Part shown: positions 1 to 48,967 of the stretch, piece by piece
Layout: each line of letters starts with the position of its first letter
Position numbering within the stretch: position 1 is the first letter of the stretch
Source of the DNA: Thermodesulfobacteriota bacterium
GTDB taxonomy: Bacteria > Desulfobacterota_D > UBA1144 > Nemesobacterales > N074bin48
Assembly: GCA_041572575.1 (NCBI GenBank)
Contig: JBFFSH010000010.1
Span: forward strand, 1 to 48,967
Length of the DNA stretch: 48,967 bases
Direction of reading: 5' to 3'
Program-made: the position numbers and the translations under genes
Notes under the pieces: model-generated
Seen by the model: the letters and a program-made list of their open reading frames with translations, nothing else
Told to the model about the DNA's origin: nothing
Database searches by the model: none

Positions 1-7
1 ACGTAAA

Positions 8-50
8 TCGGGGTGTAGCTCAGTTTGGTAGAGCGTTGCGTTCGGGACGC
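8..50 (+). repeat. attL: 43-bp exact copy of the 5' part of tRNA-Pro(CGG), through the anticodon loop
   Basis: tcggggtgtagctcagtttggtagagcgttgcgttcgggacgc is identical to 11169-11211; the sequence then diverges with no T-arm or acceptor 3' strand. Confidence 0.95.
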
Positions 51-166
51 TTTCAGATCAGTAAAACTTACAAATTCATACAACACCTAACTACTTCTAA
101 ACATTATAATTTTACAGAATTAGTGATGTTATACCAAACTCTACAAAATGCTCCAAACTAGCACTA

Positions 167-190
167 TATGGACACCTATTTGGACACCTA
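167..190 (+). repeat. Putative integrase arm-type binding sites (tandem TGGACACCTA), left end
   Basis: tatggacacctatttggacac (167-187) is identical to 11070-11090; about 120 bp inside the att core. Confidence 0.75.
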
Positions 191-631
191 GTTCAAAATT
201 TACTTAGCAAATATGTCCCCATATTTATCTTGTAAAATTATCCGCAATGTATTAATTTGTGTGTGTATGTTGAGTATGGTTTTTATTCTATATCTACAAT
301 ACTTTCATTAATCCATAATTTCATCTTGTTAGTTTCTGTTCATACCAGAATGCAAGGAAAGCAGAGGACATGGGATTCGAAGCCCCAATTCCGCAAGGAT
401 GCGGGTTTTCGTGCGCTACTGAATTAATTTGGGCTAAATTTATATAGATTTTTTAAGCTGAGAAATGCCCATATTTTCAGGCATTTTGGCAACTATATAA
501 TTAAATACTATGAGCGTTATTAAGTGTAATTATAAGTTATAAAGTGTAGTCAACCCTAGCCAATTCCGTAGCCAAGAATCTCTTTCGATTAGTACTCATA
601 ATAAGTTTCTAAAAAGGGTATAATTTATAAT

Positions 632-1168
632 ATGATTATCAAAATATTAATTATATTCATAGCCATTTCAACAAATTGTTTTGCCGAAAATGCTACTTCT
701 TTAAACACGGTAAAAAGGGTTGATCTAAAAAAGTACAAAGGAACTTGGTACGAAATTGCTAAAATCCCAAATCGCTTTCAGAAAAAATGTGTTTCCGATA
801 CTACTGCAACATATGAATTGTATGATGATAGCAGAATTAATGTAGTTAATAAATGCTTTGATAAAAATGGTAAGCTTTTAGTAGCAAAAGGTATTGCCAA
901 AATAGTAGATACGAATTCAAACTCAAAACTCAAAGTAAGTTTTTTTAGTATATTCGGTTGGTACTTATTCTGGGGGGATTATTGGATAATAGAACTTGGC
1001 GATGATTACGATTATTCAATCATAGGCCATCCAGACAGAAAATATGGGTGGATATTAAGCCGCACACCAAAACTACTAAAAAAAAAGGAAGAGATTTTGT
1101 CAATATTGGAGGATAATGGTTACAATCCAGACGAATTTGAATTTACAAAACAAGATACGAAATATTAA
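632..1168 (+). CDS. blc: Lipocalin family protein (Blc-like)
   Basis: Signal peptide, VDLKKYKGTWYEIA (GxWY) motif, DYWII..DYDYSIIG..RKYGWILSRTP. Confidence 0.9.
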   Translation: MIIKILIIFIAISTNCFAENATSLNTVKRVDLKKYKGTWYEIAKIPNRFQKKCVSDTTATYELYDDSRINVVNKCFDKNGKLLVAKGIAKIVDTNSNSKLKVSFFSIFGWYLFWGDYWIIELGDDYDYSIIGHPDRKYGWILSRTPKLLKKKEEILSILEDNGYNPDEFEFTKQDTKY

Positions 1169-1369
1169 TTTTCCTTCAGAAAATATAAAAACTATGTCTC
1201 CGATTCTTTTCTCACAATACTTATATTATAATCATGTCAAACTTTTGCATTATCTAAATCAACCTAACTTAAATATTTTCTAAATAATGTAGACAAAATT
1301 TGCCTATGTTTAGGATATAGTAAAATTTTGACTAGCTTAATTTTAAAATCTTTAATATCGCTAATTTGA

Positions 1370-4300
1370 GTGAATAATAATTCTAAATATATGACTCTAG
1401 ATAATTTTAATGTTACAACTAAAAACTGGTTCGAAAAAAATTTTAAAAGTCCGACTGAAGCTCAACGGCTTTCATGGCCATCAATTCAAAAAGGCAAACA
1501 CACACTTATTTCGGCACCTACGGGTAGTGGAAAGACTTTGGCAGCTTTTTATATTTCAATAGATAAATTAATAAAACAGAGCATAAACGATCAGCTTTCT
1601 CAAGAAACACAAATTCTATATGTTTCCCCTTTAAAAGCCCTGAGCAATGACATACATAAAAATTTACAAATACCACTAGAAGGTATAAAAAAGGAGATGT
1701 TGCTCTTAGGATTAAGCGAACCAGATATCAAAATTTCGGTTCGTACGGGAGACACGACACAGAATGAAAGGAGGCAAATGATTGCTAGTCCTCCTCATAT
1801 TTTAGTTACAACACCAGAATCTTTATACTTGCTTCTCACAAGTGTGAAAGGCAGGGAAATGCTCTCAAAGGTTAATACTCTAATTATTGATGAGATACAT
1901 GCACTTCTTGGCAGTAAGCGTGGTTCTCATTTATCACTCTCAATAGAAAGACTTGAATCATTAGTTCATTACCCTATTCAAAGGATTGGCCTTTCTGCAA
2001 CTCAAAAGCCTATAGAAAGGATTGCGAAATATCTGGTCGGGAACTCTAATATAATTAAAAACAAACCCCAATGTAGTTTGATTGAAGTAAAACATAAGCG
2101 TAAATTTGACCTAACAGTAGAAGTTCCTAATTCACCACTAACTGCTGTTATGAGCAATAAAGTCTGGAGTGAGATCTACGATAAGATTGTTAAATTAATC
2201 AATAACCATAATACAACATTGATATTTGTGAATACTAGGCGATTAGCTGAAAGACTTGCTCTAGCACTCAGTGAAAAAATGGAAAAAGAGGAAGTTACAT
2301 CTCATCATGGCAGTATGAGCAAAGAACATCGACTAAAAGCTGAACAAAATCTTAAATCCGGAAAATTAAAAGTGCTAATAGCTACAGCATCCATGGAGCT
2401 CGGAATCGATATAGGTTCGGTCGATTTAGTAGTTCAAATATCATCCCCAAAAAGCATTTCAAATTTCTTACAGAGAGTTGGAAGAAGTCGTCACTATGTT
2501 GGAGGTATTCCTAATGGAGTCATTTTCCCACTTTCAAGAGATGATCTTGTCGAATGCATAGCACTTATAAGAAGTGTGCAACAGGGAGAATTAGATGAGA
2601 TTAAAATGCCTGAGAAGCCGCTTGACATATTAGCGCAGCAAATTATCGCAGAGCTATCATCAAAAGAATGGAATATCGATAAGTTGTACATGCTTATTAA
2701 AAATTCTTACTCATATAGAAATTTATGTGTACAGGAATATCAAGATATCATAGAAATGCTTTCAAAAGGCTATACACCTCGACGAGGTAGAAAAACTGCA
2801 CATATTCACTATGATGCAATAAATTCGAGGATCAAAGCAAGAAAAGGTGCAAGATTAATTGCAATTACGAATGGCGGTGCTATACCCGATATGTTTGATT
2901 ATGAGGTAGTCATGCACCCCGAAGGAACAATAATTGGAAGTGTAAATGAGGATTTTGCCTTAGAATCAACACCAGGTGATATATTTACTCTTGGAACACA
3001 CTCTTGGCAGCTTCTCCGTGTTGAAGGCTTGAAAATCCTAGTAAAAGATGCTACTGGAATACCACCTACAGTGCCGTTCTGGTTTGGTGAAGGTGCAGGA
3101 CGGACTATAGAACTTAGCGAATCTATTTCAAAGCTAAAGAATCAGATTTCTAAACTTCTAGATGAAGACCCATTGCAAACAGATTCGGAAAATATGTTCA
3201 GTAAGATAAAAGTCAATAAAGCTGTGCGCTGGCTACAGGAAGAAATCGGCATCGATAACTCTGCAGCAGAACAAGCGATAATATATTTATATAATGGAAT
3301 GAAAGGGTTAGGAGATATTCCATCATTAGATACTATAATAATCGAGAGATTTTTTGATGATGCTGGTGATATGCATGTTGTAATACATTCTCAATTTGGA
3401 AGCAGAGTAAATAAAGCATGGGGCTTGTCCTTAAGGAAGAAATTTTGTCGAAAATTCAATTTCGAACTTCAAGCTGCAGCAAACGATGACAGTATAATAC
3501 TGTCATTAAGCTCATCACACAGCTTTCCGCTTGAAGAAGTATTTAATTATCTAAATAAGAAAACTATTAGAGATACTTTGATTCAGGCAATGTTAGATGC
3601 ACCAATGTTTGATGTGCGCTGGCGATGGAATGCGACTATCGCTTTAGCAATACAAAGAAACAGAGCGGGCAAACGCGTAGCTCCGCAACTGCAAAGAATG
3701 CAATCGGAAGATCTTATAGCACAAGTATTTCCAGATCAAATAGCTTGCTTTGAAAATATCGACGGTCAAAGAGAAATACCCGATCACCCACTGGTAGCAC
3801 AGACTATAAATGACTGTTTAACTGAAGCAATGGACATTGATATGCTAGAAAACATATTGCTGAATATTGAGAAGAATAATATTGATCTTATATCAAGGGA
3901 TCTTCGTGAACCATCACCGTTTGCACAAGAGATCATAAATGCTAGACCATATGCATTTTTAGACGATACTGAGTTTTTTGAGAGGCGTGTGAATGCGGTT
4001 AGAACTAGAAGTTGGTTAGATCCTTCTGAAGCAACCGAGTTGAGTAATCTTGATCCAGAATCTATTAAGCATGTCAAAAATGAGGCATGGCCACAAGCAA
4101 AATCAGCTGATGAGCTTCATTATGCTTTGAGCATATATGGATACATAACTTCTACTGAAATAATAAATAATGAATGGGGACATATTCTAGAATTACTCAG
4201 ATTTGATTCAAGAGCATTTTGTATTATTACAACAAATTGTAAAAAAGTAGATAATGATGATAAGAGAATTTGGATTGCAACTGAACGTTTTGCTCAATTC

Positions 4301-5788
4301 AGAACAATTTTCCCACATATAGAAAATACTTTTGAATATAATATTCCAGATTTCATATCAAATCAGAATTGGAGTTTTGAGGAAGCTTTAAAGGAGATTA
4401 TAAGAGGTAGACTTGAAGCGTTGGGTCCAGTCTGCATAAACAGATTTATTGAAGAAACTGGTATTACGGAAAATAATATTAAAAGTGCCTTGGCTGCTCT
4501 TGAAAGTGAAGGCTTTGTTTTTAGAGGACACTTTACCAATAAGAAAGGTAATGAAGAGTGGTGCGAGAGGAGACTCTTACAAAGAATACATAGATATTCA
4601 ATAGATTCTTTAAGAGAAAGTATTAAACCAGTAAGTGTTCAAGATTTCATGCGTTTTCTTTTCTTTCATCATGGAGTAACTGAAAACAATGAAATGCAAA
4701 CAGGACTATCATCTCTTGAAAAAACATTAAGACAACTAGAAGGTTATGTATCTGCTGCAGTAAGTTGGGAAAGAGATATTATAACCACACGAATAAAAGA
4801 TTATGATCCAGAATGGCTAGATATACTTTGTACAAGTGGAAAATTTACTTGGGGCCGGTTAGAACCACCCAAAACAAAAGGAAAAGGATCCCCTAGCCCT
4901 GTAAAGAGAACTCCCATATCATTTATGAGAAGAGAAAATCTAGAATTATGGAATTTGCTTTCTTCCGTAAATATTTCCAATTTTGATTATACAAGCTCTA
5001 CAAAGTTAATAATGGAATATTTGGATAATAATGGTGCTAGCTTCTTTAATGAAATAATTAAAAACACCTCTTTACTTAAAAGCCAAGTCCAACAAGGTTT
5101 AGCAGAGCTTGTAGCCTACGGTGCTGTTAGTTGTGACAATTATTCCGGCCTGAGAGCATTACTCACACCTGGATATAACAGTAATAGAAGTAATTCCAGA
5201 AGAAGGAAAAAATCCCCTGTTTATGGAATAGAAAATGCTGGACGTTGGACTTTAATGCACAAAAATAATACCAATACTGAAATTGAATATGATTATAAAG
5301 ATTTAGAAAAACTAGCATTAATATTTATTGATCGTTGGGGTGTTGTTTTCAGGACAATATTGGAAAATGAATCATTTGCTCCACCATGGAGAATTTTGGT
5401 AAGAGTGCTCAGGAGATTAGAGCTTAAAGGTGTTTTAAGAGCTGGACGTTTTATTTCAAATGTCAGTGGAGAGCAGTTTGCTTATCCAGAGACTGTAGTA
5501 AATCTACGCGAAATCAAGAACAAAATAATGACAGGGCAATTAGTTTCTATCTCAGCTGCAGATCCATTAAACCTAATCGGCTCAATTTTGCCTGGAGATA
5601 AAGTGCCTAATCTCATTAAAAATCGCATATTATATAGGGACGGGATTCCAATTGCAGTTTTAGAAGGTATTGAAACAAAATTTTTAAAAGAATTTTCTGA
5701 AAATCAGAAATGGGAGCTTAAAAATGCTCTGATACGAAGAGCATTCCCACCTAAGCTAAAGGCTTATTTGGGAAGAAATTACAAATAA
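1370..5788 (+). CDS. lhr: Lhr-family ATP-dependent DEAD/DEAH-box helicase (start may be ATG 1391)
   Basis: APTGSGKT, YVSPLKAL, DEIH, SAT, HHGSMS, LQRVGRS, plus Lhr-type C-terminal winged-helix region (WCERRLL..IHR, GEQFA). Confidence 0.9.
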   Translation: MNNNSKYMTLDNFNVTTKNWFEKNFKSPTEAQRLSWPSIQKGKHTLISAPTGSGKTLAAFYISIDKLIKQSINDQLSQETQILYVSPLKALSNDIHKNLQIPLEGIKKEMLLLGLSEPDIKISVRTGDTTQNERRQMIASPPHILVTTPESLYLLLTSVKGREMLSKVNTLIIDEIHALLGSKRGSHLSLSIERLESLVHYPIQRIGLSATQKPIERIAKYLVGNSNIIKNKPQCSLIEVKHKRKFDLTVEVPNSPLTAVMSNKVWSEIYDKIVKLINNHNTTLIFVNTRRLAERLALALSEKMEKEEVTSHHGSMSKEHRLKAEQNLKSGKLKVLIATASMELGIDIGSVDLVVQISSPKSISNFLQRVGRSRHYVGGIPNGVIFPLSRDDLVECIALIRSVQQGELDEIKMPEKPLDILAQQIIAELSSKEWNIDKLYMLIKNSYSYRNLCVQEYQDIIEMLSKGYTPRRGRKTAHIHYDAINSRIKARKGARLIAITNGGAIPDMFDYEVVMHPEGTIIGSVNEDFALESTPGDIFTLGTHSWQLLRVEGLKILVKDATGIPPTVPFWFGEGAGRTIELSESISKLKNQISKLLDEDPLQTDSENMFSKIKVNKAVRWLQEEIGIDNSAAEQAIIYLYNGMKGLGDIPSLDTIIIERFFDDAGDMHVVIHSQFGSRVNKAWGLSLRKKFCRKFNFELQAAANDDSIILSLSSSHSFPLEEVFNYLNKKTIRDTLIQAMLDAPMFDVRWRWNATIALAIQRNRAGKRVAPQLQRMQSEDLIAQVFPDQIACFENIDGQREIPDHPLVAQTINDCLTEAMDIDMLENILLNIEKNNIDLISRDLREPSPFAQEIINARPYAFLDDTEFFERRVNAVRTRSWLDPSEATELSNLDPESIKHVKNEAWPQAKSADELHYALSIYGYITSTEIINNEWGHILELLRFDSRAFCIITTNCKKVDNDDKRIWIATERFAQFRTIFPHIENTFEYNIPDFISNQNWSFEEALKEIIRGRLEALGPVCINRFIEETGITENNIKSALAALESEGFVFRGHFTNKKGNEEWCERRLLQRIHRYSIDSLRESIKPVSVQDFMRFLFFHHGVTENNEMQTGLSSLEKTLRQLEGYVSAAVSWERDIITTRIKDYDPEWLDILCTSGKFTWGRLEPPKTKGKGSPSPVKRTPISFMRRENLELWNLLSSVNISNFDYTSSTKLIMEYLDNNGASFFNEIIKNTSLLKSQVQQGLAELVAYGAVSCDNYSGLRALLTPGYNSNRSNSRRRKKSPVYGIENAGRWTLMHKNNTNTEIEYDYKDLEKLALIFIDRWGVVFRTILENESFAPPWRILVRVLRRLELKGVLRAGRFISNVSGEQFAYPETVVNLREIKNKIMTGQLVSISAADPLNLIGSILPGDKVPNLIKNRILYRDGIPIAVLEGIETKFLKEFSENQKWELKNALIRRAFPPKLKAYLGRNYK

Positions 5789-5870
5789 TATTTAGAGTTA
5801 TATTACTAATATCATCAGAAATATCGCATAAGTGTTTAAAGTTAATTAATTAGTTTGTATATCTACTTAT

Positions 5871-7358
5871 TTATAAAACAACTTCTTCAATAAATGATTC
5901 AGCTTTTTTTATCATATTTCGTTTTTTATCTTGCTCTATATTCTGAAGCAATCTTACCATTAATGACATCCTTTTATTTTGTGAAAATAAGTTCTTATTT
6001 TTATCAATAAATCTCCAGTATAATCCATCCCATATTTCACACCATTCACCTCTTTTGAAATCGCTCATTCTGAGTATATAAGATGAACCCGATATATATG
6101 GTTTTGTCGCGAATTTTCCTCCATCTGCAAACTGGCCCATTCCATACACATTGGGAACCATTACCCAATCATATGAATCTACAAACATCTCCATAAACCA
6201 TCTATAAACCTCAACAGGATTTATTTCAGATAAAAGCATGATATTACTCAAAACCATTAACCTTTCTATATGATGGCAGTATCCATATTTTATGACTTTA
6301 TCAATCACATAATCTAATGGACCAACTCCAGTGCCACCTTTATACCATTTACTGTTTAGTTTGTTTTTGTGATTAAAATAATTCCCACTAAAATCTTCAG
6401 TGTTATAAACACCATTAATGAATTCTCTCCAGCCAATTATCTGTCTTATAAAACCTTCAATACTTTGAATTGGCACTTTATTAGAACTACAATAATCTAA
6501 GGCGGATGTAATAACTTCAGTGGGAAGCAACAAACCTATGTTTAAAAGAGGAGCTAATAATGAGTGATAAATAAAATTATCTTCTTTGGATATAGCATCT
6601 TCATAAGGTCCAAACTCTATAAGCCTATACTCCAAGAAATCATTCAACCAGATTAAAGACTGTTTTCTTGTAGTTGGTAAAATAAAATTCTCTGTACTAC
6701 CAGGATTATTGGGGAAAAATCTATTTATTAAATCTGATACCTCTAATACATGTTTCTTTTTATTTAATTTAGGTATTTGGGGAATTTTAATATTTCTAGG
6801 AAGTTTTTTTCTGTTATCACTATCGAAGTTCCATTTTCCACCTTTTGGTCTTTTAGTTTCATCAACTAATATGTTAAGTCTTTTTCGCTGCCATATATAA
6901 AAGTCATTCATGAGAAGTCTTTTATAAGAACTCCTGTATTCATAAAATTCTTCCTTACTAGTAAGAAACATGGGAGGGGGCTTTATGGTTAATTCTAATT
7001 GTTTCGCTCTACATATTTTCTCAATATTTTTTATAAAGTAACGACTTTGATTGTCATAAATTACTACTTTTTTTATTTCATATGTATTTAAAGTATTTAA
7101 TATTTTTTGTTGGTAACTACTATTTTTAGTATCACAATTTAACTCGAAATATTCGACGCTATATTTTTTTTGAAGTTCGTCCCTGTACGATCTCATAGCA
7201 GCAAGGATTAATATCAATTTATGTTTATGATAATTGTATTTTGTGCAAAGCCCATAATCCTCAGCTAAGAAGAATAAATCCTTATCACACGGCACAAGAT
7301 CCTCATGGTGATGGAATAAGCAATTCCCAGGTAATACAATTAATCTATCTTTATTCAT
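5871..7358 (-). CDS. Bacterial (6-4) photolyase / cryptochrome, PhrB/CryB class, apparently lacking the Fe-S cluster
   Basis: HKHKLIL..AMR, PKGGKWNFDSDNRK, FGPYEDA, HSLL..LLNIGLL, EGFIRQIIGWREF, HHIERLM, DSYDWVMVPNVYGM, FATKPYISGS. Confidence 0.9.
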   Translation of the reverse strand: MNKDRLIVLPGNCLFHHHEDLVPCDKDLFFLAEDYGLCTKYNYHKHKLILILAAMRSYRDELQKKYSVEYFELNCDTKNSSYQQKILNTLNTYEIKKVVIYDNQSRYFIKNIEKICRAKQLELTIKPPPMFLTSKEEFYEYRSSYKRLLMNDFYIWQRKRLNILVDETKRPKGGKWNFDSDNRKKLPRNIKIPQIPKLNKKKHVLEVSDLINRFFPNNPGSTENFILPTTRKQSLIWLNDFLEYRLIEFGPYEDAISKEDNFIYHSLLAPLLNIGLLLPTEVITSALDYCSSNKVPIQSIEGFIRQIIGWREFINGVYNTEDFSGNYFNHKNKLNSKWYKGGTGVGPLDYVIDKVIKYGYCHHIERLMVLSNIMLLSEINPVEVYRWFMEMFVDSYDWVMVPNVYGMGQFADGGKFATKPYISGSSYILRMSDFKRGEWCEIWDGLYWRFIDKNKNLFSQNKRMSLMVRLLQNIEQDKKRNMIKKAESFIEEVVL

Positions 7359-7425
7359 TTTAGAATTTAGTTAAAAATAATGCGTAATCATGACTATAAA
7401 ACATTATAGGCTAACCTTTTCGTTT

Positions 7426-7875
7426 ATGGAGACAATTTTAGTGCTTACAAACGTGATATCTACTATTTTTATGCTCGGTGTCATATGGGTAGTACAAGTG
7501 GTTCATTATCCATTATTTACTTATGTATCAAGGAATAATTTCTACGAATTTCATAATTTACACTCTAAGAATATAAGCTTTATAGTAATATTTCCAATGT
7601 TAGTCGAACTTATCTCTTCTGGCTTATTAATAAAATTTCACCCAGATTCAATTCCTACAAATTACTTTATAGTTAGCTTTGTATTAGTACTATTGATATG
7701 GATATCAACTTTTTTGTTGCAGGTGAAATATCATGGGAGTTTATCTAATGGATTTGATTATACTCAATTTAAGAAATTGGTTGATACTAATTGGATTCGT
7801 ACTATTTGTTGGACAGTAAGAAGCGTTATTGTTATTTATATTTTAACTTTATTAGTTAATTCGAACATCAATTGA
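7426..7875 (+). CDS. Conserved hypothetical membrane protein (about 4 TM)
   Basis: GVIWVVQVVHYPLF...NWIRTICW pattern; the ORF track starts at 7390, ATG 7426 is more likely. Confidence 0.7.
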   Translation: METILVLTNVISTIFMLGVIWVVQVVHYPLFTYVSRNNFYEFHNLHSKNISFIVIFPMLVELISSGLLIKFHPDSIPTNYFIVSFVLVLLIWISTFLLQVKYHGSLSNGFDYTQFKKLVDTNWIRTICWTVRSVIVIYILTLLVNSNIN

Positions 7876-7893
7876 AGTAATTCAAACCATTAC

Positions 7894-8400
7894 ATGAATA
7901 TATTAAAACAGTACCAGGATCAAAATAGTAAATCATTAGATGAAATGTTTAATGATACGACGTTATTGCTTGTTTTTTTAAGACATAATGGATGTATTTT
8001 TTGCAGAAAGACACTACAAGATCTGTCTAAAATACATGACGAATTAACAGTGAAGCAAGTAGAGTTAGTTCTAGTGCATATGACAACTGATGATTCTGCT
8101 AGGAAACTGTTCAGAAAATATGGCTTGGAAAATGTATCTCGAATCTCTGATCCTCAAAAGAATCTATATAATCACTTTGAACTTAAGAAAGGAAGTTTGG
8201 GACAGTTATTCGGACCTAAAGTATGGCTAAGAGGCGTAAGTTCCTTATTTGAAGGACATTTTATAGGCAAGTTGGAAGGAGATGGTTTTCAGATGCCAGG
8301 TGTTTTTTTAATAAAAGATAGAGAAATCGTGAAGAGTTTTGTATACAAGACTGCTGCGGATAAGCCAAATTACCTTGAATTAGCTAAATGTGAACTCTAA
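7894..8400 (+). CDS. Peroxiredoxin-like redoxin (AhpC/TSA-2, SelL/SelU-related) with CxxC
   Basis: FLRHNGCIFCR, ISDPQKNLY, GDGFQMPGVF. Confidence 0.8.
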   Translation: MNILKQYQDQNSKSLDEMFNDTTLLLVFLRHNGCIFCRKTLQDLSKIHDELTVKQVELVLVHMTTDDSARKLFRKYGLENVSRISDPQKNLYNHFELKKGSLGQLFGPKVWLRGVSSLFEGHFIGKLEGDGFQMPGVFLIKDREIVKSFVYKTAADKPNYLELAKCEL

Positions 8401-9188
8401 TTTCTAGCTGAAACCAAATCGAAAAAGAATACTAGGAGTAATTGATCGTTAAAAAACAATGGCGAAGGCCCGATAGCTACTAATAAGCAAAATATATAGC
8501 GGAAGTTGTGATCATTTTTATATCTAAAGAACTTTTTGTCTGTAATAACACCCAAGGATTGCAATAAAAAATATAGTGTCATAGTTCCAAATATATTAAT
8601 CTTAGTGATGATGAAAAGTGGTATATTAATAATTATCTCATGCCATATACCTGAAATGAGAAATGGAAAAACAATATTTAAATATTTTGTTTTTCTTATA
8701 CTCTTTGGTGTTATCTCAAATAGCCAGTCCCTTACCCATATATTCCAACCATTGCTCCAGAACTGTGTAATATTTTTCACAAGAAAAGGTTTATTGTGGA
8801 TTGGAGGCACACTTCGATTAAGTAGAAGAAAAATTATCTCAATAAAATTACCAATCATCTCTGTTATAAGATAAAAAGGTATTATAGATATCAGCACAAT
8901 TAAGTAGTGATAATCATATAAATTGCTCGTAAGGATTTTATAAAACACTAAAACTAAAGTAAACAAAGTGAGCAAATACATAAATTTTTTCAAATTTCCT
9001 AATCTATTAGGACCATTTACCGTTTTAATTTTGCTCCAAGTTTTAGTTGAATAGAAGGGAGAAAGAAATAAGAATCTATATATATTTCTTGTAGAGTATG
9101 TTGTTGAATATAACAAGCAAGTTTTAATCAGTACACCACAAACAAAATATATGATTAAAAAGTATGCAACAAATTTGAAACTATTCAT
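8397..9188 (-). CDS. Membrane-bound O-acyltransferase (MBOAT_2 / wax-synthase-like)
   Basis: Hydrophobic; HNKPF....ITQFWSNGWN and FLISGIWHE catalytic His motif. Confidence 0.75.
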   Translation of the reverse strand: MNSFKFVAYFLIIYFVCGVLIKTCLLYSTTYSTRNIYRFLFLSPFYSTKTWSKIKTVNGPNRLGNLKKFMYLLTLFTLVLVFYKILTSNLYDYHYLIVLISIIPFYLITEMIGNFIEIIFLLLNRSVPPIHNKPFLVKNITQFWSNGWNIWVRDWLFEITPKSIRKTKYLNIVFPFLISGIWHEIIINIPLFIITKINIFGTMTLYFLLQSLGVITDKKFFRYKNDHNFRYIFCLLVAIGPSPLFFNDQLLLVFFFDLVSARN

Positions 9189-9281
9189 ATTTAATATTTT
9201 CTACTTAATGCAAATATAGCCCAAACTTATCTAAAATAAATAATATATATAATATTTTAATGCTTACCGATTGTTATTATT

Positions 9282-9356
9282 AATGTAGTCGTTACTGATG
9301 TGATGGCCTCAAATGGTGTTATTCATGTAATTGATACAGTAGTTATTCCAAAATAG
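9282..9356 (+). pseudogene. Fasciclin (FAS1) domain C-terminal remnant
   Basis: Reads NVVVTDVMASNGVIHVIDTVVIPK*, the FAS1 H2 motif; the rest of the gene is absent upstream. Confidence 0.8.
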
Positions 9357-9361
9357 AATGT

Positions 9362-9388
9362 TAAAGGCCGGTCCAGTACCGGCCTTTA
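9362..9388 (+). terminator. Rho-independent terminator after the fasciclin remnant
   Basis: TAAAGGCCGGT-ccagt-ACCGGCCTTTA perfect 11-bp stem. Confidence 0.8.
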
Positions 9389-9569
9389 TAAACAAATATG
9401 TTTGAATGGGATTATCACCATAAGCATTTACTATTATAGACATCCCAGCTTTAAGTAATTTTTCAGATTCCGAATATAAGGTCTATCTACAGATAGCAGT
9501 CCTATAAGATACATCTAATTTGCAACAAGTGGATAATTTGATTCACACCTAATTAATTGGAAATAAATA

Positions 9570-9729
9570 GCTTTTCTCCTGGGAACTAAGAACCTCTGCA
9601 TGTCTTAAATATCTTATTATCTGCTCTGGTGTGTAACGCTTCCTAGGCATTTCCGTTGCCTCCTATACATAGGGTTTATTACCTAAAATTCTAACTTGTA
9701 ATCTGGTACTATTATAGGGGGGAAGGTCA
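9570..9729 (-). mobile_element. IS3-family insertion sequence remnant (left IR plus truncated orfA)
   Basis: Minus strand begins TGACCTTCCCCCCTATAATAGTACCAG; GGAGG RBS then ATG 9650 reads MPRKRYTPEQIIRYLRHAEVLSSQEKS, like IS3 OrfA, then breaks off. Confidence 0.8.
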
Positions 9730-9779
9730 ACAAGAAGGTATAGATTTAAAAGAGCCAAAGTTAAACTCAAGAAAATCAA

Positions 9780-10067
9780 ATGTCTAAAAATGATAAAAGC
9801 ATTTTTGATTTAGGAGTTAAGCCCGAAGACATGAAATATTTCAATTTACATGAGTCAACAACAGCAATCGAATACTTAAATTTGTTTAGAGATCGAGCGA
9901 AAAAAATAGCCCATAATTATTTTTTATTAAAAGATATACAAGGCAAAAAGGTTAAAATTGCTGATTTAATAGATAATAAAAATACTATAAGCAATTTATT
10001 TTTAATATTTAAAGTATTTAACCACTATACAAGATTAAGGTTTAGCATAATAAAGGGGAAAAATTAA
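9780..10067 (+). CDS. Hypothetical protein immediately upstream of the integrase
   Basis: 95-aa ORF ending 1 nt before the integrase ATG; no motif recognised. Confidence 0.45.
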   Translation: MSKNDKSIFDLGVKPEDMKYFNLHESTTAIEYLNLFRDRAKKIAHNYFLLKDIQGKKVKIADLIDNKNTISNLFLIFKVFNHYTRLRFSIIKGKN

Positions 10068-10068
10068 T

Positions 10069-11154
10069 ATGGCAGTATATAAAAAGAAAAATCGTTGGTA
10101 TATAGATTATTATTTGCCTAATGGTGATAGGAAAAGGGAAGTTGTAACTATTGAAGGCGTAGACTCTGCACAGATTAATAGACAGGATGCAATCAAGGCA
10201 TTGTCCATTAGAAAGGCTGAAATGGCACAAGGGAAGTTTGATATCACTCAAACTAAAAAACCTGTTTCTATTAAACAGTTGTGTGATGAATACTTTCACC
10301 AACATTCTAAAGAAAACAAAAGGTCATGGAAAAGAGACAGAACAACAATCAAACATTTTCTTGAATACTTCGGTGATAAAAATATAGGGCAGTTAAACTC
10401 ATTTGTAATTACAGGCTGGAGAAATGAGCGCTCTAAGCAGGTTAAGAAAGCTACGGTGAACAGAGAGCTTGATACCATCCGCAACATGTTCAATAAAGCT
10501 GTTGAATGGGGTTATATTGATAGAAGCCCATATACGGGTGTTGAGAAATACAAAGTCAATAACACAAACTTAAGGATATTAAGCAAACAGGAATTTGCCC
10601 TACTTGTGGATGCCGCCACAAAACAATTTAAACCATTGTTATTATTAGCTGTAAATACAGGTATGAGACCAAATGAGATGCTATCATTAAAGTGGGAAGA
10701 TGTTAATTTGGATGATGGCTATCTTCTTGTTAGAGATAGTAAAAATTATGAAAGTCGTTATATTCCTATTCATAAAGATTTAGTAAGAGTGTTAAATGAA
10801 TTAAAAAGTACATGCACAAATGAGTATGTGTTCAATGGTAGAAAATCTTACAGAAAACAATGGGATAAAGCTTTCAAATTATCAGGAATAAAGCCTTGCA
10901 GGTTCTATGATCTCAGGCACACTTTCGCAAGTAATTTAGTAATGTCTGGCGTAGATATAGCAACAGTTAAAGAACTCATGGGGCATAAAGATATCAGTAT
11001 GACAATGAGATATTCACATCCATCACCTGAACATAAAAAACAGGCTATAAATGGCCTAAATTTCACTTCTATGGACACCTATTTGGACACTAATGAGAAT
11101 ATCAGCACTAATAACAGCAAGGGAATTATTGACTTAACCGCCATTAATCATTAA
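10069..11154 (+). CDS. int: Tyrosine recombinase / phage integrase
   Basis: N-terminal arm-binding-like WYIDYY, SAM-like core, TGMRPNE (R), SKN (K), YDLRHTFAS, LMGHKD, TMRYSH (Y). Confidence 0.95.
   Translation: MAVYKKKNRWYIDYYLPNGDRKREVVTIEGVDSAQINRQDAIKALSIRKAEMAQGKFDITQTKKPVSIKQLCDEYFHQHSKENKRSWKRDRTTIKHFLEYFGDKNIGQLNSFVITGWRNERSKQVKKATVNRELDTIRNMFNKAVEWGYIDRSPYTGVEKYKVNNTNLRILSKQEFALLVDAATKQFKPLLLLAVNTGMRPNEMLSLKWEDVNLDDGYLLVRDSKNYESRYIPIHKDLVRVLNELKSTCTNEYVFNGRKSYRKQWDKAFKLSGIKPCRFYDLRHTFASNLVMSGVDIATVKELMGHKDISMTMRYSHPSPEHKKQAINGLNFTSMDTYLDTNENISTNNSKGIIDLTAINH
11070..11090 (+). repeat. Putative arm-type sites, right end, inside the integrase 3' coding region
   Basis: Identical 21-mer to 167-187. 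Confidence 0.75.
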
Positions 11155-11157
11155 ATT
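11129..11157 (+). promoter_or_regulatory. Sigma70-type promoter for tRNA-Pro, embedded in the integrase 3' end
   Basis: TTGACT-17 bp-TAAATT; the -10 box overlaps the int stop codon and lies 12 bp before the tRNA. Confidence 0.7.
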
Positions 11158-11169
11158 AATTGCCATTTT

Positions 11170-11243
11170 CGGGGTGTAGCTCAGTTTGGTAGAGCGTTGC
11201 GTTCGGGACGCAGAGGCCGCTGGTTCGAGCCCAGTCACCTCGA
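11170..11243 (+). tRNA. tRNA-Pro (anticodon CGG), CCA not encoded
   Basis: Acceptor CGGGGTG/CACCTCG, D-arm GCTCAGTTTGGTAGAGC, anticodon arm TTGCG-TTCGGGA-CGCAG, T-loop GGTTCGAGCCC. Confidence 0.97.
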
Positions 11244-11370
11244 AATATCCTCAGTCACAGATGATTAATATTTTGTTAAGCTACTTGATTTTTATCTAAC
11301 ACTTATCATAATTGCGTTCCATTAATAAAAATTTCACATATCTTTTTGTTCGAATGGGGGTTAGTTAGAG

Positions 11371-11676
11371 ATGGGTCTTCAGAAAAAATATATTAAATCA
11401 GGCACAGTATGTAAAGTTACTTTTTCATTGTCAAAAGAGGCTGCAGGAGACGCAAAGTCAGTATATTTGGTAGGTGATTTTAACAATTGGGATACAGATG
11501 CAAGCCCAATGAAGGCACTCAAGAGCGGGATACATAAAGTAGCTATAAACCTTGAATCCGGAAATGAGTATAAATTCAAATATGTAATAGACGGCGACAA
11601 ATGGGAAAACGACTGGGATGCGGACAATTACGTGCCCAACGAATATGGTTCTGAAGACTCTGTAGTTATCGTCTAA
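11371..11676 (+). CDS. Stand-alone CBM48 / isoamylase early-set domain protein
   Basis: CKVTFSL, VYLVGDFNNWD, YKFKYVIDGDKWENDWDAD. Confidence 0.85.
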   Translation: MGLQKKYIKSGTVCKVTFSLSKEAAGDAKSVYLVGDFNNWDTDASPMKALKSGIHKVAINLESGNEYKFKYVIDGDKWENDWDADNYVPNEYGSEDSVVIV

Positions 11677-14129
11677 TTTTCATATTCCGACAGACTTTTA
11701 ATTTTCCATATATCATCAGCATATTCTCTAATTGTTCTATCGCTGGAAAATTTTCCAGATCGGCTTGTATTGAGTATAGACCTCTTAAGCCACTGTGATT
11801 TATTGCCGAAATCAGAATCTATTAGCTTATGTGCTGATATATACGAATCAAAATCAGTCAACAGGAAATACCTGTCTCCATGATGTATTAAAGTATCAAA
11901 AAGTGGTTTAAACAGTCTTGGATCACCCGGGCTAAACAGATCAGTAATGAGCGTATTGAGCACTCTTTTTATGTTTGTGTTTTTTTCATAATACTCCCTG
12001 GATTTATAGCTCTTCTCTTGTTTGTATTTATTAATCTCCTCAGCTGTTTTACCAAAGATATATATATTATCCTGCCCGACTTCATCTTTGATTTCTATGT
12101 TTGCACCGTCAAGGGTGCCGATAATTATTGCCCCGTTTAACGCAAACTTCATATTTCCCGTGCCGGATGCCTCCATGCCTGCTGTGGATATCTGTTCACT
12201 TACATCCGCTGCGGGAATGATAAGTTCAGCAAGTGAAACATTATAGTTAGGAATAAAAATCACTTTTAATAAATCCTTTGTCTTCGGGTCGTTGTTTATT
12301 GTTTTGGCAACACTGTTTATAAGCTTTACAATAAGCTTAGCTGTATAGTATGATGGCGCGCTTTTACCAGCAAATATAAAAGTGTGCGGATTTTGCGGCT
12401 CAAGCCCATCTTCTGTTATGCATAAGTACATATGGATAATATTCAAAACATTTAGAAGCTGCCTTTTGTACTCATGTATCCTCTTGATTTGTGCATCAAA
12501 TATTGATTCCTTCATAACTACTATGCCTAACTGCCTTTGTATGTGTTCAACAAGCCTGGATTTATTTTTATTTCTGATTTCCAAAACCCGGTTTTGAAAT
12601 TCCTCATCAGTAGAGTACTGTTCTAGCTCGCTCAGTCTTGATAGATCAGTTATCCACTTGTCACCAATTTTCGATGTTATAAGCTCGGCAAGAAGCGGAT
12701 TTGAATGAAGAAGCCATCTGCGCTGTGTGATACCGTTTGTCTTATTATTGAATTTTTGAGGCCATAATTGATAAAAATCTGGAACAAGCGTTGTTTTTAC
12801 AAGCTCGGAATGAATCTGCGAGACACCGTTTACCGAGTGGCTACCTATTATGGAAAGATTGGCCATTCTCACATACTTTGTCTCACTCTCTTCAAATATC
12901 GACATTGATCTCAGCTTATCTAAATTACCCTTCCATATATGCTCGACCTTACTAAGGAAATGCTTGTTGATCTTATAGATGATATCCAGATGCCTGGGAA
13001 GCATTCTTTCCATAAGATACACGGGCCACCTTTCCAGTGCCTCGGGTAGAAGAGTATGGTTAGTGTAAGATATGGTTTTTGTAGTGATTTCCCATGCTTT
13101 ATCCCATTCTATGTACTTTTCGTCCAGCAACAGCCTCATGAGTTCTGGAATTGCAAGTGAAGGATGAGTATCATTGATTTGAATAGCAATTATTTCAGGC
13201 AGATTCTCATAAGTTTCCCCTCTCTTTTCAAACTTTCTTAAAATATCTTGTATGGAACAAGAAACCAGAAAATACTCCTGAAGAAGTCTTAACTCTTTGC
13301 CTTTTTCATTTGAATCCGAGGGATAAAGGATTTTGCTTATGTTTTGGGCATAAATATTCCTCACTGCTGCTGTCTTAAAATCTCCGAAATAGAATTTTTC
13401 GAAATCAAGTTTTACAGGAGACTGGGCTTTAAAAAGCCTCAGGCTGTTAACTGTTTTCCCTCCATAACCCACTATAGGCAGGTCTGAGGGGATACCATTT
13501 ATGTATATATAATTCTTCCATACTCCCCTGTTGCATCCGTCCTGATCCTTGGTTTTTTCGAGATGCCCAAATACAGGAACCTTTATAGTTTCCGCCAATT
13601 TGTCAATCAAGATGGGAGATTTATCCCTGCACCAATCATCCGGCATTTCAACCTGATAGCCGTCCTTTACGATCTGTTTGAGTGAACCAAACTCATAGTT
13701 AATACCGTAACCAAATCCGGGCATGTTCATCGATGCCAGAGAATCCAAGAAACATGCAGCCAGCCTTCCCAGCCCCCCGGTGCCAAGTGCCGGCTCGTTG
13801 TCCTGTTCCAATATTTCATCAAGACTGTAACCAAGCCATGAGACTAAACTTTCGCATACATCATCAAGGTTTAAGTTTGAAATATTGTTTTTGAGCAAGC
13901 TTCCGATCATATACTCTATTGAGATATAATAGAGGCGTTTTACTTTGTTATCCTTATAACGCTGCAGAGTATTTAAATAGTTGTCTATTATTAGTTCTTT
14001 TAGTGTGAGTGTTAAGGCATGACAGATGTCTTCTTTGTTAATATCTTTTATGTCTTTTCCACGTGAGATCTTTAAATATTTCATAAAGCTGCAACGAAAT
14101 TCATCGTAATCAGTATTGTTCAAATGCAT
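11673..14129 (-). CDS. glgP: Glycogen/alpha-glucan phosphorylase
   Basis: LGTGGLGRLAACFLDS, QINDTHP, YTNHTLLPEALE, KRIHEYKRQ, EASGTGNMKF (PLP Lys). Confidence 0.97.
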   Translation of the reverse strand: MHLNNTDYDEFRCSFMKYLKISRGKDIKDINKEDICHALTLTLKELIIDNYLNTLQRYKDNKVKRLYYISIEYMIGSLLKNNISNLNLDDVCESLVSWLGYSLDEILEQDNEPALGTGGLGRLAACFLDSLASMNMPGFGYGINYEFGSLKQIVKDGYQVEMPDDWCRDKSPILIDKLAETIKVPVFGHLEKTKDQDGCNRGVWKNYIYINGIPSDLPIVGYGGKTVNSLRLFKAQSPVKLDFEKFYFGDFKTAAVRNIYAQNISKILYPSDSNEKGKELRLLQEYFLVSCSIQDILRKFEKRGETYENLPEIIAIQINDTHPSLAIPELMRLLLDEKYIEWDKAWEITTKTISYTNHTLLPEALERWPVYLMERMLPRHLDIIYKINKHFLSKVEHIWKGNLDKLRSMSIFEESETKYVRMANLSIIGSHSVNGVSQIHSELVKTTLVPDFYQLWPQKFNNKTNGITQRRWLLHSNPLLAELITSKIGDKWITDLSRLSELEQYSTDEEFQNRVLEIRNKNKSRLVEHIQRQLGIVVMKESIFDAQIKRIHEYKRQLLNVLNIIHMYLCITEDGLEPQNPHTFIFAGKSAPSYYTAKLIVKLINSVAKTINNDPKTKDLLKVIFIPNYNVSLAELIIPAADVSEQISTAGMEASGTGNMKFALNGAIIIGTLDGANIEIKDEVGQDNIYIFGKTAEEINKYKQEKSYKSREYYEKNTNIKRVLNTLITDLFSPGDPRLFKPLFDTLIHHGDRYFLLTDFDSYISAHKLIDSDFGNKSQWLKRSILNTSRSGKFSSDRTIREYADDIWKIKSLSEYEN

Positions 14130-14295
14130 CTCCTTTTCTCAACCTAGCTATGTTGATTATATGAAACAGATAATTTTAATGTTATTAAAGAATTTGATTG
14201 ATATTAAATATCATTAATATAAATTTCAAATCTTAATTAATTGTATTTATATAAAATATTTATATAAATTTAATTAAGTAGTATTACAAATACAT

Positions 14296-16215
14296 ATGAC
14301 AACCTATGAAATGATTCATGGCGTAAGCCTGTTTTCCGATTTTGATATAGACTTATTTAAGTCCGGCCATCACTTTAAGCTTTATGAAAAACTTGGCTCA
14401 CACCCCATGGAAGTTCAGAGCACTCAAGGTGTGTATTTCTCAGTTTGGGCTCCCAATGCAAAAAAAGTATCAGTTATAGGAGATTTCAACTGGTGGAATT
14501 CTGAAAGTCATCCACTTGCCAACAGATGGGATGGTTCGGGTATATGGGAGGGTTTTATAACAGGAATTGAAAAAGGATGCTTATATAAATATAAAGTTGT
14601 ATCAAATTACTATAATTACTCTGCAGAAAAAAGCGATCCATTCGCTTTATTATCCGAGACTCCCCCTAAAACCGCATCTGTAGTATGGGATTTGGACTAC
14701 AAATGGAAAGAAAAAAAATGGGAAAAATCCAGGCATGATAGAAATAGTTTAAACAGCCCTATTAGTATTTATGAAATGCATATAGGGTCATGGAAAAAAG
14801 TAACAGAACACGGAGATAGGTCACTTGGTTACAGAGAACTGTCAGAACAGATATGCGAATATGTAAAAAAACTAGGATTTACGCATGTTGAATTTATGCC
14901 AGTTATGGAACACCCGTTTTACGGCTCATGGGGATATCAGACCACCGGCTACTTTTCGGCTACTAGCAGATACGGAGTCCCTCAGGATTTAATGTTTTTA
15001 ATAGACTCTCTTCATGATGAAGGTATTAGTGTAATATTAGACTGGGTACCATCTCATTTTCCTACTGATGAGCATGGTTTGGGTTTTTTCGACGGTACAC
15101 ACCTATATGAACATTCGGATCCAATGAAGGGGTTTCATCCTGACTGGAAAAGCTACATATTTAACTATGATAGAAACGAGGTGAGGTCATTTCTTATAAG
15201 TAGCGCACATTTCTGGTTTGATAGATATCATATAGACGGTCTGCGTGTTGATGGAGTGGCATCGATGCTTTATTTAGATTACAGTAGGGAACAAGGAAAG
15301 TGGATCGCCAACGAGTACGGAGGAAGGGAAAACCTGGGTGCGATAAGCCTGCTTAAAGAACTGAATGAATCGATTTACAATGATTTTCCTCATGCGCAGG
15401 TCTATGCAGAGGAATCCACCGCATGGCCAGGCGTTTCGAGACCCACATATTCCGGAGGACTTGGATTTGGTTTTAAATGGAACATGGGATGGATGCATGA
15501 TACACTTAAATACTTTGAAAAAGATCCGATTTACAGAAAATACCATCAGAATGATATCACATTCAGTATATTATACGCCTTTACAGAGAACTTTGTTCTG
15601 CCCCTTTCTCATGATGAGGTTGTTCACGGCAAAGGATCATTGCTGAGTAAAATGCCGGGAGACGACTGGCAGAAATTTGCTAACTTAAGAGCACTCTATG
15701 CTTATATGTGGGCCCATCCCGGCAAAAAACTTCTATTTATGGGAGGGGAATTCGGGCAGTGGGAGGAGTGGAACCACAACACAAGCCTCGACTGGCATCT
15801 CATGGAATTTGAGCCTCACAATGGAATAACTAATTTAATAAGCGACCTAAACAGATTCTATAAAAACGAATCTGCGCTGTATGAGTACGATCTTTCACAC
15901 GAAGGTTTTGAGTGGGTAGACAACTCTGATCATAACAGTAGCGTTTTGTGTTTTTTAAGAAGAAATTCTAAAAATAAAATAATACTTGTAGTATGTAATT
16001 TTACTCCCACTCCAAGACATCAGTACAGAATAGGCGTACCGTATGCAGGGGACTGGAAAGAATCACTCAATACTGATTCCACAATTTATGGAGGAAGCGG
16101 AATTGGAAATGCAGGATTGGCAGTTGCAACTGAAATGCCCTGGCATTTCAGGCCATATTCTATATGTATCACCTTACCCCCTCTTAGCGTTCTATACCTT
16201 TTGCATGATGATTAG
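14296..16215 (+). CDS. glgB: 1,4-alpha-glucan branching enzyme (short N-terminus form)
   Basis: FSVWAPNA, YEMHIGSW, SWGYQ, DWVPSHF, DGLRVDGVASMLY, AEEST, LSHDEVVHGK. Confidence 0.97.
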   Translation: MTTYEMIHGVSLFSDFDIDLFKSGHHFKLYEKLGSHPMEVQSTQGVYFSVWAPNAKKVSVIGDFNWWNSESHPLANRWDGSGIWEGFITGIEKGCLYKYKVVSNYYNYSAEKSDPFALLSETPPKTASVVWDLDYKWKEKKWEKSRHDRNSLNSPISIYEMHIGSWKKVTEHGDRSLGYRELSEQICEYVKKLGFTHVEFMPVMEHPFYGSWGYQTTGYFSATSRYGVPQDLMFLIDSLHDEGISVILDWVPSHFPTDEHGLGFFDGTHLYEHSDPMKGFHPDWKSYIFNYDRNEVRSFLISSAHFWFDRYHIDGLRVDGVASMLYLDYSREQGKWIANEYGGRENLGAISLLKELNESIYNDFPHAQVYAEESTAWPGVSRPTYSGGLGFGFKWNMGWMHDTLKYFEKDPIYRKYHQNDITFSILYAFTENFVLPLSHDEVVHGKGSLLSKMPGDDWQKFANLRALYAYMWAHPGKKLLFMGGEFGQWEEWNHNTSLDWHLMEFEPHNGITNLISDLNRFYKNESALYEYDLSHEGFEWVDNSDHNSSVLCFLRRNSKNKIILVVCNFTPTPRHQYRIGVPYAGDWKESLNTDSTIYGGSGIGNAGLAVATEMPWHFRPYSICITLPPLSVLYLLHDD

Positions 16216-16217
16216 CA

Positions 16218-18374
16218 ATGCCCAGAATAATTGATAATAACGGAAAAAACATAGAAATATGGCCAGGCAAGCCATACCCGCTCGGAGCCATATGGGATGG
16301 GTCGGGAGTGAACTTTGCGCTTTTCTCAGAAAATGCGGATAAAGTGGAGCTTTGTCTTTTTGATAACTCAGAAACAGAAACGGCAAGAATTCCCATAATA
16401 GAGCACACCGATCAGGTATGGCATATATACCTTCCTCAGGCAAGGCCGGCACAATTGTATGGATACAGGGTTTATGGCCCATATGATACCGAAAACGGTC
16501 TGAGGTTTAACCCATCCAAGCTGCTTTTAGATCCGTATGCAAAGTCTATTTCAGGTACCATCAACTGGGACGACAGCCTGTTCGGATATAAGATTAATGG
16601 CACAGAAAATGACTGTGTTGTTGATAATACGGATAGTGCTAAATTTATTCCCAAATGCAGTGTTATAGATACGTCTTTTACATGGGGCAACGACTCTAGT
16701 CCTCAAATCCCATGGCATAAAACCATAATCTATGAAATCCATGTAAAAGGTTTAACTGCCGAGCACCCTGATGTTCCGGAACAGCTTCGAGGTACATATT
16801 CAGCACTTACTTATGAACCTCTAATAGAATATTTTCATTCTCTGGGCATTACTGCACTCGAGCTTATGCCAATTCATCACTTTGTTTCCGACAGACATCT
16901 GGTAAAAGCAGGACTTTCAAATTACTGGGGATATAACACAATTGGATATTTTTCTCCCGACCCGCGTTATTGCACCCGGGGTATATTCCGAAGCCAGGTA
17001 GAAGAATTTAAAACAATGGTAAAGACTCTGCACCGCGAAGGTATAGAAATAATTCTGGATGTTGTATATAACCATACCGGAGAAGGAAGCCACCTTGGGC
17101 CTACACTGTGCTTCAGAGGCATAGATAATAAATGTTATTACAGACTTAACCCCGATGACCCGAGATATTATCTGGACTATACGGGATGCGGAAACACACT
17201 CAATACAAATCACCCCCGGGTACTGCAGCTTATAATGGATAGCCTCAGATACTGGGTTTTGGAGATGCATGTAGATGGTTTTCGGTTTGATCTGGCAGCA
17301 ACACTTTCAAGAGGAAAGAACGGGCGTGACAGACTAGCATCATTTTTTGACATAATTCATCAAGACCCTGTTCTGTCTCAGGTTAAATTAATTGCCGAAC
17401 CATGGGACCTCGGACACGACGGTTATCAGATAGGAAACTTTCCTGTACTGTGGGCAGAATGGAACGGAAAGTACAGGGACACAGTGAGAAAATATTGGAA
17501 AGGAACGGATAACACGATATCTGATCTTGCATACAGGCTTACGGGGTCAAGCGATTTATATGAGCAGACAGGAAGAAGACCATATGCAAGCATAAACTTT
17601 GTAACATGCCATGATGGCTTTACCCTAAACGATTTAGTAAGCTATAATGAAAAACACAATGAGTCCAATTTAGAAGATAACCGTGACGGCACGAACAATA
17701 ACGACAGCAATAATTACGGAGCGGAGGGCCCGGTAAAAAACGAAGATATTATTGAAACCAGGGAAAGACAGAAGAGAAACTTTCTAGCTACTATTTTCCT
17801 CTCACAGGGTGTACCAATGCTTCTTGCGGGAGATGAAATCGGAAGGACCCAGCTTGGCAATAACAATGCCTACTGCCAGGACAATCAAATATCCTGGGTA
17901 AACTGGAGCCTGGACAAAAAGAAAAGTGATTTGCTGAATTTCGTAAAATATATGATTGAAATCAGAAAAAGCAACCCCGTGCTTACAAGAAAAAAATTTG
18001 TTAGAGGGCAAATAACAAATGGTAGTCACTACAAAGACATAACATGGTACAGAACAGATGGTACGGAGATGACACATGAGGACTGGACAAATCCGATTAC
18101 AATGTGCATGGGGCTCAAACTCAATGGGGAGGCAATAGAAGAGTATGACGAAAAAGGGAAAATTATAACAGGCAATACGCTGCTAATATTATTAAACTCC
18201 TACTGGAGTGATCTTCAGTATGTTCTACCATCCAAAAAATCAAAAGGCGCCTGGGAACTAATTATGGACACCCGCTACCCGGACGGAAAGACTGAACAGA
18301 AGCATTTTAAATACGGACAGAAATATGAAATACTGGGCAGATCAGTAAGTTTGTTTAAACTTACAAACAAGTAA
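16218..18374 (+). CDS. glgX: Glycogen debranching enzyme / isoamylase
   Basis: PGKPYPLGA, NYWGYNT, DVVYNHT, DGFRFDLA, AEPWD, HDGFTLNDLVSY, GNNNAYCQDN. Confidence 0.97.
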   Translation: MPRIIDNNGKNIEIWPGKPYPLGAIWDGSGVNFALFSENADKVELCLFDNSETETARIPIIEHTDQVWHIYLPQARPAQLYGYRVYGPYDTENGLRFNPSKLLLDPYAKSISGTINWDDSLFGYKINGTENDCVVDNTDSAKFIPKCSVIDTSFTWGNDSSPQIPWHKTIIYEIHVKGLTAEHPDVPEQLRGTYSALTYEPLIEYFHSLGITALELMPIHHFVSDRHLVKAGLSNYWGYNTIGYFSPDPRYCTRGIFRSQVEEFKTMVKTLHREGIEIILDVVYNHTGEGSHLGPTLCFRGIDNKCYYRLNPDDPRYYLDYTGCGNTLNTNHPRVLQLIMDSLRYWVLEMHVDGFRFDLAATLSRGKNGRDRLASFFDIIHQDPVLSQVKLIAEPWDLGHDGYQIGNFPVLWAEWNGKYRDTVRKYWKGTDNTISDLAYRLTGSSDLYEQTGRRPYASINFVTCHDGFTLNDLVSYNEKHNESNLEDNRDGTNNNDSNNYGAEGPVKNEDIIETRERQKRNFLATIFLSQGVPMLLAGDEIGRTQLGNNNAYCQDNQISWVNWSLDKKKSDLLNFVKYMIEIRKSNPVLTRKKFVRGQITNGSHYKDITWYRTDGTEMTHEDWTNPITMCMGLKLNGEAIEEYDEKGKIITGNTLLILLNSYWSDLQYVLPSKKSKGAWELIMDTRYPDGKTEQKHFKYGQKYEILGRSVSLFKLTNK

Positions 18375-18385
18375 GTCAAATCTAA

Positions 18386-19891
18386 ATGAACAATAAAAAA
18401 TGCGGAATACTCCTCCATATTACATCCCTTCCATCTCAATTTGGAATAGGAGATCTAGGCAAATACGCATATGATTTTGCAGATTTTTTATTAAAAGCAA
18501 AGCAAACCTACTGGCAGGTACTGCCTTTAAATCCAACACTTGATATACATGGCAATTCTCCTTACAGCAGTTTTTCCGCATTTGCAGGAAATCCTATTCT
18601 TATAAGTCCTGAACTGCTGTATGAAGACGGGTTTGTATCAAGGTCAGATTTGATGCCCAACTATGAACAGAACGCAGAGAAGGTTAAATTTAATCATGTA
18701 TATGAATACAAAAATCAGATATTAGAAAAAGCGTATTTAAGCTTCAGTTCTCTTTCCAAAAAACCTGAAGAATACAACAAATTCATTTCAGAGAATAAAA
18801 GCTGGATTTTGGATTATGTGCTTTTCGTATCAATAAAAGATAATTCCAAGGGAGTAATCTGGAATAAATTCCCCGAGGGGCTTAAATACAGGGACAAACA
18901 AGCTCTCGATTCATTAAGTGAAAAACTAAAAGAAAAAATAGAAAAAGAAATTTTCGTGCAGTACGTATTTTTTAAACAGTGGTATAAACTAAAAGACTAT
19001 TGCAATAAAAACGGCATAAAGATTATAGGTGACCTTCCTATATATCTGAATTATGACAGCTCCGATGTGTGGAGCAATCCTAAAAACTTTAAGCTAAGGA
19101 ATGATAGAACCCCTGAATTTTTAGCAGGGGTTCCGCCTGATTATTTCAGCAAAACTGGGCAGCTCTGGGGAAATCCTGTATATGAATGGGAATATATAAA
19201 AGACTCTGGGTTTAAATATTGGGATGACCGCATATCACATAATTTAAAACTATTTGATATCTTAAGGCTTGATCACTTCAGGGGATTTGTCAATTATTGG
19301 GAAGTACCCGCTGGTGAAGAAACCGCGGTTAACGGCAATTGGGTTAATGCTCCGGCAGAGCAGTTTTTCACTCATTTACTAAGGCAGTTTGATAACAAAA
19401 GGTTTATTGCAGAAGATTTGGGATTAATCACACAGGACGTTTTGGAGATTAGAGATAAATTTGAATTTCCGGGAATGAAGGTATTGCAATTTGCGTTTGG
19501 GGATGACTACCCAAACGGAGCTTTTTTGCTTCACAACCATCCCTACAACTGTGTTGTTTATACAGGAACTCATGACAATAACACGACGCTAGGATGGTGG
19601 ACTAACGAGTGCACGGATGTTCAAAAGCAAAGAGTCAAGGAATATATGCAAAATAATAAAATTGACACCGATGTGGCTATAAACTGGAAATTTATAAAGC
19701 TGGCCTTGAGTTCAAAAGCTCATACCGTAATAATACCTATGCAGGATTATTTATCACTTGGACAGGAAGCACGAATGAATACTCCTTCAGTTTCCAATAA
19801 CAACTGGGAGTGGAAAATCTCTGATAATTATAATTACACTTGCATAGCTGAAATTATTAGAGAAAATACAGAGTTTTTTGAACGAAGTTAA
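18386..19891 (+). CDS. malQ: 4-alpha-glucanotransferase (amylomaltase, GH77)
   Basis: GILLHITSLP, GVPPDYFSKTGQLWGNP, RLDHFRG, AEDLG, TGTHDN. Confidence 0.97.
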   Translation: MNNKKCGILLHITSLPSQFGIGDLGKYAYDFADFLLKAKQTYWQVLPLNPTLDIHGNSPYSSFSAFAGNPILISPELLYEDGFVSRSDLMPNYEQNAEKVKFNHVYEYKNQILEKAYLSFSSLSKKPEEYNKFISENKSWILDYVLFVSIKDNSKGVIWNKFPEGLKYRDKQALDSLSEKLKEKIEKEIFVQYVFFKQWYKLKDYCNKNGIKIIGDLPIYLNYDSSDVWSNPKNFKLRNDRTPEFLAGVPPDYFSKTGQLWGNPVYEWEYIKDSGFKYWDDRISHNLKLFDILRLDHFRGFVNYWEVPAGEETAVNGNWVNAPAEQFFTHLLRQFDNKRFIAEDLGLITQDVLEIRDKFEFPGMKVLQFAFGDDYPNGAFLLHNHPYNCVVYTGTHDNNTTLGWWTNECTDVQKQRVKEYMQNNKIDTDVAINWKFIKLALSSKAHTVIIPMQDYLSLGQEARMNTPSVSNNNWEWKISDNYNYTCIAEIIRENTEFFERS

Positions 19892-19926
19892 ATATTAGTC
19901 GAATTTACGACCTGGGGTGAAATAAA

Positions 19927-21411
19927 TTGCTGAACCTATTATTTGTTGCTGCAGAAATGGACCCGCTTGTTAAAGTAGGCGGCCTTGGTGATGTTATGTG
20001 GGGTCTGCCTAAAAAGCTAAAAGACAATGACTGTAAAATTCGTATAGTGCTACCAAATTACAGAACAGTTAAAGAAAATATTGAGAGTATGAATCTTGAA
20101 TCTGTAGACAAAGAAATGAAATTCAAGATCGATATATCAGGTCTAAAATTCGAATTTAAAATAACTCAGTATAGGCTTAACGATATCAGACTCATTCTGT
20201 TGGATAATGAATATTTTTTTGATAGAGAGCATGTATATTGTACTCCTCATGGAGACTATGAAGATAATTACCTAAGATTCGGCGCTTTCTGTTTGGCATC
20301 TCTCGAAGCCTCAAGAATTCTTAAGTTCAAGCCCGATATTATTCACTGCCATGACTGGCATACTGCTTTTATCCCAATATTTCTAAAGAACAGCACTAAC
20401 CTCATAAGACATCATTCATACTTTGAAAATTCTAAGATTGTATTTTCTATTCACAACATTGCATATCAGGGAGTGTACGATATGCATCAATTTAAAATAT
20501 TTAAGTTTGCGTCATATCTTTATTCACCTTTTGGCATCGAATACTATGGCAAGATTAATATCATGAAAGGAGGAATTATTTATTCAGACCTGGTAACCAC
20601 TGTAAGCCCTACATACAGCAAGGAAATTAAGACTCCTCTTATCGGAAAGGGACTCGAAGGAGTGATCACCGATATTTCAGAAAGACGTAATAATCTCGTA
20701 GGAATCCTAAACGGAATTGACTACGACAAATGGAACCCCGAGACAGATAAAAATTTGTATTATAATTTCAGCTTGGACGATCTCAGCGGTAAGCTCAGAA
20801 ACAAATTCGACCTTAAAGCGCAGTTCAATCTTAGCACAGGTAATGATAAACCGCTTATTGGTATGGTATGCAGACTTGCAGAACAAAAAGGTGTTGATTT
20901 GGTTATAGAATCATTAGAACGAATAATTAAAATGGGTTTCCAGTTAATTATTATAGGCTCCGGAGAACAGCGATATATAGATATGATTGATGAACAGAAT
21001 AAAATACATGAAGGCAATTTCTCCGGTCTTGTGAAATATAATGACAAAATAGCTAGAAGGATTTACGCAGGTTCAGACATATTTCTTATGCCTTCTAGGT
21101 TTGAACCCTGCGGTCTTGGACAGATCATTGCTCTTAGATACGGCACCATACCTGTGGTAAGAAAAACAGGAGGACTTATAGATACAATTATTGACTATCC
21201 TTCACATATTAATAACGGATACGGTTTTATATTCGATGAATTCAGCATAGCAGATCTTTTATCCTGTCTTAGAAAAGTTTATAAAGTCTATGGTGATTCT
21301 GAACAGTGGCTTACCTTAATAAGACGTGCCATGAAGGTGCGTTTTTCATGGGATGATACAAGCAAGATCTATATTCATGAGTACAAAAAACTCATGGAAC
21401 TAAAATTTTGA
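19927..21411 (+). CDS. glgA: Glycogen synthase (ADP-glucose type, GT5); TTG start
   Basis: KVGGLGDV, HCHDWHT, HNIAYQG, RLAEQKG, PSRFEPCGL. Confidence 0.95.
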   Translation: MLNLLFVAAEMDPLVKVGGLGDVMWGLPKKLKDNDCKIRIVLPNYRTVKENIESMNLESVDKEMKFKIDISGLKFEFKITQYRLNDIRLILLDNEYFFDREHVYCTPHGDYEDNYLRFGAFCLASLEASRILKFKPDIIHCHDWHTAFIPIFLKNSTNLIRHHSYFENSKIVFSIHNIAYQGVYDMHQFKIFKFASYLYSPFGIEYYGKINIMKGGIIYSDLVTTVSPTYSKEIKTPLIGKGLEGVITDISERRNNLVGILNGIDYDKWNPETDKNLYYNFSLDDLSGKLRNKFDLKAQFNLSTGNDKPLIGMVCRLAEQKGVDLVIESLERIIKMGFQLIIIGSGEQRYIDMIDEQNKIHEGNFSGLVKYNDKIARRIYAGSDIFLMPSRFEPCGLGQIIALRYGTIPVVRKTGGLIDTIIDYPSHINNGYGFIFDEFSIADLLSCLRKVYKVYGDSEQWLTLIRRAMKVRFSWDDTSKIYIHEYKKLMELKF

Positions 21412-21551
21412 AGCAAGTGAAGTATATACAAAATAATTTAACATATATTAAATAAGAAAATTATTATATGTAATTCTCAGTATATTCGTAAGTAACTGAA
21501 TTGGCTATTGCAGGAAAACAGGGAAAGATACAGGAAAATACTAAAATAACC

Positions 21552-21595
21552 TTCAGGACGCGAAGACCGCGGGTTCGAGCTCAGTGTCACACCGA
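21552..21595 (+). repeat. Decayed copy of the tRNA-Pro 3' half (old attR)
   Basis: ttcaggacgcgaagaccgcgggttcgagctcagtgtcacaccga aligns to 11202-11243 at 34/42 identities plus a 2-nt insertion (manual count). Confidence 0.75.
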
Positions 21596-21651
21596 GACTG
21601 CATACTATAATTAATATTAAACAGCTTTTGATCCATGAAATTTCTAATTAA

Positions 21652-22365
21652 TTATCCAGCCAAGCCCTTTAACCAAAAACCAATAAAGTAAGCAATCGAT
21701 GCCGCTACTCCTCCAATTATCAGTGTTTCCAAGCCTGATAAAAACCATTTTTTATCTACTATGTTTGCTTTAATGGAACCCACGAGAAAAAGAGCAATAG
21801 AGGTGAAGATTATAGAAGTGATAAATGCAGATTCTTTAAAGAATGGGAAAAAGTAATATAGTATAAACGAGAAAAGCGGTATTATTCCCATGATATTAAA
21901 GGCTATAAAAGTCGTAAGCGCTGCTTTGATGGGTGATTTAGTCTCTTCTATAATACCAAACTCATCTGTCATCATCGTGTCAATCCAGATTTTTTTATTA
22001 CTGGTTATCACATCAACTGTTTTTTGCAAATGATCACCTGAAAACCCTTTTTGTTTATAAATCTCATGTATTTCCTCGCGTTCTTCTTCCGGTTTTTCAA
22101 TGATTGAGTTTTCTTCAGCTCTTCTGATTTTATTTGCAAATTCTATATGAGATTTGGTTCCAAGATAATTCCCTACAGCCATGGAAAATCCGTCGGCGAA
22201 TAAATTTGCAAATCCTAAAACAAGCACAATCCCGGGCGATAGAGAAGCACCGGATACCCCTGCTACAACCGCAAAAGTTGTAACAGCGCCATCAATACCT
22301 CCGTATACGAAATCGGACACTAAAACACTGTGCATAGTAGATATCTTCTTCATTTTATGAGCCAA
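21652..22365 (-). CDS. VIT1/CCC1 family Fe/Mn transporter
   Basis: DFVYGGIDGAVTTFAVVAG, GFANLFADGFSMAVGNYL; start uncertain (ATG 22359 or 22350). Confidence 0.9.
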   Translation of the reverse strand: MAHKMKKISTMHSVLVSDFVYGGIDGAVTTFAVVAGVSGASLSPGIVLVLGFANLFADGFSMAVGNYLGTKSHIEFANKIRRAEENSIIEKPEEEREEIHEIYKQKGFSGDHLQKTVDVITSNKKIWIDTMMTDEFGIIEETKSPIKAALTTFIAFNIMGIIPLFSFILYYFFPFFKESAFITSIIFTSIALFLVGSIKANIVDKKWFLSGLETLIIGGVAASIAYFIGFWLKGLAG

Positions 22366-22469
22366 AAAATCTAAATTAATGATTAAATATCATTTATTAT
22401 TATATTAGAATTTAGCGTAATTCCTTTATATTATTACATTATGTTGCTGAATTATCTACTAAGCTTACA

Positions 22470-23894
22470 CTATCCGGACAGCGGCCCAATGAGTTTTATA
22501 TCTTTTTTGGACTTAATTTCTTTAGTTTGTAAATCAATAAAATCGATTTCTATCGATTTCGTGCCCGTTTCATTTATAACTTCATAAGGAAATTTTAAAA
22601 AGAAATGAACCGTAATATCCTTACCCGCAAAAATTTGGATATCCTTATTTTGTGAAATGATTTCTATCTGACCATCATTCCATTTCTCTGATATTTTTAA
22701 TTGGATTATTGAATCCTCGAATGTCTGATTTTTAAGATGTAGTTTGAAATGATTGATAATTTTTTTATCACTACCTTCCTGCACTACCTGATAAGGTACA
22801 TCTTTTCCTCTGAGCATGGTAACCAACAAATCCTGTCTTTTGGAAACATTAATTATTAATAGTGAAAAAATTAGAATTAAAAGTACCGAATATAGAGCTA
22901 TTCTTGGTTTTAATAATTTTGAAGTAAATCCATTTAAGCTGTTTGCCGAAACATATCGTATCAGGCCTTTTGGTTTATCAATATGTTCCATAACTTCATC
23001 ACATGCATCAATGCATGCCGTGCATCCCACGCATTCCATCTGCAGACCACTCCTAATATCTATCCCCGTAGGACAGACCGATACGCATTTATAGCAGTCA
23101 ATACAGTCTCCTGCTTTATTAGCTGCATCTACAGTTCCTTTTCTGGGCTCTCCCCTGTTATAATCATATGCAACTGTTACAGAATCATCATCCATAAGGA
23201 CCGACTGAATCCTTCCATAAGGACACATAATAATGCAGAACTGCTCTCTAAACCATCCGAAATCAAATAAAATTACAGATGAGATAAAAAACATTATTAC
23301 AAAAATTGTCCAGTTTTCCTGAGGGTTGTGTTGAGTCATCTCAACAAGTCTTTCAGCACCTACAAAATATGCCAGAAAACTGTGTGTGATAATGAGGCTA
23401 ACCAAAGTAAAGAAAAACCAGGTAATTGAATATTTTAATATCTTTTCTTGATTCCAGGGAGCTTTTGCAAGGTTCATCTGCTTTATATGGCTGCCAATTA
23501 TCAGGTGCTCTATTCTTCTGAATACCCCATCTACAAAAACTGTCTGAGGACAACCCCACCCACACCAAACCCTCCCGTATACAGCAGTCATAAAGGCAAG
23601 GCCAATGGTAAGAATTGCGAGTATATAAAAAATTAAAGGGCCGTCATGAGCCCAGAATGTAAGACCGAAGATCGAAAACCTTCTGTTGGGTATATCAAAT
23701 AATAGAGCCTGGTATCCATTTACCTTTAACCAGGGTAAAACAAGAAGAATAGTAATCAGTATAACCTGTGTCAGGGTTCTCCATTTTCTAAAAAGTCCTC
23801 TAACCTTCTCCGGAAATATATATACCCTTTTGCCTGTCTCATCCAGTGTGGACAGGCGTTGGTCAGGCAACTCTCTTTTATTGAGAACCTTCAT
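22470..23894 (-). CDS. ccoG: Cytochrome cbb3 accessory protein CcoG (4Fe-4S, copper reductase)
   Basis: GRVWCGWGCPQT, FCIIMCPYGR, DCIDCYKCVSVCPTGIDIR, ECVGCTACIDAC. Confidence 0.95.
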   Translation of the reverse strand: MKVLNKRELPDQRLSTLDETGKRVYIFPEKVRGLFRKWRTLTQVILITILLVLPWLKVNGYQALLFDIPNRRFSIFGLTFWAHDGPLIFYILAILTIGLAFMTAVYGRVWCGWGCPQTVFVDGVFRRIEHLIIGSHIKQMNLAKAPWNQEKILKYSITWFFFTLVSLIITHSFLAYFVGAERLVEMTQHNPQENWTIFVIMFFISSVILFDFGWFREQFCIIMCPYGRIQSVLMDDDSVTVAYDYNRGEPRKGTVDAANKAGDCIDCYKCVSVCPTGIDIRSGLQMECVGCTACIDACDEVMEHIDKPKGLIRYVSANSLNGFTSKLLKPRIALYSVLLILIFSLLIINVSKRQDLLVTMLRGKDVPYQVVQEGSDKKIINHFKLHLKNQTFEDSIIQLKISEKWNDGQIEIISQNKDIQIFAGKDITVHFFLKFPYEVINETGTKSIEIDFIDLQTKEIKSKKDIKLIGPLSG

Positions 23895-23895
23895 T

Positions 23896-24474
23896 TTATT
23901 TGGTTATTTTCTCACCCTGAGGCGGTTTTGCCCCCGGAGGATTAGATCCTCTAATACTATAAATATATACTGATACTTTCTCTAGTAATTTTACATCAAT
24001 CACACCTTTCCACGGAGGCATACCTTTATCCAGAACACCTTCATTGGCAATTTTAAGTATAGATGTTATTGAGCCGTCACCATGTATCCAGTAATCATCG
24101 GTCATATTAGGACCGATCAGTCCCTGGGCCTCCGCTCCATGACAAGCTGCACATTTTATAATATATTCAGCTTTTCCAGCCGATAAAGCTTCTTGGTCAT
24201 TAACCAGAGCGAGCAGACTATCTTCGGATCTTACCTGCATTGTATCTTCAAACTTAGCCTGGAGGGTTTGTATTGACTCCATATCTTTCATTAAATATTC
24301 TTCAGATGTTGGGCCTGAGCCAAATTGATAATAGACCCAGTAAATTACAGCAAATATAACAGTCAGGTAAAAAGTCGTAAGCCACCATCCGGGTAGAGGA
24401 TTATCAAGCTCACGAATACCGTCATACTCATGACCTTCAATTGGCTTATCTTCATTTTGGTTTTCATTGCTCAT
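23896..24474 (-). CDS. ccoP: cbb3 oxidase subunit III, monoheme
   Basis: HEYDGIRELDNPLPGWW, single CAACH, GPNMTDDYWIHG, KGMPPW. Confidence 0.93.
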   Translation of the reverse strand: MSNENQNEDKPIEGHEYDGIRELDNPLPGWWLTTFYLTVIFAVIYWVYYQFGSGPTSEEYLMKDMESIQTLQAKFEDTMQVRSEDSLLALVNDQEALSAGKAEYIIKCAACHGAEAQGLIGPNMTDDYWIHGDGSITSILKIANEGVLDKGMPPWKGVIDVKLLEKVSVYIYSIRGSNPPGAKPPQGEKITK

Positions 24475-24644
24475 GATTTATTTTCCTCCTTTTCTAGAGG
24501 TAGTTTTTCAAGTTCCTTATAAATCTCTTCATTAGATTTTCTATACGTGGAAAGTACTATGGCAATAAATGCAGTAAAGAAAATCAAAAGTGCAATTGCC
24601 ACAAGATATGTATGCTCATAATATGCAAGTGCAATCTGTTTCAT
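24471..24644 (-). CDS. ccoQ: cbb3 oxidase small subunit CcoQ, 57 aa (missing from the ORF track)
   Basis: MKQIALAYYEHTYLVAIALLIFFTAFIAIVLSTYRKSNEEIYKELEKLPLEKEENKS*; one TM, C-terminal LPL, GGAG RBS, ATGA overlap with ccoP. Confidence 0.85.
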   Translation of the reverse strand: MKQIALAYYEHTYLVAIALLIFFTAFIAIVLSTYRKSNEEIYKELEKLPLEKEENKS

Positions 24645-24645
24645 T

Positions 24646-26799
24646 TTATTCTCCTTGTACTATCTTTTCTGTTTTTTTGCCAAGACTCTGCATGTAAGCA
24701 ATCATTGCAAGTACCTGGGTATCTTTTATCCTTTTAAGCGATGGATCTTGTTCCACAAGACCTTTAAGAATATCGTCTGCCTGCTTCTGTGCATGAATGT
24801 CGGCGTTGGCTACAACATCCTGTTCATAAGGAACACCGAGTTTCTTCATTACGCTTAGTTTCTTTCTGCTATTTAGATAGTCGATCTTCTTCACGGCAAG
24901 CCATGGGTATGAAGGCATAATAGAATTTGGAGAGATCTCTCTTGGGTTAATAAAATGCCTCAGATGCCATAGGTCGGGATATTTGCCGCCCACCCTAGCT
25001 AAATCAGGCCCGGTCCTCTTGGATCCCCACTGAAATGGTCTGTTATACATGGATTCCTCAATAGTAGAATGAGGTCCAAATCTGAGTACATCAAACTGAA
25101 GCTTCCTTATCATTTGAGAGTGACACGTATAACACCCTTCGCTTATATAGATGTCTCTGCCCTCAAGCTCAAGAGGCGTAAACGGTTTGGTTGCAACATT
25201 TGCGGGTACGTATTTATGTATAGAAAGTGTGGGAATGATTTCTATCACAGACCCCACTATGATGGACACGAATACAAGAACTGTAAAAACAGCTCCAAGC
25301 CCTTCGATTTTTCTGTGTCCGGTTCCAAGGTCTGAACTGCTATGACTTGGTGCAGGTGCGGTAAAAGTCTCGGCTTTTGATTCTTTAGGAGCGATTTTTA
25401 CTGTCATCCATACATTGTAAATAAGCATGATATAGCCAATAAGGAATAACAATCCACCTATGAATCTGACATAATAAAGAGGCACTATTCTCATTACGGT
25501 TTCAACAAAATCCGGATATACAAGCTGCCCGGAATCATCAATTGCCTGCCACATCAACCCCTGTGTAATACCACTTGCCCACATAGAAATGTAGTAAAGC
25601 AGTATTCCTACAAGGGCAATCCAGAAGTGATTTACCACAAGCTTGTGACTATAGATTTTTGTGTTCCATATTTTTGGTACCAGAAAATAAATTATTCCAA
25701 AAGTAAGAAATCCATTCCATCCGAGTGTTCCGCCATGAACGTGCCCTATGATCCAGTCTGTGTAATGTGCAAGAGAATTTACAGACTTTATTGATAGAAG
25801 CGGGCCTTCGAAAGTTGACATTCCATAAAAAGTAACTGCCGCTACCAAAAACTTGATTATCGGATCTGTACGAAGCAGGTGCCATGCGCCTCTAAGCGTA
25901 AGAAGACCATTTATCATCCCCCCCCAGCTAGGGGCCCAAAGCATTACGCTGAAAACCATACCCAGAGTTTGTGCCCAGTCGGGAAGAGCAGAATTGAGCA
26001 GATGATGTGGACCAGCCCAAATGTAAAGAAATACAAGGGCCCAGAAATGAATAATAGACAACTTGTAACTATATACAGGTCTGTTTGATGCCTTCGGAAT
26101 ATAATAATACATCAAACCCAAAAATGGAGTCGTAAGGAAAAAAGCGACTGCGTTGTGCCCATACCACCACTGAACAAGCGCATCCTGAATACCTGCATAT
26201 ACCGGATAACTCTTTAGCATTGTTACTGGTATTTCAATTGAATTAACTATGTGCAAAACGGCTACAGTGATAATAGTTGCTATATAAAACCATATTGCGA
26301 CATAAAGATGCTGAATTCTTCTTATAGCTATGGTTCCAAAAAAGTTTACTGCAAAAATTACCCATACCACTGCAATTGCAATATCAATCGGCCATTCAAG
26401 CTCTGCATATTCTTTTCCGTGTGAGTAACCTAGCGGAAGGGTAATTAGAGCAGATAGAATAATTAACTGCCATCCCCAAAAATGAACATTGGATAAGAAA
26501 TCTGAGTATAGTCTTGTTTTCAGAAGCCTTTGCAGGGAATGATATATACCCATGAATATGGCATTTCCGCCAAATGCAAATATTGCAGCATTTGTATGAA
26601 GCGGTCTTATACGTCCAAAGGTAAGCCATTCAAGGTCGAGGTTGGCTTGCCAGAAAGCCAGCTGCAGTGCTGCAAGCAAGCCAACTATAAATGCTGCCGC
26701 TCCCCAGAATATAGTTGCTGTTAAAAACTTCTTAACAATCAGATCATCATACTCAAATGTTTCCAACTGAGATGCAGATGTGGTTTTAGCCTCACTCAT
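24646..26799 (-). CDS. ccoNO: cbb3 oxidase fused subunits I and II (CcoN-CcoO)
   Basis: GRIRPLHTNA, QWWYGHNAV, WAGPHHL, IIGHVHGG, then EGCYTCHSQMIR and WGSKRTGPDL in the same frame. Confidence 0.97.
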   Translation of the reverse strand: MSEAKTTSASQLETFEYDDLIVKKFLTATIFWGAAAFIVGLLAALQLAFWQANLDLEWLTFGRIRPLHTNAAIFAFGGNAIFMGIYHSLQRLLKTRLYSDFLSNVHFWGWQLIILSALITLPLGYSHGKEYAELEWPIDIAIAVVWVIFAVNFFGTIAIRRIQHLYVAIWFYIATIITVAVLHIVNSIEIPVTMLKSYPVYAGIQDALVQWWYGHNAVAFFLTTPFLGLMYYYIPKASNRPVYSYKLSIIHFWALVFLYIWAGPHHLLNSALPDWAQTLGMVFSVMLWAPSWGGMINGLLTLRGAWHLLRTDPIIKFLVAAVTFYGMSTFEGPLLSIKSVNSLAHYTDWIIGHVHGGTLGWNGFLTFGIIYFLVPKIWNTKIYSHKLVVNHFWIALVGILLYYISMWASGITQGLMWQAIDDSGQLVYPDFVETVMRIVPLYYVRFIGGLLFLIGYIMLIYNVWMTVKIAPKESKAETFTAPAPSHSSSDLGTGHRKIEGLGAVFTVLVFVSIIVGSVIEIIPTLSIHKYVPANVATKPFTPLELEGRDIYISEGCYTCHSQMIRKLQFDVLRFGPHSTIEESMYNRPFQWGSKRTGPDLARVGGKYPDLWHLRHFINPREISPNSIMPSYPWLAVKKIDYLNSRKKLSVMKKLGVPYEQDVVANADIHAQKQADDILKGLVEQDPSLKRIKDTQVLAMIAYMQSLGKKTEKIVQGE

Positions 26800-26974
26800 T
26801 TGTTCTATCCTCCGTCTTTAATTTTCTTTTTTGTTTTTCATTATCCAATATTGCCCTGTGAGAGGGTGTGACAAGGTCATCGTACTGTCCCTTTTTTGTT
26901 GACCATATAAAAAACAGTAGAAATGATAATGACAAAAGAAGCGATACTCCCAGAGTAAAGAAAATAATGTTCAT
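26792..26974 (-). CDS. ccoS: cbb3 maturation protein CcoS
   Basis: TM followed by FIWSTKKGQYDDL..P..RAILD. Confidence 0.92.
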   Translation of the reverse strand: MNIIFFTLGVSLLLSLSFLLFFIWSTKKGQYDDLVTPSHRAILDNEKQKRKLKTEDRTNE

Positions 26975-29202
26975 TTGGTTTGTAAGCCCCCTGCTTTATT
27001 CTTAGACATGCCTATTAAGGAGCTGCCTAGGAGAAGTACAGAGCTAAGTGGCATTAGAACGGCTGCCAAAAGAGGGTTTATATATCCCATTAATGCCAGC
27101 ATGCCGGCAGATACGTTATATATCACTGAAAGTATAGTATTAGTTTTGATAGTGCTGTTTGTAATATTTGCGTGCTTAATGATTTCCAGTATTGATGAGA
27201 GGCTGTTTCTAAGTATATAAATATCTGAGACTTTGAGGCTCTGTTCAGCACTTCCCTGAACAGCAATTCCTATATCGGCATTTAAAAGAGCCCCTGCATC
27301 GTTTAGGCCGTCTCCAACAAACATTGAGCCTTTCTTGGTTTTAATAAAATCTATTTTCTGCTCGGGAGTTAGTCCAGAAAGTGAATTGCCGGTGGGAATT
27401 GAGAGCATGCTTGATACAAGCTCGACATTACCCTTTCTGTCTCCAGATAGCATATAAATATCATATTTGTCCTTGGAGAGCTGATTTAAGGTGTCAAAAG
27501 CGTCATCTTTTATTTCATCTCCCAGATAAATAGTCGATAATTTCTGTCCGTCTTTTATTACCGATACACAATTTGAAACAGCAGATGCAGAATTATAAAT
27601 CTTTGCACTTTTATCATCTGAATAAATTTCATATGTATGGCCTCCTACCTCTGCCTTAATTCCTCTGGAATGAATGTTTTCTAAATTCATTACCTCAGGA
27701 AGATTAAGCCTGTCTAAAGTCAGACTACTAACTATCGCTCTAGCTACGGGATGATGAGACTTACTCTCAATTGCCAGGATTGCCGAAAGATCTTCTGCTG
27801 ATAAATTCTTTTTATCCCACTGTACTATATTGAATTTACCTTTTGTTAAGGTACCGGTCTTATCAAAAACAACATTTCTAACTGACCTAATCTTCTCAAA
27901 TATATTTGAATCTTTAATAATGAATCCTTTTTTAACAGCGGACTTAAGGGAGAGTCCAAACGTAAGCGGGAGTATAAAAACAAATGCACATGGACAGGCA
28001 ATGAGGACAAAAGAGACTATTCTTTTTAACGCTTCATGGGTTCCATATATGTTTGCTATAGAGAAGAACCCGGCAATGGATACAACCGCAACAAAAGACG
28101 TAAAGATAGTTGAATATCTGTCACTAAAACCCTCAAAGCTTATTTTTTGTTCATAGTTTTCTTTTACCTTATCAAGAACTTTGCCAAGCCTTGTTTCAAT
28201 ACCGGTGTTAATTACTTTTAGTTCTGCTTGCTCAGAGTCCAGTATTGATCCGGCAAAGACATCTGAATTTTCTAAGACAGTTTTTGGAATTGCCTCTCCC
28301 GTTAAAACCGAGAGATCAAATACTGCAATGTGATTTAATAGTATGCCATCCACCGGCACTCTCTGTCCTCTGTCAAGCTTTACTAAATCTCCTGATTTGA
28401 GTTCAGAAATAGGATAGAACCCATAAGTGCTTGTATGAGTATCGTATTTAAGAATCTTATTATCCTTTAGAAGTGAGCTAAACAAGTCGGTGTCTGAGAT
28501 TAGCTTGTTCTGAAAAGACCTAATAAGATATCTGCTTACAAGAAGCAGAAATACAAATATGGTTATTGAGTCATAGTAAACCCCGCCTATACCTTTTATT
28601 AAATTATAAGTGCTTAAAATGAATCCAATTAATACAACAAATACTACAGGGAAATCAACTGTAGCTTTAAGGGCTCTTATTGAGGAATAGGCATTTTTAT
28701 AAAATGGAAAACTACAGTATGTTACAACAGGAATGGATAAAAACAGATTAATGATTTCAAAATTATTTCTAAAAATTCCCTCCGCTCCTGAGTAAATGGC
28801 CGCAGAAAGAAGCATGATATTACCTGCACATACCCCAGATATCCCTATGCGGTATAAACTATCCTTGTTTTCTAGTTTCTTTATATTTTTTGCGTCACTA
28901 CTATCTTTAATTGGATATGCCTTATATCCAAGGTTACTTACAAGTTGAGGGAATTTCGAATAACAATCAGCACTTGAAAATTCCACGTCGGCTATGTTTG
29001 TAGACATATTGAGGGTTACGCTTTTAATAAAATCAGATTTAGAAGGGATTTCTTCCAATACTCCCAGACATCCTGAACAGTGAACACCCTCTATATAGAA
29101 GCTCATTCTTAGAGGTGAATCTGCTGATGTATATAGATCTTTAAAATTTGAATTGTCCAGATACTTATAATCTTCCAGTTTACTAGTCGTAGTATTGATC
29201 AT
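26971..29202 (-). CDS. ccoI: P1B-type copper ATPase CcoI/FixI
   Basis: GVHCSGC, LTGE, IACPCA, FDKTGTLT, HHP, VGDGLNDA; first gene of the cco operon. Confidence 0.92.
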   Translation of the reverse strand: MINTTTSKLEDYKYLDNSNFKDLYTSADSPLRMSFYIEGVHCSGCLGVLEEIPSKSDFIKSVTLNMSTNIADVEFSSADCYSKFPQLVSNLGYKAYPIKDSSDAKNIKKLENKDSLYRIGISGVCAGNIMLLSAAIYSGAEGIFRNNFEIINLFLSIPVVTYCSFPFYKNAYSSIRALKATVDFPVVFVVLIGFILSTYNLIKGIGGVYYDSITIFVFLLLVSRYLIRSFQNKLISDTDLFSSLLKDNKILKYDTHTSTYGFYPISELKSGDLVKLDRGQRVPVDGILLNHIAVFDLSVLTGEAIPKTVLENSDVFAGSILDSEQAELKVINTGIETRLGKVLDKVKENYEQKISFEGFSDRYSTIFTSFVAVVSIAGFFSIANIYGTHEALKRIVSFVLIACPCAFVFILPLTFGLSLKSAVKKGFIIKDSNIFEKIRSVRNVVFDKTGTLTKGKFNIVQWDKKNLSAEDLSAILAIESKSHHPVARAIVSSLTLDRLNLPEVMNLENIHSRGIKAEVGGHTYEIYSDDKSAKIYNSASAVSNCVSVIKDGQKLSTIYLGDEIKDDAFDTLNQLSKDKYDIYMLSGDRKGNVELVSSMLSIPTGNSLSGLTPEQKIDFIKTKKGSMFVGDGLNDAGALLNADIGIAVQGSAEQSLKVSDIYILRNSLSSILEIIKHANITNSTIKTNTILSVIYNVSAGMLALMGYINPLLAAVLMPLSSVLLLGSSLIGMSKNKAGGLQTK

Positions 29203-29259
29203 ATGTGTAGTTATATTTATTTGTTCTAGAACTCAAGAAACGTCTTTGAGAAGAATAAA

Positions 29260-29275
29260 AGCAATAAATATGCCA
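29260..29275 (-). promoter_or_regulatory. Sigma54 -24/-12 promoter of the cco operon
   Basis: Minus strand TGGCATATTTATTGCT, 58 bp upstream of ccoI. Confidence 0.85.
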
Positions 29276-29429
29276 GTATGTCTTGGCTAGATTTCAGTCA
29301 AGAGCATGTGGGTTAATTATTTATTGATATACTATTTACCAAATAGTAATCACTAAGCAAGTCTGCTATTTCTTTATAATTACATATTTATTATATTTTG
29401 AATTTAACAGTATTTGCAATTTCAACAGT

Positions 29430-29453
29430 TGTCTGATATTAAGACATCAGACA
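29430..29453. promoter_or_regulatory. Putative activator binding site (UAS), TGT-N11-ACA-N4-ACA
   Basis: TGTCTGATATTAAGACA-tcag-ACA between divergent sigma54 promoters. Confidence 0.7.
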
Positions 29454-29506
29454 TAAATCCCTCAGGCGAGATCCCTTAATATTTATGAAATACTCAATTT
29501 AATTGT

Positions 29507-29522
29507 TGGCATGGACATTGCA
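29507..29522 (+). promoter_or_regulatory. Sigma54 promoter of the OMP gene
   Basis: TGGCATGGACATTGCA. Confidence 0.85.
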
Positions 29523-29537
29523 CTTAATATATTTATG

Positions 29538-29551
29538 AGTGAGTGCTCACT
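29538..29551. promoter_or_regulatory. Palindrome, putative TetR operator
   Basis: AGTGAG-tg-CTCACT just downstream of the predicted +1; near-identical site at 31025-31038. Confidence 0.6.
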
Positions 29552-29613
29552 TCTTTGCGTGGTCAGACTATATAATGGCAGCAGTCACTTAAAAATATTA
29601 TGGAGGCAAGATT

Positions 29614-30270
29614 ATGGAAAAATCATTTAGATTTATTTTAGTTGCGTTAATTGCAACATGTTTTTTTGCGGCTTCAGGTGTACGTTCTTTTGCGGAGCAA
29701 CCCATGGGCGGGGAGTTTGCTCTAACATTTGGCGCTCAAACAGGACCTTTTGAAATGGGTACCGGCTGGCACCTTGCTGGTGAAATTGGCCTTCCGCTTA
29801 TGATGTTCAGCTCTGGAAAACTAATGGGTCTTGTTAACATAGGCGTTTCTAATGCCGAAGATGATATCTCAGTTGAACCTACCGTAAATGCCCTATCCCC
29901 AGGCCTACTTCCCACACAGACCACAATTGACCTCACTACAGCTGTTATAGTTTTGGGCCTGAAGTATAAACATACGGCACATGATATTATTCAGCCGTAT
30001 GTACTTGCAGGACCTGGTATTGATATATTCTTTAACGATACTGAGCCCGGTGATCTCCCCGGAGGAATCGCACCTCAACCAGAGGAAATAAGACAAAGAG
30101 GATTTCCGGGTGGACAGGGTAATGTGGAGCTCGGTCTACATGCAGGAGGTGGTATCGATATTAACATCACAGAAAAAATATTTATCGGTGCCGAAGGCAG
30201 GTTTAACTGGGTTGACAGAGATAACGGTTCTTACGGTACTTATGGTGGCAGATTAGGTTTTAGATTCTGA
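29614..30270 (+). CDS. Outer-membrane beta-barrel protein (OmpW/OmpA-like)
   Basis: Signal peptide, QPYVLAGPG, alternating beta pattern, terminal GFRF. Confidence 0.8.
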   Translation: MEKSFRFILVALIATCFFAASGVRSFAEQPMGGEFALTFGAQTGPFEMGTGWHLAGEIGLPLMMFSSGKLMGLVNIGVSNAEDDISVEPTVNALSPGLLPTQTTIDLTTAVIVLGLKYKHTAHDIIQPYVLAGPGIDIFFNDTEPGDLPGGIAPQPEEIRQRGFPGGQGNVELGLHAGGGIDINITEKIFIGAEGRFNWVDRDNGSYGTYGGRLGFRF

Positions 30271-30295
30271 TATATCAAATATAAATAACAAAGAA

Positions 30296-30324
30296 GGGGT
30301 GTATTGTATTTAGCAATACACCCT
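30296..30324 (+). terminator. Stem-loop after the OMP gene
   Basis: GGGTGTATTG-7 nt-CAATACACCC; no clear U-tract. Confidence 0.55.
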
Positions 30325-30385
30325 CCCCATTCCAAATTAAGCTTACTATTTGCAAAACCCAATACAAACAATTATTTTATTATCC

Positions 30386-30955
30386 ATGGCAACAGAGAAA
30401 ATCAGTAGCAAGGATAAAATATTAAAAGCAGCACTTACACTATTTACTAAAAAAGGCATTAAATCTACAACTACAAAAGAGCTTGCTAAAAAAGCAAAGG
30501 TTGCCGAAGGCACTATATATATTCATTTTAAAAGCAAAGAAGAGATTGCTCATTATTTATTTAAACATTATATGGGGGTTTTTACGCAACATCTGACTCA
30601 ATTTTCTGACGGCATAACCGATCCTGGAAATAAAATGAAAGCTCTTATAAATGCATTCTTCGCTTATGCGGAAAAAGAGCCAACAGCAATATATTACATA
30701 GTTATCGCGCACTACACAGAGCTCAATGTATTAAAAAAAGAAAAATTTACACTAAGGGATATCTTTGCAGATACAATTGAAAATGGTGTTAAGAAAAAAC
30801 AGTTTAGTAAGATAGATAAAAATCTTGGAGCAGCTCTTGTAGTCGGCATGATAAACATGGCTGTTCTTTCTTATAATAATGGCTTCATTGATCTGGATTA
30901 TAACAAAATAGCCTCAGATACAAATAAAGCCGCCCTAAAATTACTGTCCAGATAG
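30386..30955 (+). CDS. TetR/AcrR family regulator
   Basis: ILKAALTLFTKKG..STTTKELAKKAKVAEGTIYIHFKSKEE; ATG 30386 preferred over TTG 30350. Confidence 0.92.
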   Translation: MATEKISSKDKILKAALTLFTKKGIKSTTTKELAKKAKVAEGTIYIHFKSKEEIAHYLFKHYMGVFTQHLTQFSDGITDPGNKMKALINAFFAYAEKEPTAIYYIVIAHYTELNVLKKEKFTLRDIFADTIENGVKKKQFSKIDKNLGAALVVGMINMAVLSYNNGFIDLDYNKIASDTNKAALKLLSR

Positions 30956-31024
30956 ATGTTCCGTGTTATATAGATTTATAAATTGTTTAATTATTTGAAC
31001 TATAATAACTTTATATTTGCTATA

Positions 31025-31038
31025 GAGTGAGCGCTCAC
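31025..31038. promoter_or_regulatory. Palindrome, putative second TetR operator
   Basis: GAGTGAGCGCTCAC containing perfect GTGAGCGCTCAC. Confidence 0.6.
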
Positions 31039-31066
31039 ATTATTACAACTTCTACAAGTAATGATG

Positions 31067-31090
31067 TGTTTGATTGTAAGACACCGGACA
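31067..31090. promoter_or_regulatory. Putative UAS, TGT-N11-ACA-N4-ACA
   Basis: TGTTTGATTGTAAGACA-ccgg-ACA. Confidence 0.7.
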
Positions 31091-31129
31091 TTTTGAATGC
31101 AATTTATATAAGGATGTTTGTAGATTAGA

Positions 31130-31145
31130 TGGCACATATTTTGTA
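31130..31145 (+). promoter_or_regulatory. Sigma54 promoter (variant -12)
   Basis: TGGCACATATTTTGTA upstream of ORF 31182. Confidence 0.7.
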
Positions 31146-31181
31146 ATATTAATATCTAGATAATTCACTAAGGAGAATGAT

Positions 31182-31421
31182 ATGGCAGATAACGGACTTT
31201 ATTTTTTAGACGCAGTTTACAATTCGACTCGAGACGCATGGGAAATTGGAATTGCCTATATGGTAAATGATGAAGATGTTAGCGGCAGATATAAAAATAT
31301 AAAGATAACCGTGAACATACCGGGGCTTAGAAAAGACGAGCCTAAAGCAAAACAGCTTGCAGTACAAAAAACAAGGCAGTTTTTAATGGAAGCAGCCCAT
31401 GCCCCACTGGAAGATGAATAG
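31182..31421 (+). CDS. Small hypothetical protein, 79 aa
   Basis: AAGGAG RBS and its own sigma54 promoter; family not recognised. Confidence 0.75.
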   Translation: MADNGLYFLDAVYNSTRDAWEIGIAYMVNDEDVSGRYKNIKITVNIPGLRKDEPKAKQLAVQKTRQFLMEAAHAPLEDE

Positions 31422-31438
31422 AATTTGATGAATATAAC

Positions 31439-32320
31439 TTAAGGTTTTAGTGTAAGAACAGGGCAGGGCATATCATTAATTATTTTTTCAGTCACACTTC
31501 CCAAAAAGTATTTTTTGAGGCCCTTCCTTTCATGAGTATTCATCACAATAAGGTCTGGTCTTATTTTTTCACAGTGCCGCAAAATACCCATATAAGGGTT
31601 TAGAAATTCTGTTACGTGCGTGGAAATTTTTACATTTTTATTTTTATATTTTTTTGTAAGCTTATTTAGTTTGTTGTCAAAATATTTTTTCATATCATCC
31701 AGTATAATAATTGGCATTTCATATGAATAAGATATGAACTCCTGCACATACAAAACCGATACTTCAGCGCCAAGCGTTGATGCCAAGAACACGGCATAAT
31801 CAAGAGCTGACACCAGGTCTTCGGTTAAATTTATTGGTACAACAATTCTTTTAATATTAGATAACCTTTTCTTATAATTCATATTTACCACAAGTACAGG
31901 TATATCAGCAGATCTCACTATTTTGTTTGTACTGCTGCCAGAGAACATACCCTCATCCGAAGAAGCACCTTTGTGTCCCAGGACTATTAAGTCAATTTTA
32001 TTTTTATTAGAATAAGTCAGTACTTCCTCATCGGTCTTTCCACATGCAATGTAATGTTCAAATACTCTATTTTGCTTATTAAACTCTTTTTCGATTTTAA
32101 CAAAGAATTTGCCATATGTATCTCTTTCGCCTGCTATCATTTCTTCGAAGTTTAATTTCATGTTTAAAATATCAAATATCTTTTTGTTTAAATCTCTAAT
32201 TACATGAATCCCTATGGTCTTTGAATTAAATTTCTCTGAGATTTTTTTGGAATATTTCAATGCATTAACAGACTGTTTTGATCCGTCGGTTGCCCATAAT
32301 ATCTTTCTTAGTTTATACAT
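31439..32320 (-). CDS. Universal stress protein, tandem USP domains
   Basis: ILWATDGS, DLIVLGHKG, GSSTNKIV..PVLVV; second domain DLIVMNTH..LGSVTEKII...PCPVL. Confidence 0.93.
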   Translation of the reverse strand: MYKLRKILWATDGSKQSVNALKYSKKISEKFNSKTIGIHVIRDLNKKIFDILNMKLNFEEMIAGERDTYGKFFVKIEKEFNKQNRVFEHYIACGKTDEEVLTYSNKNKIDLIVLGHKGASSDEGMFSGSSTNKIVRSADIPVLVVNMNYKKRLSNIKRIVVPINLTEDLVSALDYAVFLASTLGAEVSVLYVQEFISYSYEMPIIILDDMKKYFDNKLNKLTKKYKNKNVKISTHVTEFLNPYMGILRHCEKIRPDLIVMNTHERKGLKKYFLGSVTEKIINDMPCPVLTLKP

Positions 32321-32379
32321 GTGTCCCCCGTTTAAACTATATTTACTAATGTGTGTTAATTGTTCTCAATTATAATAAT

Positions 32380-32395
32380 TGCAACATTTGTGCCA
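32380..32395 (-). promoter_or_regulatory. Sigma54 promoter of the USP gene
   Basis: Minus strand TGGCACAAATGTTGCA (consensus). Confidence 0.88.
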
Positions 32396-32424
32396 TTTGA
32401 AATCAAAATGTAAAACCGTAAATT

Positions 32425-33666
32425 TTAACCCGTAAACTTATTTACTAACTGGGCCATTAGCAGAAATAAACACAGCCCAAACCCAAGAACAGGAATAATA
32501 ATCGGAAGTCTAATATAAGATTGCTCCTCTTCTTTCTTGCGTGCTTTTATGATAAATAGAGATAGATTAATAAGCATAAATACGAGCAATATAATTAAAC
32601 TCGATGCCTTTGCAAGTGTAACAATCGGGAACCATAATGCAAGAACAAGCACGACTATTCCAACAAAAACAGTGGCGTAATCGGGGGTTTTCGTATGTTT
32701 ATTTATATGACCAAAAATTTTTAGTGATATTTTTTGCGAAGCCATTCCATAAAGCACTCTTGAACCCATGATTATCTGTATTAAAGCACCATTTACTATA
32801 GCCATGATACTAATAACAGTAATAATAGAAACGGGAAAATTGCTGTTTAATTCTATAAGAGTTGTAAAAGGTGAACGAGTATTACTTAAAATATTAATAG
32901 GCAGGGAAGTTACCGTAATGAGTGATACAATGATATATAATACCGTAGTAACAACTAAGGCAATTATTATTGCTATAGGCAGGTTTTTTCTTGGATTTTT
33001 TACCTCTTCTGCCATATTTACAATATCCTCGAATCCAACATAGGCATAGAATGCTATGAAAGCCCCAACAAAGATGTTGCCCCATGTTTTTATATCAGAC
33101 GAGGGTATAAAATCGGTAACATTAGTTTTTATAGCACTCAGGTTGTTGCCGCAGAAATAAATGACAAGAACTATTCCTATGATTTCTACAACAGTCATTA
33201 CAGCCGCAGCTTTCAATGATAGGCTTACTCCCCATATAGAGATTAAGCATAGAACGAATACCAACATACTAATACAAAGCCAGTCCGGCACATTAAATAA
33301 AACCTGGAAATAACCCACAAATCCTTTTGCAATAGTTGCTGAAGAAACAATTCCTATTATCACTATTGCCCAGCCTACAACAGAAGACAGCCATTTTGCA
33401 CGAAATGCTTGCTGTACATATGCTGCTTCTCCGGCACTTCGGGGATACCTGCTGGAAAGCTCTGAATATGAAAAAGCGCTAAAACTCACAATAACTGCAG
33501 ATATCAGAAATGAAAACGGGGTAAAATTGCCACTTTGTGATGAAATTTCTGCAATTAGCACATAAATGCCTGCCCCCAGGATAGTGCCAATACCATAAAA
33601 TGTGATTAACCAAAGTGGTATATTCCGGTTTAATTTAATTACACCATTACTATCGTTTTCTTTCAT
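32425..33666 (-). CDS. APC family amino-acid permease
   Basis: GIGTILGAGIY, YSELSSRYPRSAGE, FYAYVGFED...AEE. Confidence 0.9.
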   Translation of the reverse strand: MKENDSNGVIKLNRNIPLWLITFYGIGTILGAGIYVLIAEISSQSGNFTPFSFLISAVIVSFSAFSYSELSSRYPRSAGEAAYVQQAFRAKWLSSVVGWAIVIIGIVSSATIAKGFVGYFQVLFNVPDWLCISMLVFVLCLISIWGVSLSLKAAAVMTVVEIIGIVLVIYFCGNNLSAIKTNVTDFIPSSDIKTWGNIFVGAFIAFYAYVGFEDIVNMAEEVKNPRKNLPIAIIIALVVTTVLYIIVSLITVTSLPINILSNTRSPFTTLIELNSNFPVSIITVISIMAIVNGALIQIIMGSRVLYGMASQKISLKIFGHINKHTKTPDYATVFVGIVVLVLALWFPIVTLAKASSLIILLVFMLINLSLFIIKARKKEEEQSYIRLPIIIPVLGFGLCLFLLMAQLVNKFTG

Positions 33667-33708
33667 CAGCCGCTATATAAAATAGATTTATGGAGAGAAA
33701 TATATCTA

Positions 33709-34278
33709 TTAGTTTTTTGGCTCAACGGGTTCTGGCACTTTATTATTGACGGGTCTCAAAGACATTAGATAACTGTATATTGCCCCAAGATCATCATCAC
33801 TTAGTTTGGATATGTCCCTCCACGGCATTGCAGGAACAAGCTCTCTAGCAAGACTTGTTGTATGTATTCCAAGTCTTATGGTACTTATAAAATTCTGCTT
33901 CGACCAGTTTCCTATCCCGGTTTCCTTATGAGGTGTTAAGTTTGCTGCAAATCTTATTCCCCACGGCCCTGCCCAGGCGGTAAGACTTTTAGAATAAATA
34001 CCTGCCCAAAGTTTATCCCCTATGAGTCCCTCAGGAATATTGGGTAAATTTTCATCACTTTGTGAATGTCCTGAGAGCAACCTGTTCGGGTCGGGTATAA
34101 GACCAACCGTTGTTTCAATTTTTGGAGTATGACAGGAAATACAACCATATTCGCTTACAAGATGCTTAGCCTTTTCGATATCACTTGTTGTTTTGTCCAC
34201 ATCTTGAGAAGTTAGCCCGGTTGAACATGAAAGCAATATCGGGATAGATATTATTAAGATGTAAAATATTTTAATCAT
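33709..34278 (-). CDS. Lipoprotein cytochrome c (single CxxCH)
   Basis: LLSC lipobox, GCISCHTP, GPWG..FAANLTP..TGIGNWS, PAMPW. Confidence 0.8.
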   Translation of the reverse strand: MIKIFYILIISIPILLSCSTGLTSQDVDKTTSDIEKAKHLVSEYGCISCHTPKIETTVGLIPDPNRLLSGHSQSDENLPNIPEGLIGDKLWAGIYSKSLTAWAGPWGIRFAANLTPHKETGIGNWSKQNFISTIRLGIHTTSLARELVPAMPWRDISKLSDDDLGAIYSYLMSLRPVNNKVPEPVEPKN

Positions 34279-34288
34279 ATATTTACCA

Positions 34289-35149
34289 TTATAATTGTAA
34301 TGCTATCACAGGGCAAGGAGAATGTTCTACAACCTTTTCTGCAACGCTTCCAAGATATTCACTTCTTATCTTATCTCCACCATAACTCATCATAACTACC
34401 AAATCTATATTTTCTTCAACAATGAAATCTTTAATCCCCACCCATGAATTCTGAGCAACTCTCACTCTTGGCTCCACTCCACTCATGTTTTTAGACTTAA
34501 GTAAATATTCCGATAATGCAGTATAAGAATTGCCCTTTAGAGTCTCTATTACCTCTGCAGGATAATTATTGTCGCCTTTTTCAACTATATTTAACAGATA
34601 AACCTTTGAGTTATATTTCTCGGATATTTCACTGGCATATCTTAAATCCTTCTTTGCTATATTATATATATCAGTTGGTACAAGAACTTTTTTGAAAGTG
34701 CTTTTTTTAAAATCTGTATTGTGTACAAAGATACTCACATTACTGTCTCTTAATATTTTTTTTGCAGTACCTCCCAATATAGATTGACCCCCAAACCTGC
34801 CTTTTCCCATGACTACCAGGTTATAATTATTCTTCTTTATTTCTTTTAATATCTCTTTATGAGGAACTCCGTAATTAATCTCATAACTAAATTTTATTCC
34901 CTGGTTACTGAGTTGTTCTTTTTTCTTCTCCAGCTTTTTTATATTTTTTTTCTTTAAATTATCTTCAACCCAGTGGTCAAACAAGTTCCTTTCCGATACT
35001 GAAAACGATTTTGTAAACTCAGTATGTTCCGGAAGTATATTCACAGCTCTTATTTCCGAACCAAATTTCCTGGCAATATTAGCAGAAACCTTTAGTACCT
35101 GTTCACTTTCGTGTGTTCCATCATAACCGAGCAATATCTTGCTGAACAT
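34289..35149 (-). CDS. Universal stress protein, tandem USP domains
   Basis: ILLGYDG, LVVMGKG, LGGTAKKI; VLVPTD, LGSVAEKVVEHSPCPV. Confidence 0.93.
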   Translation of the reverse strand: MFSKILLGYDGTHESEQVLKVSANIARKFGSEIRAVNILPEHTEFTKSFSVSERNLFDHWVEDNLKKKNIKKLEKKKEQLSNQGIKFSYEINYGVPHKEILKEIKKNNYNLVVMGKGRFGGQSILGGTAKKILRDSNVSIFVHNTDFKKSTFKKVLVPTDIYNIAKKDLRYASEISEKYNSKVYLLNIVEKGDNNYPAEVIETLKGNSYTALSEYLLKSKNMSGVEPRVRVAQNSWVGIKDFIVEENIDLVVMMSYGGDKIRSEYLGSVAEKVVEHSPCPVIALQL

Positions 35150-35196
35150 ATAATCTCCTATAAACTTGGTACTGTTTGATAACTATTTTACATTTA

Positions 35197-35225
35197 TAGA
35201 GGGAAGAAATCGATCCCCCCCTCTA
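35197..35225 (-). terminator. Stem-loop downstream of hsp20
   Basis: Minus strand TAGAGGGGGGGA-tcgat-TTCTTCCCTCTA with G-U pairs. Confidence 0.55.
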
Positions 35226-35246
35226 AACTGAATCCATGAAAAGCAA

Positions 35247-35699
35247 CTATTTAAGACTAATTTTTACTTCCTTTGGCTTTGAATCATCTGCTTTTGGCAT
35301 ATGAACCTCCAGCAAGCCATTATCAAATTTTGCTTCTACCTTATTTGTTTTTATCTTTGATGGGAGATGAAGCATCCTGGAAAAACTTCCAAAAGATCTT
35401 TCGGAATAATAGTAATCATCTTCCTTGACTTCTTCTTCTTTTTTCATTTCCCCTTTTATTGTTATACTGTCTTCAGTAGTAGTAACATGTACATCTTCTT
35501 TTTTCATACCTGGCATCTCCGCCTTTACCACTATCTCGTCCTTATTGTCATACATATCAACTACAGGCGAAAACTCTTCTATGGACTTAATTTTTCTCAA
35601 TGCCGGCATTCTCATCCAGCCCTGCGGAAAATATGGCTCTTCAAAAAACTCATCAAACCATTTTTCCATATTTTTTGGTTTCCATCTTGTTAGTGCCAT
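35247..35699 (-). CDS. Hsp20 / alpha-crystallin small heat-shock protein
   Basis: PVVDMYD..VVKAEMPG, SERSFGSFSR, AKFDNGLLEVHMPK; start MALTRW. Confidence 0.95.
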   Translation of the reverse strand: MALTRWKPKNMEKWFDEFFEEPYFPQGWMRMPALRKIKSIEEFSPVVDMYDNKDEIVVKAEMPGMKKEDVHVTTTEDSITIKGEMKKEEEVKEDDYYYSERSFGSFSRMLHLPSKIKTNKVEAKFDNGLLEVHMPKADDSKPKEVKISLK

Positions 35700-35741
35700 G
35701 ATTTGCACCCCCTAAACTTTATTTTCTATAACCATATTAAG

Positions 35742-35757
35742 TGCAACTTTAATGCCA
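35742..35757 (-). promoter_or_regulatory. Sigma54 promoter of hsp20
   Basis: Minus strand TGGCATTAAAGTTGCA. Confidence 0.85.
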
Positions 35758-35828
35758 ACATTGTTATTTTAAAATTGCTGATTAACTTAGCAAAAAACGT
35801 TATTTAAATAATTAATTTCCTTTTGAAA

Positions 35829-35852
35829 TGTAAGTTGTTTGGAAATAAGACA
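35829..35852. promoter_or_regulatory. Putative UAS in reverse orientation, between divergent sigma54 promoters
   Basis: Minus strand TGTCTTATTTCCAAACA-actt-ACA. Confidence 0.7.
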
Positions 35853-35916
35853 GTAAATCCCCCAAGTGATTAGAGCAAATATATAAATTCTATTTCAAAA
35901 CGCTAAAGATTAAACA

Positions 35917-35932
35917 TGGTACATCTTTTGCA
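35917..35932 (+). promoter_or_regulatory. Sigma54 promoter of the GNAT gene
   Basis: TGGTACATCTTTTGCA. Confidence 0.75.
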
Positions 35933-35945
35933 TTTACTATTATTG

Positions 35946-36530
35946 ATGAAACAGTATCCTAGAACTTATACAACCAGACAAAATGTAAAACTCACTGTCA
36001 GACCAAGAACTGAAGATGACTCTGAATATTTAAGTTTATTTTTTTTAGATATACCAAAAGAAGATCTTATTATTTACAGAGAAGATGTTTATAAATCACA
36101 TTCAATTGAAACTTGGTTTCTTGATGAAAGCTATAAAAAAGATGTGCAGCTCTTAGCATTATCGGATAATGAGATCATTGCAGAAGGTACAATTCATAAA
36201 GAAGGAATATACTGGCAAAATGCTGCCGAGATAAAACTCATTGTCAAACCTGACTACAGAAACCAGGGAATAGGTTCGTATATGTTCAATTCACTGCTAC
36301 ATGAATTTTTAGAAAGAAAACTTCAAAAAGTAATAGTAAGATATACCCCGGACAATATGAGTTTTATAAAAATCATTAATCGTTATGGATTCAAACCAGA
36401 AACTGTACTCAAATCATACGTAAAGATAGATAAAGACGATAAAGAGCAGGATCTTATAATAGCCTCTTATAATCTAGTAGACTGGATCAGAAAGTTTGAG
36501 TTTTACAACCTCATTACTCCAAGACGGTAG
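35946..36530 (+). CDS. GNAT family N-acetyltransferase
   Basis: VKPDYRNQGIGS acetyl-CoA motif, YGFKPE; ATG 35946 preferred because 35916 overlaps the promoter. Confidence 0.85.
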   Translation: MKQYPRTYTTRQNVKLTVRPRTEDDSEYLSLFFLDIPKEDLIIYREDVYKSHSIETWFLDESYKKDVQLLALSDNEIIAEGTIHKEGIYWQNAAEIKLIVKPDYRNQGIGSYMFNSLLHEFLERKLQKVIVRYTPDNMSFIKIINRYGFKPETVLKSYVKIDKDDKEQDLIIASYNLVDWIRKFEFYNLITPRR

Positions 36531-36731
36531 TGTCTTATTATAGTTAACCTGCCCGCATAGTTTTTACTATTTTAAACATCCAGAGCAATTCATATGTATC
36601 TATTCCCAGGCATTTATAAACTAAAGGTAAAATTGTTTGTATCCTATTTAATTAACAATTGATTTAATCTCATTATAATATCTATTCTATGCTAAAGATT
36701 ATTTCTACAAGAGCTACCGACAGAGCAGGTA

Positions 36732-39158
36732 ATGGCTAAAAAATCCTCACAAACACATAACATCTCAATATTAAACAATAAATTAAAGCGTGAGATCGAA
36801 AAACGCACTCGTGCTGAAAATGCATTAAAGCACACATTGTCTCTGATAAAGAAAAAAACCTCGATTAAAAAAATAATAAATACTGTCTTACAAAGCGTTC
36901 ACAAATCGGTAGATCCTCAAACAGTTATGAAAAATGCTGTAAGCAGTATGAGCAGGAATATAGAGAACGCAGATAATGTCTCTATATATATGGTTGAAGC
37001 AAAAGAGGCAGTATTAAAAGCTAATAGAGGTTATCCGAAGAGTTTTATCAAAAAAGTATCCGTAATTCCGTATCCTAAAGGCTTTACCTGGGAAACTTTA
37101 AGAACAGGAAAGCTCATATACTGTGATGATACCGAAAAAGATAAATTTATGGGTCCTGCGGGCATTGAGATCGGAACCAAAAGCTATGCATCCATGCCTA
37201 TTAAATTAGGCAGAAAAACTATTGGCGTTATAAACATCAATTCACTTAAAAAAGAGGCCTTTGGAAAAGAAGACCTGAATATGCTAAAACTGGTTGCTGA
37301 GCAGATACAGACAGCTTTAAACAATGCCAGGCATGCAGAGCAACTGCAAAAAGAAAAAGATACAGCCCAGGGATATCTGGATATATCCGAAGTAATAATA
37401 CTGGTTTTAAACGATAAAGGAAAAGTTGAGCTTATAAATAAAAAAGGCTGTAAAATCCTCGGATTTAAACATGATGAAATAATAGGCAGGAACTGGTTTG
37501 ATAATTTCCTGCCCCAATCAATCAAATCAGAAGTTAAAAGCGTTTATAAAAAAGTTTTACAGGGAAAGCTCAAAACAGCAAAATATTATGAAAATATTGT
37601 TGTAACAAAGTCTGGCAGGGAAAGAATAATTACATGGCATAACACCAGACTTCTAAAAGATGGAAAAGCTATTGGAACTCTTAGCTCCGGAGTTGATATC
37701 ACCGATTTAAGATTAGCCGAGCAGCGATTCGAACAGGTGGTAGAATCATCCCCTAATGGATTTGTAATGGTAAATCCTAAAGGCAGGATAGTGCTTGTTA
37801 ATCGTGAGACTGAAAAGCTCTTTGGTTATCACCGCAGTGAATTAATGGGACAGACAGTAGAAATTTTGATCCCCGGTCAAGTGCGGGCAAGTCACATGGA
37901 TTATCGTAAAAACTTTTTCTTAAATCCTTCAAACAGGGCTATGGGAGAAGGACGAGACCTTTTTGCCGTTCGTAAAGATGGGACCCGGTTTCCAGTTGAA
38001 ATTGGTTTAAGTACTCTGCAAACCGAAAGCGGTGTTGCGGTTTTGAGCTCTGTAGTTGATATAACAGAACGAAAAAACGCTGAAAAACTAGTTAAGGATA
38101 ATGAGCAGAAGTTAAAGGCTATTTTAGACAGTACTACCGATGCAATACTGGTTTATGATAAAAACGGAAGTATAATGATAATTAATAACCAGGCGAAAAA
38201 AATGTTTTCTGAAAATGAAAAAATCCTGGAGAACATATCACAAATCATTCCTGCAAGTCATAGATCGATTCATAATTTCCAGCTCTCTGAAGCCGAAAAT
38301 GGAACCAACCTCTTTGATTATGAGACAGAAAGAGTTCTATCAAATGGGAAAAACATTCATGCAAGTATCGCCCTTTCATATATTCCTGCACAAGGCGGAA
38401 TGTATGTTGCAAGTATTAGAGACATTAGTGAACGTGTTATAATGAGACATAAAATTATAGACTTTGAAAAAGCACAAATCATTGCAAGCATGGCCGAAGG
38501 CATTGCGCACCATATGGGAACACCCCTGGCGTCTATGCTGTTAAGGGTACAAATGTTAAAAGAAGATATAGAACAATTTGACAACAATGATTACTTTTCT
38601 CAAAAGCTGGAATCTATAGAAAAACAGATCCATTACGGTCAAAAGGTTATGCAAAGACTCCTTAGATTTGCAAGCAAACCAACAAGTGAGAGGGTCCCTT
38701 CTAACATTAAGAATATAGCTAGTGATGCTGTAGAAATATTAAAGCCCCTGCTGAACAAAAAAAGAATTAAATTAGTTATAGATATCAATAAGGATTACAT
38801 GATACTTGCTGATGGTAATATGATTCAGCTAGTATTTTCTGACCTTATCATCAATTCGATCCATGCTATTGAGAATGAAGGCACTATTAAAGTGACTGCA
38901 TCTAATGATGAATCAAACGATAATTTGACTATTAAAATTTCAGATACCGGAAGTGGAATTCCTGAAGAGGTCATACCCTATGTGTTTGAGCCATTTTTTA
39001 CTACCAAAACCACTGAGCAGGGGACGGGTCTTGGTCTTGCAGTAGCTAAGAGAATAGTACATGAACACGATGGAGAAATTATGATTGAAAGCAAAAAAAA
39101 TATAGGCACGGATATTATTATCAATCTGGCGCTTTATAAAGGAGATACTAAATCTTGA
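36732..39158 (+). CDS. Cytoplasmic sensor histidine kinase GAF-PAS-PAS(heme)-PAS-HisKA-HATPase
   Basis: No TM; GAF (IGVININS..F...DL.ML), three PAS/PAC, H-box GIAHHMGTPL, DTGSGI, FEPFFTTK, GTGLGL. Confidence 0.93.
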   Translation: MAKKSSQTHNISILNNKLKREIEKRTRAENALKHTLSLIKKKTSIKKIINTVLQSVHKSVDPQTVMKNAVSSMSRNIENADNVSIYMVEAKEAVLKANRGYPKSFIKKVSVIPYPKGFTWETLRTGKLIYCDDTEKDKFMGPAGIEIGTKSYASMPIKLGRKTIGVININSLKKEAFGKEDLNMLKLVAEQIQTALNNARHAEQLQKEKDTAQGYLDISEVIILVLNDKGKVELINKKGCKILGFKHDEIIGRNWFDNFLPQSIKSEVKSVYKKVLQGKLKTAKYYENIVVTKSGRERIITWHNTRLLKDGKAIGTLSSGVDITDLRLAEQRFEQVVESSPNGFVMVNPKGRIVLVNRETEKLFGYHRSELMGQTVEILIPGQVRASHMDYRKNFFLNPSNRAMGEGRDLFAVRKDGTRFPVEIGLSTLQTESGVAVLSSVVDITERKNAEKLVKDNEQKLKAILDSTTDAILVYDKNGSIMIINNQAKKMFSENEKILENISQIIPASHRSIHNFQLSEAENGTNLFDYETERVLSNGKNIHASIALSYIPAQGGMYVASIRDISERVIMRHKIIDFEKAQIIASMAEGIAHHMGTPLASMLLRVQMLKEDIEQFDNNDYFSQKLESIEKQIHYGQKVMQRLLRFASKPTSERVPSNIKNIASDAVEILKPLLNKKRIKLVIDINKDYMILADGNMIQLVFSDLIINSIHAIENEGTIKVTASNDESNDNLTIKISDTGSGIPEEVIPYVFEPFFTTKTTEQGTGLGLAVAKRIVHEHDGEIMIESKKNIGTDIIINLALYKGDTKS

Positions 39159-40507
39159 GCACTTTTAAAGTACTTATAGTTGATGATGACCAGGAATATG
39201 TAAACACATTAAAGGAGCTTCTCGAAAGAAACCATATTACAGTTATTGCCGCTTATTCTGGAGAAGAAGCTTTAGAGATGTTTACAAACAATCCCGATAT
39301 AAGGCTTGCCCTCGTTGACCTTATTATGCCTATGATGGACGGTATTACTCTTATGGAAAAACTAAAAGAAAAAAATAGTGAACTGAATATTATTATGATC
39401 ACGGGTCAGGGCACCGTAACAAATGCTGTAGAAGCTCTAAAAAAAGGCGCTAATGACTTTATTACAAAACCTTTCGATAAAGACATACTTTTAAGCAAGC
39501 TTGAGATATACAGAAAATCATATGAGCTGGAAAACAAGGTTGAAAGTCTGTCTAGTATAATATCCACCAAATATGGTTTTGACAAAATAGTTAGCAGCTC
39601 CAAATCAATGAAAACTGTGTTTGAAAAAGCAGCAGCAGCAGCAAGAACCGATGCTACGGTTTTTTTAGTCGGTGAAACCGGTACAGGAAAAGAACTTCTT
39701 GCTAAATCTATCCACATAAAGAGCGACAGAAGCCGGTATCCGTTTATCCCCATAAATTGTGGCGCGATCCCAAAAGAGCTTTTGGAATCAGAACTCTTTG
39801 GACATAAAAAGGGTTCTTTTACAGGCGCAGATAAAGATAATCAGGGTCTTTTTCTTGCAGCGCAGCGGGGCACCATTCTTTTGGATGAAATCGGTGAAAT
39901 GTCAAAGGACCTACAGGTAAGACTACTGAGAGTATTACAAGAGCAAAAAATAAGGCCTATAGGCGGATCAAACGAAATTCCAATCGACACCAGAGTTATT
40001 GCGGCAAGCAATCACAGTATAGAAGATCTGAAAAATAAAGAATTGAGGGAAGACCTGTTCTTCAGACTTGCCGTGATTGTTATAGAGATACCACCACTTA
40101 GAGATAGAAAAGAAGACATACCTATTCTTATAAATCACTTTATTAATATATTCAACTCTAAATATGATAAGAACATTAGCGGAGTAAATGAAGATGTCTT
40201 GTCCATACTGTATAATTATGACTTCCCGGGAAACATAAGGGAACTTGAAAATCTTTTTCAGGGTATAGTAGTGCTAGCACCGGAGGACAAGAAGTTTATC
40301 AATGAAAAAGACCTGAAAGCCAGTCTGGTTTGGCATGATACCAAAACATCTACTAAGTCTGTTTTATCACTTGAAAAAGTAGAAAGATTTGCGATTGAAA
40401 ACGCTATAAGACAGGCTAAAGGCAACAAATCAAAAGCAGCAGAACTTCTAGGTGTCTCAAGGGATACACTGTATAGAAAACTCAAGCAGTATAACCTCGA
40501 AGAATAG
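39155..40507 (+). CDS. NtrC/AtoC-family sigma54-dependent response regulator; TTG start
   Basis: REC (VDDD, DLIMP, KP), GETGTGKE, ESELFGH.KGSFTGA, LDEIGE, PGNIREL, Fis-type HTH. Confidence 0.96.
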   Translation: MSTFKVLIVDDDQEYVNTLKELLERNHITVIAAYSGEEALEMFTNNPDIRLALVDLIMPMMDGITLMEKLKEKNSELNIIMITGQGTVTNAVEALKKGANDFITKPFDKDILLSKLEIYRKSYELENKVESLSSIISTKYGFDKIVSSSKSMKTVFEKAAAAARTDATVFLVGETGTGKELLAKSIHIKSDRSRYPFIPINCGAIPKELLESELFGHKKGSFTGADKDNQGLFLAAQRGTILLDEIGEMSKDLQVRLLRVLQEQKIRPIGGSNEIPIDTRVIAASNHSIEDLKNKELREDLFFRLAVIVIEIPPLRDRKEDIPILINHFINIFNSKYDKNISGVNEDVLSILYNYDFPGNIRELENLFQGIVVLAPEDKKFINEKDLKASLVWHDTKTSTKSVLSLEKVERFAIENAIRQAKGNKSKAAELLGVSRDTLYRKLKQYNLEE

Positions 40508-40559
40508 TATTTTATTCTAAATATATTAAATACCCCTACATTTCACTCTATGATAAAGC

Positions 40560-40583
40560 TGTAAGCATTTCTTACACCTTACA
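40560..40583. promoter_or_regulatory. Putative UAS, TGT-N11-ACA-N4-ACA
   Basis: TGTAAGCATTTCTTACA-cctt-ACA (6-bp perfect inverted arms). Confidence 0.75.
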
Positions 40584-40623
40584 ACTAGTTTACCAAAAAC
40601 CGCCCAAATAACGCAATTAAGTA

Positions 40624-40639
40624 TGGTATGGAGATTGCA
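40624..40639 (+). promoter_or_regulatory. Sigma54 promoter of the usp-pgk-CBS operon
   Basis: TGGTATGGAGATTGCA. Confidence 0.8.
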
Positions 40640-40669
40640 CATATTACTAAAAACACGGGCGGTGATACA

Positions 40670-41095
40670 ATGATAAAAAAAATAGTTTTTCCAACAGACT
40701 TTTCAGAATACTCATCAAAAGCCAGAGACTATGTAGCAGAACTCGCAGGTACTCTGGGCTCCAGAGTTTATATAATTCATGCAATCGAGCCAATTCAGTA
40801 TGAAGAAGATGATGAAGAGATTAAACAGTTCTACAGAAACATTGAATTAGAAATTAACAATAAGATTGAAAAGGAAAAGGACTACTTCTTACAAAAAAAC
40901 ATAGATGTTTACACAGATACGGTAATCGGTTCTGCATGGAAAGTAATCAACACATATGCAAAGGAAAAAGAAATTGACCTTATCGTCATGGGATCGCACG
41001 GTTTTAAAACTGAAAAAGATGAAGTTGTAATAGGTACTACGAGCCACAAAGTGGTTCTCACTTCACCATGCCCTGTATTGATAGTAAGAAATTAA
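40670..41095 (+). CDS. Universal stress protein, single domain
   Basis: MIKKIVFPTDFS, DLIVMGSHG, IGTTSHKVV..SPCPVLIV; ATG 40670 after GGCGGTG RBS. Confidence 0.93.
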   Translation: MIKKIVFPTDFSEYSSKARDYVAELAGTLGSRVYIIHAIEPIQYEEDDEEIKQFYRNIELEINNKIEKEKDYFLQKNIDVYTDTVIGSAWKVINTYAKEKEIDLIVMGSHGFKTEKDEVVIGTTSHKVVLTSPCPVLIVRN

Positions 41096-41110
41096 TCCAA
41101 GGTAAAATTT

Positions 41111-42364
41111 ATGAATAGACTCTTCATAGACGACATGCCCGACAGTTTTTATAAGGACAAAAAGGTTCTGGTAAGGGTAGATTACAATGTTCCTGCAATA
41201 AGAGGGCAAATTAAAGAAGATTACAGGATCAGACAGACAATTCCTACCATAGAATACTTATCTGAACGGGGAGCAAAAACAATATTGATCTCTCACCTGG
41301 GAAGACCAGGGGGCACCCCGGATAAAAAGCTGTCTCTAAAACCTATAGCCGAAAGACTTGTTGAAATTTTAAAAGTAAGAAATGTAAAATTTGTTGATCA
41401 ATGCATTGGTAATCATGTCAATTATCTTGCAGATCATTTACATAAGGGTGAGGTATTGCTTCTTGAAAACCTAAGGTTTCTTAATGATGAAGAAGATAAT
41501 GATCCCGAGTTTTGCAGACTGTTTTCGGATATAGCAGATATATATGTTAATGATGCCTTTAGCACTTCACATAGAACCCACGCATCTACTTACGGAATTC
41601 CCATGCTTTTCGAACACAAACTGGGAGGCTTTGTACTCAAAAACGAACTATATAATTTAGATAAAATTAAAGAAAACCCAAAAAGACCGTTTCTTGCAAT
41701 TGTGGGAGGATCTAAAGGAAAAGAAAAGATAGGTGCAATAAGCAGTCTAGTAAAATATGCAGACACTATTCTAATAGGTGGATGTGTAGCTAATACTTTT
41801 TTGGCAGCAAGAGGAATATCAGTTGGCGACTCAAATATTGCAAATAAATCTATAGAACAGGCCAAAACTATACTGAGGGACTATGCAGATAAAATTATCC
41901 TGCCCGATGATTTCCTGGTCGAAGATTGTGACCGTAGGGAAATTTTGAAAAATGTTCATTATGAAATACCTCTTGGACAAAAAGTTGTTGATATTGGAAG
42001 AGATACTACATACTATTATTCACATCAAATATTAAATAACAATGGAACAATATTCTGGAGTGGCCCGATGGGACAGTTTGAAGTTGATGAATACGCGCAT
42101 GGCACAAACGAAATTGCAAAGTCTGTGTCCTATGCGCATTGGAGAGGAGCATACACTGTTGTTGGCGGTGGGGATACAATTGCAGCGATCCGAAAAGCCG
42201 ATGTGCTGCTAAATGAAATTGACTTTGTATCTACCGGTGGAAGTGCCACTTTAAAATATTTAGCAGGGATAAACCTTCCTGGAATATCGGTTTTATCAGA
42301 GCAATTAAGCGATAAGAATAATGTAATAAAATTAAATTATGGAGGTGATACCTTATGCTTGTAA
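41111..42364 (+). CDS. pgk: Phosphoglycerate kinase (divergent)
   Basis: VRVDYNVP, SHLGRP, LLENLRF, VNDAF..SHR.HAS, GGGDT, STGG. Confidence 0.9.
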   Translation: MNRLFIDDMPDSFYKDKKVLVRVDYNVPAIRGQIKEDYRIRQTIPTIEYLSERGAKTILISHLGRPGGTPDKKLSLKPIAERLVEILKVRNVKFVDQCIGNHVNYLADHLHKGEVLLLENLRFLNDEEDNDPEFCRLFSDIADIYVNDAFSTSHRTHASTYGIPMLFEHKLGGFVLKNELYNLDKIKENPKRPFLAIVGGSKGKEKIGAISSLVKYADTILIGGCVANTFLAARGISVGDSNIANKSIEQAKTILRDYADKIILPDDFLVEDCDRREILKNVHYEIPLGQKVVDIGRDTTYYYSHQILNNNGTIFWSGPMGQFEVDEYAHGTNEIAKSVSYAHWRGAYTVVGGGDTIAAIRKADVLLNEIDFVSTGGSATLKYLAGINLPGISVLSEQLSDKNNVIKLNYGGDTLCL

Positions 42365-42741
42365 AAGAATGTATGACAAAAGATCCTATTACTATATCAA
42401 CCGATGAAGATGTTCAGTATGCGTTTTATATATTAAAGAAACATGACATTAAACAACTACCAGTCACAAACAACGGATATATATTAGGGATTGTGACTGA
42501 AAGAGATCTGAGAATGTTAATTGAAAAAGAGTACGGTATAAAAATAGAATCTGCTATGAGTACTAATCTGCAAACAATAAGTGAAGACGATAGGATTGAG
42601 AAAGCTGCTCAAATCATACATTACAAAAAGTATAATGCTCTTCCAGTTGTGGACAATACGGATAAACTTGTAGGAATTATAACCGTAACAGACATTATTG
42701 AAGGACTTTTAACAATTATAAATGATCAAAAGAATCAATAA
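42355..42741 (+). CDS. CBS-pair domain protein
   Basis: VKECMT..PITI, LPV..GIVTERDL, LPVVD..LVGIITVTDI. Confidence 0.92.
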   Translation: MLVKECMTKDPITISTDEDVQYAFYILKKHDIKQLPVTNNGYILGIVTERDLRMLIEKEYGIKIESAMSTNLQTISEDDRIEKAAQIIHYKKYNALPVVDNTDKLVGIITVTDIIEGLLTIINDQKNQ

Positions 42742-42796
42742 TACTAAACTTTGTCAGTATATATAAATTTGTATATTGGGGAACATAACGATAACC

Positions 42797-43243
42797 ATGT
42801 TTTATTTGAAGGGATTTAACTACATAATCACGATAATCCTTTATGTGCTTATAGCAAACTTTGCGCTGTCTCAATATGAAGAAGACCCACAAGAATTAAA
42901 CGAAGAACAAATCATTGAAAACATATCACCTGAGCAAGCATACAAAATGATTGAGGCTAATACAGGTAACAACAATTTTATTATTCTTGATCTAAGAACA
43001 CCCCAAGAGCATAGAGAAGAACATATTGAAAAATCTAAAAACATTAACTTCCTTTCAGAAAATTTTAGAAAAGAATTAAACAATCTGGATAAAGAAAATA
43101 CCTATATCATCCATTGCCGATCCGGTAGTAGAGCAGCAAAAACTCTTCCAATTATGAAAGAGTCTGGTTTTAAAAAAGTATATAATTTTCAAGGAATAAT
43201 TCAGTGGAAAGAAGCCGGACTTGAAACAGTGAAGACCAAATAA
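42797..43243 (+). CDS. Exported rhodanese-like domain protein
   Basis: Signal-like N-terminus, ILDLRTPQE..HI, HCRSGSRA. Confidence 0.85.
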   Translation: MFYLKGFNYIITIILYVLIANFALSQYEEDPQELNEEQIIENISPEQAYKMIEANTGNNNFIILDLRTPQEHREEHIEKSKNINFLSENFRKELNNLDKENTYIIHCRSGSRAAKTLPIMKESGFKKVYNFQGIIQWKEAGLETVKTK

Positions 43244-43258
43244 AATCGGGATAAATAT

Positions 43259-44329
43259 ATGCTTAAATTACTGAGATATTCATTATTAGCATTTATTCTA
43301 CTTACTATTCCAGAGGCTTTAGCACAGGATGATTTACAAACCAAAGCCCAGGCCCTGTTTAAGGCAATACCTGATAGCCCGCCTCAATTTGAAAACAACC
43401 CGGCAACGGCTGATAAAATCAAGCTTGGCAAAATGCTGTATTTTGAACCTCGCTTGTCTGCCTCTCATTTAATAAGCTGCAATACTTGTCATAACTTAGG
43501 CACAGGTGGTGTTGACCTGCAGGAAACCTCAGTAGGTCATGGCTGGCAGAAAGGTCCTAGAAACGCGCCTACAGTTCTAAATGCCGTTTTCAATATAGCA
43601 CAGTTTTGGGACGGAAGGGCAAAGGATCTCGCCGATCAGGCTAAGGGACCTGTTCAGGCAACAGTAGAGATGAATAATAATCCTCAACGAGTAGTTGCAA
43701 CGCTAAAGAGTATGCCTGAATATCGCAATTTATTTGCTCTGGCTTTTCCAAAACAAAAAGAACACACTAGCTTTGAAAATGTTGTAAAGGCTATAGAGGT
43801 ATTTGAGGCAACACTTCTAACACCTGATTCGAGGTTTGATGAATTTCTTAAAGGAAACGCTAAAGCTCTAAGCAGCCAGGAAAAGGAAGGATTAAGGCTC
43901 TTCATGGATAAGGGATGTGCAAGTTGTCACAATGGAATAAACCTTGGCGGAAATAGCTACTTTCCTTTTGGTGTAGTACAAAATCCCGGAGCTGAAATAC
44001 TTCCCCCTGGAGATAAGGGCCGGTTTAAGGTAACAAAGACCGCAAGTGATGAATATGTGTTTAAGGTCCCGACCCTGCGTAATATTCAGCTAACACCTCC
44101 ATACTTTCATTCCGGCAAAGTATGGAGCCTGAAAGAAGCTGTATCCATCATGGGCTCATCTCAATTAGGAATAAAACTTGATGACAACCAAATCGGTAAA
44201 ATTACCATTTTCCTAAACTCCCTAAATGGCAAACAGGTTAAGACGGAATATCCAATACTACCTGCCAATACTGAGGATACACCAAAACCTATATTAAAAA
44301 CTATAAATGGGAGCAATCAAGGTCATTAG
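43259..44329 (+). CDS. ccp: Di-heme cytochrome c peroxidase
   Basis: SCNTCH, RNAPTVLN, QFWDGRA, GCASCH, FKVPTLRN..TPPYFH. Confidence 0.95.
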   Translation: MLKLLRYSLLAFILLTIPEALAQDDLQTKAQALFKAIPDSPPQFENNPATADKIKLGKMLYFEPRLSASHLISCNTCHNLGTGGVDLQETSVGHGWQKGPRNAPTVLNAVFNIAQFWDGRAKDLADQAKGPVQATVEMNNNPQRVVATLKSMPEYRNLFALAFPKQKEHTSFENVVKAIEVFEATLLTPDSRFDEFLKGNAKALSSQEKEGLRLFMDKGCASCHNGINLGGNSYFPFGVVQNPGAEILPPGDKGRFKVTKTASDEYVFKVPTLRNIQLTPPYFHSGKVWSLKEAVSIMGSSQLGIKLDDNQIGKITIFLNSLNGKQVKTEYPILPANTEDTPKPILKTINGSNQGH

Positions 44330-44405
44330 TAATATCTTTTATACTATTTAAACGCTAGCTGAAAATAATCAGTAGAACAACTACAGTTGCCATTATTAAC
44401 ATGAT

Positions 44406-46034
44406 TCATATGCCCGGATTGGCTTTATTTCCTTGAGATGTCTTACCGGATGCCAGAATAGATTGCTCATAATGTTGTATTATCCTTGCAATATGTTTAC
44501 TAACACGCCTTAACCATCTAATAGCCTCAAGGTTTTCTGTGCCTGTCGCAACATCATACTGTCCCGATGCCACTTTATCCATAACGCTCTGTCTGAAGGG
44601 TTTTACCAGCTTGTGTATTTTCGACGAAGTATCTTTAGCCTGCCAAACGGCATGTGTCCAATGATGATTTTTAATATCTCCTAAAATTTTATCAATACTG
44701 ATTTTAAGCAAATCGGCCTGCACTGAAAGATCGGCACTCTCTCTAGCAGTTATTGCCCTATCCTCCTGCTCTTCGCATCTCTCAAGGAGCCGCTGCAAAT
44801 GATCCAGGGCATGAATCATGTTTACCAGCCTTTCCCAGTTTACCCCCATCCCGGATTCAACATTAATTTTGTCTATATAAGACTGTGTATCGTTAATTGC
44901 CGATTGTAGTTCATCAATGTCTATTCTTTTTTCTTTGCCCTTACCGCCTAGAATTGCGCTAATATGTGAGAGTAAACCCAGGGTTTCACTTTTTATCGTA
45001 GTTTGAACTGCATTAAGTGCTAAATTTGGATCCTCAAGCAAAGTAAAATCAAGTTTTTGAGTATATGTTGAAATTTTACCAGGAATCAATTTTTCCATAA
45101 AACCGGCAAAATGCCCTGTAAACGGGATTATCAGAAACACGCCCAATGTATTAAAAAATGTATGAAACGCTACGAGCGCAATTTCTGCATTATTTATAAG
45201 CTGCCCGGGGGCAAGGTATTCCCATATTGAAGTGTATGGAGTAATTAAGAACAAAGCCATTGTAGCTGTTAGGAAGTTGTAAATCACATGGGAAAATCCT
45301 GTTCTTTTTGCACCAACAGAACCTCCGATGGTAGCCATTGCTGCCGTAATCGTTGTTCCTATATCCATTCCTATTACTAAAGCAGCGGCTTGGTTAAAGT
45401 TTATCAGGTCAGTAAAGAGTGCAGTCAGAGCCGCAACGACTCCAGCACTTGATGACTGGGTAATCGCCGAAAATAAAAGCCCAATACCAAGAAGTAATAT
45501 TCTGCTTAAAAAAGTGTCTGCGGGAAGGTTTTGAAATGAAATAAAACCGTGCAGTTCTATCATTGACTGCTGCATAGCCGTAATTCCAACAAATATCAGT
45601 CCAAAACCGGCAATCGAATACCCAATTGCACTAAGACGTCCCTTGGTAAAAAGTCTCAGCACTGCACCTATAAATACCAGCGGTAAAAATATATTTACCA
45701 GACTTAGTTTAAATCCAAGGATTGCAATCAGCCAGCCCTTAAAAGTGGTCCCGATATTAGCGCCAAAAATAATCCCGAGCGCCTGGGGAAATGTTAATAT
45801 CTCTGCCCCCACAAAACCCACTGCTGCCACAGTAGTTGCGCTTGATGATTGCAGAACCGCTGTACTTGCGGCACCTGTAAGAGCACCCGTTGCCGGACTG
45901 CTTGTAAAACGCATAAGTACTGACCGCATTGCGCTTCCTGCAAGCGTTCGAAGTCCGTCGGTAAGCACAATCATCCCTAGCAAAAAAAGACCAATGCCTC
46001 CGGCAGTCTGAATTATTATTTGAATATTGCTCAT
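44406..46034 (-). CDS. Na/Pi cotransporter family protein
   Basis: GGIGLFLLGM, LQSSSATT, GANIGTT, repeat TQSSSA/GMDIGTT. Confidence 0.92.
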   Translation of the reverse strand: MSNIQIIIQTAGGIGLFLLGMIVLTDGLRTLAGSAMRSVLMRFTSSPATGALTGAASTAVLQSSSATTVAAVGFVGAEILTFPQALGIIFGANIGTTFKGWLIAILGFKLSLVNIFLPLVFIGAVLRLFTKGRLSAIGYSIAGFGLIFVGITAMQQSMIELHGFISFQNLPADTFLSRILLLGIGLLFSAITQSSSAGVVAALTALFTDLINFNQAAALVIGMDIGTTITAAMATIGGSVGAKRTGFSHVIYNFLTATMALFLITPYTSIWEYLAPGQLINNAEIALVAFHTFFNTLGVFLIIPFTGHFAGFMEKLIPGKISTYTQKLDFTLLEDPNLALNAVQTTIKSETLGLLSHISAILGGKGKEKRIDIDELQSAINDTQSYIDKINVESGMGVNWERLVNMIHALDHLQRLLERCEEQEDRAITARESADLSVQADLLKISIDKILGDIKNHHWTHAVWQAKDTSSKIHKLVKPFRQSVMDKVASGQYDVATGTENLEAIRWLRRVSKHIARIIQHYEQSILASGKTSQGNKANPGI

Positions 46035-46128
46035 TAGCCCTGCCAGTTATTAAATTAATATATAAATGGCAATCTTGATTATAGTTGTTGATATTTAGCT
46101 TATACTGAGAGGAAATATCATATAAATT

Positions 46129-46794
46129 TCACACATTATAACTAGCATTTTCTGCTTCACCGGTCATAGGAACGAACCTCACCAGGGTTATTCTTTTTTT
46201 TGTCAGTCCACTTTTTTCCTTGATAATTAATTTTAATTCCTGATATTCCTCTTCTAACGGAATTACCATTCGCCCCCCAATTTTTAACTGATCCACGAGG
46301 GGTTTTGGCAATACTTTAGGACAAGCAGTTACTATTATTGCATCAAAAGGAGATTTTTCTTTCCACCCCTGATAGCCATCTCCAATTTTAAAATTTATAT
46401 TCTCATAGCCAAGATTATCCAGGGTCTCCTTTGCTCTAAGACCCAGGCTCTCAATAATTTCAATAGTATATACCCTGCAGCCCAGATCAGAGAGAATGGC
46501 CGTTTGATAACCGCACCCTGTACCTATCTCAAGAACTTTATCTCCTTTTTGTAAATCTAATAAATCAGTCATTAAGGCAACTATATATGGTTGGGATATA
46601 GTTTGATCTTCTCCTATTGGCAAGGGGCCATCAGAATAGGAATACAGTGAGTATTCTTTGGGAATAAACAGGTGGCGCGGGACTCTTAAAAATGTTGTTA
46701 ATAACTTTTTGCTTTTTATGCCGCGGGCCTTAATTTGCTCGTTAACCATATTCGTACGCGCATTCGTGTAGTTGTAATCTGCATTAGTTTCCAT
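46129..46794 (-). CDS. pcm: Protein-L-isoaspartate O-methyltransferase
   Basis: VPRHLF, QTISQPY, VLEIGTGCGYQTA, GDGYQGW, VRFVPM. Confidence 0.95.
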   Translation of the reverse strand: METNADYNYTNARTNMVNEQIKARGIKSKKLLTTFLRVPRHLFIPKEYSLYSYSDGPLPIGEDQTISQPYIVALMTDLLDLQKGDKVLEIGTGCGYQTAILSDLGCRVYTIEIIESLGLRAKETLDNLGYENINFKIGDGYQGWKEKSPFDAIIVTACPKVLPKPLVDQLKIGGRMVIPLEEEYQELKLIIKEKSGLTKKRITLVRFVPMTGEAENASYNV

Positions 46795-46809
46795 TGTAAT
46801 ACCCTCATA

Positions 46810-46899
46810 CTATTGCCCTGATCTCATAAACCAGATTGCTGCAAATATTATTAAAGCGACTACTATGATATAAACAAACCCTCCGCCTATTGCTTCCAT
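46810..46899 (-). CDS. 29-aa single-TM microprotein (missing from the ORF track)
   Basis: MEAIGGGFVYIIVVALIIFAAIWFMRSGQ*, GGGAAGG RBS, sits between ybaK and pcm on the same strand. Confidence 0.6.
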   Translation of the reverse strand: MEAIGGGFVYIIVVALIIFAAIWFMRSGQ

Positions 46900-46979
46900 A
46901 TTACCTTCCCATAAAAATTATGTATTTAACCGACTTTTTTCTTTTGATTAATTCCCCCGTACTGAATTATATAATTATT

Positions 46980-47447
46980 TCAGTTTTTTTCCGAAAATTT
47001 CAATATCTTTGGTTTTACCAGTCTCTCAAAGTCTTTATAAGAAAGCCTTATTAACTCGGAATGAGTACCGGCGTTAAAGAATATCTCTTCATCTTCGGCA
47101 AGACTCCGGGCTACATAAACATCCATGCCGTAGAGGTTTCCAAACGGCGGCATGGCACCGACCTCACAATCGGCAAACATATCTTTAAACTCCTGCTCAT
47201 CCGCAAGACTTATTCTAATTGCTCCCGATGCTTCCTCAAGAAGTTTAAAATCTACATGGTAAGAAGCAGGAAGCACCGCCATAGCCATCTTACCATCAAG
47301 TTTAATCATAACAGTTTTTGCAAGCTCTTTTCCAGAAACATGCGCATTCTCCGCTATCTGCTGAGCAGTAAATGCGGGAGAGTGCTTTATGGTAATATAT
47401 TTTATATTATTCTCATCTAAATAGTTTTTAAGTTTTTGTACAGGCAT
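46980..47447 (-). CDS. YbaK/EbsC/ProXp family aminoacyl-tRNA deacylase
   Basis: [26 protein letters not shown]. Confidence 0.9.
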
Positions 47448-47512
47448 TGTTTACCCCCTTATTTAAATTACTCAAAACTAGATTGTTGTTGTTTAGTTCC
47501 TACTACTAGTAA

Positions 47513-47528
47513 TTCAATTAAGGTGCCA
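47513..47528 (-). promoter_or_regulatory. Sigma54 promoter (variant -12) of the ybaK-pcm operon
   Basis: Minus strand TGGCACCTTAATTGAA. Confidence 0.7.
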
Positions 47529-47579
47529 AAATAATATTCAATAGTTAAAGGTAATTAGATTTATATATATTTGGTATGG

Positions 47580-47603
47580 TGTCTAATAATCTTACAGCTT
47601 ACA
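47580..47603. promoter_or_regulatory. Putative UAS, TGT-N11-ACA-N4-ACA
   Basis: TGTCTAATAATCTTACA-gctt-ACA. Confidence 0.7.
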
Positions 47604-47838
47604 TCACAAGATATTTAAAGTGGTTAATTAATAGAATTTGATATAATTTAATAATTGAGGAAATTTGATAAATACTGCGATAATAAATTAAGATGTCAGT
47701 GTCTATGTCGGTAAGTCAATTGGCTATTTCATACAAACAGACTAAACAAAAAATGCAGGAAAGGAATTTTTTGCACAAATACTGAATTTATTGAATGTTT
47801 TGCAATGTCGGAAAATCCAGGAACATCCCGTTTTAGCC

Positions 47839-47880
47839 TTTAGGACGCAATGGCCTCTGGTCAGAGCTCGGTCACATTTA
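47839..47880 (+). repeat. Second, more decayed copy of the tRNA-Pro 3' half (old attR)
   Basis: tttaggacgcaatggcctctggtcagagctcggtcacattta aligns ungapped to 11202-11243 at 30/42 (manual count). Confidence 0.6.
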
Positions 47881-47900
47881 TGGATAATTTTAAAACCAAT

Positions 47901-48809
47901 CTATTTATTAATCTTAAAACCCAAACCTATAAAAAACATAGTATCAAAATCTTCTTTTTCTAATCTATCTCCGTTTCTATCTTCAAGCTCTATTTCACCC
48001 AAAAACCCAAACCCTGAGTATAGCTCTAGTCTTATATGTTTACTTACTTCATAACCAATGCTTGCCCATACGGGAAGGATTTTTACATCTCCGATTCCAT
48101 CTTGAGCTATACTTTCATCATCCAACCTAAAACGATTAAATTCATAGCCTGCGCTTATAGCAGTATCAATTTTATCGGTTATTTCATAGTAAATTTGAAC
48201 CCTTGGGCCAAGCTCACTTTTAACCCCTGTAAGTAGAGTAGATACCCTTATTTTTTCACTGACCACCCAGTTCATAATTAGGCCCGGATAAGCTATGACA
48301 TGATCCTCCAGTCTGCTGCTTAGATAAACTCCTGTACCTATGAAGAAATTTCTGCTTGGCGAATAAGTAAAACCGGCAAGACCTCCGTAGGTCAGAGAAT
48401 CGCTAAAATCAGCTCCCTGCTCACCGGAATATCTGATAAACGGTCCTGCGGATAATGACCACTCCGGGTTTATGCTGTATTTAAGTCTGAATCCAAGACC
48501 GGCTTTGTTTATTCCCTCCCATGGGTTCGGCTCTGCAAACCCACTGTTTGCAGAAAAATCAAAATCTGTAAAGCTGTAGCTTGTGTTTATGTCCAATCCA
48601 ACCCTATCATTAATATGCCTAGAACCATTTACACTAATTGAATATCTGTTAATGCTAATCTCTCCACCATTATCAATATCTGTATCAATCCCATGATCAT
48701 AATTAGTAGTTATACCTACGTTAAGTTCACTTTGCTTATGAACCTGAGAAAAAGAATCAGGTATATAAATAAAACAAATGGTTATTAATATATATAAATA
48801 TTTATTCAA
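47901..48809 (-). CDS. Outer-membrane beta-barrel protein (DUF6268-like)
   Basis: Signal peptide, amphipathic beta strands, ends FFIGLGFKINK. Confidence 0.7.
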   Translation of the reverse strand: MNKYLYILITICFIYIPDSFSQVHKQSELNVGITTNYDHGIDTDIDNGGEISINRYSISVNGSRHINDRVGLDINTSYSFTDFDFSANSGFAEPNPWEGINKAGLGFRLKYSINPEWSLSAGPFIRYSGEQGADFSDSLTYGGLAGFTYSPSRNFFIGTGVYLSSRLEDHVIAYPGLIMNWVVSEKIRVSTLLTGVKSELGPRVQIYYEITDKIDTAISAGYEFNRFRLDDESIAQDGIGDVKILPVWASIGYEVSKHIRLELYSGFGFLGEIELEDRNGDRLEKEDFDTMFFIGLGFKINK

Positions 48810-48927
48810 AATGCTCCCCTTGTAAATTAATTATTAAATTAGATTTACGAATTATATAAAGCTTACCCCAGGGGAATTTTATTTAGGAAAATATTTGTAA
48901 AAAAGGGAATAAATTAAATAAATAGAG

Positions 48928-48958
48928 TTGAGGCAACTGTTATTTACAGTTGCCTCAA
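48928..48958. terminator. Strong stem-loop / terminator
   Basis: TTGAGGCAACTGT-tattt-ACAGTTGCCTCAA perfect 13-bp stem. Confidence 0.75.
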
Positions 48959-48967
48959 AATATTATA

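Follow-up and report, generated by a model that had tools for sequence, protein, structure and literature searches.

Organization of the locus

The window (the whole stretch of 48,967 nucleotides analyzed here) comes from an uncultured marine bacterium, and RNA libraries include it as assembled contigs only, a form without start or level information. The genes of interest lie in a block of ~26 kb, where Pfam confirms the cbb3 set, VIT1, an OMP barrel, a TetR regulator, universal stress proteins (USPs; two tandem and one single), Hsp20, a CBS pair, PGK, rhodanese, peroxidase, PCMT, a YbaK-like protein, GNAT, a kinase, and a regulator. The features are as follows, with Pfam assignments for the genes except where stated.

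21652-22365, minus strand, VIT1
22470-23894, minus strand, CcoG
23896-24474, minus strand, CcoP
24646-26799, minus strand, fused CcoNO (also NCBIfam bifunctional CcoN/O, 1154.9 bits, over the cut-off)
26971-29202, minus strand, CcoI-type P-type ATPase
29614-30270, plus strand, OMP barrel, behind P2
30350-30955, plus strand, TetR regulator, behind P2
31182-31421, plus strand, 79-aa ORF with no family match, behind P3
31439-32320, minus strand, tandem USP, behind P4
32425-33666, minus strand, amino-acid permease
33709-34278, minus strand, cytochrome c
34289-35149, minus strand, tandem USP, behind P5
35247-35708, minus strand, Hsp20, behind P5
35946-36530, plus strand, GNAT acetyltransferase, first gene of the GNAT-kinase-regulator unit
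36652-36679, plus strand, sigma-70-like promoter in the GNAT-kinase gap (TTAACA-16-TATAAT, 11/12; consensus match only)
36732-39158, plus strand, soluble sensor histidine kinase (GAF, PAS, FixL/DosP-like PAS, PAS, HisKA, HATPase)
39155-40507, plus strand, NtrC-type response regulator/enhancer-binding protein (Response_reg, Sigma54_activat at 2.8e-63, AAA_lid_14, HTH_8)
40670-44329, plus strand, USP-PGK-CBS-rhodanese-peroxidase unit (CBS pair; di-haem cytochrome c peroxidase)
40670-41095, plus strand, USP, first gene of the preceding unit
44406-46034, minus strand, Na/Pi carrier, on the same strand as PCMT after a 94-nt gap
46129-46794, minus strand, PCMT, on the same strand as the YbaK-like gene after a 185-nt gap
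46980-47447, minus strand, YbaK-like deacylase, behind P8

Sigma-54 promoters

The original prediction placed eight -24/-12 promoters in this block and none before genes elsewhere in the window. All eight sites are present, each within 1 nt of its predicted position, and all are intergenic and face a gene, with the start codon 14-93 nt downstream.

P1, 29261-29275, minus strand, TGGCATATTTATTGC, ccoI and cbb3 genes
P2, 29507-29521, plus strand, TGGCATGGACATTGC, OMP barrel and TetR regulator
P3, 31130-31144, plus strand, TGGCACATATTTTGT, 79-aa ORF
P4, 32381-32395, minus strand, TGGCACAAATGTTGC, perfect consensus, tandem USP 31439-32320
P5, 35743-35757, minus strand, TGGCATTAAAGTTGC, Hsp20, tandem USP, cytochrome c, and probably the amino-acid permease
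P6, 35917-35931, plus strand, TGGTACATCTTTTGC, GNAT(-kinase-regulator) unit
P7, 40624-40638, plus strand, TGGTATGGAGATTGC, two mismatches, USP-PGK-CBS-rhodanese-peroxidase unit
P8, 47514-47528, minus strand, TGGCACCTTAATTGA, YbaK-like gene

The sigma-54 consensus, TGGCAC-N5-TTGC, matches seven of the eight with at most one mismatch. At this threshold, the window holds nine matches, being the seven claimed sites and two inside genes (6322 and 45825), compared with a mean of 1.71 and a maximum of 6 in 100 shuffles, none of which reaches nine. With up to two mismatches, the excess is weak (38 matches versus 29.0 expected). Outside the block, the window scan finds no site of one mismatch or fewer ahead of any gene, in agreement with the prediction, and one weaker candidate, AGGCATTTCCGTTGC at 9645 (+), in the gap preceding an ORF at 9780. 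Moreover, in the whole genome, which encodes rpoN, the block is the densest cluster, with 7 of 49 intergenic and correctly oriented sites of one mismatch or fewer (a count based on crude ORF calls) in ~26 kb, about 1% of the genome.

The stretch from ccoI to VIT1 (21652-29202) would form a single transcript. The genes from Hsp20 to the permease (32425-35708) are probably co-transcribed as well, since they share a strand and are separated by short gaps. Because only 14 nt separate P6 from the GNAT start codon, its transcript would be nearly leaderless, an unusual geometry that is nevertheless kept in relatives, where 10 of 12 loci have a sigma-54-like site 14-19 nt ahead of the GNAT start. The sigma-70-like site in the GNAT-kinase gap is the best of its kind within 29000-48900 and could possibly serve as a basal promoter for the kinase and regulator.

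A motif shared by seven of the eight promoters

A 24-nt motif, TGTC-N9-GACA-N3-GACA, is common to seven of the eight promoters at a distance of 40-155 nt. It occupies five intergenic regions and in each precedes the nearer promoter by 40-75 nt.

Motif 1, 29423-29453, no strand assigned, palindrome TGTCTGATATTAAGACATCAGACA, 19.7 and 17.1 bits, between divergent P1 and P2 (148-155 nt from P1, 54 nt from P2)
Motif 2, 31067-31090, plus strand, TGTTTGATTGTAAGACACCGGACA, 17.0 bits, 40 nt before P3
Motif 3, 35829-35852, no strand assigned, TGTCTTATTTCCAAACAACTTACA, 18.9 bits with the relatives-only matrix, between divergent P5 and P6 (72 nt from P5, 65 nt from P6)
Motif 4, 40560-40583, plus strand, TGTAAGCATTTCTTACACCTTACA, 16.2 bits, 41 nt before P7
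Motif 5, 47573-47603, no strand assigned, TGTCTAATAATCTTACAGCTTACA, 21.4 bits, second best of the genome, 52 nt from P8

The motif is absent upstream of P4 (32381), where the best score is 6.1 bits, and the gaps before PCMT and the Na/Pi carrier contain neither the motif nor a sigma-54 site; both genes are assumed to be regulon members. The targets listed originally (cbb3 oxidase, OMP, three USPs, Hsp20, CBS, PGK, peroxidase, Pcm, YbaK, and GNAT) stand as to gene identity, but Pcm has no promoter or motif of its own and the tandem USP behind P4 lacks the shared motif.

A matrix scan for sigma-54 and upstream motifs had been proposed together with the prediction. One matrix was derived solely from 10 relatives' sites and applied to the complete 2.6-Mb genome; its top eight distinct loci all had a sigma-54 site (at most one mismatch) within 200 nt and facing away, compared with 1.0% of 20,000 random places. 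The five window loci are found within the best 13 distinct loci of the genome, three of them within the best eight. Reciprocally, a matrix from the five window sites only, run on the stretches of 12 relatives, gave 26 loci of at least 13 bits, 23 of them with a sigma-54-like site within 200 nt. Also, five kinase-bearing relatives contain 22 exact matches to the motif, and at each of the 18 exact-match loci fetched from such relatives a sigma-54-like site is present at a distance of 43-191 nt. The genes that follow include GNAT (three), CcoI (three), Hsp20 (two), OMP, CBS, cytochrome c, YbaK with a divergent hibernation factor, and others, and PpsA lies behind one locus with one mismatch. Five kinase-lacking genomes contain four exact matches, three of which come from a single genome in an otherwise kinase-bearing genus.

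The sensor kinase and its regulator

The claim of a heme-PAS kinase and a sigma-54 activator at the center of the block is borne out at the level of domains, haem binding being predicted. The FixL/DosP-like PAS spans kinase residues about 326-456 and matches the haem domains of FixL and DosP in the PDB with E values of 2e-14 to 4e-11, the proximal haem-ligand histidine being aligned; the title of the best PDB match, 10jx, is silent on haem binding. All 13 aligned orthologs keep His388 (proximal) and Arg408, the latter aligned to the distal arginine, and the PAS is predicted to hold haem through His388. Against the NCBIfam FixL model, the kinase scores 160.8, far below the cut-off of 850. The kinase is matched in 44 relatives; in six of these, the top match begins only past the haem-type PAS (query residue 109-148), and in one further relative it is cut by the contig end.

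The regulator, encoded by a gene that overlaps the end of the kinase gene by 4 nt, has a complete receiver/AAA+/HTH architecture with a GSFTGA loop read in the translation, and scores below every equivalog cut-off of NCBIfam.

Conservation in relatives

A search for linkage of the kinase and regulator with cco and usp genes, also suggested originally, found the kinase unit next to cbb3 genes in 8 and Hsp20/USP genes in 4 of 12 relatives' loci. GNAT lies directly upstream of the kinase in all 12, and regulator orthologs (61-67% identical) adjoin the kinase in 11, the twelfth contig ending before the regulator. The motif accompanies the ccoI promoters in 6 of 6 loci that include the ccoI upstream region and the hsp20 promoters in 3 of 3 loci holding hsp20; an OMP ortholog, CBS genes, and a YbaK ortholog (in one relative) also have motif and promoter. 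Both the motif and the linkage of GNAT, kinase, and regulator are thus maintained in different families of the phylum. Among 120 genomes of the phylum, which are kin and hence not independent, the kinase is matched in 45 and CcoNO in 32, all of the latter falling inside the former, with CcoNO in none of the other 75.

Reach of the regulon

The original prediction described a self-contained, once-mobile unit carrying its own sensor, activator, and all targets. The density of promoters is indeed unusual, and an integrase and a tRNA gene are present in the same window; however, the integrase belongs to the window's sole integrative element (8-11211), 10 kb left of the block and parted from it by glycogen genes.

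8-50 and 11169-11211, strand not given, 43-nt tRNA-Pro repeat bounding the element
10069-11154, strand not given, integrase
11371-21411, strand not given, glycogen genes

At the borders of the block, no repeat, tRNA, or recombinase was found, nor a composition break, the G+C content inside (0.31-0.42) overlapping that outside (0.27-0.43). Moreover, at least five other contigs have the motif and a sigma-54 promoter together in front of loci that include cytochrome c/nosZ, a hydrogenase cluster, FtsH, a ppsA-like gene, and sulfur transport, and the same modules are lineage-wide and combined differently on the chromosomes of relatives. The mobile-island reading is already contradicted by these observations and retains almost no probability.

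Signal and activator

The two-component pair of the block probably turns on dispersed sigma-54 promoters when oxygen is scarce. The same wiring could instead serve another signal (NO, CO, redox, or energy status), sensed by the haem-type PAS or by the extra N-terminal GAF/PAS, in which case the regulon would be a nitrosative, redox, or starvation response and not an oxygen response. Haem-PAS domains bind several gases, and NO, CO, or redox state can also act on them; among the candidate regulon members are nosZ with its cytochrome c, the di-haem peroxidase, and a hydrogenase; and the window kinase has a GAF and one PAS that are absent from most orthologs. Nonetheless, the FixL-like PAS with its histidine and distal arginine is the part kept in all 13 aligned orthologs, whereas the GAF is not, and every CcoNO genome of the phylum has the kinase. 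The core targets (oxidase and copper pump, USPs, Hsp20, and CBS) also agree with the hypoxia-induced NmpR regulon in the available part of its report (PMC11841059). Another signal is a less likely alternative.

It is rather improbable that the motif is bound by another activator or an unrelated protein, leaving the pair to govern its own operon only or something else. The genome encodes 12 strong Sigma54_activat proteins, 11 besides the regulator, whose binding to the motif is a prediction, and P4 indicates that not every promoter of the block uses it. However, the pair's own GNAT-kinase-regulator unit has the motif upstream, both in the window and in relatives, exact matches are concentrated in kinase-bearing genomes, and all 12 loci have the pair adjoining a cbb3 or hsp20 promoter with the motif. 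Because of this adjacency, autoregulatory placement, and co-occurrence, we infer that the neighboring regulator, rather than one of the other 11 activators, binds the motif. In proteobacteria, cbb3 genes are usually controlled by an Fnr/FixK/CRP-type regulator that acts on sigma-70 promoters, and the original prediction named Fnr/FixK control as evidence against itself. This A+T-rich DNA has many sigma-70-like hexamers (72 found versus 76 expected), but no CRP/FNR-type regulator was found in the 96%-complete assembly (PF00325, no matches), and the FNR box TTGAT-N4-ATCAA with at most one mismatch (8 matches versus 5.4 expected) occurs in none of the block's intergenic regions. PF13545 has one match, to a MarR-family protein rather than a Crp-type one, and the cNMP-binding matches (six in ORFs of 126-171 aa and two in a single ORF of 896 aa) lack a Crp HTH. 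Also, the sigma-54 sites keep their position across families, and it is very unlikely that low-oxygen control lies with such a regulator and that the -24/-12 matches are incidental.

For the oxygen-responsive pair, the kinase PAS would hold haem via His388 and, by the FixL model, the kinase would be active in its deoxy form, so that loss of oxygen would lead to phosphorylation and activation. The phosphorylated NtrC-type regulator would then bind the shared motif and activate the sigma-54 promoters, the GNAT-kinase-regulator unit being autoinduced from P6 atop the basal sigma-70-like promoter. The response would provide a high-affinity oxidase and the matching copper pump, a capacity for alternative respiration, and proteins for maintenance (USPs, Hsp20, CBS, and PGK), joined in a relative by a ribosome hibernation factor.

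Comparison with the NmpRSTU system

The architecture put forward originally, a FixL-like sensor acting through an NtrC-type activator on sigma-54, is supported in silico. The suggestion that it had not been described does not hold, since a comparable circuit, NmpRSTU, is published for Myxococcus xanthus; there, in the available part of the report, a haem sensor kinase acts through an NtrC-like regulator on sigma-54, and the NmpR regulon is switched on under hypoxia and includes CBS, USP, and P-type-ATPase/cbb3 genes, the same kinds of targets as in the block (PMC11841059). The circuit of the block is best regarded as a simpler variant of the Myxococcus-type circuit and not as a new principle.

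Sigma-54 promoters of the block

The assembly comprises 2.6 Mb in 137 contigs (96% complete, 37% G+C), and the window is one entire contig of 48,967 bp. The original prediction had placed eight -24/-12 sites in the block at ~21.6-47.9 kb, and all eight are present, at most one base from where they had been put. Every gene name proposed for the block is also confirmed by Pfam, the 717-aa oxidase subunit belonging to the fused CcoN/O family (NCBIfam, above the cut-off). The sites and the units that they would head, with operon extents as predicted, are as follows.

P1, 29261, minus strand: ccoI and cbb3 oxidase genes
P2, 29507, plus strand: OMP-TetR unit
P3, 31130, plus strand: 79-aa ORF
P4, 32381, minus strand: a tandem USP
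P5, 35743, minus strand: Hsp20 unit
P6, 35917, plus strand: GNAT-kinase-regulator
P7, 40624, plus strand: USP-PGK-CBS-rhodanese-peroxidase
P8, 47514, minus strand: YbaK-like gene

Sigma-54 promoters were defined as intergenic, gene-facing sites with GG and GC doublets ten bases apart in TGGCAC-N5-TTGC, which we take to be the consensus. The sites in the block have these features, all being intergenic and correctly oriented, with a start codon 14-93 nt beyond each. Seven of them carry at most one mismatch and the one at 40624 carries two, retaining the GG and GC doublets; the GG and the -12 G are kept in all eight. At up to one mismatch, 9 matches are found in the window against 1.71 expected, a number reached in 0 of 100 shuffles, the two additional matches (6322 and 45825) being intragenic. 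The excess becomes weak once two mismatches are allowed (38 vs 29). The genome holds one rpoN, 12 strong Sigma54_activat proteins and 49 intergenic, correctly oriented sites with at most one mismatch, a count that rests on crude ORF calls. Of these 49, 7 fall in the 26-kb block. Sigma-54 is thus used widely in this organism, with the block as its densest cluster. A weaker sigma-54-like site (AGGCATTTCCGTTGC) at 9645-9659, 121 nt before a 95-aa ORF that precedes an integrase gene, is the only candidate in the window outside the block.

Two details of the OMP-TetR region deserve mention. The palindrome GTGAGYGCTCAC occurs only twice in the whole genome, at 29539-29550 and 31027-31038, and these copies flank the OMP-TetR unit, one lying 18 nt downstream of the P2 -12 element and the other 29 nt upstream of motif 2, the upstream motif of P3. 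The TetR regulator (30350-30955) probably uses it as its operator, which would add a repressor layer on P2 and perhaps on P3. Also, P3, with its own motif, drives only the 79-aa ORF at 31182-31421, for which neither a Pfam or NCBIfam match nor a counterpart in the relatives' loci was found.

A shared upstream motif

The upstream regions of the window and of its relatives share a recurrent 24-nt element, TGTC-N9-GACA-N3-GACA, composed of a 17-bp palindrome and a third half-site. To avoid circularity, the matrix scanned over the window's whole genome was built from ten relatives' sites only. All of the 8 best distinct motif loci have a sigma-54 site (at most one mismatch) within 200 nt and pointing away from the motif, compared with 1.0% of 20,000 random places. 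The window contributes five motif loci to the 13 best distinct loci, and three of these five are within the top eight. The five, at 47580, 29430, 35829, 31067 and 40560, serve P8, P1/P2, P5/P6, P3 and P7, respectively, with a spacing of 40-72 nt to the nearer promoter and of 148-155 nt to P1. Reciprocally, a matrix of the five window sites retrieves 26 loci of at least 13 bits in the 12 stretches from relatives, 23 of which have a sigma-54-like site within 200 nt. The common upstream activator sites that characterize NtrC-class control are thus found before seven of the eight promoters, and the adjacent regulator would be the protein that binds them.

The remaining promoter, P4 (32381, tandem USP), is perfect in sequence, and within 400 nt upstream of it no motif of 6.2 bits or more was found (best 6.1). 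A direct repeat, TTTACGG-N8-TTTACGG, was seen by eye at 32396-32450, upstream of P4 where the motif would be, and it may be the site of a different activator. Moreover, neither the motif nor a sigma-54 site was found in the gaps before ccoNO, the kinase, PCMT and the Na/Pi carrier.

Exact copies of the motif number 10, 4, 4, 2 and 2 in five kinase-bearing genomes, and 3, 1, 0, 0 and 0 in five that lack the kinase. A sigma-54-like site lies 43-191 nt away at all 18 exact-match loci fetched, and the genes behind them encode GNAT (3), CcoI (3), Hsp20 (2), OMP, CBS, cytochrome c, YbaK with a divergent ribosome hibernation factor, a CMD-family protein and several unknowns. Two of 12 loci with one mismatch extend this list by a PpsA/PPDK-type enzyme and an outer-membrane efflux protein. 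In one relative (L183, G028:C30:2347-5370), a single motif sits between divergent sigma-54 promoters of a YbaK-like gene and of a long-form hibernation factor (Ribosomal_S30AE), an arrangement that fits a dormancy-type output.

Sensor kinase, activator and GNAT

The kinase and the regulator overlap by 4 nt at the kinase stop, and their domains are those listed here.

36732-39158: kinase, GAF-PAS-PAS-PAS-HisKA-HATPase (Pfam)
39155-40507: regulator, receiver, AAA+ and Fis-type HTH

The second PAS of the kinase (residues ~326-456) matches haem domains in the PDB (DosP, 2e-14; FixL, 2.4e-13), and it combines this similarity to solved haem-PAS structures with the conserved proximal His that marks the class. 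His388, within RASH, aligns with the proximal haem ligand of FixL and DosP, and Arg408 with the distal Arg of FixL, the haem roles and numbering of the FixL residues being those we assume. Both residues are invariant in 13 of 13 aligned orthologs, and the surrounding motif RPMGxGRDL...RKDG..FPVEIGL is invariant or nearly so, the N-terminal GAF-PAS part being peculiar to the window's genome in the same alignment. By its sequence, this PAS domain would bind haem, with oxygen as the putative ligand and the deoxy form presumably the active one. Assignment of the kinase to FixL itself (NF041777) was rejected, the score being 160.8 bits against a cut-off of 850 and the partner being a sigma-54 activator, not a FixJ-type protein.

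The regulator shows the make-up of the NtrC class, that is, a receiver (Response_reg, 1.8e-28), an AAA+ domain (Sigma54_activat, 2.8e-63) whose GAFTGA-type loop reads GSFTGA, and a C-terminal Fis-type HTH (HTH_8, 5.7e-16). It falls below all NCBIfam equivalog cut-offs (AtoC, 391 vs 714; NtrC, 374 vs 559; NtrX, 304.4 vs 600), and an identification as NtrX (NF051870) was discarded on that score.

At P6 (35917-35948), the GNAT start codon is 14 nt past the -12 element, so a sigma-54 transcript of GNAT would be nearly leaderless. In 10 of 12 relatives' loci (L040-L051), the sigma-54-like site of GNAT likewise lies 14-19 nt before the start, mostly without a Shine-Dalgarno sequence, and this short geometry is kept across three families. 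Heading the sensor operon as it does, GNAT may bring in a level of control by acetylation, for which USPs would be obvious candidate targets by analogy with the acetylation of USPs in mycobacteria. Its conservation at this position is a separate lead.

Conservation across the phylum and possible occurrence beyond it

Linkage of the kinase and regulator with cco and usp genes in other genomes had been proposed as a check, and it is borne out, with GNAT-kinase(-regulator) standing beside cbb3 or Hsp20/USP genes in relatives' loci. Twelve such loci hold a kinase ortholog with 45-55% identity over the haem-PAS-to-kinase part. GNAT is directly upstream of the kinase in 12/12 and the regulator directly downstream in 11/12, as far as the contig allows; ccoI-ccoNO-ccoP-ccoG lies alongside in 8/12, and hsp20 and/or tandem USP genes in 4. 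Promoter and motif together are found at ccoI in 6/6 loci that include its upstream region, and at hsp20 in 3/3.

Across 120 genomes of the phylum, the kinase has a match at E 1e-90 or better in 45, distributed as 30/33 in family f2, 13/15 in f7 and 1/5 in f3, and the query finds no match in f8 (37 genomes), f9 (19), f6 (6), f5 (2) or f4 (1). In 6 relatives the best kinase match begins only past the haem-PAS, and a contig end truncates one more. CcoNO is found in 32/120 genomes, all 32 inside the 45 kinase-positive ones (0/75 of the others), a co-occurrence to be read as a pattern and not as a statistic, because the genomes are related by kinship.

A scan of named genome contigs with the whole kinase confirmed no relative. 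The same scan with the ortholog alignment, whose kinase patterns are unspecific, gave one true ortholog locus (L059) among the matches listed. Among the 79 loci listed, one in a record titled Gemmata sp. IIL30 (L114, 10001-12676) encodes a FixL-like PAS kinase (35% identity) followed directly by a sigma-54 activator (39%), the kinase retaining the RxxH and MG..R....RKDG..FP.E motifs, which suggests that the kinase-activator pairing may exist outside the phylum. As a further lead, a metagenome-assembled genome labelled Deltaproteobacteria (L069:1124-12253) has a kinase-activator pair (regulator identity 39%) ~5 kb from CcoNO/CcoG, where the kinase query gives no haem-PAS match.

The FNR/CRP alternative and expression

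A regulator of the Fnr/FixK type controlling the same genes is the rival that the original prediction had itself named as fatal to it, and no CRP/FNR-type transcription factor was detected in the 96%-complete assembly. PF00325 has 0 matches in the genome. The sole PF13545 match proved to be a MarR-family protein, and six cNMP-binding matches were set aside, as they lie in open frames without room for a DNA-binding domain or in one frame of 896 aa. FNR-box-like sequences occur at chance level (8 vs 5.4 expected), with 0 in the intergenic regions of the block. The genome encodes four small cNMP-binding proteins of the stand-alone kind, in open frames of 126-171 aa, and one of them lies within a motif-headed hydrogenase cluster (contig C37).

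A sigma-70-like site at 36652-36679, in the GNAT-kinase gap, is the best match in 20 kb. Intrinsic terminators are below chance (8 found vs 12.3 expected) and are therefore of no use for defining operon ends.

Sixteen sequencing runs contain at least part of the stretch, all as assembled contigs. In five of them, four RNA-Seq libraries from a single seawater study and a library whose type is not stated, 85-99% of the words sampled from the stretch are present. Two of the seawater libraries (X1 and X2) have even coverage throughout, also of intergenic DNA, and so show neither starts nor regulation. Two other runs (X9 and X6) have short pieces on several block genes, their uncovered parts being uninformative. 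From a separate study, the contigs of a sediment metatranscriptome include short fragments, with at least 99% identity in nearly every case, that fall on the genes for OMP, USP, Hsp20, kinase, USP1, CBS/rhodanese, peroxidase and YbaK. Expression of block genes in sediments would agree with these fragments, which carry no start-site or regulation information.

Extent of the candidate regulon

The block had been regarded as self-contained, a view that has to be abandoned, since motif and promoter pairs also head loci on other contigs of the genome.

Loci headed by motif and promoter outside the window
C28: cytochrome c-nosZ-nosD cluster; the genome's best motif, with promoter
C37, 6585-12556 (L053): eRF1/baeRF-like protein (436 aa), motif and promoter; downstream, Fe-S, cNMP-binding and NAD-binding proteins and the NiFe-hydrogenase small and large subunits
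C24: divergent FtsH-HlyD-ABC and AAA_33/DUF5335 units; motif and promoter
C5: YeeE/YedE-type sulfur transport and haem-binding protein; motif and promoter
C118: ppsA-like gene and Glu/Leu-type dehydrogenase; motif and promoter
C14, PAN-domain proteins, and C5, ccmCEF: weaker motifs, with promoter

The release-factor-like gene next to a hydrogenase on C37 is an odd pairing.

The idea of a once-mobile unit does not hold either, as no repeat, tRNA or recombinase bounds the block at 21.6 or 47.9 kb and no composition break is seen there. A recombinase with flanking direct repeats, the mark of an integrative island, is found in the window only at 8-11211. Copies of the tRNA-Pro 5' part, identical over 43 nt, form direct repeats at the two ends of this element (8-50 and 11169-11211), and its tyrosine integrase (10069-11154) abuts the intact tRNA. 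Among its cargo genes are those for an Lhr-type helicase, a photolyase-related protein, an AhpC-like protein and a lipocalin, with G+C down to 0.27-0.31 in part of the element. Glycogen-metabolism genes lie between the element and the block.

Proposed mechanism and comparison with known systems

The analysis bears out the original observation and makes it considerably stronger. From the promoters, the motif, the domains and the conservation, the proposed wiring of a FixL-like sensor, an NtrC-type activator and sigma-54 reads correctly in silico. When oxygen is low, the kinase with its haem-PAS in the deoxy state would phosphorylate the regulator, which would then occupy the TGTC-N9-GACA-N3-GACA sites and open sigma-54 complexes at P1-P3, P5-P8 and the loci outside the block. 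P6 would autoinduce GNAT-kinase-regulator on top of basal expression from the putative sigma-70-like promoter between GNAT and the kinase (36652-36679).

In textbooks, respiration is adjusted to oxygen by FNR, FixK, ArcA and DosR acting at sigma-70 promoters, and Myxococcus was the first organism in which sigma-54 versions were elucidated, in 2018-2025. The broadest reading of the present data is that an uncultured phylum-level lineage without FNR/CRP runs its low-oxygen and dormancy programme via sigma-54, through a GNAT-led FixL-type haem-PAS kinase that acts straight on an NtrC-type activator with a defined enhancer, the most minimal such sensor yet seen. The programme would include cbb3, N2O reductase, hydrogenase, USPs, Hsp20 and CBS, together with a ribosome hibernation factor in a relative. 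We hold this joint reading tentatively, at slightly less than an even chance. The locus would be a second, simpler and independently wired sigma-54 example, from an uncultured marine lineage, and what it offers is a precise enhancer motif with eight mapped promoters, >30 genes in the candidate regulon and conservation in ~40 genomes. With motif, promoters and a conserved candidate regulon defined, it is directly testable in a heterologous rpoN+ host. Possible uses are a metatranscriptome marker set for oxygen stress of the lineage and a compact oxygen-responsive sigma-54 switch for synthetic purposes.

Among described systems, FixL-FixJ-FixK of rhizobia and Caulobacter shares the PAS sensor class (BjFixL, 1dp6, E 2e-13, with His and distal Arg aligned) and cbb3 with its assembly genes as targets. 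However, FixJ is a LuxR-type protein that works at sigma-70 promoters via FixK, whereas the kinase of the block is paired with an AAA+ sigma-54 activator and neither FixK nor FNR was found. In mycobacteria, the haem kinases DosS/DosT turn on USPs, alpha-crystallin/Hsp20 and alternative respiration under hypoxia through DosR, using a haem-GAF sensor, a NarL-type regulator and sigma-70 type promoters. The likeness is in the haem kinase and the targets, and the difference in sensor, regulator and promoter type. AtoS-AtoC, the best NCBIfam matches, have the same PAS-kinase and NtrC-type regulator architecture, but the scores are well under the cut-offs (kinase, 213 vs 646; regulator, 391 vs 714) and no acetoacetate genes are present.

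The PAS kinase NtrY is reportedly haem-binding in Brucella. According to the available part of one report, NtrYX influences the genes for cbb3 oxidase, cytochrome c peroxidase and denitrification (PMC9409073). The two systems share the pairing of a PAS kinase with an NtrC-family regulator, and in both cbb3 and peroxidase genes are affected, here as predicted targets. Nevertheless, the regulator here is below the NtrX cut-off, no Pfam match suggests the membrane/HAMP part of NtrY, and that part of the report describes the targets of NtrX by NtrX boxes close to the start codon and not by -24/-12 promoters (PMC9409073).

Finally, the circuit had provisionally been taken as undescribed, and this does not stand, because NmpRSTU of Myxococcus xanthus has the same logic and the same core targets, as far as the available part of its description goes (PMC11841059, 2025). 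It is the only true analogue that a literature search on FixL-type kinases coupled to a sigma-54 activator returned, in papers of 2018 (PMC6211767) and 2025; a search on the lineage and sigma returned nothing relevant. In that description, a haem protoglobin kinase (NmpU) acts on a sign-inverting hybrid kinase (NmpS) and this on the NtrC-like NmpR, which with NmpT makes four proteins. NmpR binds GCGCA-N5-TGCGC pairs upstream of sigma-54 promoters and activates its own CBS-headed operon, a USP gene, the genes for a P-type ATPase and cbb3 oxidase, and hemN/hemerythrin; hypoxia induces at least one of these targets (PMC11841059). Both systems have a haem-type kinase, predicted as such here, an NtrC-like output regulator, sigma-54 promoters, paired upstream sites and autoregulation, with CBS, USP and P-type ATPase plus cbb3 as targets, NmpR being compared by description. 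As described there, they differ in that a single FixL-type PAS kinase is directly coupled to the regulator here, in the binding consensus (GCGCA-N5-TGCGC vs TGTC-N9-GACA-N3-GACA), and in a wider candidate regulon (nosZ, hydrogenase, Hsp20, PGK, FtsH, ppsA-like) with a GNAT-headed sensor unit. An NmpRSTU-type system is further marked by a globin-coupled first kinase, a hybrid second kinase and a double-receiver protein, and in the 24 proteins that the block encodes Pfam detects neither a globin nor a hybrid-kinase domain. If the joint reading is true, sigma-54 hypoxia regulons with the same core targets would, together with NmpRSTU, be widespread outside the proteobacterial FNR/FixK paradigm, and haem sensors would be interchangeable among them. 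The circuit of the block reads in silico as a well-defined, conserved variant of a described sigma-54 hypoxia regulon.
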